DNA of 37,110 nucleotides, from assembly GCA_008632985.1 (NCBI GenBank), contig QPGO01000184.1, positions 124,001 through 161,110 of the forward strand. Direction: 5' to 3'. Positions 1-37,110 of the stretch are shown here, one piece after another. The position numbers were made by a program, and so were the translations under genes. Origin of the DNA: Psammoneis japonica. Its lineage: Eukaryota. The notes below the pieces were generated by a model. The model saw only the letters and a list, made by a program, of their open reading frames with translations. It searched no databases and was not told the origin of the DNA. How positions within the stretch are numbered: position 1 is the stretch's first letter; every line of letters starts with the position of its first letter.

Positions 1-914
1 TTGTTCAAACTCAGGCTCGCACTCTGTGTGACAAACACGAGACAATGCCATTTCGGACACCCAAATCCAAGCATGTGGCTCGAACGATTTTCAGCATGGA
101 CGAATCTTGAGGGACCCATCGCGACGGAGATTTTCATTCGCAATCAAAATGGGCCCCAGCCAGAAGCCGGAAATGTCAATGCTGTGCTGGGGATCAATGG
201 TTTGACCACACAATGAGAGCGACGAGCATCAGCGTGCAATTCAGCTTGACACAGAATTTGTTCATTTGCTTCAGTGGAAAACTGAACTGTCGCAACCCTT
301 CCTGAGCATGAAGCTAGAACTTGAAGGAAAAACCAGCTGCTGGGCCCTGTGCTCATCAAGATGATGACTTTGTTGCAGCAACTCAAGGATGACCACATCA
401 TAAAATGGAGTCTGCTTGCCAAATGCACAGCACCAAAAGGAAGTCTTTCCTGCAACAAAAACATGGGATGGCGTGCCCCTTTTTCTGTCCAACCGCAGTT
501 TAAAAAGCGGCTCGTCTCCTCATCATGGCGTGAGTCATGTTGGTCAATTACGACAACGGAAATGCTGGAAATGGATCTCATGCAGATCATGTGATTCATC
601 CATCGTGTGTTGGAACGTGCGTCAAAACGATGTGCTTGTTCTTGAGAGAAGATCCAACAACAAATGCTTGTTGTTGTTGCACTCGACATGGCGACACTTG
701 TCCCGGCATTGTGGGTCAGTGCCGTTGCAATGAAGTGTGGCTGCGATTGGTTTTTGTCGATGCTGCTGCCAAACGACATCTCTGGCAAGCAACAACATCG
801 TCGTCCCATCACGAGGAAGCTGCTTTGTTCTTTGTTCGACTCGACTGTACAGTGCCGGCAAATGCACCGGCAACACCATGCTGTCACGCACTGTCAGCCA
901 CTGTCACTCGCACT

Positions 915-1304
915 GATGCGTTCCAGCCCCAGGTGGGACTCCGTGTGACATTGGGCCCGTAGAATTCTACGTGCGAGCTCCACAGTGCAAGAATTTAATC
1001 AATGGATGTGTTTGTCTTCAACATCAAACAAACGGCCAAGTTTGTGGTGCAATCATGCCTCTTGCCACTCGACGTTTTTGCAACTTCGCCTGCCCTGCGC
1101 GATTCTTAAGACATTGTAGAATCGCGCTGCAACAAAAAATGTCAAAAGTTGTTGGATGGATCGCTCAATGAGTGTGCCGTAAAATGACACAAAATGTCAA
1201 AAAAATCACGTAGAAATCTGTGTGCGCGACATACGACGAGACTCAAAAAACTGTCGATGTCACAGTTCAGCAGTGCGAGGTCCCACCTGGACCTGGAGCG
1301 CATC
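915..1304. mobile_element. Non-autonomous TIR element (MITE), copy 1, 390 bp
   Basis: Terminal inverted repeats GATGCGTTCCAGCCCCAGGTGGGAC ... GTCCCACCTGGACCTGGAGCGCATC; 4-bp TSD CACT at 911-914 and 1305-1308; colinear homolog at 13319-13707. Confidence 0.85.
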
Positions 1305-3079
1305 CACTGTGACACTTCAGATGACACGCTTCCTGTTGTAAACCATGACACTGACTTTGTTTTGTCGTGTGATTGTTTTGTGCCTCCACAGATGATTGGA
1401 GTCAAGTCCCTTGACACCGGCGGCGGACTGCAAGCCGGCGAAATCAGAGAGCGCACATTCCACTGTGCAATGTCACCATTTTCGCCTTGAAAACGACCTC
1501 AAACTTGTTCGTTGAGAGTCCTTCACTCATGTGAGCGTAAAAGCTTTGGTCTGTAAGATCAGAAAAGTCCCCTTTTTTTAGACAGTCTAATCTCGTGAGA
1601 TGCCGGGAGAGCCTGTCGTCAGACAACAGACAACGCAACATGACGTCGACTGCACAGGCCCACGAATCCTTTGCCATGTGTGGAAGAATCACGCACATGA
1701 TTTGCATTGAACTTTTGGAAACATCCATCTCTGGGTGTTTTGCTTCCGGAAAAGAGCTGTCAGAACGCAAGCAACAGGCGCGACGAATGCTCGCCACTCA
1801 CCGGGAACGACTGCCCTGTCTCTTGGAATTGGCAATGCACCTCTGACCCAATGGCATCATGAAGGATGCAGCCATGAGAAGCAGGGCACTTGCAGCACCA
1901 TCAATGCCGCTCTGATGACAGCCGCACCTCATCGATTTGATCGCCATCGTGGGCACTGCAGGTGTGGGTTGCCGGGCAGGGACGGACAAGGCCGGAGAGG
2001 TTGTGATGCACAGTGCGGCATGTGTGAAGAAAGAGTCCTAAATGAAAAGCCCATCCTGCGTGAACAGACATCGTTTTACAATTGCCTCTGCTAAACAGAA
2101 AATCCGTGGGAGACGAAAAGACATGACAGGAAATGTTGAACTTTTCTGACCCACACAAACATGCCCATCGAAGCGTCAAAAAGCAACCGCGAGTTGATCG
2201 CAACACCAACATGTTTGCCGGCACAGCAGTGACCATGATGTTGGAGGTCGGTTCGGGCAATGCATTTATCCAGCCCAACATCAGCACACCGCATGGTGAA
2301 ACGGTGCCAAGACTTTCTTTTTGCCGGGATTCCTCGTGCATTCTACGTGTCTTTGTGCTGACGACTGTCCGAGCGCCTTTCGAAAGGCATCGATTCAAGC
2401 TGTCACAATTTCTTTGAAGGTACAAGCACCAAAGACATTGCACCTCCATCATCACCATGATGTCCTCTGTCCTCTTTATGAACGCCGTTGTCAATGTCAG
2501 CCACTGTGACTTGATTGCAGCTGTGATTCAACGCAAGAGCGTGAGCGATTGGCTTCGTTTTGCTCTTTGGGCCGGCTGTTGCACCTTGCCACAAGATCTC
2601 GATGTTGTTTCTATCACGATCTTCTCGACGTTTGTCTGTGGATTGTGCCAGGGGTTGTTGGGGCTCACGGAGGACTTTTTGCACATCAAGCAGCAGTGGT
2701 TTCCGAACGTCACCATCAAATCGATTTGGTCCTCCATCATCGGGGGTCTCCCTTCTGGAGCCAACTCCATTTCGTTGCCATCAAGTCCAAATCAATCTCA
2801 TTGAAGTGCATGGGACTCGTTGTTGGCATGTCCAAGGAATGTGTCAAGCGTGTCGACTTTGCGAGCGCAGCAGCCGTCTTGAAGCGCTTCGATTTGACTG
2901 CTGCGGTTGTCGTGTTTCACATCGGCATGGCTTTCAAGAATTTTGACATCAGCAGCCTCATGGGATTTCTCTTGCATCTCATGTTGGCAGTGGTGCTGGC
3001 CCATCTCATTCGCGTGCACGTTGCGGGATCATGCTTGCCATCAACCGAGGACGATCTGTCTGGCCATCGCGATGACCGT

Positions 3080-3275
3080 GTCAAGAAGCCTTGGAAGGAG
3101 CCAACGTCCAAATTCAAGAAGGGACAGTGTGCGTGTTGTCGCCATTCAAACAAGACGTGGAGGGCAAAGGTTTTAAGGGTCCATTTTGATGATGACCTTG
3201 ACCCGTTCTACGACGTGAAATTGGGCAACGGACGCGAGAAGCAGACGACCGAGGACCACCTTTCAGACGAGCTCG
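3080..3275 (+). pseudogene. Decayed fragment of a small Tudor/SH3-like domain (VHFDDDLxPFYxVKLxNGREKQT) seen in diatom proteins
   Basis: Motif recognised in ORF 2549-3385; upstream ACCRHS probably derives from AYYRHS; no intact gene context. Confidence 0.4.
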
Positions 3276-5349
3276 GCTCAGGAGGTCACTTTGAGGTTTT
3301 TATTGACATCTTTGATGACGATCCGGGTCGCGACTTGCAAGGTGTTCAATGGGGGCAAGGGGGTGTCGTCAGTGCAATCTTGTGACGATTGTTCCAACAA
3401 GATGTTCGACTGGGGAGGATTGCTGAGTGTTTTCATGCGGATGCGGCTGTGACTTGTTTTTCTGGCTCGCTTTTTCAACAAAGCAGGCCTTTGCTGTTGA
3501 CATGAGAGGTGCGACCATGGAAGTTCTTTGTGAAGGAATGGTCGATTGATCACGCTGGGTCTCAAATTCAAGCTTGCATTGGATGCATGTGTTCATCAAG
3601 CTGATTCCGAAGCATGTCTTTGTCATCGAACAACATGTGAACGAAAATGAGAGATCCATGTGGCACTCAAACTCATGCTCGTTTTATGGACATGCAAAAC
3701 GAGTTGTTTCTGAAGCGAAAATCTGAAAGAGGCGCCTTCTTGTTGAAAGCAGAGGCAAGTGGGAAAGGAAAATTGAAGCCGAGGAAACTGTTCAAGATGG
3801 AAAGGCATGGAGATGCTTTGCCATTCTAGTTCAGTCAGGCAATCTGATGTTGCTTTCATTCGATCAAGATGAGCAGAGTCTTGTACAATGCAAACATTGA
3901 ACAAACACAAAAATTTAACCAACACTTCTCCGTGTCGTTGCAAACTAGTTTCAATCGCACTTTTCGTCGTTCGTGGCACAGCTTGCACTCGCAATCAATC
4001 GATCAAAGGCAAAAGGACATCGCTGCCGGCGGACCAGTGTGGCACCCGTTTTAGACTGCAACAGTTGCGGACTTGCCTGTTGTTCAATGCAGATTGACAG
4101 CAGCCACAATCTGCTGCCAGTTGTCAAGAACAAAGACCAACCAACCATTCAGCGGCTCTTGTTGCAGTCAGGCTAAGTAGATCCATTCCACCCAGATGTC
4201 CTCTCAGATCAAAACCACAAGAAAGCAAATGCCTCAACACTCGAAACATTTCGTGTGGAAGCTGGAAAGAATGCAGCTTGATTGCGAAACTCGAGGCATC
4301 AAGAAGGACATTTTCAATGCACTTTGCACGAATCGCCTTGGAGGCGAGAATTGCAGCAGTTTCTGGTTGATCCAGCACCCAGCGAGCAAGGTCGTGGGTC
4401 TTTTCTATCACCACTTTGGTGTGCTTTATGTCTTCTCTTTTGCTGCGGCAGGACAACAGGGCGAAGATCCTTGAAAAGATGTCGCCAAGTGTGCCTCCTC
4501 CGCCTTCTGTTTTGATGCTTCCTGCGATGAGTGTGCACGGCAAATGGACTTGCTTTCATTCTGTGTCGAACATGTCCGCCATGAGGAGACGTCTCTTTCC
4601 AAAGTGCATTGGAGGGCCTCGCCCACTGATGCAGAAACACACGAATGCCACGAGTGCAAAGGGCTCACCTGCCTCAACAATGGCCGTGTTGGCTTTCCAA
4701 TCGAAAAAAGAAATCATCTCCTTCCTCTACGTTGTCGTCATGCTTCATGGCAAGTGAAAAGGCCAAGTGAATCAGATTCGAGTCTTGTCGCTGAGCCACC
4801 GTGTTGAACCGCAGTTTGCCATGCCGATGATCCGTCAACCAATGAAAGTTAGAGATGTCGAAAGATGTCAGAACTTTCTCTCGCGTTCCCATGCCAAGAG
4901 GCGCTTCGGGTCCCGCCAACTTGAGCGCTTCCTCCTTCGACTGTCAACTTCTCCTTCAATCTCCTCCACACCTTTCCCAGACGCAATGAGTCGCCCGATT
5001 TCCCCCTTGACATGATCCATTGTGACTTTTGCACTTCCCTGACACGATCAAGGCGAGCTAGAAGTGGAGCGAAAACGTCCACTTTCCCTGGCTCCTCGGC
5101 AATGGGTCGAAGAGCAAGCCCAGTTGGCCAAAGGGAGGAGACCCAATCTGCTTCTGTTGCAAACAAATCAAACCTGCTTCGACCACACTCGCTACAGAAT
5201 GCTTCCATGGTTGAAAACCTAGTGACAACATCGACCTGACCATGCTCAATGATGGCAAACATCTTGTCGCGGATCCAACCGATCAGTGCGGTTTCCATGA
5301 TTTCACTGGCATTGCGAAAATGCCACTTGCCAAAGCAGTTTGCAGGATC

Positions 5350-5940
5350 CACCGAAAACAACAATGGCGGAGCCTTCCAATGCATCAGAAGCCACATGGC
5401 AGCATCAACACATCCCGAGACGATGGATGTGTCAAGCAGGTTAAAAAAAAAACACGCTTCTTTCCGGAAATGGTTTCAAAGGCCTCCACATCAATTTCCT
5501 CCGCACTGCATCCGAGTGTTCACCCAAGATCCAGAGACAAACGTGTGTTGCGTTGCCAGAAGAACTGTCTTTGATGAAACCCAACAACTTGGGCAAGATG
5601 GATCCTCGCAGTGCGGTGCACTGTTTGACAATGGCTCTGACAAAAAGAGCAACCTGCATGGAACCATCCGCGGCCAAAAAGTCCATGAGAGCAAAAACAA
5701 CCGACTCGGCAAAATTGGGAAATCGCACAGTGCATCTGTGAACGGCCCAAATCAGAATGTTCCAGTGGGCCATGCCCTTGGCTTCCGCCATGGTAGAGTC
5801 CTGCTCTTGAGCAGTCTCGGCAACCTCGCGATTGAGCGTCGACACCAAAATCAGCAACGTCCATGGCAACATCGAGGACCTTCTCCCAAAAATCAGCGCA
5901 GGGGAACTGAGCGCGCAAAGAATGCCCATTGGCAGCTGCA
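5350..5940 (-). pseudogene. COPB1: Coatomer subunit beta (beta-COP) internal fragment, frameshifted
   Basis: Translations ILCALSSP / EKVLDVAMDV / LIWAVHRCTVRFPNFAESVVFALMDFL / VALFVRAIVKQC / VCLWILGEHS match the beta-COP adaptin-N region (HxCAVxFPxVAxSVVxxLMDFL; WILGEY), split over two frames. Confidence 0.8.
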
Positions 5941-6363
5941 AGATCTTGCAATGACGAGTCTTGAGGTCTTCCGACCGTTCAAGAACAATGAGCTTGACAA
6001 GTTTGCATGGGTGGAATGGCGGTGGGTGCCGAAAAAAGCGACACTGGAGTGCAAGCTGCCTCGCACCGGCAGGACACGGCAGTGGACGTCATTCACTCGG
6101 AAGTGTTGAGTGTTGTTGTTGCAGACGTGGCACTTTATTGCTTTGCTTGCACAGCCAATAACCTTGAAGAAGAACGCTTGTTGCTTGCGACGTGCGGGTG
6201 TTCCTTGGAACAGATGCAGCGTCATGTTTGGCGCCATGGTTTGTTGGGAATGAGATGTTATTGTGGTGGCGGCACCACTACAGTGTACTTCATCTAGCTT
6301 GTGGCCCGTCACGGACGGTGTATGTAGTGGCGGCAAACCCCAAAAGGCAAAGCGAAGTCACGG

Positions 6364-6436
6364 TCGGGCTGTCATCATGGCGAGAAGAAAATCAATCGCT
6401 GCATTCGGGCTGTCATCATGGCGAGAAGAAAATCAA
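6364..6436 (+). repeat. Two copies of a 32-bp direct repeat (41-bp period)
   Basis: TCGGGCTGTCATCATGGCGAGAAGAAAATCAA at 6364-6395 and 6405-6436. Confidence 0.9.
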
Positions 6437-6649
6437 CTTTGTTGAAATGTACCAATACAGATTCTGATATCTATATTGAAATTCCAAAATCACGTAGAAT
6501 CACGTAGAATTGTACTAAACAAAACTACTGCCGACGGACGAAGGCAGGACACCAATGCTCTCGCCCACTTACTCGCTCGTGCTCTACTACATAAGCTCGC
6601 TATCAGTTCGTTCCAGGGTGATTCTCACAGCGTATGAGCAGAAAGCGGA

Positions 6650-7666
6650 ATGCGTGTCTTGATTCACGACCATGAGCAACGCACAGCGGCAGAGCCAGCC
6701 TCCTCACCTTCGTCCTCCTCCGGTGATGATTCTTCCGTGTCATCAACCTCATCAGAGGAATCATCCTCGGCAGTCGCTAAAATTCGCAACTTGGAAGACC
6801 TTCCGTCAGACGACAGCGTTTCTCTCGACAGTAGTAGCAGCAGCGATGATGATGAAGCGAGCGAGAGTAGCAGAGGCAGTAGCAGTCAACAAGACGAAGA
6901 ATACGACAATGAAGACGACGTTGAACAACACATGACTCTGCAGGAACGACTAGAGAAACGGCGCACAGAAGGTAGTATGAAGTTAACAAAGGCTTTACAC
7001 GACAAACGTCGACGAAAAAAGGAGGCGATCGAAAAAGGACGAGAACAATTGCACAAGTCGGACAAGAACCTTGCAGAAAAGGAGACAAAAACGAAGAAGA
7101 GGTCCAAGCATGCTCCAACAGTGGCAAGCTCATTACGACGTGATTTTTATCAGCGTGGTGCGCCTCTATTGAACTCATCAGGCAATGGAGTGGAGATTGG
7201 AAGCGGAAGATACAAGGCTCGCGATCCGAGATTTAGTTCTGACGGCAACACAAAATCCACCAATCATAACTATGAATTTATGAAAGAAAAACATCTGGAA
7301 GAAATAAAGAGAGTTAAACAACGAATTGCGCTTCGAAAATTGACCGGAAGGCGGGGACAGCGACGACGTCAAGCACATCGAGCTGAATTGCAGCAAACGA
7401 CGTTGGAGCAAGACGAAGCGATTTTGCAACGATTGATTCAACAGAGAGCGACGCTACAACAGACAGAGTTGCAGCAGCAAGTTCAGAAAGTTGTTCAAGA
7501 AAATTACCACCAGCAGGGTTACTATCCGAAGCGCAACAAAGTGAAACAAATAACGACAGAGCTCAAGTATGAGCAGCTCAAGCGCAAAGGCGGGCAGAAT
7601 GCAATCAACAAGGCCTTGACAAAACGAAGGAAGAAAAACAAAAGCAAAGATGCAAAACTGTTTTGA
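6650..7666 (+). CDS. RRP36: rRNA biogenesis protein RRP36 (DUF947)
   Basis: Intact 338-aa ORF with an acidic/Ser-rich N-terminus, KKRSKHAP, ARDPRFS, NYEFM..EEI, GYYPKR and a KYEQLK...KRRKKNKSKD C-terminus typical of RRP36; normal TA and Tyr content (8 Tyr). Confidence 0.88.
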   Translation: MRVLIHDHEQRTAAEPASSPSSSSGDDSSVSSTSSEESSSAVAKIRNLEDLPSDDSVSLDSSSSSDDDEASESSRGSSSQQDEEYDNEDDVEQHMTLQERLEKRRTEGSMKLTKALHDKRRRKKEAIEKGREQLHKSDKNLAEKETKTKKRSKHAPTVASSLRRDFYQRGAPLLNSSGNGVEIGSGRYKARDPRFSSDGNTKSTNHNYEFMKEKHLEEIKRVKQRIALRKLTGRRGQRRRQAHRAELQQTTLEQDEAILQRLIQQRATLQQTELQQQVQKVVQENYHQQGYYPKRNKVKQITTELKYEQLKRKGGQNAINKALTKRRKKNKSKDAKLF

Positions 7667-8704
7667 TCGTTGTCGTGAACTAGACTTTCTATTGATCAAT
7701 GCAATGAATCTGTTTTTTCCCTCGAGTTTGTCATTCAAGGGTCGTGCAGTACTGCATCTCCTTCCTCTGATTCTTGGTGAAAAGTACAATTATACCTCTA
7801 GACCAATACAAAAAGATACTAGTTACAACACTCCTTGCTCGCCCTAAATCAAGCTAGATATTGGACTATTGACCGAACAGCTGATTTCCTCGCAATGATA
7901 TTTCCCTTAGGAAGCACCAACACGTTGAATAGCAGAAAGAGTAGTTAGTACTTTCGTCGGTTAACTCGTCATTCCACGATTTAAACACGATGATGCCATA
8001 TTTGATGTAGCGGCGTCAATTCGGATACACCACGCACGAGATCTGGTCAATGCTGTATTTATGGACTATGGACTAGGTACTGAGATTCGCTCTCGGCGTT
8101 GATTCTGATTTGGTTTTGCTTTGATATGATCTCTTGCTCAATGTTTTATTAATAGAGCCTATTCCTGTACAGTTTGGTAGAAGTGTGACGCAGGGAATCT
8201 GCCATGAAATGTCGGTCGTTTCACTGTATGATAGTCTACCGGTAGAAGTATGATGGGCCACGAAGCGAGAAAAATAGAAGCGGGCAGCGGGTATGGCGTG
8301 GGGCAGCTACAGTACTTGTACTAGCCGAAGAGGGGCTATATTAAGAAATGTCAGTAGATTAGAGCGAATAAACACGTGGAATGTGGTCTCTTACCTTATT
8401 GCGTGGCTGAAGAAAACACGAGCTAAATCGCTGTCACTTCCAAATCTCCCTCCGACCTCCACAACATCGGCTGAAAACAAACCCCCAAAACCCGCAGTTG
8501 TTCTGCAGTCCCGGTTAATTTCAGGAGAATCACACATCACATCCAGCCCAATGTTGAGTGTTGTAAAAGGTGACAACACCATCTTTGCCTCTCTCTGGCG
8601 ACACGATCGATGCGGGGGAGTTGTGTTTTTGGTGCGTTTCACACAGAAATCTGCGTGTCTGGTGCTTGATGTTGGTGCTTCCTCTCGATGGATGCCTCAA
8701 TTTT

Positions 8705-8751
8705 TGATGGAGATCCCTGCATCTAAGTGGGAATGACGTGATCCACCAAGA
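8705..8751 (-). repeat. Copia 3' LTR (47 bp)
   Basis: TGATGGAGATCCCTGCATCTAAGTGGGAATGACGTGATCCACCAAGA; directly follows the G-rich PPT-like tract AGTGTGGGGGGG (minus strand, 8763-8752). Confidence 0.8.
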
Positions 8752-8759
8752 CCCCCCCA

Positions 8760-10866
8760 CACTGGGAGAGTGCAGTGGTGTGTCGTCGCTGCCATTTGGC
8801 ACATGCTTGGTGAGCATGTCGCTGCAATTGGCTGATGCATCAATGCGATCCAGTCAAACTGAGTCGCGTTCGACCCAGTCTTGAAGAGCAAAGTGGCGAA
8901 TGTCAATGTGGCGGGTGCAGCGGGTGGGTTGGCTTGCAGCGGCCATCTTGCGGGGTGCGTCATTGTCTTCGCACACTGACGCAGCTTGCATCTGGGGGAC
9001 CGACAGTTCATCCATGACAGACTGGAGACAAAGTGCCATTTTGCCTGCATCCGATGCAGCAACAAACTCTGCTTCCGATGAAGAGGTTGATGCAGTCGGT
9101 TGCACTCTGGTCTTCCATGCGATTGCGGCTCCCGCAAGGAGAAGCGCAATGCCGGCAATCGAGCGGTGGTGTCGGATGTCAGCAGCCCAATCAGAGTCCT
9201 TGTAGCCTGTGAGTTCAGCAGGAGATGATGCCTGAGGGGGCAGCGGTGCGCGGTCATGGGGCACAGTCATCGGAGGTGGAGGAGGAACATGGGGGAGCGT
9301 CGTGTTGGGTTGTTGATGCCAGTGCACAAGGCCAAAGTCAGGGTGATGCTTGAGGTGCCGGAGAGAGTTCTTCATGCCTTCACAGTGCAGTTGTCCAGGA
9401 TTAGAGCCAAATTGGCTCAGCTTGGTGATCGAGCAGCTGAGATCCACGCGGGTGGCAACCATGGCCCACATCAATTCACCAACGGCCTTCCGACAAGAGA
9501 AACCCTGTTGTTGTTGAAGGGTTTTGGATGCCTTGGAGTCGGCCGGAGTGGGAGCCTCATCAAGGGATTTGGAGCAGGAGGCATCGCCGGGCAATGGGAT
9601 GGCGGGAGGCAGGCCGAGGTTGTCGTCAGTCAGGAAAGCATGGTTGGCCAAGATCCTCTTGATGCATGAGGCACTGTGCAACCGGATGTGGTCTTTGGTC
9701 TGTTCAACATCGTAACCCAGAAACAGGGCGAGCAAGCCCTGATGTTTGATCTCACCACCGGTGAGATGTTCACCCACAATGTCGCACATGTGTTGGCATG
9801 TTGCATCCGAGTCCGTTGCAATGGCAAAATCATCAACTTGCTGCAGAAATGGCGCCTCTTTGCCGTTCACTGCACCACTGCAGATGCATGGTTCGTGGGT
9901 GGTTGGGGTGAGATGCAGGTGTTCACGGACAATCTCATCCACACACATGCTCCACAAATGGGGAGATTCAGGGTGACCTTGGAGAGCGTGGAGCACAGGC
10001 AGTGCACAGCCCTCGGGGATGGGAGGGCAACCCAGGTGTTTGGTCCACCAGTTTTGAAAAACTTCACCCACTCTCATGTGGAAACGTTGCTTGGGAGGAG
10101 GAGCCTCAGTGAAGGCATCACTTGCATCTGTGCCACACACCCGTTTGTTCTCGAGTGCTGCCAAAGCAAAGAACAGGCGAGTGCCAGGTTGTTCAACAGA
10201 CGCGGCATGTGTCTGTGCCATTGTTTGGACAAATCCAGCTCCAGGGCTGCCATCACATGCTCCGCGGGCCTTCTTGGTTCGGGCCAGATCGTTCTTAACC
10301 AAGTGGGACCATGTCCATGGGAACACCGTGGCTCCCGGAGGGGCAGGAATGGGGTCCCCAAACATGCCTTGGCTGTTGTGCATGTCAAGCTGTTTGAATT
10401 CACCTGATTCCCAGTCCGGCCAATCTTCCTGTGTCTGGAGTTTCCGGCGTGTGAGCTTGTACAATGAAGGCAGAGCAGGGTCATGTGTGGATTCTAGCTG
10501 ATGGCGGACATGGTTGATCTGGTCCAAAAACAGTTGTGGTGATCCCGTGGTGTCCAATGTCGGTGACCGGCAGTCGTGGGCAAATCGGACAACAACGTCC
10601 TGAGCACCCGGATTGATGTCTTCCAGTGCTTGGTCGAGGTCAGCAAAGTCATGGACAGGCCAAGTGTTGACTGTGATGAGGCACGAGCATCTGAGTTTGG
10701 ATTGCCATCGTGGTGTTCTTGCCGCCTGTGATCCAGGGTGACAGTGGCGGAGTTGCAGTCCATGGCGGCGGGGGCCACAGTCAAACTCAAAACCCAATCT
10801 TGGTTTTCGAGACCCGCGGCTGGGCAACGGCACATCAAAAGAGTCGTCGCGCAGATCAAAGGACAT
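8760..10866 (-). pseudogene. Copia pol: reverse transcriptase and RNase H
   Basis: KKARGACDGS, ALQGHPES, QVDD, DSDWA, SSSEAEFVAASDAGK, HIDIRHFALQDW, then DMLTK after a stop codon; only 3 Tyr in the 670-aa ORF. Confidence 0.93.
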
Positions 10867-11021
10867 TGCAACAGCAGCGACAGGGCAGAGTCATGGCACA
10901 AACCACAAGCCGTTTGCGCGAACCATGGGAAAAGACCGGACAAGTGAACGGTCTTGATCAGTCACCGTGAGCATGCCATGTCCAGAATCCTGAAAATGTG
11001 AAGCATGGTGTTGGCTGCACT

Positions 11022-12039
11022 GCTCTTTTGCAACACACAGCTGCTGACAAGAGTCAACGCATCACGGCAATGTGTTGCAGCCTTTAAATGTCACAAAGGG
11101 CGTGACAAAAACAACCTTTTGTCTGCATGCACACTGCGTTGTGAATTCACAGCGGAATGGTTCATCGCAACCATCAGGCAGGAGGCCAGGGGTTCGAAAC
11201 CCTGAGTGGGAGTTGTCTGCAGCAACGTTGATCACTGTCGAATGCGCAAAACTCTGTGCAGTTCTGTGTGTTCCTTCGCACGTACCCACACTGTTCCACC
11301 AAAACTGTGCAGTGTCAGCACATGTTGGTAAAGAGCCGCATGGACGCGTGACACATGGGGAGGAGTGCAACACACAGCTGCTGATGAGAGCCAATGTGTC
11401 ACGGCGACGTGTTGCAGCCTTTGAATGTCACAAAGGGTGTGACAAAATGACCTTTTGTCTGCATGCATGCTGCGTGTTGACAAGTTGTTCGAGTCAATCA
11501 GCGCAACATGTTTGGCCAAAAATTCTCAGCAGACAGTTGAGACAAACAGAGATGCAGCAGTTGTTGCAAATTTGATGAGACCCTTTTTGATGAAAAGGGT
11601 CTGCGGGTTGACAGATTTGGCCTCGTGGTGGAGGAAAGGCTCCTGCACCCAATGGGGGTTCTTTGTGGCACTCTGAAAAGTGACAATGAGGAGATTTCTG
11701 AGGATGACTTGCTGGGAGACAAGAAAGAAATGTTGTTTGTGCATCAGGCAGGAGGCCAGGGGTTCGAAACCCTGAGTGGGAGTTGTCTGCAGCAACGTTG
11801 ATCACTGTCGAATGCGCAAAACTCTGTGCAGTTCTGTGTGTTCCTTCGTACGTACCCACACTGTTCCACCAAAACTGTGCAGTGTCAGCACATGTTGGTA
11901 AAGAGCCGCATGGACGCGTGACACATGGGGAGGAGTGCAACACACAGCTGCTGATGAGAGCCAATGTGTCACGGCGACGTGTTGCAGCCTTTAAATGTCA
12001 CAAAGGGCGTGACAAAAATGGCCTTTTGTCTGCATGCAT
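11022..12039. repeat. About 1-kb insertion in Copia pol with an internal ~302-bp duplication and a tRNA-like head
   Basis: 11172-11473 is nearly identical to 11742-12044; a third partial unit lies at about 11029-11137; GCTGCACT flanks both sides (11014-11021, 12040-12047). Confidence 0.75.
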
Positions 12040-12049
12040 GCTGCACTTT

Positions 12050-15000
12050 GGACGCTCTGCACAGATGATCAGGAGAAATCAGGGTTTCACCCAGCCCAGG
12101 GCAGTGAAACATCGGAGTGTCGCACTCGCGATTGTCCATGTCACAGATGGTGCACATGCCCACACCCAGCACTGTGAGTGTGGTGTTGGACGCGGATGCT
12201 GTGCTCGTGGGTTTGGGATTCGTAAATTGGTGGCAGCTGGCAAGCAGGTGTCATTGGGATGTTGCACTGCAGTTGGCTCCAGTGTCCGTCTGCCCGGATG
12301 CTTCCACTGGAGAGTCCGGAGCAAGTTTCCCAACACTGGCATGGTGAAAGGTGGGCAGCAACGCGGTTTCATGTTCCAGTGCCAGAGCCATGGAAAGCGC
12401 AATGGCAGGAGGAGTGACTGACTCCATGGACTCAAATTTTGTGGCAAAGTGGTGGAGAGCAGCCTGAGGATCTTTGGCAAAATCCTCGACCGCCGCAGCC
12501 CATGACTCGTCTGACAGGGAAAGCGAGTCATTGTCCGGCATCAAGTGCAATGTCATGGAATCCGAATCCGTGCTGGCAAGATCGGGAGGGCAGCCGGAAT
12601 GACTCCAGTCTGGGAGCTGGTCAAAGCAGGGGATGCTGGATGCGAAAGAGCAACAATTGAGGGAGGGATCGGAGAGTCAGCAGAAGGCAGAGACGATGAA
12701 TCATCCCAATCATCTGCCCCGCAGCCATTGGCAAGCCGTTCACCACACAAGGATGGAGCATGTGGCCGGCTCACAGAAAATCCGGAGGTGCGTTTGATTC
12801 AAACAGGAGGTCCGAGGCCGTTTGATCCATCACACAGTCGACAATGTCATTGGAGATGTCCGCCGCAAATGGATGGGCAGTCAGGCATGGTGTGTCCTTG
12901 CAACGTTTGTTGTGGGAATGCCATTTAGAGACAACAGACACAACTTTCTCTGTGTTGACCTTGACAAAATCCAACAGCAAAGCAGTGCGGGCCAGATTGG
13001 TGCAGTTGTGATGACTGTGGCTGTGCGCTCCACAAGCATCACAAATGAGATCCTTCCGGGGCTGGAGTGGGGTGTGCTGTCGATCCGGCAAAGCAGACTG
13101 GCGGCCGCGAGATGGTCGGCCGCGGAACGCACTCAAAGATCCCGTTGGGTTGGCATTCGCAGCAAGCCTGGGGTCAATCTGTGTGATGAGAGAGACCAGG
13201 TGCAGATCATGGGGCAAGGGAGTGGAGTCCCCAATCTCATTCAGATGGTGTTTGAGGAGGAGAGCCGGTTTGCACATGCTGGCCGGTGCAGCCTCCAGCA
13301 ATTTTAGAGACTTCTGGTGACGGGCTCCAGTCCCAGGTGGGACTTTTTGTGACATTTGCCCCGTGGAATTCTGCGTGCGAGCTCTGCAGTTCGCACTCTG
13401 GTCAATGGACACATTTGTCTTCGACATGAAACAAACGGCCAAGTTTGCAGTGCATGTGTCTCTGTTCGCACTCGAAGTTTTGGACAATGCGCCTGCCCCA
13501 CGCCATTCTTAAGACACTCGAGAATGGTGTAGAAGAAAAAAATGTTAAAAGTTGTTGAATGGATCGCCTGATGATTGCACTGTAAAATGATGCAAAATTT
13601 TGCCAAAATCACGTAGAAATGTGCGCGCGCGACATGCGACGCGATTCAAAAAACTGTCGATGTCACAGTTCAGCAGTGCGAGGTCCCACCCAGACCTGGA
13701 ACGTGTCTGGCATTCTGAGCAGGCCGGGGGTGCAGTGGGATCCATCTTGGCATGTGAGGCTTCAACGGCATTGAAGCAAATGGTGAATTCTGCCACAAGC
13801 TCACACAGGTCGCCCTTCCAGGATGGGTTGTTGACCACTTTGCCCATCAGGGGTGGAAGTCCAAGAGCCGCAAGGTGATTGAGCATCGCAAAACCATCCA
13901 TCGATGCTGTGTGTGTCTTTTTCCATCCGTCGTACAAATGGTGATCCAGAAGTGCGTCGTCCTGCACCAATTTGGAGCACACCTCAATCGCATTGCATTG
14001 ATGATGGGATGCACTCATTGACATCGGGTTTCAGAAGTCGGGCTTCTCACGAGTGAGAGTGCCCGAATCCTGGATGGGAACATGGGCCTGGGTGCACCGT
14101 GCACACACACCTTTGAGAAACAGTGCGATGTCGTTGGGTTCCATGGAATGGAGAAAGGGGCCAGGGGTCTCATGGAAGGTTTTGGAGTCATGGCATCGTT
14201 CCGATGAGGAGGCCGGTTTGCTCGTGGCAGCATGATTGGTGCCACCAACCGGGGCTGCTGGAGATGTTGTGGGATCGGGCAAGGTCACGAGACGATTGGC
14301 GATGTTGTCCAATGAAGAAGTGATGCGTCCCGTGTCCGTTGGTCCAGGATCCGGGGTGGTGGGTGATGAGGTTGCCGTCAGATTTGACAACTCCGATCAA
14401 CATTTGCCCAGTTCCTTCTGAACCCCAGCTGCTGCATGCCGAGCAGCTTCAGATGCATCATTGGCATGTTTGATCTTGCCGGCGTGCACCTGAGTGGCAT
14501 CCTGTTGCAAGGTCAGCTGAGCCTGGAGTCCGTCCAAATTGTCCTTCAGCACATCCGCCAGGTGGTCCTTTGTGACACATTGGTGTCCCATGGCCAGAGC
14601 AGACGAGGTGACCGCAGAAGAGGTCACAGTGGCATGTTCACAGTCTTCCAAGAGGGCCGCCATGGCATTGGCCACAGCAAAGCCATTTTGAATGATCTGC
14701 TCAGTGGCATTCTTGGTGGAGTCCAATCGGGCGAGTGTGATGTCCAGGTCATCCGTTTGAAGTTTAACATCATGCTCAACCCGGGCCTGGAACTTTTTGC
14801 GGGTTGCACCGATGTGGTCTCCCACAGCACGGATGGCTTCTGAAGTGGCTGATTCCAGTCGGCTGGTTTGTTCCACCACAAAAGACACCACATCATTGCA
14901 CGCAGTTGTCATTGTAGAACGGATGCGTTCGAGGATCACAGCTTCCACTGCTTCGTAAACCGGAACAATCTTCTGGTCAAGAGCTTCCAGGAATTGGGCA

Positions 15001-15737
15001 TCACGTGTCGCCAAAGCTTCGTTGGCCGCATCTCCAGCCAAAGCAATGGCTTCATCCGCAGTTGCTTTCAGCTGGGTCTGAACCTCAGCACGCAGGAGCT
15101 CGAAATCATGAGCATGTTTGAGGTCCGTGATGGCCGAGGCATGATTGTTCATGACCAAACGGAGTTTGCACAGCTCCCGCTTTAGCTTGGAAACCTCTTC
15201 CGCAGACACATCCAGTGCCCGCTTGTGTTCGTGGATGCAGGCAACAGCTGATGCAAGACCACGCTCACACGTCTTGAGAAGAGCCTGTGTCGATGTCAGA
15301 GGAGAGTGTGGAGAGTCGGGAGGTTCCTCAGGTGGCAGGGGAGCACCAGCAGGCGTGTGAGGCCATTCAGGAGGTGGGGTGGGCGGCAAGCGTGGAGGCA
15401 AGTTTGGGAGCACTGGCAGTGTTGGCTGCTCCAACACAGAGGCGGCGGTGTCCTTCTGTTCAGGACTCGCATCAGCTTCCGGAGCAGTGACATTCACTGT
15501 GAGTGTGGCTTCAGCCTCAATTGCCTCCTCTGCCGTGGGTGTGTCATGAGGCACCGAAGTGTCCTCTGCTGTTGCGTCGCCAGCAGATGCAAGGTTGGTC
15601 TCCACCGGAGGAGGAGAGGCTGGGGAGTTGTCGGCCAACACAGGCGACACAGCAGCCTGGAGTGACGACAGAGTGTTCTGCCAAGAGGATGCCGTTTTCG
15701 AACGGGCACTGTTGGCAGGCGCCATGGTGAGCGACAA
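12050..15737 (-). pseudogene. Copia gag-protease region, fragmented
   Basis: ORFs 14397-15737, 14031-14390, 13545-14024 and 12771-13487 (zinc-knuckle CDACGAHSHSHHNC), 12251-12556 (protease DTGAN) and LISPDHLC. Confidence 0.8.
13319..13707. mobile_element. Non-autonomous TIR element (MITE), copy 2, 389 bp, inserted in Copia gag
   Basis: Homologous end to end with 915-1304; TSD TGGT (13315-13318) / TGGC (13708-13711); excision restores the gag frame SE[Y]QKSLKLL. Confidence 0.88.
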
Positions 15738-15974
15738 TGAAAATAAAAATCAATGTCGTTCCACCATGCAGGGGCAGCATGTGTCGGATCTCCATGGCAT
15801 GGGCAACGGCAATGGCGTGAATCAGTGTCCGACATGCGGACATTGTTGTCGTCAATGGAGCGGCAAAGTTTAAGATGCAAACGCTCTCTGCCGGTGTTGT
15901 TGACAACAAAACGAGAGGAAAATGTGTTGTCGGCAGTGGCAGAGGAGCCTTGCTTGCACGTCTGTGCAAGCGTT

Positions 15975-15984
15975 GCTCACAACC
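15975..15984 (-). promoter_or_regulatory. Copia primer-binding site
   Basis: GGTTGTGAGC immediately after the 5' LTR CA end; equals the Copia-type GGTTATGRGC PBS with one TA->TG change. Confidence 0.7.
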
Positions 15985-16031
15985 TGATGGAGATCCCTGT
16001 GTCCAAGCAGGAATGACATGAACCACTGAGA
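15985..16031 (-). repeat. Copia 5' LTR (47 bp)
   Basis: TGATGGAGATCCCTGTGTCCAAGCAGGAATGACATGAACCACTGAGA aligns without gaps to 8705-8751. Confidence 0.8.
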
Positions 16032-16098
16032 ATTTTTGCTCTCAATTCTCTCACAATCTTTTCTTTGACCTGGAAAGCAACACAGTCAAGACATCACC

Positions 16099-16930
16099 AT
16101 GATTGCCTTCATGAAGAACCTTGTTGTCATCTCCCTTGGCATTGCTGCCGGTGCCATGAGCGCTGGTCCCTTTGCCCGCCCGCTTTCGGCTGTCTTTGAC
16201 GCAACGGTGCAAGGTGCATCGATTGCTGAGAAAGCAAGTCAAGATGTGCTTCGCAGTGCTTTGGCTGCGACCACAATTTGTGCGCCGATCGAAAGCCATG
16301 ACGACTCCTTCATCCGCCTCCAGAACATCCTGTGCAACACCACACCCACGAGCATGCCCATTGAAGCTCAAATCAGGTCGAGCATTCATTGTGTGTCTTT
16401 TTTGACCACAAGGACTTCAACTCCACCATTCTTCACAACGCCATTCGAAACTGCACGCCTGCGGACGACATGCCAGTTGATGCTCTGAAAGCCTCGAGCT
16501 CTGTTTGCCAGCCCTCCTTCGACCTGTCCTTCAAGCACGAAATCAATTTGTCCGGCTGTTTTCAAAATGTCCTTCGAGAGAAAGCACCTGCCACAATGAT
16601 TGCCATCCAGACATTTTCCGAGACCACGTTGAGGATTCACACTGCATTCCATGAGTTCTCTTTGAGGACCAAGACTGTTCGTGAAACCGCTTCAAGCTGG
16701 CACAAGATCATCCACAACTCCTTGAAGACCATTGTCACAAGGGCATGAGCTCAGGCTTGCATTTGGAAAGAATGTATGATGATGCCGTTTCAGATGCCAA
16801 GATTGTTGTCAGAATGTTGGTGGACGAAAATTCAAGAAACAACAAATGGCTTTGTCACACTTGTTCAAACTCAGGCTTGCATTCTGCATGAAAAATGTGG
16901 GGCGATGCCGATTCGGACGCCAAAATTGTT
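16099..16930 (+). pseudogene. Decayed unknown gene with a hydrophobic N-terminus; part is repeated at 1-66
   Basis: Consecutive ORFs 16099-16488, 16389-16748 and 16776-16973; 16861-16926 aligns with 1-66. Confidence 0.35.
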
Positions 16931-17080
16931 CTGTTTGCCCACGAAGAGTGGGACGACCACATGGCTCTGCTGAGTGCGTAGATTCTCCACCTGCAGGGGT
17001 GGCGGGTCTGGAGCCGTTGCCGGCTCCAGATGAAAAGGCTCTCGGCAGTCGGTCCCCGAACCGATGCCGCTGCTGAATTC

Positions 17081-19342
17081 TCACTCGGTTTTCCAATGCT
17101 CCGTGGCCCACTCAAGGAGCGCAGCCTGCTCTGCATCGGTGTGGCGTCCGTGATGGTCATTGCAGGAACCACAACAGGTGTTGCATTGCCCCTCAATGTG
17201 GCAGGGGAGGCAACGGGCAGCACCATTTGAGTCAATGGGCAAGGCAATGTTGTTGCGAGCGCACCGCTGCTTGACATCACGAGAGTGCACGTTTGGGCGG
17301 TCACGAACGGCAGAAAAATGGTCATTGCAGTTTTCATTGCAAACAATGGAATTGTCGCCCAGAGTCTGAGCTTGCCCAGCAGGTGAGGGTGCAGGTGCTT
17401 GGGCCGATCCCGGATGCTGAAGCGGTTTCGTCGGGCCGCATGTTGGTGGGCCTTGAGGTCGAACGGCAATCGGCAGCAGACGCTGCCAATTCATGGTGCC
17501 CTTGGCCGCCTCGTAGATGACATTCTTGGGTGTGACTGGAACAGGATTGTGCATGGATTCTTGATCTTTAAACCAATGATGGATTTCGATCTGGACACAG
17601 CGCTGGAAATCTGCAGGCAGCGCAGGGTGATGCGTCATCTGCAGTGCAAGATCGTTGGCACAAATGTCCAAGGAGCGGTGAAGGTCCATGAGGTGATGGA
17701 CGACCGGGTGGGTGGCGCCCAAGGCCGCAGACAGGACCACCTGGAGTCCATCAAGTGAATGTTGGACCACCTGCATGGTGGTGGCAACCTTCGCATCGTC
17801 CGGTGCTTCAAGGACCACAGTGTCGGACAGGGAGGACGTGCCCATTCCACCGTGAATCTGGCGACACATGGCCACACAGTGTGCCATCTGTTCCGCCTGT
17901 TGAGGAGTGGTGAGTCCGAAAATGAAAGGATTGACACCTTGGGTGAGGTCATCTTTATTGTGTCTGGCCAATGAGAGTTGAACGAGCTTGGTGACCATGC
18001 TGACTGAGATTGGAACCTCAAAGCACACGTTTTGTGCCTGGCGTTGCTCATCCACAGCATTCTGCACTGTGGCGATCCATCCAGTCTTGGGTGCAGTGGC
18101 CAAACGTTGCCACAAGGGCAGAAGCTGATTCTCTTGATGCACCTGGCACAATCTCATGAGTTTTGTGACACCGTGTTCTCCACAGAACTGCGTCCAAGCG
18201 CTGTTGCCATTGTTCCGCGGTGAGGTTGTCAACAGCGCGAATGACTGGCTGGAACTGCGGGACACCGGCGCAGCCAGTGCCTTGAATCCAGGAAGGTCGT
18301 GATGCACACGTTGGTCAAAAAAACGAATCAGGTGCTCGTTGGGCGGTTGCGGGAGAGTGGGCCACTCCGTGCAAACCGCCGACTCCTCGCCATTGGCTTG
18401 CATTGCGACACATGCAACGCGAAGAAAATCCAGAAGTGCCCGGCAATTGGCCACTTTGTTTGCTGTGTCAAGCGCTCCATGTGCGCAAGTGCACGCCTCC
18501 TCAGGGGTCAACGGAGGCTCTGGCAGGAGCAGCTTGACCAAATCGAAAGGTGCGGACATGGTTCCTCTCGTCCGTGCCTCCTCCGAGTCTGCGTCGTGCG
18601 CTGATGCAGCCGGGTGTGACCCATCGGGCACAGCGGCAATGTGGGTTGCTGGTGCCGCATCAGCAGGAACCCAAGTCCCTGGTGCGGCCAACGCAAAATG
18701 TGCATCCGGGAAAGTTGCAACGGTGTGCTGTCCTCGGCGTGGGTCGCCGACGATCGCGAACTTCCGACCATCCCATGGCTGGGGTGGCCCTGCGACCGTG
18801 GTTAGATGCTGAGCAATGCAATGGCAGATTTGGATGCGGCCCGGATCTGCCGCGTTTGCATTGGGGTCGCGGCAATGGAGTGCCATGGCCATGGGCACAT
18901 TGTGCGTCGAGGCAGCCGCGACTCGTTCCGCAAGTGCGTTCGCCCCGTGCCTTGCATTGCCATTTACAACTGCCACAAAATCCAACATCGGATCGGCGCA
19001 TTCACCGCCGTGCGGATCATTGTTGGTCGTGGAGTGGCATGCCTGGCATGTGTCGATGACCGGCATCGGCAAGGGCACCATCGGTGGCTGTTGGGGCGGT
19101 GCGGCGACTGGCTGCACTGGTGGGGGTGGTGCTCCAGCTCCTCCTGGAACCGGGTGAACTGGTGGGGCTGGTTGGGCTGCCCCTGGTTGCGGTGCAACGT
19201 GTGCATGAGGTGCCGTGGCTTGTGCCGGTTGACCTCCCGCATTCGGGTTCGCCACTGGTGGCGGTCCTTGTCCTGCTCCTGGTGGTGGCAGCACGTTTGC
19301 CACAATGAACACAGTGTCCCTGCGAGCGAACACAACAAACAA
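17081..19342 (-). mobile_element. Gag-like ORF1 of a probable tyrosine-recombinase (DIRS/Ngaro-like) retroelement; downstream pol absent
   Basis: 753-aa ORF with a Pro/Ala-rich N-terminus and C-terminal CCCH-like finger CLP[C]HIEGQCNTCCGSCNDH; 1 Tyr in total; family assignment is from recall only. Confidence 0.5.
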
Positions 19343-19518
19343 TGTGGCTGAAGGTGTCCTCAGCCTCGAGACAGCGATTAAAACTGTCTGGTTGTTGCTT
19401 TGCTCTTCGGAAGAATGAGAGGTGCAACGGGGAAAACAATCGTCCCGAGGTCAGAGGGTCATTTTCAACGGTTTTTCTGTGGGGTGACGATGACCAACGG
19501 TCACAGGCCCCCCTCTCG

Positions 19519-19682
19519 TGCAAGGTCTAACGAGACAAAGACTTTTTAGTGATGACAAAATTGTGAGTGAAAGACCGAGGTAACGAGGGTCGCTTTCAGC
19601 GAAGCCCGTTACAACGGCTTCCGTTACATCTAATAGATTCATCAATGCCATGCATCAGAAAAATAGGGTGCGAGACACTGCA
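19519..19682 (-). repeat. Gypsy 3' LTR (164 bp)
   Basis: Direct repeat of 24745-24906, next to the PPT. Confidence 0.95.
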
Positions 19683-19885
19683 CTCTTCCCTTCCATGATT
19701 CGAGTGTCGAGAATCATGCGGGACTCAAAAATTTTCAAATTCCAATGGATGAGGATAGAAGGGAAACCCAAATGTTGGGGAGAAAACCCTTGACCTCAGG
19801 TGCGATGCGGTACGACGCGACGAACATTCAATCGTTCTGTCACATGAGGTGCACGTTGGACCGCAATCGTGCCGTTGGCGTGTGC

Positions 19886-21273
19886 TCAAACGATGGGATG
19901 TGGACCGTGAGCTCGTGGTTCGAGCTTGGTGGGATCGACAGACTTGAGTAGAACGTGTCCACCAACTTGAAAATCGCAGGATCGGCGTTCAGCGTTGGCT
20001 CGACGGAGATTCGCATTAACAATCGCTTGTCGGTGTTCTTGAATGGCAGCAAGATCGGCTAGGACCGGCAAGTCAAGAATCACATCACGTTGAAAAACCA
20101 TGGCACCGGGTGAAATCTTGAGAGCACGAGAAACCGCACATCGCATTGCATGCATGGCGGTTGCCAATGCATTGTCCACCAGTTGATTGGCCTGCTCAAC
20201 ATTCTGTGGAGGATGAACATGAAGCAAAGTGCGCAAGATGTTTCCAACAGTTTGATGCATGCGCTCGCATGCCGCATTGGCTTGTGGATTTCGCGACGTG
20301 GTCGGAGCGTCTTCCACTCCCGCTTGTTGCAATGGCAATTGGAAGTCCTCTCCAATGAATTCTCCACCATTGTCATGGATGCAACGGTCAGGACGAGGAT
20401 AACGAGACAACCAACAATTTTCAAATTGTTGGGCAATGTGAGACGAGGTTTTGTTTTCGATGCGAATGAGTTCAGTCACATTTGAAACGGCATCAATGCA
20501 AGTCAAAGCGTTGAATTCGATTTCATGGTTTTGAATTTCAATCTTCCAGGGACCGATGAGATCAACCGCAACTTCCGTCCATGGCAACAAAGGCGCTTCT
20601 CGTTCAGGCAGGTCCCCACATCCAGGGCCCAAAGTTTTCAAACGTTGACAATCAGCACAATGAAATCCTTCACAGGATTGACGAAGGGCAGGATGATGGA
20701 AATGTGCACCAACAGTGGAATGCATTCGGTGCACTCCTGCATGTCCCAAATTCTGTGATGCCATCGCATGACATCATGCAGCAATGCCGTTGGAACACAA
20801 ATTTTCCACGCAGTCGGAGGATCATTCGGTTGAGCACGACAACAAATTACAGGACGCTGATTCACACATTCCACCACGAAGCGTTCTGGATGTTGTTGTC
20901 GCATGTTGTTCAGCTCCACGTCGATGAATTGGTGTTCTTGAATTCGTTGCACAGTTGCAGGGTTTTGCATTTCCTTGAGAGAAGGACAGTTCAAAAATGA
21001 TTCACACAATTCGGGGTCATCCACGACAGAAGAGTAAAATGGAGATGGTTCTTCACGACGACAGGAAAAATGAGACACACGGTTTTGGTCGTCCAGTTCT
21101 TCTTCATGCGGCAGCATGGCAGGGTCGATCGCCTTAAAATCAATCAGTTTGCCCTTGTCAGGAGCACACTTCCCTTCCGCAGGAGGGTCCACACGCGGCA
21201 ATCTTGAAAAACAATCCGCCAAGAGGTTGTCTTTGCCATCAACGCATTCGAAAGTTGGGGCAAAATCTTCCAA
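19886..21273 (-). pseudogene. Gypsy pol: end of RNase H and integrase, frameshifted
   Basis: GKDNLLADCFSRL, HHCC remnant HAGVHRM...CEGFHCADCQ, VAVDLIGPW, IHDNGGEF, NPQANAACERMH, LEPRAHGPH (GPY/F motif). Confidence 0.92.
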
Positions 21274-21294
21274 GAAGAGTCGCCACCTAAGAAC

Positions 21295-23277
21295 TCATTG
21301 AGAATTGAGCGCACGAAAGGTGAGATTTTTATGATCTGTAAAAACAGTGCAGTCAGCTCTGAATGACATGCTCCGAAATTCTTTGAAACACATTGCCACC
21401 GCCAACAATTCCTTTTCAATCGTAGAGCAGTTCTGTCGTGCTGCGCTGAGTTTTTGGGACCAGCAAGCCACTGGTTTCCCGTCTTGCACAATTGCGGCTC
21501 CCATCTGACAGTCCGAAGAGTCAGCACAAATGTGGAATGGTTTGTTGTGATCCGGGCAGACCCAAAGGGTGTCGTCCAGCATCAAGGTTTTCACATCCTC
21601 AAAGGCTCGTTGACATTCAGTGGTCCATTCCAACTTGCTCTTGCCTGTCAACTTCGTGAGTGGAGCGAGCACGTGTGAGCGACGAGGCCACATGTTGCGA
21701 CAATGAGTTGCCGCACCGACAAACGATCGTAGTTGCGTCACAGTTTTAGGTGGTTGCATTCGTAGCACCGCTTCCACTTTCTTCTTCCACGGTCGGACTC
21801 CTGCAGGCGTGAGCCAATGGCCCAAAAAATCCGTCTCTTGGACACACCATTCGCACTTGAGTGGGTTAATTTTCAGGTTGTTCTCTTCTAGTCTGGACAA
21901 CAGCTCATCGAGTCGATGCACATGAGTGTCAAACGAATCATCAAATTGAGCAATGTCATCGATGTAAGTTTCAACATCGACTCCGTTTGCCACTTTTTCA
22001 ATGATGGCTTGAGCAACATCGGGAGAGGGTTTCAAACCCATGGCCAATCGACAGCATCGAAATTTTCCAAACGGAGTGACGATGGCACACAAATCCTTGG
22101 ATTCTTCGTCAAGTTTGACATGACAATAAAACACAGTGAGGTCCAATTTGGTCAAGCACTTGTGTCCCGAGCATCGGTGAATGACGTCTTGAATGATCGG
22201 CAGAGGACAGACCTTTCGCTTGAGCACCTTGTTCAACTCTCGAAAATCGGATGCCCATCGAACTCGTCCATCCTTTTTGGGAGTTGCAAAAGTTCCGGCT
22301 GCCCATTCAGTTGGTCCCACTGGTTCCAGCACGCCAATGTCACACAAATGCTGTGGTTCTTTCTTAAAAACGGCTTCATCCCTCTTGGGCACCTCATGAG
22401 CCTTAGAATGGAAGGGGACAGCATCAGGATCAACTTCCAAGTGAACAGTCTCATGCGGACATTTGCCAAGCGTTCCATCAAAGAGGGTTTCATGCTTTTC
22501 AAGCACTGCCTGTAGCTCATCACGTTGTTCTTGAGCCAAGTGAGTTTGAGCTTGCGCCACTTTTGCGGATGATGCTTTCTCGCATTTGGCGTCCATCATA
22601 AAAGATTGTCCGAAGGCTTCCTCATCGTCTTTGTCCTCTCCGTTGTCTTCCAGTGCATCCAACCAATTCTGAACTGAGTTCCAATGATTGGATTGCTTCA
22701 TTAGGATCGACGTTCCCAACCACTTTGTTGTTCCAAATCGAAAATCAAGCACGATTCCGGCCTCAGACAAAAAGTCTTGTCCCAAAATTGTGTCACACTT
22801 GCATGGGGTGTCAAAAACTTGAGCCGCAATGCTGTCGACTTGTTTTGACTTGTCAAATTCTGGCAATGTCAAGTCCTTCATAACAACGCATCGGGAGGAT
22901 TCATGTCATCCGGCTGCCGTCTGAAAGCTCAGCCGTCCTTCATCGTTCATGGTCGGATTCGCTCCCTTCGGCAAAACTCAAGAATGAACAAGAGTGTTGG
23001 CACCTCCTGAATCCAATGACACGCGTGACACTCGCTTGCTCTCTTGATTTTGAATGGCACGCGCCGCCATCAACGTCGTTGGCACCACATTCAATGGTTC
23101 AGGAGTCGCAGTTTTAGGGGTTGGTGCAGCGCACTCCAAAACGCCGCCCAATTTTTCTTCATTCACAGTGTAAGATTCCATCAGGTCTCCCACATTGTCA
23201 TCAACATTAAAACATGCATTTTCTTCACAATCAAACAAAACATAAAAAGATTGAGCGACACGCTCTGACTCGGGCAC
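21295..23277 (-). pseudogene. Gypsy pol: protease, RT and RNase H
   Basis: LDSGG, ILGQDFL, PKKDGRVRWASDFRELN, TYIDD, FLGHWLT, EKELLA, VFTDHKNL; 2 Tyr in the 528-aa ORF. Confidence 0.95.
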
Positions 23278-23289
23278 TTCCGTCCCTTG

Positions 23290-24715
23290 TCAATTGCGCC
23301 AACTTCGTTGGCCTTGATGGGTGCGACCGTTCTGATCGTGTCCATTTCCACCTCGCATCTCACGAGGCCCTCCTTGATCAAAATGGTGCGACTCCATTTG
23401 CCAGCCACCAGGAGGAGCTGCTCCAGCCGGATTTCCACAGCCTTGGGCATCACCGTTGGCTTGGGTGCCGTTTTGATTTTGACAATGGGATCCATTCCCT
23501 TGAGAATTCTGGGAGTCATTGCAATTGCCGTAACCTCGGCCTCCACATCCTCCTTGATTGCCACAATTGCCACATCCTCGACCTTGGAAGTCACCACAAC
23601 CACCTCGACCTTGGGGTCCTCCACCTTGGCAGTTTCCTCGGCCTCCACCATGGCCTCCGCCACGACCGCCACGGTCGGACCTCGGCCGACAGTTTTGGCT
23701 TTCTGGATTCAAAATGCAATCCTTCCACTTGTGGTCATGATTCGTGTGCACCGGGCATCTAGATTCTGGATCCGTTCCACCACTGTTGCCACGAGAGCGC
23801 CTTGAAGCTTGAGACGAAGCACCATTGCCTTTCCTCTTCTTGTCCTGCTTCTTGTTGCTGCTCTTGTCAGCAAAAGATTTCTCGTTGTTCACACAACTGA
23901 TGATCTCAGCGAGAGCATCCTTCGCTGTCGCTCATCCTGCTCGAGCACACATCTCACGCCACGGACGAGGGAAGCTGTCGAATGTCATCTTTTTCTTCTG
24001 AGCTTCGTTGACTTGAGGAGCATTTCCCGGAAGTTTGTTGGAGTGCCGAATCAAGGTTTCCATGCGATCCGCGTGCGCCTGTGCTTCAGATTTGAGTGGT
24101 TTTTTCAAAGTTGGCAAATGTTCAATCATCGCATCACGCGCTTCATTGTCACAATAAGACAAGTAAAAACGATTGATTTCCTGATCAAAACGCTCGACAG
24201 TTTTATCGGCATCGTCAATTGCATTGGTCAAATTCGCCCATTTGTCCTCTGCCGCATCCGCAAGCACTTCCTCGAAATTTTCGAACAACTCCTCGCCAGT
24301 GGCACACTCCAGTTTCACAGCAATTTTACGAAAACGATCCTCAACGAATGACAATGCTTCAATGCCATGAGTGCCATCAAAACGCGGACACTTTTTTGTA
24401 CGAGTGCTGCCGTCATCATGCGATTGGGTCAATTTCACGTCCTCCAAGTCAGAATGCTCAAATTTGGCTTCACAGCTGATGCAAGGCTCCTTCAACGATT
24501 CACTCATCATGAAAAAGGGAATGCAATTGTTCAACAGTCCTTTCCAGGGACTCTACCTTTGACTCCAAATGATGCACTCGGCTCGCCAAATTCTGCTCGT
24601 GTCGTTTGCGCTGTTGCACTTGTTTCTGGTGCTCAATGGCCCAAACTGCTGCTCTTGCGCGCAGTTCTCTTTTCTCACGTTTAGTCAATTTGTTTGTATT
24701 GTTCCTAGTCTCCAT
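23290..24715 (-). pseudogene. Gypsy gag, frameshifted
   Basis: ORFs 24500-24715, 23932-24534 and 23290-23892 with CPVHTNHDHKWKDCILNP knuckle and an RGG/Gly-rich tail. Confidence 0.8.
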
Positions 24716-24744
24716 CCAGTTCTTTGAATCGACTGTAATTACAG

Positions 24745-24906
24745 TGCAAGGTCTAACGAGATAAAGACTTTAGTGATAACAAAATTGTGAGCGTAAGACC
24801 GAGGTAACGAGGGTCGCTTTCAGCGAAGCCCGTTACAACGGCTTCCGTTATATCTAATAGATTCATTAATACTATATATCAGAAAAATAGGGTGCGAGAC
24901 ACTGCA
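24745..24906 (-). repeat. Gypsy 5' LTR (162 bp)
   Basis: Direct repeat of 19519-19682; retains TA dinucleotides lost from the other LTR. Confidence 0.95.
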
Positions 24907-25970
24907 TCTCGTCCGTTGGACTTTTCGAGGACAGTGATTCTACGCGATTTTGGAATTTCAATGCGATGTTAGAATCTGCATTAGTAGATTACGATAAGAC
25001 TGCGAGCTGCGATGAATGACAATGGTTTCGATTTCCTTTGAGTGTCATTACTTCATGATCAAAAGAAATCCTCAGAATACCATCTTACTAGTTTGGTATG
25101 TTCTCTAGCCAGAGTATCAAGTACAAAGATCAAGCCAGACATTGGCGTCACCTCGTTGGAAGAGTATTGTATCCGCTGAGATGCTGTTGGAGCAAACAAA
25201 CAATAGTATTGTGGGTGCAATTTGAATCACCGTGGCAGCTGGTGTCCATGTCCTCTGTCTTCGAAGGACGATATTTGCAACAACTCGAGTCGGTCCTTGT
25301 GTAAGGAATTGAGAACGTTTTTCATCTCAAAGAAAAAAAGAAAATCAAAAGCATGACGGTATGTCGCGGATAATGTGTTGGATCACAATGCGATAACCAT
25401 TGAGAATTGTGTGACTTCATTTCGTTCATTCTCGCATTTGCTCAACCATACGTATCACTCTTTCATTCCTTACGTTTATCGGAATACCGTCGGAAATCAT
25501 CAAACCCATTCGTGATATACACTTGTACAGTGTGGCACATGTAGTAGAGCCTTGTCCCAATCCTCGAGAGGTGGCGATAATTTGATTGGTGGAAGGGCGA
25601 AATTACAATGGTGCGCAAATATCCAAGAGAGATATTAAACAAGCGGCGGATTAGCTTCGTTGCCTCTCAAAAACGATGAATGTTCAGACAGAGCTAGAGT
25701 AAGTAGTCCCCACTGAGTTTAACTCTAAATAGATAATACCGCTTCGAAGGAATAACGTTGCTTGTTTTGTTTTGCTCGGTTGCTCGGACGTGCTCTTACA
25801 GTGATCAACCCGTGGCGTGGAACGGCGGGTGGGGCTTGAAAACGTTTCGACAAGCACACACTGTACTAGTCGAAGAAAAGAAAAATGAGATATGTTCAGC
25901 ACATGCTGGCCAAGTTCTTCCTAACCGGAAAAGACTACCCGCTGCGCAGACACATTCAATCTAGATTCCC

Positions 25971-28146
25971 CTACTTGTAATGAGGGCTCTTGGAGCATGT
26001 GTTCTTGCGGCACTTGACACCGGCTCCCACGAATTTGCCTCCGCGCGTGTAGCATTTGGACTGCTTCAACATCTTGCACTTGCCATTCTTCCAGCAACAG
26101 GCGCCGGGCTTGGAGGCGCAGGTCTTCTTCTTACACTTGGTACCGAATCCGACAAACTTTCCATGCTTCTTCCACACAAGTAGTCTTCTTCAACACTGCA
26201 CAATTTCCATTTGGCAAGCAGCAGGCACCATAAGCGGCAGGGCACGATTTCTTGCTACACTTGACACCTTCACCACCGAAATGCCCACCCTTCTTTTTGC
26301 ACTTCTTCTCAGGGAGAGTCCTGCACTGCCTTTTCTTAATCAGACAACACGCACCGGGCTTGCCGCGCGGCCCAGCGGGACAGCGGTAGTCCTTCGTGCA
26401 CTCGGTACCTACACCGATGAACTTGCCATACTTCTTTCTGCACACACCAGGCATGAGGTTGCGACAAAGACCACTCTCGAAGCAACAGGCTCCAATTGGT
26501 TTCTTGGCTGGAGTAGGGGTTGGGCTCGGAGTCTTGAGTGGGCAAACCACATTCTTACAGGAAGTACCAGGACCCAAGAAGAAATTTCCGTTGGTAGCGC
26601 ATGTCCTTTGAGACCAGAAACGGCACTCACCCGATTTGAGGCAGCAAGCTCCAGGAGACGTCCTTGTAGGACAAATGCCAGGCTTGCATTTGACACCAAG
26701 TCCAAGGAATACACCCGTGTCACAGTTTTCTTCGGTGGTTTGCTCGCATTCATCCTTCTCGACATCGCAGCACGCTCCAGTCGGAGGAGGAGTAACGGTA
26801 GGTTTCATGGTTGGCTTAGCGGTGGTTGGAGCTGGGGTTGGCGGTTTGGTCGGGCACAAGCCGGGTTCACACGGAACACCAAATCCCTTGAACTCGCCGC
26901 TTTGGTTGGTACACTTCTTCTTGAAGGTGATCTTGCATCCATTCTCCAAACAACAAGCTCCCGTTATGGGACACTCAGTGTCCTTGCATTGTTGGTTAGG
27001 TTTTGTAAATGTTCCACCGCCCAAAGCACATGTCTCCTGAGAAAGGAACTTGCATCCGTCAAACAAGGTGCAGCAAGCGCCAGGGCTCTGATTGACTTGT
27101 GTCGGTGGCGGTGTAGGAGCATTGGTAGGAGCCGGGGTCGTTGGAGCGGCGGTTGGGGGGCGGGGTAGTTGGAGACATTGTAGGGCTCTCGGTAGGAGAT
27201 ATTGTAGGAGGTAAAGTCGGGCAATTTGCACTTTCACACGTTATGCCATTGCCTTGCCAGAGCCCGAGATTCGAAAGACATTCTTCTTCGGTTCCCTTAA
27301 AGCACAACCTATCAGAGCCCGCAAGTGGGCAGCAAGCACCCTTCCGTAGTACAGTCGGTGATGGTGTAGGAGCAGGTGTAGGCGATGGCGTTGGACTAGG
27401 GGTAGGAGATGGAGTTGGCGATGGCGTCGGCGCGGGTGTTGGACTTGGAGTCGGAGACGGGGTCGGGGCGGGTGTTGGACTCGGCGTAGGAAGAGGGGTC
27501 GGAGACGGCGTCGGCGCGGGAGTTGGACTGGGGGTTGGAGATGGCGTCGGAGACGGGGTCGGTGCGGGTGTAGGACTTGGTGTGGGAGAGGGAGTCGGAG
27601 ACGGCGTCGGCGCGGGTGTTGGACTCGGGGTGGGGGAAGGAGTTGGTGAGGGCGTTGGACTGGGGGTAGGACTCGGAGTTGGTGCTGGCGTTGGTGCTGG
27701 CGTCGGTGCTGGAGTTAAGCACTGATCGGCAGAACACTGAGAACCAGTTCCTTGGTAAGCGCCTTCACAGTTAGAAGGGCGTTGAATAACGCAACTTCCA
27801 TCTATCAAACAGCAAGCACCAGTTGGGCAAATGCCAGGTAGATCAATGCCTCCAGGGATGCAATTCTCCCCGATGCCCTGAAAATCGCCCTCACACAGTT
27901 CCTCTTCATCTTCGAAGCATTCGCCCAAGCTATCACAACACGCACCCTGCCATTTTTGAAAGTGAGGAACAAAGACTGTAAGTGGAGTGTGGTGGGGAAA
28001 GGAGAATCCACATTGAAAGTGCAGTACGACTACAGTAAAGTGACTTAAACAACGATTTTGCACACGCACCGACGCAACATCACTTTGCCACCTTGCGGTG
28101 CCACAGCGGCAAGAAGCAGGAGTACGCCAGCGCTGAAGAGCTTCAT
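25971..28146 (-). CDS. Secreted Cys-rich protein with 11 GACC repeats and a TP(S/A)P stalk; probable 5' intron; two apparent frameshifts
   Basis: ATG at 28146 gives the signal-like peptide [23 protein letters not shown]-x-C-x-C-x-G-x-G-x-C-x-C units continue across ORFs 27059-28360, 26131-27237 and 25971-26177; frame changes near 27155 and 26175; exon boundaries uncertain. Confidence 0.75.
27352..27714 (-). repeat. Coding 12-bp tandem repeat, about 30 x TP(S/A)P
   Basis: Direct translation; synonymous positions vary between units. Confidence 0.92.
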
Positions 28147-29319
28147 TTTTGCGACCAATTCCTTTTCCTTCAACAACACAAAATGGCTGGAGTCTTTTGA
28201 AATGCGGATGCCTACAGATAGATGAGAGTTGCAGGGGAAAATGCAAGGAACGAGAATTTAGCACTGTGTAGAGAAAAATGTTTTTTGGCAACGTACACTG
28301 CACGACTGCATGCCGTAAACAGAAAAGAGGACATTTTAGGATATAATCAGATCTCTTCAAAAATGTCCAGATACATTTAATTAATTAAATGGGCATGTTT
28401 ACTGTTGGACATGTCTAACTTAAGTGTTATCAGCGAGCGACAATTGAAAACATAACTACTAGCTACTGTACCCTGCCGCACTTTCAAGACGAAACGAGAA
28501 CAGCGCGACAACATGGCCGCAAGCGCAATCATCTTTGAAACACACTTTCCTCTTGATGTCAACAGACAGACTGGGGCTGTGGCCACTTCCATTGGAATGA
28601 ATGGAGACCTGGACATTTAAAAAAAGGGGGGGACAGTGTGCAGGCGCACAGAAATGACAAAATTCCGATTGAAAAACAGCCGTCGCCACCACGCCACGGC
28701 CGTTGTGCCCGTCTCATCTGCGGCGGTCTGCAACGATGTTGTTGCTGCAGAACACATCAGAACCCCATTTCATCTGCTGTGGGCATGAAAGGCTGCTAAT
28801 CACTGTTGTGTCACCTTCTTGAGAAGGATGGAATGTCCGTTTGATGACTCATGTGCGCACCGTTTTGCGGCACAGAGCGACGGTGTGTGGTGGAGAGACG
28901 CAGCATTTGAGCATTGACGCCAATTGGCTCATCTCGGAAATGCAGCAATCTGATCAGTTGACCCATGCTGTTGGGAAATGGTGTGCAGTCTGTGCAGCTG
29001 GTGGATTTGTGGACAGTGCAGCACCCGAAGCTCCCGTCATTGTTCGTGTGAGTTGTGCTTCTTGTCGTCAATCAAAACAGCGCAAGTGCACATGTGAAAA
29101 ATTGTTGAAATCTTTTGTTGATGCTGTGGTGCCTCTGCCTGCACTGGCACAGAGAACAAGGACAAAAAATGGCTTGTTGACTTGAAGCTGCATGGCACCC
29201 AAGTTGCGCGTTTGATCCAGCCAAATGTGCTGACAGCGGTTGGAGCCTGTGCACTGCTGCACTGCCATCAATCAAGGCAGTTGCACCTTTTTCATCTGGC
29301 AATGAGGGTGCCCCTGTGT

Positions 29320-29760
29320 GCTGCTTTTGCTGGCAGCAGCTGGAGCTTTTTTGCTGCTGGGCCCCAGCAGTTGTGGCAGTGGGAGCATGTGTGCTGCCAG
29401 CGCTGGTGGTGGTGGGAGCCTGTGCCAGCACAGTGACACCACTGGCGCTGGAGGTGGTTGGATCCTTTTGCTGCTGGCACTGGTGGCAACAGGTGCCTGT
29501 GTGCTGCTGCTGTGGCACTTGCAGTGGTGGGAGCCTGTGCGGCTGCTGCCAGCACTGGTGGTGGTTGGAGCCCGTGTGCTGCTGGCAACAGGGGTGGTTG
29601 GATCCTTTTGTCCAGTGGCCGTGCCTGCCTCTGGTGCATGCTGCTGGCTTTGGTGGTGGTTGGAGCATTTCTGCTGCTGGCACTGGTGGCAGTGTGGGAG
29701 CCTGGTCACTGCTGGCACTGGTGGCCGTGAACCTGCATGGCTGCCAGCACTGGGCAAGTT
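29320..29760. repeat. Degenerate minisatellite-like tract (CTGCTGGCACTGGTGG / GGGAGCCTG motifs)
   Basis: Recurrent short motifs, no TA dinucleotides, ORFs in all frames. Confidence 0.6.
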
Positions 29761-31579
29761 GGTTGGAGCAATTGCTGAGCACCCACATGACTTCATTGTT
29801 TTTCATGTCTTGCATCTCATGCCCCACAAGCTGTGCACAAAGCAAAAATGTGCACCACGCAACTGCTGTGAAGCCACTGGTGTTCATGCACAATCAACCA
29901 TCTGGTCTGTGCAGAAAGGCAAGGCCACAGATGCTGCTGGTGGATGCAAAAGTTTCTCATGCAGAAAGAACACAAAAATCAGGGTTTGGAGTGATGCTTT
30001 CCTTGTGCTTCTGCTGGGCTTGTCTGCTTGGTCAAGGCCTCAAGGAATCCTTTTCCCCTGAAGCCATTTGTGCTTTGCATGATGACTTTTGCACAATCGA
30101 TGTGCTTCTGTTCACAAACACTTCAAAATTTGTTTTCGGAATTTTGACCAACACTCACCACGGGCCCACTGTTGCAAACATTTTCCAGTTGCCAGAGCTT
30201 TGCAGAACAGTGGACATTGTCGTGCTTGTCATCAAGAAGCAGGCACTCAAAATGTCAACCATTGTGACTAAAATCATTTCCTTGAGGCTGCTGTGGCCCA
30301 GTTTTTTGCAAAGCATGGGAAAAGCATGACAAGTGTGGAGTTCTGTGTGAATTTTAGAAATCAGCCCAAACCTTGTTTTTTGTTGGGACTCAGCACCACC
30401 TCTGCACATGGCTTGCTGGAAGAATGTTGAGATGAGACATGCATTTCTTCTCATGGGTGACTTTTTGACTGATGTGTCATTGATGTCTTTGTCTCAAATT
30501 CAGGCTGTTCAGTTTGACTCATCACAACACAAGTCTCTGTCTTGACTTGACACCAAAGTGCAAAGAACAAGTTGTGTCTCCTTGACTGCATGTTGGGACA
30601 GGTGCTTTGAAGTTTGATTTCATTGTCCTTGGCTTTGATGGCAAGTAATTCAAACAAATCAATTTTTGGCATGGACAACAGAATGCTCACATTTTGTTTG
30701 TGAGGGTGCAAGACAACTGAAAAGCCCGGGTGCACCAAATGAAGCAGGGGTTGCACAGTTTAAAGCCCAACAGCAGCCAACTGAGACAACATTGTGTTTT
30801 GCAGTGAGCTTGCTTCATTGCAAGGCAGATGACTCAATTGAGGGTGGAGACCAAGTCAGTCTTTTGCTGTCAGCCAATGCATCTGCTTGTGCCAAGCAAA
30901 TCACTTTATTGCCACACAGCCGTCAAAGTTAAAAGCCATCCCTGCAATGTTCAAAAGTTGATTCGCTCCAGCCATCTTCGCTGGTCAACACATTTTTTTG
31001 ATTCCTCTTGAGAGTGAGAGCAGTGTGCAAAAAAAAAGCATGACTCACAGCAATTTCCCTGATTTTTCTTGTGAAAAAGGAAGCAGACAACTCAAAGCAG
31101 CCAAGTGCAAGACCTTTGGCTTTGCAGCACAAGGAGCGTGCTGTTGGCTGAGTTTGGTTTTGCCATGGGATTTTTCAAAATTCCCCAGGATTGCCACCTT
31201 TTGCTGCCATTTCTGCGGGAAGCTTTGAGTTCCCAGGGAATTGCCATGAATGCCGCTTCATTGCATGTGTGCTTTGTGCACAAAAAAGATTTGTGCACCA
31301 ATGATCCCTGTGCTTCCCCTCTCACATGTTTCTGTGCATGGAGCCAGACAACTGGCCCGCCACAAACAATGGGCAGCACTCCATGGTGCACTCACACCCC
31401 ACCAGTGTGAAGGCTTTTGTCAATCAAATCATGATGCCATTCAATGTGTTTGACAATGTCAAACAAAATGTGAGAGATGAAATGTGATTGCTCATGTGAG
31501 CAATTGATTGTCAGTCGACAGCTGTTCTTTTGTCATGCTGCCACAAACACGTGAGCCACAAGACGTGTGGCAAAGGCCA

Positions 31580-31862
31580 AGGAAAAAGCAGAGCCATGCA
31601 TGGCCAATGACAACAATTCAGTGGATTGAACAATCACCCTCATTCTTCCCATTGTCACATCTTGTGTGCAGAATGAAGTGGATTGTGTGGATCACTCTTG
31701 CGTGGTGCAGTCACACCAGGTGCAAGCCATGGGGCATCCAGAGAGCAAAGGAAACAAAAAAGCAGAGCCGCCCATGGCTAACAACAACATTGTGGTGGAT
31801 TGAATGGCCATGCTTGTTCTTCCCTTTGACCTGTCCCATGTGCAGAATGCAATGGATCATTT
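31580..31862. repeat. Old tandem duplication (period about 173 bp)
   Basis: AAAAAGCAGAGCC...GTGGATTGAA...TTCTTCCC...TGTGCAGAATG at about 31583-31685 and 31756-31860. Confidence 0.7.
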
Positions 31863-32993
31863 TTCCTTCTTGTGTCATGTGGCCACAAATGCAACAAACC
31901 ACAAGGGCCTGGAGCAAAAGTGAAGGCAAAACAGAGCTGTGCACAAGCAACATCAATGTGGATGATTTTGCTTGCAAAGTTTGTTTTTTCCTTGCTCTGT
32001 GCCATGAGCGGGCACTTTGTGTTGATGAATCAGTCATGGTCATCACCCACAACCCACAGTGGCACATGGATGCATGGCATGCATGGTCAGTTGTGGGGAC
32101 AAAAACACACCTGCCCAACTGAAATTGTCGCACATTGCTGCACTCCACTCATTTTTGTTCCAGGCATTCCTTCCCACAAAATCACCCTCATTTCCCCAGC
32201 TTCACCCAAAAGGGTGAGGTGACTCCCCCTCACCCTGGCCACTTGGGGGGGGGGGGGTGGAGTCCCCAAATGTGGGTGAAACCAAGCCAAGACTGTTGGA
32301 ACATCCAGGCCACAGGAAACACAAGAAAGCCAGACACGTGGAAATGAGAAGACACTGTGGCTCATCAACTCTTTGTGGCTGAGATTTTGTCATCACCATC
32401 CTCTCTCATGTTTCAGCTCATCTCTCCCCCTTTCGAGTGAGTCACTTGGTTTGCACGAGTGGGCTGTTGGGCATTTTTGGCATCACCAGGCATCTGTCAT
32501 TTTGCAAGTTTGAAGTTTTTGTCAACAACTTCCAGGTGACCCACAGCCGCTGCTGTCCTTGTTTTCAGCAACCCCATTAAAAGAGTTGCCCAGTGTGCAA
32601 AGCTCAATGATGTGAGTTTTTGCTTTTGCTCATCAGCGCCGCAGGCTGTTTTCTGAGCTGAAAAATCAAAATCGGAAGTTTCAATGGGCAGTTGTGAGTG
32701 CAGCTGACGTCATTGGCTGTTGAAAGTTCTGGAGGATCCAAGACTTGCAATGAAAAAAGAATGAAAAACAAGTTGAGTCATGGTGTGGGCTCCAAATGCG
32801 CAAAGCATGCATTTGAGGTGTTTGCCAAAAACTCCAGCTTTGCTGGAGAAAGAGGGGTGAAGCCACATTGCATCAAAAGTGTTGCAGTTGTCAAGTGATG
32901 ATGCAGACAACAAAGTGAATGTGCAAAAAATAAATGCACAAAAAGCTCAGGCAGGCGCAAGCTGTGAGCTGCTCTGACCCCAACCTCCAGTGT

Positions 32994-33905
32994 GACTTGT
33001 TCCAGACTTAGGTGCCCTCACGCGCGAAAAAATGACCCTTTTCGCATGAAACGCGCGGTCCACACTTGCGGTACCATTTTCGATAGTAAAAACATAACAA
33101 TTTTCAAATGTGTTGTTATGGGTACATACAGAAAGGTCTTGTGCGTGTACCCATGTATTCGAAACTGTCGATGGACTCAGTTGTTAGTCCCTAAATTGTA
33201 CCGCAAGTTGAGAGCTCTGTTTTCCGAGGAGCGATTTATAGATGTCTAAATGTGTGTAGAAACGTATAAAATATTATTCTTATATATAAATTAACCCTCT
33301 AACATAACATAATTAATCTTTGGTTACAATGCGCGAATACAACTTTGATTCAACGGATCGAATAAAACATACGTTGATTTATAAGTTTCGGACGACGTGA
33401 GAAGAAGGGTAGCTCAGCCCACGCAATGGCGTCGACTTCGGACCATTTTTCACTGTTTAAGAGGCATAAACAATTGAGACACTTGAATCCGTCGAATATA
33501 TTGAGGAAGTATACATGGTAATGGCAAAGAAATGGTCCTTAGAGGCAAATTGTGAGTGAATTGAGGCTCAATTGTTGTTGCTGACAGATTTAGTATTATT
33601 GTGCCGCGCTGCAACCTGTAACAAGCATTTTCACTATTGTTGTTGATGCCATAGACTATATCAAATACGGAGGTCCTCGTCATGACATTAAATTTTCCAT
33701 AAGGCTGAAAAAAGTGGGCCGTCATGGTCACTGAAAGCCATGGCCGGTTTGGCTGTTTGTTTGTTCGAGTTTATTCTGTTTATTTTACTTATAAGCAATT
33801 AATATGATCAATATGATGAAATATGTACGATGTTGTATAAAGCATAAAAAATTTTTTTTTCTGCGAAAAGGGGCATGTGCGCGCCACCTAAGTCTGGAAC
33901 AAGCC
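32994..33905. mobile_element. Young non-autonomous TIR element, 912 bp
   Basis: Perfect 19-bp inverted repeat CTTGTTCCAGACTTAGGTG (32996-33014 / 33885-33903), subterminal CCCTTTTCGCA on both sides, 4-bp TSD GTGT (32990-32993, 33906-33909); TA-rich interior. Confidence 0.88.
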
Positions 33906-34599
33906 GTGTGCAGCTTGAGGCCCCAATGAGATGTGCTCTCCAGCCCCTCACAAGCAGGGTGCTGTGTGCACAGCATGCTCAGCAGCAAATCCATGCAAAA
34001 AAAATTGAGTTCCAAAATGAGGGCAGTTTTTGCTCTTGCATCTTGCTTTGCAAATTGCTCATGCCAATGATGATGGTGGCTGCCTTGCTCTGCTGTGCCA
34101 TTGGCTCACCCATTCTGTGAGGCCAGTGGCTGCCATGACAAGCTGAAAGGCAAGGGTGTTGGCAACATTGAGGCAGATCAACAAGACTGTGCTCCAAATG
34201 ATGGCATGGTCACAATGTTGATTTCTGATGTTTGTGATGTGCTCCAGCCCCAGGCCAGGCAGGCTTCATTGGGGCAGTGAACACGCAGGTGATTGCCAAC
34301 AGAAAAAGTGGCAATTCATTTTGTGAGTGTGTGGCTCCTCCACACTTGAGGCATGTCATTTCTGGCTTGCCTGTTTGCGTTTTTCAGATGCTGAAGAGTT
34401 TTGCAGAAGCTTGCACGTGGGGAAGCACACAATGTGTGCAAGTCATTTGTTGTGTCTTGTTGACAGCTTTTTGACCCATGGTGTTTTTTGTGCCTCTTTT
34501 TCTCTTCTCCTCAGACTGCAAAGTTGGGCTTTCATCAATGCTGCTCTGTCAACTTGGCGCCAGATGCAAACAACTGTGCACAACATCTTTGTGGTGCAC

Positions 34600-35290
34600 T
34601 GGTGTGGGTGATTTTTGAAAGGCATCACTTGCACTCTGAGTCATCATGGAAAACACTTTTGGGCCATGCAAAAATGCCAGGTTTTGGCACTGACACAAAA
34701 AAGTCATTCCGCACTCAGTTTTGTGGCTGCGTGAGGGCTGAGAAGCTTGTGTGCAAGTCCCAGAAACTGGAAAAGATGGACAAGAACACAGCTGAGTGTG
34801 CAAGCATGAAAGAACCAAAGGAGTGGGTGCATGACACCATTGTTGAGTTGGGGTGACAGGCAGACAGATGCGCAGAAAACACAATGGAGATCAGCACAAG
34901 CACAACACAAAAATGTTTGGGCTGCAGATGCATGCACTGGTGTCTTTGAGGCAGGAGAGCATGCCAGGAGAGCCAGACTGTCCATCGGGAGACACCATGT
35001 CTGAGAAGGACAAGGCAATCTGGGGCAAGAAATGCTGCCATTGTGTGAAGAAGAGTGCAATCTACAAGACACAGAAGGAAAAGGCACCCAGTGCAATTGT
35101 GGGGCAATGTGCAAAGGCTGTTTGCCACAAGCTTGAAAAGGAGTGGTGGAGTTTGTGGCGGTTGCAAAGGAGCTGGACATCTGGCACTGCTGAGTGCTCT
35201 CAAGTTGATCTTGTTTGGTGCAAATGAGAAGACAAACCCACATTGGACAACTGCATTGAAGAACAAGAGAAAGAAGCAATGTCTCTGTGT
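34600..35290 (+). pseudogene. Heavily decayed retrotransposon gag-like fragment
   Basis: IWGKK[C][C]H...KEKAPSAIVGQCAKAVCHKLEK then LALLSALKLILFG resembles the diatom Copia gag motif IxGQC...KLE...LLxxIK. Confidence 0.5.
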
Positions 35291-36950
35291 TGTTTGCAAA
35301 CAACCCATTCTCACATCTCAACATTGCATTTCTGTCTGACTCAAGAATGGCGTTTTGCTGCTGGCTCAAACATGTTTTCTGAAGACACACTTTGGCCATT
35401 CCACACCTCCATTTGAGGCCAACAAGCAGCACAACCCAACGCTCCTCATCAGTGTTGGCTGCCATGCAATGAATCATTAAGCCTGAACCATTTTGAGTGA
35501 AAACAGAGGATGACGGACAAAGCAACCACTGGGGATGGGATGAAAAGGCTGGAGGACCAAGTGTGCATGAGGTCACAATGTTGATTCTGGCATGATGAAC
35601 AGCTGAATCTGCTCTCCAGAGACAAGTTTCTCAGTCCATTGCACCTCACTCAAGCAAAACAAATTCACTGCTTTGCGGAGAGTTCAGCCTCTCAGCTGCA
35701 ACAGGCACCCAAAAGCAGAATCCATGAAGTTCAATGCAGCAGCAGTGACCTCATGGACTCCACTGTGCTTTGCAAAAAGTGCACCCACAATGTTGCTTTC
35801 TTGGTGACATTGCCAGGTTTTCCTTGGAACGACCACTCTGATGGGACAAGGATTGCTGTGAGGTTCTTGCTTGTTTCTTTTAGCCCACCCCAAGAAAGTC
35901 ACCCACACCAAAAGCTCTGACACAACCTTGTCATCAGGCAGTGAAACAGAGCTTGTCATCTGGCAGCAAAACTCTTTTGAGAAGAAACACACAAATCCAA
36001 CCTTCCCTTTGGCATGTGCAGTGGGCAACAGCCAATCAAAATGCTCAAGGTGACAGCCTCGTTTTCCCTTGAAGCTCATGGCAAATGAACAAGTGCACTG
36101 TCAACCACTGACCTGAACATCATGCAGCAACTTCACTTTTTACTCTGGCTGCACATGGCGGTGCAAAAATGTTGTTCTGAAGTGAGATGCCATCCCACAT
36201 TTCGAAATGCAGTCATGTGCCAATCTTCATCGGAAGTGGGGATTTCTTGAATTCCTCGGAGCCTTCCTGGGGACAGGTTCGGTTGTCTTTGTGGCACCTT
36301 TGCATTGTTGACATTTCTCTTGGAAGGACCATGCTGATGGGACAAGGACCATGCATGAGGTTCTTTGCTTTCTTCTTCGGCTTCCAGCAATTCAGCTGGC
36401 ACCAAAGCGTGTGTTGCAACATCTCCCAAAGTCCTCCGAACTTGAAAATTGTGAAAGTTGCCTAGTCGGCAAGATGCAATCAACACCACAGTCTCGTTGG
36501 TGGCAAAAACAGTGTGGTTGAGCAATGCCAAGCACATGATGCATCAATGTGTGTCAAATGCAAGATGATGTGGCAGTTCAAAGTGCGTCAAAGATTTTTT
36601 ATGAGTGTGATGGGCCATTTTCGCATCCCACGTTTGTGGCCAATTTGTGGATCTCAAGATTCAAATTTGGTGCAGGCAAGCACATTGTGCATGCAAAGCA
36701 AGGTGTCAAGAGCATTGAAACAGCTTCATTGTTGTTGCAGAGACTGCTTTGTGTGGCGGGATCGACGCTATCGTCTCTGTTGTCATTTGCCAAAATGGCA
36801 CGTTGTCATCTGTCTGTGGCATGTTTCGCCTGCCTCAATTGAGGTAGATTTCACCACCTCAATTGAGGAAAGAACCCGGTGGACTCTAGTGGACACTGCC
36901 AGAGACACTCTCTAGAGAGCAGCTGGCAGTGGCAGCCATCTAGAAATGGC

Positions 36951-37029
36951 ATAGATTCCGTTTTTTTCTCATGCGTAGATTCCCTGTTTCTCATGCGTAG
37001 ATTCCCTTTTTCTCATGCGTAGATTCCCT
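36951..37029 (+). repeat. 22-bp tandem repeat, 3 copies plus a partial copy
   Basis: TTTCTCATGCGTAGATTCCCT at 36965, 36987 and 37009. Confidence 0.9.
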
Positions 37030-37110
37030 TTCATTTTCTCAAGGGTCGTCAAAAAATGCGGAAAGCTGAAGCCGATAGAGCCCTAGAGACCAGTAGCTAG
37101 CTACCAGTAG

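Follow-up and report, generated by a model that had tools for sequence, protein, structure and literature searches.

The closest described counterpart of the pattern reported here comes from the chlorarachniophyte Bigelowiella natans, a rhizarian, in which integrated NCLDV and virophage DNA is reported to undergo hypermutation restricted to TpA (Mettrop et al., bioRxiv 10.64898/2026.01.13.699255). According to that preprint, A->G or T->C transitions at TpA accounted for 230 of the 231 de novo changes found in integrated viral DNA, and the directly measured de novo rate was about 1000-fold over background; reverse transcriptase and DDE domains are over-represented in the TpA-depleted coding sequences of this alga, the process is apparently not constitutive, and an ADAT2-like deaminase is proposed as a candidate. 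The present case also resembles ascomycete RIP, in that dinucleotide-specific transitions disable repeats after integration while genes are spared and edges are leaky or spared.

The DNA analysed is a single stretch of 37,110 nucleotides from Psammoneis japonica (GCA_008632985.1 QPGO01000184.1:124001-161110), referred to below as the window, and the evidence consists of fixed sequence differences within it. We read the window as nuclear DNA of a stramenopile alga, most likely a diatom, and consider it likely that its repeat DNA has been subject, in its silenced state, to a post-integration, DNA-level and strand-symmetric process of transition specific for TpA. Literature searches found no description of TpA hypermutation in diatoms.

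Distribution of TpA across the window

TpA is nearly absent from five blocks of the window that together span 29,776 bp: 143 remain where base composition predicts 1785.4, or about 1225 if the prediction is scaled to the o/e of TA-normal DNA. The four intervening TA-normal patches contain 349 against 509 expected (o/e 0.68). This recount upholds a preliminary description of the same DNA, and the edges fall within about 50 bases of those given there. The blocks, the patches and the features within them are as follows, with strand given where a feature has one.

1-6250: TA-depleted block (48 TA, o/e 0.12; CpG o/e 0.81)
5504-6092, minus strand: coatomer subunit beta pseudogene fragment, residues ~260-467 of ~950 (Pfam Adaptin_N, E 9.5e-12; PDB coatomer beta, E 7e-12)
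6251-8430: TA-normal island (o/e 0.68), containing RRP36
6650-7666, plus strand: RRP36 gene
8431-19518: TA-depleted block (39 TA, o/e 0.07; CpG o/e 0.66)
8665-10923, minus strand: Copia-type polymerase remnant (ORF 8854-10866), from homologue comparison
10451-12451 and 13119-13785: very high-copy short repeats, from read depth
19683-24680, minus strand: Gypsy interior, as TA-depleted block (38 TA, o/e 0.12; CpG o/e 0.90)
24907-28480: TA-normal patch (o/e 0.64, computed over 24681-28480)
28481-32990: TA-depleted block, unclassified (11 TA, o/e 0.04; CpG o/e 0.26)
32991-33900: TA-normal patch (TA o/e 0.82), filled exactly by the TIR element
32996-33903: TIR element of 908 bp, with 19-bp inverted ends at 32996-33014 and 33885-33903
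33904-36830: TA-depleted block (7 TA, o/e 0.03; CpG o/e 0.21)
36831-37110: fourth TA-normal patch (o/e 0.72)

The edges are sharp, with dense runs of TA beginning or ending at 6259, 8424, 24682, 28469, 33009, 33889 and 36845, and at borders with TA-normal DNA the depletion gives out within 100-200 bp. Within the blocks 88-97% of the expected TA is gone, and among dinucleotides containing A or T it is TA alone that is depleted (AA and TT o/e 1.1-1.4, AT 0.8-1.0). TG and CA are raised in every block (o/e 1.28-1.84 and 1.45-1.87, respectively), and their gain is balanced by the combined loss of TA and CG, since these losses predict a strand-symmetrised TG gain of 27 per 1000 trinucleotides and 30 is measured. 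RIP proceeds the other way: C->T changes, mainly at CpA, create TpA and leave an excess of TpA with a deficit of CpA and TpG, whereas here TpA is destroyed and CpA and TpG are created (overall TA o/e 0.08, TG 1.57, CA 1.65). The loss also has a wider context, ATA/TAT being preferred about fourfold over TTA/TAA, for which we know of no counterpart among the TadA/ADAT2-ADAT3 deaminases.

Recognisable TE coding sequence makes up about 6.5 kb of the 29.8 kb of depleted DNA. When repeat status was measured by read depth over 8450-24457, the block beginning at 8431 proved to be repeated DNA, with summed depth of 147 to 65457 compared with about 30 for exact single-copy contigs. When ORFs of the first block were scanned against Pfam, Adaptin_N was the sole family matched, the rest of the block being unclassified. 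This match marks the coatomer-beta fragment, and tblastn with 6 of 150 coatomer-beta homologues found no further piece of it in the window. Aligned to P0301, the fragment has all three Tyr residues of the printed alignment changed (to H, C and H), together with Arg->Trp changes; the TpA process is thus not TE-specific.

The TIR element has 8-bp flanks alike at six of eight positions and a CpG o/e of 1.21 that is, like its TA, normal. It lies within a block at o/e 0.03-0.04, the depleted DNA on its right being the continuation of that on its left, so the depletion is historical rather than regional. The element entered a block that was depleted beforehand, and the TpA process has no visible current action at this spot. 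The idea that hypermutation is restricted to repeats meets a mixed picture in this one window: the TE blocks are depleted, read depth shows 8450-24457 to be multi-copy and TA is normal in the RRP36 island, but a host-gene fragment is mutated, and the TIR element and the 5' LTR of Gypsy are not. Two stretches previously called gene islands are both TA-normal; the first, 6251-8430, contains RRP36, and the second contains, within 24907-28480, predicted ORFs without a family match, one of them repeat-rich and of low complexity.

Direction, strand and timing of the changes

The Gypsy element, which is a single insertion, is composed as follows.

19514-19518 (left) and 24907-24911 (right): 5-bp target-site duplication TCTCG, bounding the insertion
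19519-19682, minus strand: 3' LTR, with about half of its TA mutated (8 remain; its partner has 17)
19683-19694, minus-strand reading: polypurine tract, abutting the 3' LTR
19886-20764, minus strand: integrase, in the interior
21295-22881, minus strand: RT-RNase H, in the interior
23935-24552, minus strand: gag, in the interior
24681-24906, minus strand: leader and 5' LTR (LTR 24745-24906), unmutated, with 17 TA in the LTR, adjoining the TA-normal patch

Ten columns differ between the two LTRs, of which eight are TA opposite TG or CA, one is CG opposite TG and one is a transversion. Because the LTRs of one insertion bounded by its target-site duplication differ at eight TA sites, the changes arose after integration. 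The left LTR also serves as a proxy for the rate: besides its eight differences at TA sites, only one of its 10 CpG sites differs from the partner (counted by hand), and the TpA process outpaces CpG decay here. Gene conversion by an intact copy, and not a chromatin border, may be what left the 5' LTR unmutated. A contig in which 24689 is joined to the start of an LTR points to about 55 extra bases near that position in the window's copy.

The direction of change is read from conserved tyrosines. Comparison of the Gypsy RT-RNase H with 59 of 120 listed homologues gave 18 conserved Tyr columns, now 12 Cys, four His and two retained, while other conserved columns were kept in 224 of 291 cases (Fisher p 2e-8 for the excess of Tyr loss). 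In the Copia polymerase, compared with 60 of 120 homologues, 14 such columns have become six His, six Cys and one Trp, with one kept (p 2e-6). For the two polymerases pooled, Tyr has become Cys or His in 28 of 32 columns (18 Y->C and 10 Y->H), so that both products, TpG and CpA, are present, as in B. natans; there may be a mild strand bias, as Y->C exceeds Y->H by 12 to 4 in Gypsy (p 0.08) but the two are equal, at six each, in Copia. TpA specificity is also seen outside Tyr: T precedes nine of 14 A->G changes at codon position 1, but only six of 76 codons in which a first-position A is retained (odds ratio 21, p 1e-5). Nine peptide motifs reported earlier from these ORFs, and Tyr counts of 2/528, 3/670, 1/753 and, for RRP36, 8/338, were all found as described, and the same replacement of Tyr by Cys or His is seen in database proteins from other sources. 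A search for homologues of the 753-aa ORF detected none, and it may simply be a reading frame that opened as TAA and TAG stops were lost.

TA-poverty is not intrinsic to this Gypsy family, since its relatives have normal TA and Tyr: all 78 related loci from metagenomes have a TA o/e of 0.45-1.08, none near 0.12, and among the matches listed outside the window 117 of 119 have a Tyr content of 2.7-5.2%, compared with 0.38% here. At position 20300 the window has TG, where all placed contigs of other copies have TA. Two copies of a short repeat show 11 dinucleotide sites where one copy has TG and its counterpart CA, and neighbouring TG and CA labels agree at a fraction of 0.496, against 0.50 expected, without strand coordination; the process has thus acted independently on each copy and strand. 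The earlier proposal of a TpA->TpG/CpA process on both strands, running opposite to RIP, is supported by the Tyr columns, the LTR pair, codon position 1, the TG/CA repeat copies and the TA-normal Gypsy relatives.

CpG decay of the 5mC type is a second, separate process in these blocks. The older depleted ones have a CpG o/e of 0.21-0.66 (0.21-0.26 over 28481-36830), 14 of 24 conserved Arg columns in Copia have been altered, most of them to H, Q or C, and contigs of other copies have CG at sites where the window has TG or CA. Deamination of 5mC also feeds TpG and CpA in methylated transposons, but it is incapable of removing TpA, and in the young Gypsy element CpG stands at 0.90 beside TA at 0.12, in agreement with the prior view that CpG decay does not explain the TA loss.

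A proposed process and its rivals

In the process we propose, the targets include Gypsy and Copia LTR retrotransposons, unclassified repeats and a stray coatomer-beta fragment in nuclear DNA. The change at the TpA step is one A:T->G:C transition, on either strand independently, giving TpG or CpA, and it goes near to saturation, destroying Tyr codons and TAA and TAG stops. The agent would presumably be an enzyme that follows silenced chromatin and not the exact ends of elements, and it might serve in genome defence. The likeliest candidate belongs to the TadA/ADAT2 lineage of polynucleotide adenine deaminases. The natural substrate of these enzymes is A34, which is always preceded by U33, and this would explain the TpA rule. 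DNA editing has been reported for amphioxus BjADAT2, as has DNA activity of some members of the TadA/ADAT2-ADAT3 group (cited in bioRxiv 10.64898/2026.01.13.699255).

A rather unlikely alternative is that the modified base is thymine: within silenced DNA a TET/JBP-type dioxygenase would oxidise the T of the TpA step, and the resulting 5-hydroxymethyl- or 5-formyluracil would sometimes pair with G, so that T->C change yields the same TG and CA. 5-Formyluracil does mispair with G, and at the palindromic TpA step T->C and opposite-strand A->G are inseparable from sequence, a caveat that applies to the earlier wording, 'A to G in TpA'. A dinoflagellate TET/JBP homologue is reported to make 5hmU, a base found enriched in repeats and associated with the silencing of TEs (PMC11572971), and work from the 1980s is described as finding 5hmU preferentially in place of T in TA and TC in Crypthecodinium cohnii (PMC11071213). 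However, a base-resolution map in Breviolum is described in the latter source as without sequence preference; there is no TpC effect in the window (TC o/e 0.83-1.28), and 5hmU:A pairs are mostly faithful. The dinoflagellate system is alike as a pyrimidine modification of repeat DNA tied to TE silencing in another SAR lineage, with its old reports of TA/TC preference (PMC11572971, PMC11071213), but it is a reversible mark and is not known to bring about T->C change on a mass scale.

It is improbable that the changes arose in RNA, through A-to-I editing of transcripts from retrotransposons (by an ADAR-like enzyme, or by an ADAT2/3-like one such as edits fungal mRNA), and were fixed by reverse transcription and reintegration. 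Both identified elements are retrotransposons, the Gypsy excess of Y->C is of sense-strand A->G, and polynucleotide adenosine deaminases favour U before the edited A, ADAR also disfavouring G (bioRxiv 10.64898/2026.01.13.699255). But reverse transcription yields identical LTRs, which these are not; both strands are mutated, with sense-strand T->C in 10 of the 28 Tyr changes; and strand coordination is absent. Furthermore, non-coding repeats and the gene fragment are equally mutated, a copy with its RT tyrosines destroyed is an unlikely source of new copies, and other copies retain TA at 20300.

It is very improbable that there is no dedicated mutator, and that the pattern comes instead from the elements' own composition, from selection against UpA/TA (as nuclease sites, stops, TATA or poly(A) signals) or from GC-biased gene conversion. 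A mild TA shortage is general (0.64-0.82 in the normal patches, 0.45-1.08 in the related loci), and repeats do recombine, but selection would not swap conserved polymerase Tyr for Cys or His; GC-biased conversion lifts G+C in every context, yet AA and TT are over-represented here and TA alone is lost; and nearly all differences between the LTRs of one insertion are at TA. None of the 78 related Gypsy loci approaches 0.12, and this explanation is largely refuted.

The TA-poor state is present in accurate raw-read contigs: k-mer contigs from public DNA run X1 match 12016-12356, 14403-15016 and 15116-15495 with 0 differences at a depth of about 30, although X1 may be the sample behind the assembly and is hence a check on the assembly and not on the biology. 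Base modifications do cause systematic long-read consensus errors in some data, but it is scarcely credible that a modified base in heterochromatin was miscalled as G or C, or that polishing introduced the changes, given these contigs, the single clean product at each site where misreading per strand would give conflicting TG and CA reads, the normal reading of the TIR element within a depleted block, and the like Tyr changes in proteins from other sources.

Comparison with known systems

Hypermutation by ADAR and APOBEC3 in animals is similarly recorded in integrated retroelement copies and is driven by deaminases, but these enzymes act before integration, on RNA or minus-strand cDNA, and leave strand-coordinated clusters, whereas the changes here are post-integration, symmetric and uncoordinated, as the eight TA differences between LTRs and the 0.496 agreement of neighbours attest. 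To our knowledge, ADAR is confined to animals. RIP requires duplication and a premeiotic stage; the diatom DNMT4 is related to RID, its function being described as unknown (PMC9998398).

The process is most simply regarded as of the same kind as the TpA-only hypermutation of B. natans, which, as reported, likewise converts TpA to TpG or CpA only, on both strands, leaving clusters poor in TpA and rich in CpA and TpG. The two cases differ, as far as the preprint's account goes, in four respects. Mutations were observed directly in mutation-accumulation lines of B. natans, whereas here they are known from the fossil record alone; the targets there are mainly giant-virus and virophage insertions, and here LTR retrotransposons along with other repeats and a fragment of a gene; TpA loss is modest there (Rho 0.45 for the NCLDV region) and near saturation here (o/e 0.03-0.12); and the hosts are a rhizarian and a stramenopile, whose machineries may not be homologous. 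The pattern in the window looks like that TpA-specific hypermutation, published in 2026 for one alga, and would place it in a second major lineage.

Composition of the TpA-depleted blocks

The dinucleotide composition of the window is a mosaic, in which five blocks totalling 29,776 bp contain only 143 TpA where base composition predicts 1785 (observed/expected, o/e, 0.08), while the four intervening patches (7,170 bp) contain 349 against 509 (o/e 0.68). At the o/e of the patches, about 1225 TpA would be expected in the depleted blocks. The block-wise loss of TpA noted in the preliminary description is thus confirmed, and its coordinates, peptide motifs and tyrosine counts were all reproduced on recount.

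TpA-depleted blocks
1-6250: TpA o/e 0.12
8431-19518: TpA o/e 0.07
19683-24680: TpA o/e 0.12
28481-32990: TpA o/e 0.04
33901-36830: TpA o/e 0.03

The block borders are sharp, to within 100-200 bp. TA is the sole dinucleotide containing A or T that is depleted in the blocks, where TG (1.57) and CA (1.65) are over-represented; the strand-symmetrised gain of TG amounts to 30 per 1000 trinucleotides, and 27 are predicted if all the lost TA and CG had become TG or CA. CpG o/e lies between 0.21 and 0.26 in 28481-36830 and falls as low as 0.11 in 500-bp bins, which suggests long-standing cytosine methylation there, added to the loss of TA.

Assembly error was considered by reference to run X1, a public DNA sequencing run whose k-mer contigs were compared with the window. 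The preliminary description had pointed to raw reads as a check, and the TA-poor sequence is indeed present in these contigs, at a depth of 29-32 and without a single difference, over 12016-12356, 14403-15016 and 15116-15495; since run X1 may be the window's own source, this match vouches for the assembly but not for the biology. Had a modified base been misread on both strands, conflicting products would have resulted in place of a single clean one.

Because TAA and TAG are nearly absent from the depleted blocks, very long open reading frames (ORFs) run through them in several frames, and the window as a whole has 109 stop-to-stop frames of at least 110 codons. Such spurious ORFs and their tyrosine-less 'proteins' contaminate gene catalogues. 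The frame of 753/789 codons at 17084-19450 (minus strand), for which no homologue was found in Pfam, the PDB or stored proteins, may not be a gene. The identifiable features are as follows.

Features of the window
6650-7666, plus strand: RRP36, whose protein has named matches in diatoms at no more than 39% identity
5504-6092, minus strand: fragment of coatomer subunit beta, about 190 codons, 44% identical to its best homologue
8665-10923, minus strand: Copia polymerase remnant
19519-24906, minus strand: Gypsy element with long terminal repeats (LTRs) of 164 and 162 bp and a 5-bp target duplication, TCTCG
32996-33903: non-autonomous terminal inverted repeat (TIR) element of 908 bp with 19-bp inverted ends

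The Gypsy element encodes gag, RT-RNase H and integrase, and a polypurine tract adjoins its 3' LTR; named diatom relatives were found for the transposon proteins of the window. Together with the RRP36 matches, these relatives indicate a stramenopile, most likely a diatom that lacks close kin in the database. Depleted DNA outside the Gypsy element, the Copia remnant and the coatomer fragment is without recognisable coding content: Pfam scans of 13, 67 and 34 ORFs gave nothing significant in 28481-36830 and Adaptin_N alone in 1-6250. A PDB sequence search gave zero matches for the ORF at 26053-27165 (plus strand) and low-complexity matches alone for that at 27062-28384 (minus strand), which contains tandem repeats of 36, 48 and 96 bp at 27381-27694. 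A 22-bp repeat is present in 3.1 copies at the end of the window (36963-37031), and no tRNA gene or Rfam family was found in the window.

Across 8450-24457 the summed contig depths in run X1 range from 147 to 65,457, where exact single-copy contigs have about 30, so that this stretch must be repeated in the genome; contig depth puts the Gypsy copy number at roughly 70-110. Among the shorter repeats, that at 13318-13703 has a 79%-identical second copy at 914-1300 and, from read depth, about 2000 genomic copies, and a repeat present as a local triplication at 11029-12044 has, by the same measure, about 800; TA depletion in these repeats is somewhat milder than in their surroundings (o/e about 0.1-0.3).

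Direction and dinucleotide specificity

The direction of change can be read from protein columns conserved among homologues. At 18 conserved tyrosine columns of the Gypsy RT-RNase H (59 of 120 listed homologues), the window has cysteine at 12 and histidine at four, and keeps tyrosine at two, while the residue is retained at 224 of the 291 remaining conserved columns (p 2e-8 for the contrast). The Copia remnant, compared with 60 of 120 homologues, has six histidines, six cysteines and one tryptophan at 14 such columns and keeps a single tyrosine (p 2e-6). Tyrosine makes up 0.38% of the window's Gypsy protein as against 2.7-5.2% in 117 of the 119 listed homologues from elsewhere. Where A has become G at the first codon position (I>V, M>V, T>A, N>D), T precedes it in 9 of 14 cases, compared with 6 of 76 retained A-first codons (p 1e-5), so that the rule is one of TpA and not of tyrosine codons per se.

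Comparison of repeat copies at the DNA level gives the same picture. Ten columns differ between the two Gypsy LTRs, eight of them TA/TG or TA/CA, one CG/TG and one a transversion, and the right LTR retains 17 TA to the left LTR's eight. In a short repeat of high copy number, 11 dinucleotide sites read TG in one of two copies compared and CA in its partner, which is the mark expected where an ancestral TA has been struck independently on different strands, and double TG/CA changes of the same kind are found in run X1 contigs derived from other copies (differences from the window being listed for 40 of about 1140 places). The preliminary description had interpreted the deficit as hypermutation of TpA to TpG/CpA confined to repeats, the reverse of fungal RIP; the tyrosine columns, the LTR differences and the T-preceded A-to-G changes all support the core of that interpretation. 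At a palindromic TpA, A-to-G and T-to-C changes are not distinguishable from sequence.

Related Gypsy loci in metagenomes have a TA o/e of 0.45-1.08 in 78 of 78 cases, drawn from the best 80 of 467. That no TA-depleted relative appeared among them says little about rarity, since copies that are mutated receive lower scores and the loci retained were confined to the best 80.

The coatomer fragment, the only piece of that gene in the window, also lies within a depleted block. In the printed alignment to its best homologue all three tyrosines have been replaced (by His, Cys and His), and it carries Arg-to-Trp changes as well. It may have been captured, retrocopied or segmentally duplicated.

Timing, strands and targeting

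Reverse transcription makes both LTRs of a new insertion identical, and the LTR differences must therefore have arisen in DNA, after integration. At position 20300 the window's copy has TG, and every contig compared from other copies has TA. Overall, 18 Tyr-to-Cys and 10 Tyr-to-His changes (p 0.18) show that both strands are affected, and the labels of neighbouring TG/CA sites are uncoordinated (0.496 against 0.50). These two observations argue against processive bursts on a single strand, and against an edited intermediate in the form of single-stranded RNA or cDNA.

Two processes feed the pool of TG and CA. CpG o/e is still 0.90 in the Gypsy interior, where TA has fallen to 0.12, while older blocks are low in both (CpG 0.21-0.66), and the Copia remnant contains Arg-to-His, Gln and Cys changes. 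Loss of TpA is thus faster than loss of CpG, and the pattern is that of ordinary decay of 5-methylcytosine together with a faster process acting on TpA. The latter has an approximately fourfold context effect: survival relative to the normal patches is 0.04 for ATA/TAT, 0.08 for GTA/TAC, 0.10 for CTA/TAG and 0.18 for TTA/TAA. ATAT occurs 26 times in the patches and not once in the depleted blocks, in which TTAA is the commonest survivor.

The 5' LTR and leader of the Gypsy element (24681-24906), which adjoin TA-normal DNA, are unmutated, and the 3' LTR, which adjoins older repeats, is half mutated, so that the edge of mutation does not track the ends of the element. The TIR element, normal in both TA and CpG, is an insertion into the oldest of the depleted blocks; it lies inside the most depleted sequence and exactly fills a TA-normal 'island'. 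The 8-bp sequences on its two sides, CAGTGTGA and CCGTGTGC, match at 6 of 8 positions and may represent a hAT-like target duplication. It follows that the deficit reflects the history of each sequence and not a regional constraint, and that the TpA process is not visibly acting on this insertion.

Two further observations concern the Gypsy locus. One run X1 contig (depth 104, its shorter side just 28 letters) runs directly from 19511 to 24907, the two flanks being separated by a single copy of the target duplication as at an empty insertion site; the insertion could be hemizygous or polymorphic, or the flank could be repeated elsewhere. A contig from other Gypsy copies passes from 24689 through 'CA' directly to the start of the LTR, and the window's copy seems to have about 55 extra TA-normal bases (24690-24744) between its interior and the 5' LTR.

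Candidate agents and comparison with known systems

The natural target of the TadA/ADAT2 enzymes, A34, follows U33. For this reason, and because activity on DNA is reported for some members of the family (in work cited by Mettrop et al., bioRxiv 10.64898/2026.01.13.699255), an adenine deaminase of the TadA/ADAT2 lineage is the favoured candidate agent. A real alternative is that thymine is oxidised by a TET/JBP enzyme: an enzyme of this type in dinoflagellates is described as making 5hmU, which is enriched at repeats (PMC11572971), and a preference of 5hmU for TA/TC appears in old reports, although the same source describes a newer map in which that preference is absent (PMC11071213). The TpA process may be guided by silenced chromatin and may serve genome defence. 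The enzyme and its targeting rule could be approached through the sharpness of the borders, the half-mutated pair of LTRs and the greater sensitivity of ATA/TAT than of TTA/TAA; a DNA adenine deaminase that naturally obeys a TpA rule would also be of interest for base editing.

There are hints that the process is widespread. Three homologous Gypsy polymerases in the database, P0079, P0177 and P0172, come from other Gypsy families (44-50% identical to each other; JGI, NCBI and ENA sources) and have Cys or His at 15 of 20, 17 of 19 and 5 of 11 conserved tyrosine columns, respectively. Their choices between Cys and His differ from those of the window and among themselves, and the changes are independent of the window's.

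No description of TpA hypermutation in diatoms was found in the literature searched, most subscription journals being outside its coverage, and neither 'TpA' nor 'hypermut' occurs in the first paper on diatom mutation rates (on P. tricornutum). Fungal RIP runs in the opposite direction to the window's change of TA to TG/CA; a diatom methyltransferase, DNMT4, is described as related to fungal RID (PMC9998398). Only one paper was found that describes hypermutation of foreign DNA specific to TpA, the 2026 preprint on the rhizarian alga B. natans (10.64898/2026.01.13.699255), which is the closest match to the window's signature. That preprint reports 231 de novo mutations from two integrated viral regions, 230 of them A-to-G or T-to-C, all at TpA, with a rate of about 6e-7 per site per generation in some lines only; coding sequences depleted in TpA show an enrichment of reverse transcriptase and DDE domains, and the agent proposed is an ADAT2-like deaminase. 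The process in the window is most simply of this kind. A saturated signature in the retrotransposons of a probable diatom would extend TpA hypermutation to major marine primary producers, and would suggest that RIP-like genome defence is widespread in the SAR supergroup. It is possible, if somewhat doubtful, that diatoms and chlorarachniophytes share one ancient, chromatin-guided TpA-editing defence, in which a TadA/ADAT2-lineage deaminase has been redirected to silenced foreign DNA as a SAR-wide mirror image of RIP; such a defence would act fast, the Gypsy element having lost about 89% of its conserved tyrosine codons while its LTRs differ at only two non-TA positions. The TpA signature itself is the same as that described for B. 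natans, from which the window differs in its stramenopile host, its retrotransposon targets and its near-saturated depletion.

What the first reader, a model, noticed from the sequence alone, without database searches (positions are those of the whole stretch)
19519..24906. Gypsy LTR pair gives direction and timing: 8 of 10 substitutions are TA losses, all in one LTR
By manual alignment the LTRs differ by 10 substitutions and a 2-bp indel. Five are TA->CA and three are TA->TG, for example CATTAATACTATATATC (24865-24880 region) versus CATCAATGCCATGCATC (19640-19656 region). In each case the LTR beside the gene island keeps TA and the LTR deep in the TE block has lost it. LTRs are identical at integration (established), so the changes arose in chromosomal DNA afterwards. 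The asymmetry suggests targeting by chromatin position rather than by pairing of the two repeats (inference).
Basis: partly seen in the sequence, partly recalled or inferred. Interest (0 to 1): 0.85.

Follow-up and report, generated by a model that had tools for sequence, protein, structure and literature searches.

The report
TA-erasing hypermutation recorded by diatom LTRs
A jumping gene in a diatom genome shows that the host DNA around it is being rewritten at the two-letter step TA (into CA or TG), a repeat-scrambling process so far reported only once, in an unrelated alga.

Summary
The two LTRs (19519-19682; 24745-24906) of a Ty3/gypsy element with a 5-bp target duplication differ by 10 substitutions and a 2-bp indel. 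Eight substitutions are TA in the right LTR against CA (5) or TG (3) in the left.

The direction, TA loss, is supported but not seen directly at those eight sites. In the element's own pol, 16 of 18 conserved tyrosines are now Cys or His. Of 38 single-transition replacements, 25 are TA>TG or TA>CA. All 78 related elements from other samples have ordinary TA content. Fungal RIP, which runs the opposite way, is rejected.

The LTR pair is one reading of a window-wide mosaic. Thirty of 37 1-kb windows have TA at or below 0.43 of expectation, most at 0.00-0.2, with CA/TG excess and edges sharp to about 100 bp. One edge lies inside the element, sparing its 5' LTR and part of the leader.

The same TpA-only A:T>G:C hypermutation was reported in 2026 in Bigelowiella natans. 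My searches found nothing for diatoms.

The 'chromatin position' reading is only partly supported. The element body is more depleted than the left LTR, and depletion tapers at both ends.

The parts
19514..19518 (.). Target-site duplication TCTCG, left copy
   Evidence: Identical 5-mer at 24907-24911
19519..19682 (-). Left LTR (164 nt). It is the element's 3' LTR. It has 8 TA left, having lost 8 of 16 ancestral TA and 1 of 10 CpG, and it gained a 2-bp TT insertion.
   Evidence: The TT insertion is private: 3 of 3 family contigs lack it.
19683..19694 (-). Polypurine tract (GGAAGGGAAGAG on the minus strand) abutting the 3' LTR
   Evidence: Sequence read directly. It fixes the element's orientation.
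20285..20542 (-). Integrase core (rve), in a frame shifted relative to RT
   Evidence: Pfam PF00665, E=3.7e-6, 27.5 bits, below the curated cut-off of 32.6; ORF 19886-20773
21361..21627 (-). RNase H domain (RT_RNaseH_2)
   Evidence: Pfam PF17919, E=2.3e-22
21814..22281 (-). Reverse transcriptase domain (RVT_1). Most conserved Tyr are replaced by Cys or His.
   Evidence: Pfam PF00078, E=1.9e-19
20638..24552 (-). gag-pol reading frame broken by six in-frame stops, all TGA (23932, 23290, 22978, 22906, 21295, 20638). TA rho is 0.12 over the internal stretch 19683-24600, of which this frame is part.
24555..24681 (.). Edge of the TA-depleted domain, inside the element's 5' leader. To the left there are 0-3 TA per 200 bp (10-16 expected); to the right, 10-18 per 200 bp.
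24745..24906 (-). Right LTR (162 nt). It is the element's 5' LTR. It has 17 TA, including a TATATA stretch. Its one private change, A>T at 24794, made a new TA.
   Evidence: At 24794, 12 of 12 family contigs read A.
24907..24911 (.). Target-site duplication TCTCG, right copy
8430..24600 (.). TA-depleted domain holding the left LTR and the element body (TA rho 0.03-0.24 per kb, CA/TG 1.35-1.82). It includes a copia-type RT remnant at 8857-10890(-).
24682..28469 (.). TA-normal zone (rho 0.42-0.64). It holds the right LTR, an intergenic stretch, and Cys-rich and Pro/Thr-repeat ORFs at 26134-28384(-) that match no family.

Best explanation
The window comes from a diatom-like genome. In that genome, integrated repeats undergo a DNA-level hypermutation that converts TpA into TpG or CpA. 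This is an A:T>G:C transition at the A of TpA on either strand.

A Ty3/gypsy element inserted at the edge of an already TA-depleted repeat block. Afterwards its left LTR (its 3' LTR) lost 8 of 16 TA. The same LTR lost 1 of 10 CpG by ordinary methyl-CpG decay. Its right LTR (its 5' LTR) and the adjoining leader lost no TA. The LTR pair is therefore an in-situ record of the process.

Shown:
- TpA specificity.
- Direction: TA loss is shown for the element body. For the left LTR it is inferred from the body, the domain map and the relatives.
- Both strands are hit.
- The LTR differences arose after integration.
- The process is limited to domains with sharp edges.
- It prefers ATA/TAT contexts.
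- In the same DNA it runs faster than CpG decay.

Inferred:
- The chemistry. Enzymatic deamination of adenine to hypoxanthine in DNA is the leading idea, as proposed for Bigelowiella natans.
- The targeting signal: silent chromatin, methylation, small RNA or repeat recognition.
- A genome-defence role.
For: 1. LTR alignment: 8 of 10 substitutions are TA(right) against CA/TG(left), 5 one way and 3 the other, so both strands are hit. TSD TCTCG.
2. Direction from the element's pol against 60 homologues: Tyr columns 18, now C 12, H 4, Y 2. Cys 3/3, His 7/8, Trp 8/9 and Gln 7/9 are kept.
3. Codon test: 78 mismatches at 300 conserved columns. Of these, 38 are single transitions: TA>TG 17, TA>CA 8, CpG decay 6, other 7.
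4. Independent non-TE check: a coatomer-beta fragment at 5507-6092(-) in a depleted zone has H or C at 4 of 4 Tyr of its best homologue.
5. The 78 related gypsy loci from metagenomes have TA rho 0.45-1.08. The internal region here has 0.12, with TG+CA raised.
6. Window mosaic: 30 of 37 1-kb windows have TA rho <=0.43. Twenty also have CA/TG >=1.52, the published B. natans cut-offs. Edges are sharp at 6136, ~8424, ~24555-24681, ~28469, 33009, 33889 and 36769.
7. Context: surviving TA per kb, depleted over normal DNA, is ATAT 0.00, ATAC 0.01, ATAG 0.08, up to TTAA 0.28. Seven of the 8 lost LTR sites contain ATA/TAT, against 3 of the 8 kept.
8. The spared right end is as repetitive in the genome as the body (bin depth 3530 against about 60 for the unique flank). 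Lack of copies does not explain the sparing.
9. Precedent: mutation-accumulation lines of B. natans show TpA>TpG/CpA-only hypermutation of integrated viral DNA (bioRxiv 10.64898/2026.01.13.699255; abstract, passages and Discussion read).
Against: - The family state at the eight LTR sites was not seen. Only 40 of 675 variable places were printed. Direction at those sites is therefore inferred from the body, the domain map and the relatives, not observed.
- The body is more depleted than the left LTR (8 survivors against 1.9 expected, P=6e-5). Part of the body's loss may predate this integration, or rates differ along the element.
- There is a sense-strand bias (TA>TG 17 against TA>CA 8; TG 98/kb against CA 78/kb where relatives have 65 and 77). 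This hints at a transcription- or RNA-linked component that a plain DNA-domain model does not predict.
- At four doubly different places in the read-laying output, all other contigs carry the opposite product. Some losses may be inherited within subfamilies rather than arising copy by copy. Such doublets can also come from CpG.
- No enzyme, no chromatin data and no genome were available.
- The 78 relatives are the best-matching, most intact copies, so they are biased against mutated ones.
Confidence: 0.8

Rival explanations
1. Fungal-type RIP or a RIP-like process. C>T at CpA (and G>A at TpG) created TA in the right LTR, and the left LTR keeps the original state.
For: The eight differences are exactly the dinucleotide pairs that RIP produces, and an LTR pair alone cannot give polarity. 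The right LTR bin is slightly TA-rich (18 observed, 17 expected) and CA/TG-poor (17 against 24 expected).
Against: The organism is diatom-like, not an ascomycete. In the same element conserved Tyr became Cys or His (16 of 18). Cys, His, Gln and Trp were not turned into Tyr or stops. All six in-frame stops are TGA, none TAA or TAG. The repeats are TA-poor (rho 0.03-0.2), the opposite of RIPped DNA.
Confidence: 0.03
2. Editing before integration. A-to-I editing of the element's RNA (ADAR/ADAT-like, 5' U preference), or deamination of its cDNA during reverse transcription, produced the TA loss. The DNA in the chromosome is not being mutated.
For: There is a sense-strand excess of TA>TG (17 against 8; TG>CA on the sense strand). 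The body is more depleted than the LTR. Some shared states exist among other copies.
Against: Both LTRs are copied from one template, so RNA editing cannot make them differ. The LTR differences fall on both strands (5 and 3). A non-retroelement sequence (the coatomer fragment) and whole multi-element blocks are equally depleted, with sharp edges that cut through this element. This rival may be a contributor to the body's excess (my estimate about 0.3), not the sole cause.
Confidence: 0.05
3. The TA-specific process is real, but the asymmetry between the LTRs is set by the element, not by neighbouring chromatin. Either the whole repeat unit is recognised and mutation tapers toward its edges, or the element's own 5' LTR/leader (promoter region) is protected.
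For: TA density rises toward both ends. On the left: body about 7/kb, 19683-20100 about 12/kb, left LTR 49/kb. On the right: 24100-24600 12/kb, leader 34/kb, right LTR 105/kb. The left LTR is less depleted than the body. The spared LTR is the 5' LTR and carries a TATATA stretch.
Against: The two ends differ strongly (50% loss against 0%), although both LTRs are equally repeated. The more mutated end abuts old depleted DNA and the spared end abuts TA-normal DNA, as a neighbourhood effect predicts. The edge falls in the middle of the transcribed leader, not at a functional landmark.
Confidence: 0.3
4. Artefact. Either systematic base-calling errors at a modified TpA in silent DNA, or a chimeric assembly or ectopic gene conversion that pasted an LTR from another, more mutated copy.
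For: The window differs from both short-contig haplotypes by small indels in the right flank, as long-read assemblies do. The family is highly repeated, so conversion or mis-joins are conceivable.
Against: Contigs built independently from a public run hold 43% of the stretch's 31-mers. Of the pieces laid, 350 are >=99% alike, and one bridges the right LTR into the flank with 0 other letters. The matching TSD argues against a chimera. Stops, a frameshift and CpG decay show genuine decay. Conversion would only move the same mutation process to another copy.
Confidence: 0.05

Closest known systems
TpA-restricted hypermutation of integrated viral DNA in Bigelowiella natans (Mettrop et al., bioRxiv 10.64898/2026.01.13.699255; abstract, passages and Discussion read)
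   Same: Almost exclusively A>G and T>C, all at TpA (giving TpG or CpA depending on strand). Confined to particular foreign or repeat regions. [quoted passage not shown] Twenty of 37 windows here pass that paper's two cut-offs.
   Different: A different lineage (stramenopile diatom against rhizarian chlorarachniophyte). Here the evidence is historical (LTR pair, protein polarity), not from mutation-accumulation lines. Depletion is far deeper (rho 0.00-0.2, against 0.45 for their NCLDV region). The main targets are LTR retrotransposons. New here are the sharp edges, the ATA/TAT preference and the comparison with CpG decay. That preprint has 0 occurrences of 'diatom'.
Repeat-induced point mutation (RIP) of ascomycete fungi
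   Same: A dinucleotide-specific transition process that riddles repeated DNA with mutations and inactivates transposons. It leaves a compositional mosaic of mutated repeat blocks and normal gene islands.
   Different: The opposite direction and base: RIP is C:G>T:A at CpA and makes TA-rich, AT-rich DNA. Here A:T>G:C at TpA makes TA-free, CA/TG-rich DNA. RIP creates TAA/TAG stops, whereas here they are erased (6 of 6 stops are TGA). RIP hits both copies of a duplication, whereas here one LTR of a pair is untouched.
ADAR/ADAT A-to-I editing (5' U preference) and APOBEC-type editing of retroelements
   Same: A>G outcome with T/U before the edited A. Deaminase chemistry as a defence against selfish elements.
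   Different: Those act on RNA or on cDNA before integration, and so give one-strand changes shared by both LTRs. Here the LTRs differ, both strands are hit, and a non-retroelement fragment is affected.
Methyl-CpG deamination in silenced transposons
   Same: Also yields TG/CA, and it is present in the same DNA: 1 of 10 CpG lost in the left LTR, 13 of the 40 listed private changes are CpG>TpG/CpA, and CpG rho is 0.11-0.20 at 29-36 kb.
   Different: It targets CpG, not TpA. In the left LTR, TpA loss (8 of 16) outruns CpG loss (1 of 10). Most TA-depleted blocks keep CpG rho at 0.56-0.93.

Membership tests
Ty3/gypsy LTR retrotransposon | Two direct LTRs ending TG...CA, flanked by a short target-site duplication | tested here: met
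   LTRs of 164 and 162 nt, TGCAAGGT...ACTGCA, TSD TCTCG
Ty3/gypsy LTR retrotransposon | pol domain order RT - RNase H - integrase, with a polypurine tract before the 3' LTR | tested here: met
   On the minus strand: RVT_1 at 21814-22281, RT_RNaseH_2 at 21361-27, rve at 20285-20542 (rve is below Pfam's cut-off); PPT at 19683-94
TpA-directed A:T>G:C hypermutation (B. natans type) | Changes are A>G / T>C transitions restricted to TpA, giving TpG or CpA | tested here: met
   8 of 10 LTR substitutions; 0 of 62 other A/T bases changed to G/C; 25 of 38 single-transition replacements in pol
TpA-directed A:T>G:C hypermutation (B. natans type) | Clustered windows with TpA depletion coupled to CpA+TpG enrichment, in foreign or repeat DNA | tested here: met
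   20 of 37 1-kb windows pass rho TA <=0.43 and rho CA/TG >=1.52; 30 of 37 pass the TA cut-off alone; RT, integrase and copia remnants lie inside them
TpA-directed A:T>G:C hypermutation (B. natans type) | Elevated de novo mutation rate seen directly in mutation-accumulation lines | not testable with these tools
   No genome, lines or raw reads were available. Only the post-integration LTR divergence is available.
TpA-directed A:T>G:C hypermutation (B. natans type) | Candidate DNA adenine deaminase (ADAT2/3-like) in the genome | not testable with these tools
   No whole genome is held for this window
Fungal RIP | C:G>T:A transitions at CpA/TpG, producing TA excess and premature TAA/TAG stops | tested here: not met
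   TA rho 0.03-0.2 in repeats; Tyr>Cys/His rather than the reverse; all stops TGA
Pre-integration RNA/cDNA editing of retroelements (ADAR/APOBEC type) | Strand-specific changes that are identical in both LTRs | tested here: not met
   The LTRs differ, with 5 changes on one strand and 3 on the other. A partial sense-strand bias in the body remains unexplained.

The most novel reading that the evidence does not exclude
Diatoms possess an enzymatic, domain-targeted DNA editing defence, a mirror image of RIP. It deaminates adenine at TpA in silenced repeat DNA in situ. Its reach is set by chromatin-state boundaries sharp to about 100 bp, so LTR pairs that straddle a boundary record both its rate and its limits. 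Together with Bigelowiella, this would point to an old system, possibly shared across the SAR supergroup.
Probability: 0.35. Interest if true: 0.85.

Novelty: new member of a known kind. Interest (0 to 1): 0.72.

Why it matters
TpA-directed A:T>G:C hypermutation of foreign DNA has one report so far, a 2026 preprint on a chlorarachniophyte, and its enzyme and targeting are unknown.

Finding the same signature in a diatom would show the process is not a curiosity of one alga. The signature here is much deeper, it sits on ordinary LTR retrotransposons, and one LTR pair shows that it acts on chromosomal DNA after integration. Diatoms are also a group with genetic tools and chromatin maps, so the enzyme and the targeting signal could be found.

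There are practical consequences:
- LTR-divergence dating is wrong in such genomes unless TpA sites are masked. Here 8 of 10 differences come from the process.
- Erasure of TAA/TAG stops creates long false ORFs, for example 789 aa at 17084-19450 with no family.
- Profile searches miss transposon proteins because Tyr is systematically turned into Cys or His.

Tried and rejected
- Whole genome: none is held, so the genome-wide LTR-pair survey and the deaminase search could not be run.
- Family state at the eight LTR sites: laying public contigs printed only 40 of 675 variable places. None of the eight sites was among them. It did settle the indel (left-private) and the A/T transversion (right-private).
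- The same output shows one contig joining 19511 to 24907, an apparent empty target site. The right flank is covered by two contigs of about 30x each. This hints that the insertion may be on one haplotype only. The short side of the joint is 28 nt, however, and a paralogue of the flanking repeat is not excluded, so I draw no conclusion.
- RNA: no RNA holder was listed.
- A tRNA gene or other RNA as a boundary element next to the right LTR: ARAGORN found 0 and Rfam found 0.
- Pfam on 86 stop-to-stop ORFs of at least 110 aa, taken from 109 such ORFs: only Adaptin_N, a weak RVT_2 and a chance zinc-finger hit. The depleted blocks other than the gypsy and copia remnants remain unclassified.
- ESM Atlas on the Cys-rich ORF beside the element: best score 0.84, no lead. 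'Gene island' therefore rests on intact ORFs and on RRP36 at 6638-7666, not on a known family next to the element.
- Earlier notes of this scan: nothing relevant.
- CA-versus-TG double differences between repeat copies (11 in the 914/13318 pair): rejected as polarity evidence, because an ancestral CG gives the same pattern.
- Literature searches for the process in diatoms found nothing: 'diatom / transposable elements / hypermutation', 'TpA depletion / transposable elements', 'diatom / TpA / retrotransposon', 'TpA dinucleotides / hypermutation / TpG', 'TpA / TpG / CpA / transposable elements / A-to-G', 'diatom / repeat-induced point mutation / dinucleotide', 'diatom / TA dinucleotide'. One search failed on term syntax.
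- Supplements of the bioRxiv preprint (its Table S2 with contexts) are closed, so its flanking-base preference could not be compared with mine.

Full report
**What is there**

Positions 19519-24906 are a 5.4-kb Ty3/gypsy LTR retrotransposon lying on the minus strand.
- Its LTRs are 19519-19682 (164 nt) and 24745-24906 (162 nt). Both run TGCAAGGT...ACTGCA, and the insertion is flanked by the 5-bp duplication TCTCG.
- A polypurine tract (GGAAGGGAAGAG on the minus strand) abuts the left LTR.
- Pfam finds RVT_1, RT_RNaseH_2 and, more weakly, rve in that order on the minus strand.
- The left LTR is therefore the element's 3' LTR and the right LTR its 5' LTR.
- The gag-pol frame carries six in-frame stops, all TGA, and a frameshift before the integrase.

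The host is diatom-like. All named best hits are diatoms, both for the neighbouring RRP36 gene (6638-7666) and for pol: Mayamaea, Epithemia, Nitzschia, Cyclotella, Pseudictyota, Cylindrotheca, Chaetoceros.

**The observation**

MAFFT gives 10 substitutions and a 2-bp indel between the LTRs.
- Five are CA(left)/TA(right) and three are TG(left)/TA(right).
- One is T(left)/C(right) at a CpG.
- One is A(left)/T(right) (same classes).

This is far from chance. The probability of 8 or more of 10 substitutions landing on the 34 TA bases is 1e-4, or 5e-6 if transitions are also required. Eight A:T>G:C changes fall on TpA and none on the 62 other A/T bases (P=9e-5).

Public contigs of the same organism settle the two odd differences and the indel.
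- At 24794, 12 of 12 family contigs read A, so the transversion is private to the right LTR.
- Three of three contigs lack the extra TT, so the insertion is private to the left LTR.
- The T/C difference is a CpG>TpG change in the left LTR.

The tally is 9 substitutions and the indel on the left, and 1 substitution on the right.

**Direction**

An LTR pair cannot polarise its own differences, and CA/TG against TA is also the hallmark of fungal RIP run the other way. Four lines of evidence say TA was lost.

1. Tyrosine columns. I aligned the RT-RNase H ORF to 60 homologues. Of the 18 columns where at least 60% of them have Tyr, this copy has Cys in 12, His in 4 and Tyr in 2. Meanwhile Cys (3/3), His (7/8), Trp (8/9) and Gln (7/9) are kept. 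RIP would do the reverse and create stops.
2. Codon test. Of 78 mismatches at 300 conserved columns, 38 are explained by one transition. These are TA>TG 17, TA>CA 8, CpG decay 6 and other 7.
3. A non-transposon sequence. A fragment of a coatomer-beta gene at 5507-6092(-) lies in another depleted zone. It has His or Cys at 4 of 4 Tyr of its best homologue.
4. Relatives. Seventy-eight related gypsy loci from metagenomes have TA observed/expected of 0.45-1.08. This element's interior has 0.12, with TG and CA raised. These relatives are the best-matching, most intact copies, so they are a biased sample. They do show that the family is not natively TA-poor.

The read-laying output printed 40 of 675 variable places and none of the eight. 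No genome is held.

**The wider pattern**

The LTR pair is one reading of a mosaic that fills the window.
- In 30 of 37 1-kb windows TA is at or below 0.43 of expectation, and mostly at 0.00-0.2. CA/TG stands at 1.35-2.06.
- TA-normal zones are 6136-8424 (with the intact RRP36 gene), 24682-28469, 33009-33889 and 36769 to the end.
- Every edge is sharp to roughly 100 bp.
- AT, AC and GT dinucleotides are near expectation, so this is not a general AT>GC drift.
- Survival of TA depends on its neighbours. The depleted-over-normal ratio is ATAT 0.00, ATAC 0.01, ATAG 0.08, ATAA 0.10, rising to CTAG 0.26 and TTAA 0.28. The LTR agrees: 7 of the 8 lost sites contain ATA/TAT, against 3 of the 8 kept.
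- CpG decay runs alongside but more slowly. In the left LTR 1 of 10 CpG was lost against 8 of 16 TpA. Most depleted blocks keep CpG at 0.56-0.93, and only 29-33 kb and 34-36.7 kb are also CpG-poor, at 0.11-0.20.

**Where the edge falls, and what it says about targeting**

One edge lies inside the element.
- From 19800 to about 24550 there are 0-3 TA per 200 bp, against 10-16 expected.
- After 24681 the density is normal.
- Thus the 5' LTR and the adjoining 60-190 bp of leader are spared. Yet they are as repeated in the genome as the body (bin depth 3530 against about 60 for the unique flank).
- The DNA left of the insertion is depleted right up to the target site, and the DNA right of it is normal from the target site on. 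The element therefore landed on a pre-existing edge.

Three facts keep me from accepting 'chromatin position' as shown.
- The left LTR kept 8 of 16 TA, where the body's context-specific survival predicts 1.9 (P=6e-5).
- TA density rises toward both ends of the element.
- The spared end is the element's own promoter end.

An element-centred target with edge effects, or protection of the 5' LTR, fits as well. A modest sense-strand bias (TA>TG 17 against TA>CA 8; TG 98 against CA 78 per kb where relatives have 65 against 77) suggests a transcription- or RNA-linked component, or some loss inherited from an already mutated template.

**Mechanism**

Shown:
- a TpA-specific A:T>G:C process;
- it acts on both strands;
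- it acts on chromosomal DNA after integration, at least for the LTR;
- it is confined to repeat-rich domains;
- it is faster than CpG decay there, and very roughly 30-80 times faster per base than other substitutions in this LTR pair. That figure is my arithmetic from the counts, and it rests on a single background substitution.

Inferred:
- The lesion is deaminated adenine (hypoxanthine pairs with C), produced by a DNA-acting deaminase recruited to silenced DNA. This is the hypothesis put forward for Bigelowiella natans.
- Oxidised thymine is a chemical alternative. 5-hydroxymethyl/formyl-uracil was reported at TA and TC in a dinoflagellate, according to a passage in PMC11071213. Because TpA is its own complement, sequence alone cannot separate the two.

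**Comparison with what is known**

The closest known case is the 2026 preprint on B. natans.
- Its mutation-accumulation lines show about 1000-fold hypermutation of an integrated giant virus and a virophage.
- Almost all changes are A>G or T>C, and all are at TpA.

The signature here is the same, and 20 of 37 windows pass that paper's cut-offs. The lineage, the depth of depletion, the retrotransposon targets, the sharp edges, the context preference and the LTR 'clock' are new. Seven full-text searches found no report of this in diatoms. The B. natans preprint does not mention diatoms.

It is not RIP, because direction, base and product are opposite. It is not pre-integration ADAR/APOBEC-type editing, because the LTRs differ, both strands are hit and a non-retroelement is affected.

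**Verdict**

The direction and the post-integration timing are supported. The 'chromatin position' inference is plausible but open. I file this as a new member of a very recently described kind of genome-wide editing of foreign DNA, in a group where it can be dissected experimentally.

Noticed in passing
window 5507-6092 (-): A fragment of a coatomer beta-subunit gene, covering residues about 282-493 of a 927-aa homologue (47% identity). It sits at the edge of a TA-depleted zone and has His or Cys at all 4 Tyr of the homologue. It is a host-gene fragment treated like a repeat; the functional copy must lie elsewhere.
   Followed up: partly
window 33009-33889: A 0.9-kb AT-rich island (GC 0.41) with normal TA (rho 0.79) and normal CpG (1.03) and no long ORF. 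It is embedded in DNA that is almost free of both TA and CpG. It could be a young insertion or a protected regulatory or non-coding locus.
   Followed up: no
window 29001-33000 and 34001-36700: Blocks depleted in both TA (rho 0.00-0.16) and CpG (0.11-0.43, and 0.11-0.20 up to 36 kb), with CA/TG at 1.7-2.06 of expectation. These are presumably the oldest repeats, where both decay processes are near saturation.
   Followed up: no
window 17084-19450 (-) and many others: Very long stop-free frames on both strands (for example 789 aa with no Pfam match), because TAA and TAG have been erased. Only TGA remains as a stop. Gene finders would over-call ORFs in such DNA.
   Followed up: partly
window 6446-6503 and 24934-24990 (inverted): A 58-nt repeat (84% identity) containing ATCRCGTAGAATCAC lies just inside two TA-normal zones near their edges. 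A similar ATCACGTAGAAA also occurs in the 914-1300 / 13318-13703 repeat family. No tRNA or Rfam match.
   Followed up: partly
window 19511/24907 and 25029-25200: One public contig joins 19511 to 24907, an apparent empty target site. The right flank is covered by two contigs of about 30x each that differ by small indels. The insertion may be present on only one haplotype.
   Followed up: partly
window 26134-28384 (-): An ORF with four or more Cys-rich 'GACC...C...CP' repeats (26134-26808), followed upstream by about 20 copies of a 12-nt repeat (27318-27754) that would encode a Pro/Thr-rich tract. No Pfam or Atlas match. It is the nearest candidate gene to the spared LTR.
   Followed up: partly
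window 11172-11473 and 11742-12044: A 303-nt direct duplication, 98% identical, inside the depleted domain. Two of its four substitutions are again TA against CA/TG, both with TA in the second copy.
   Followed up: partly
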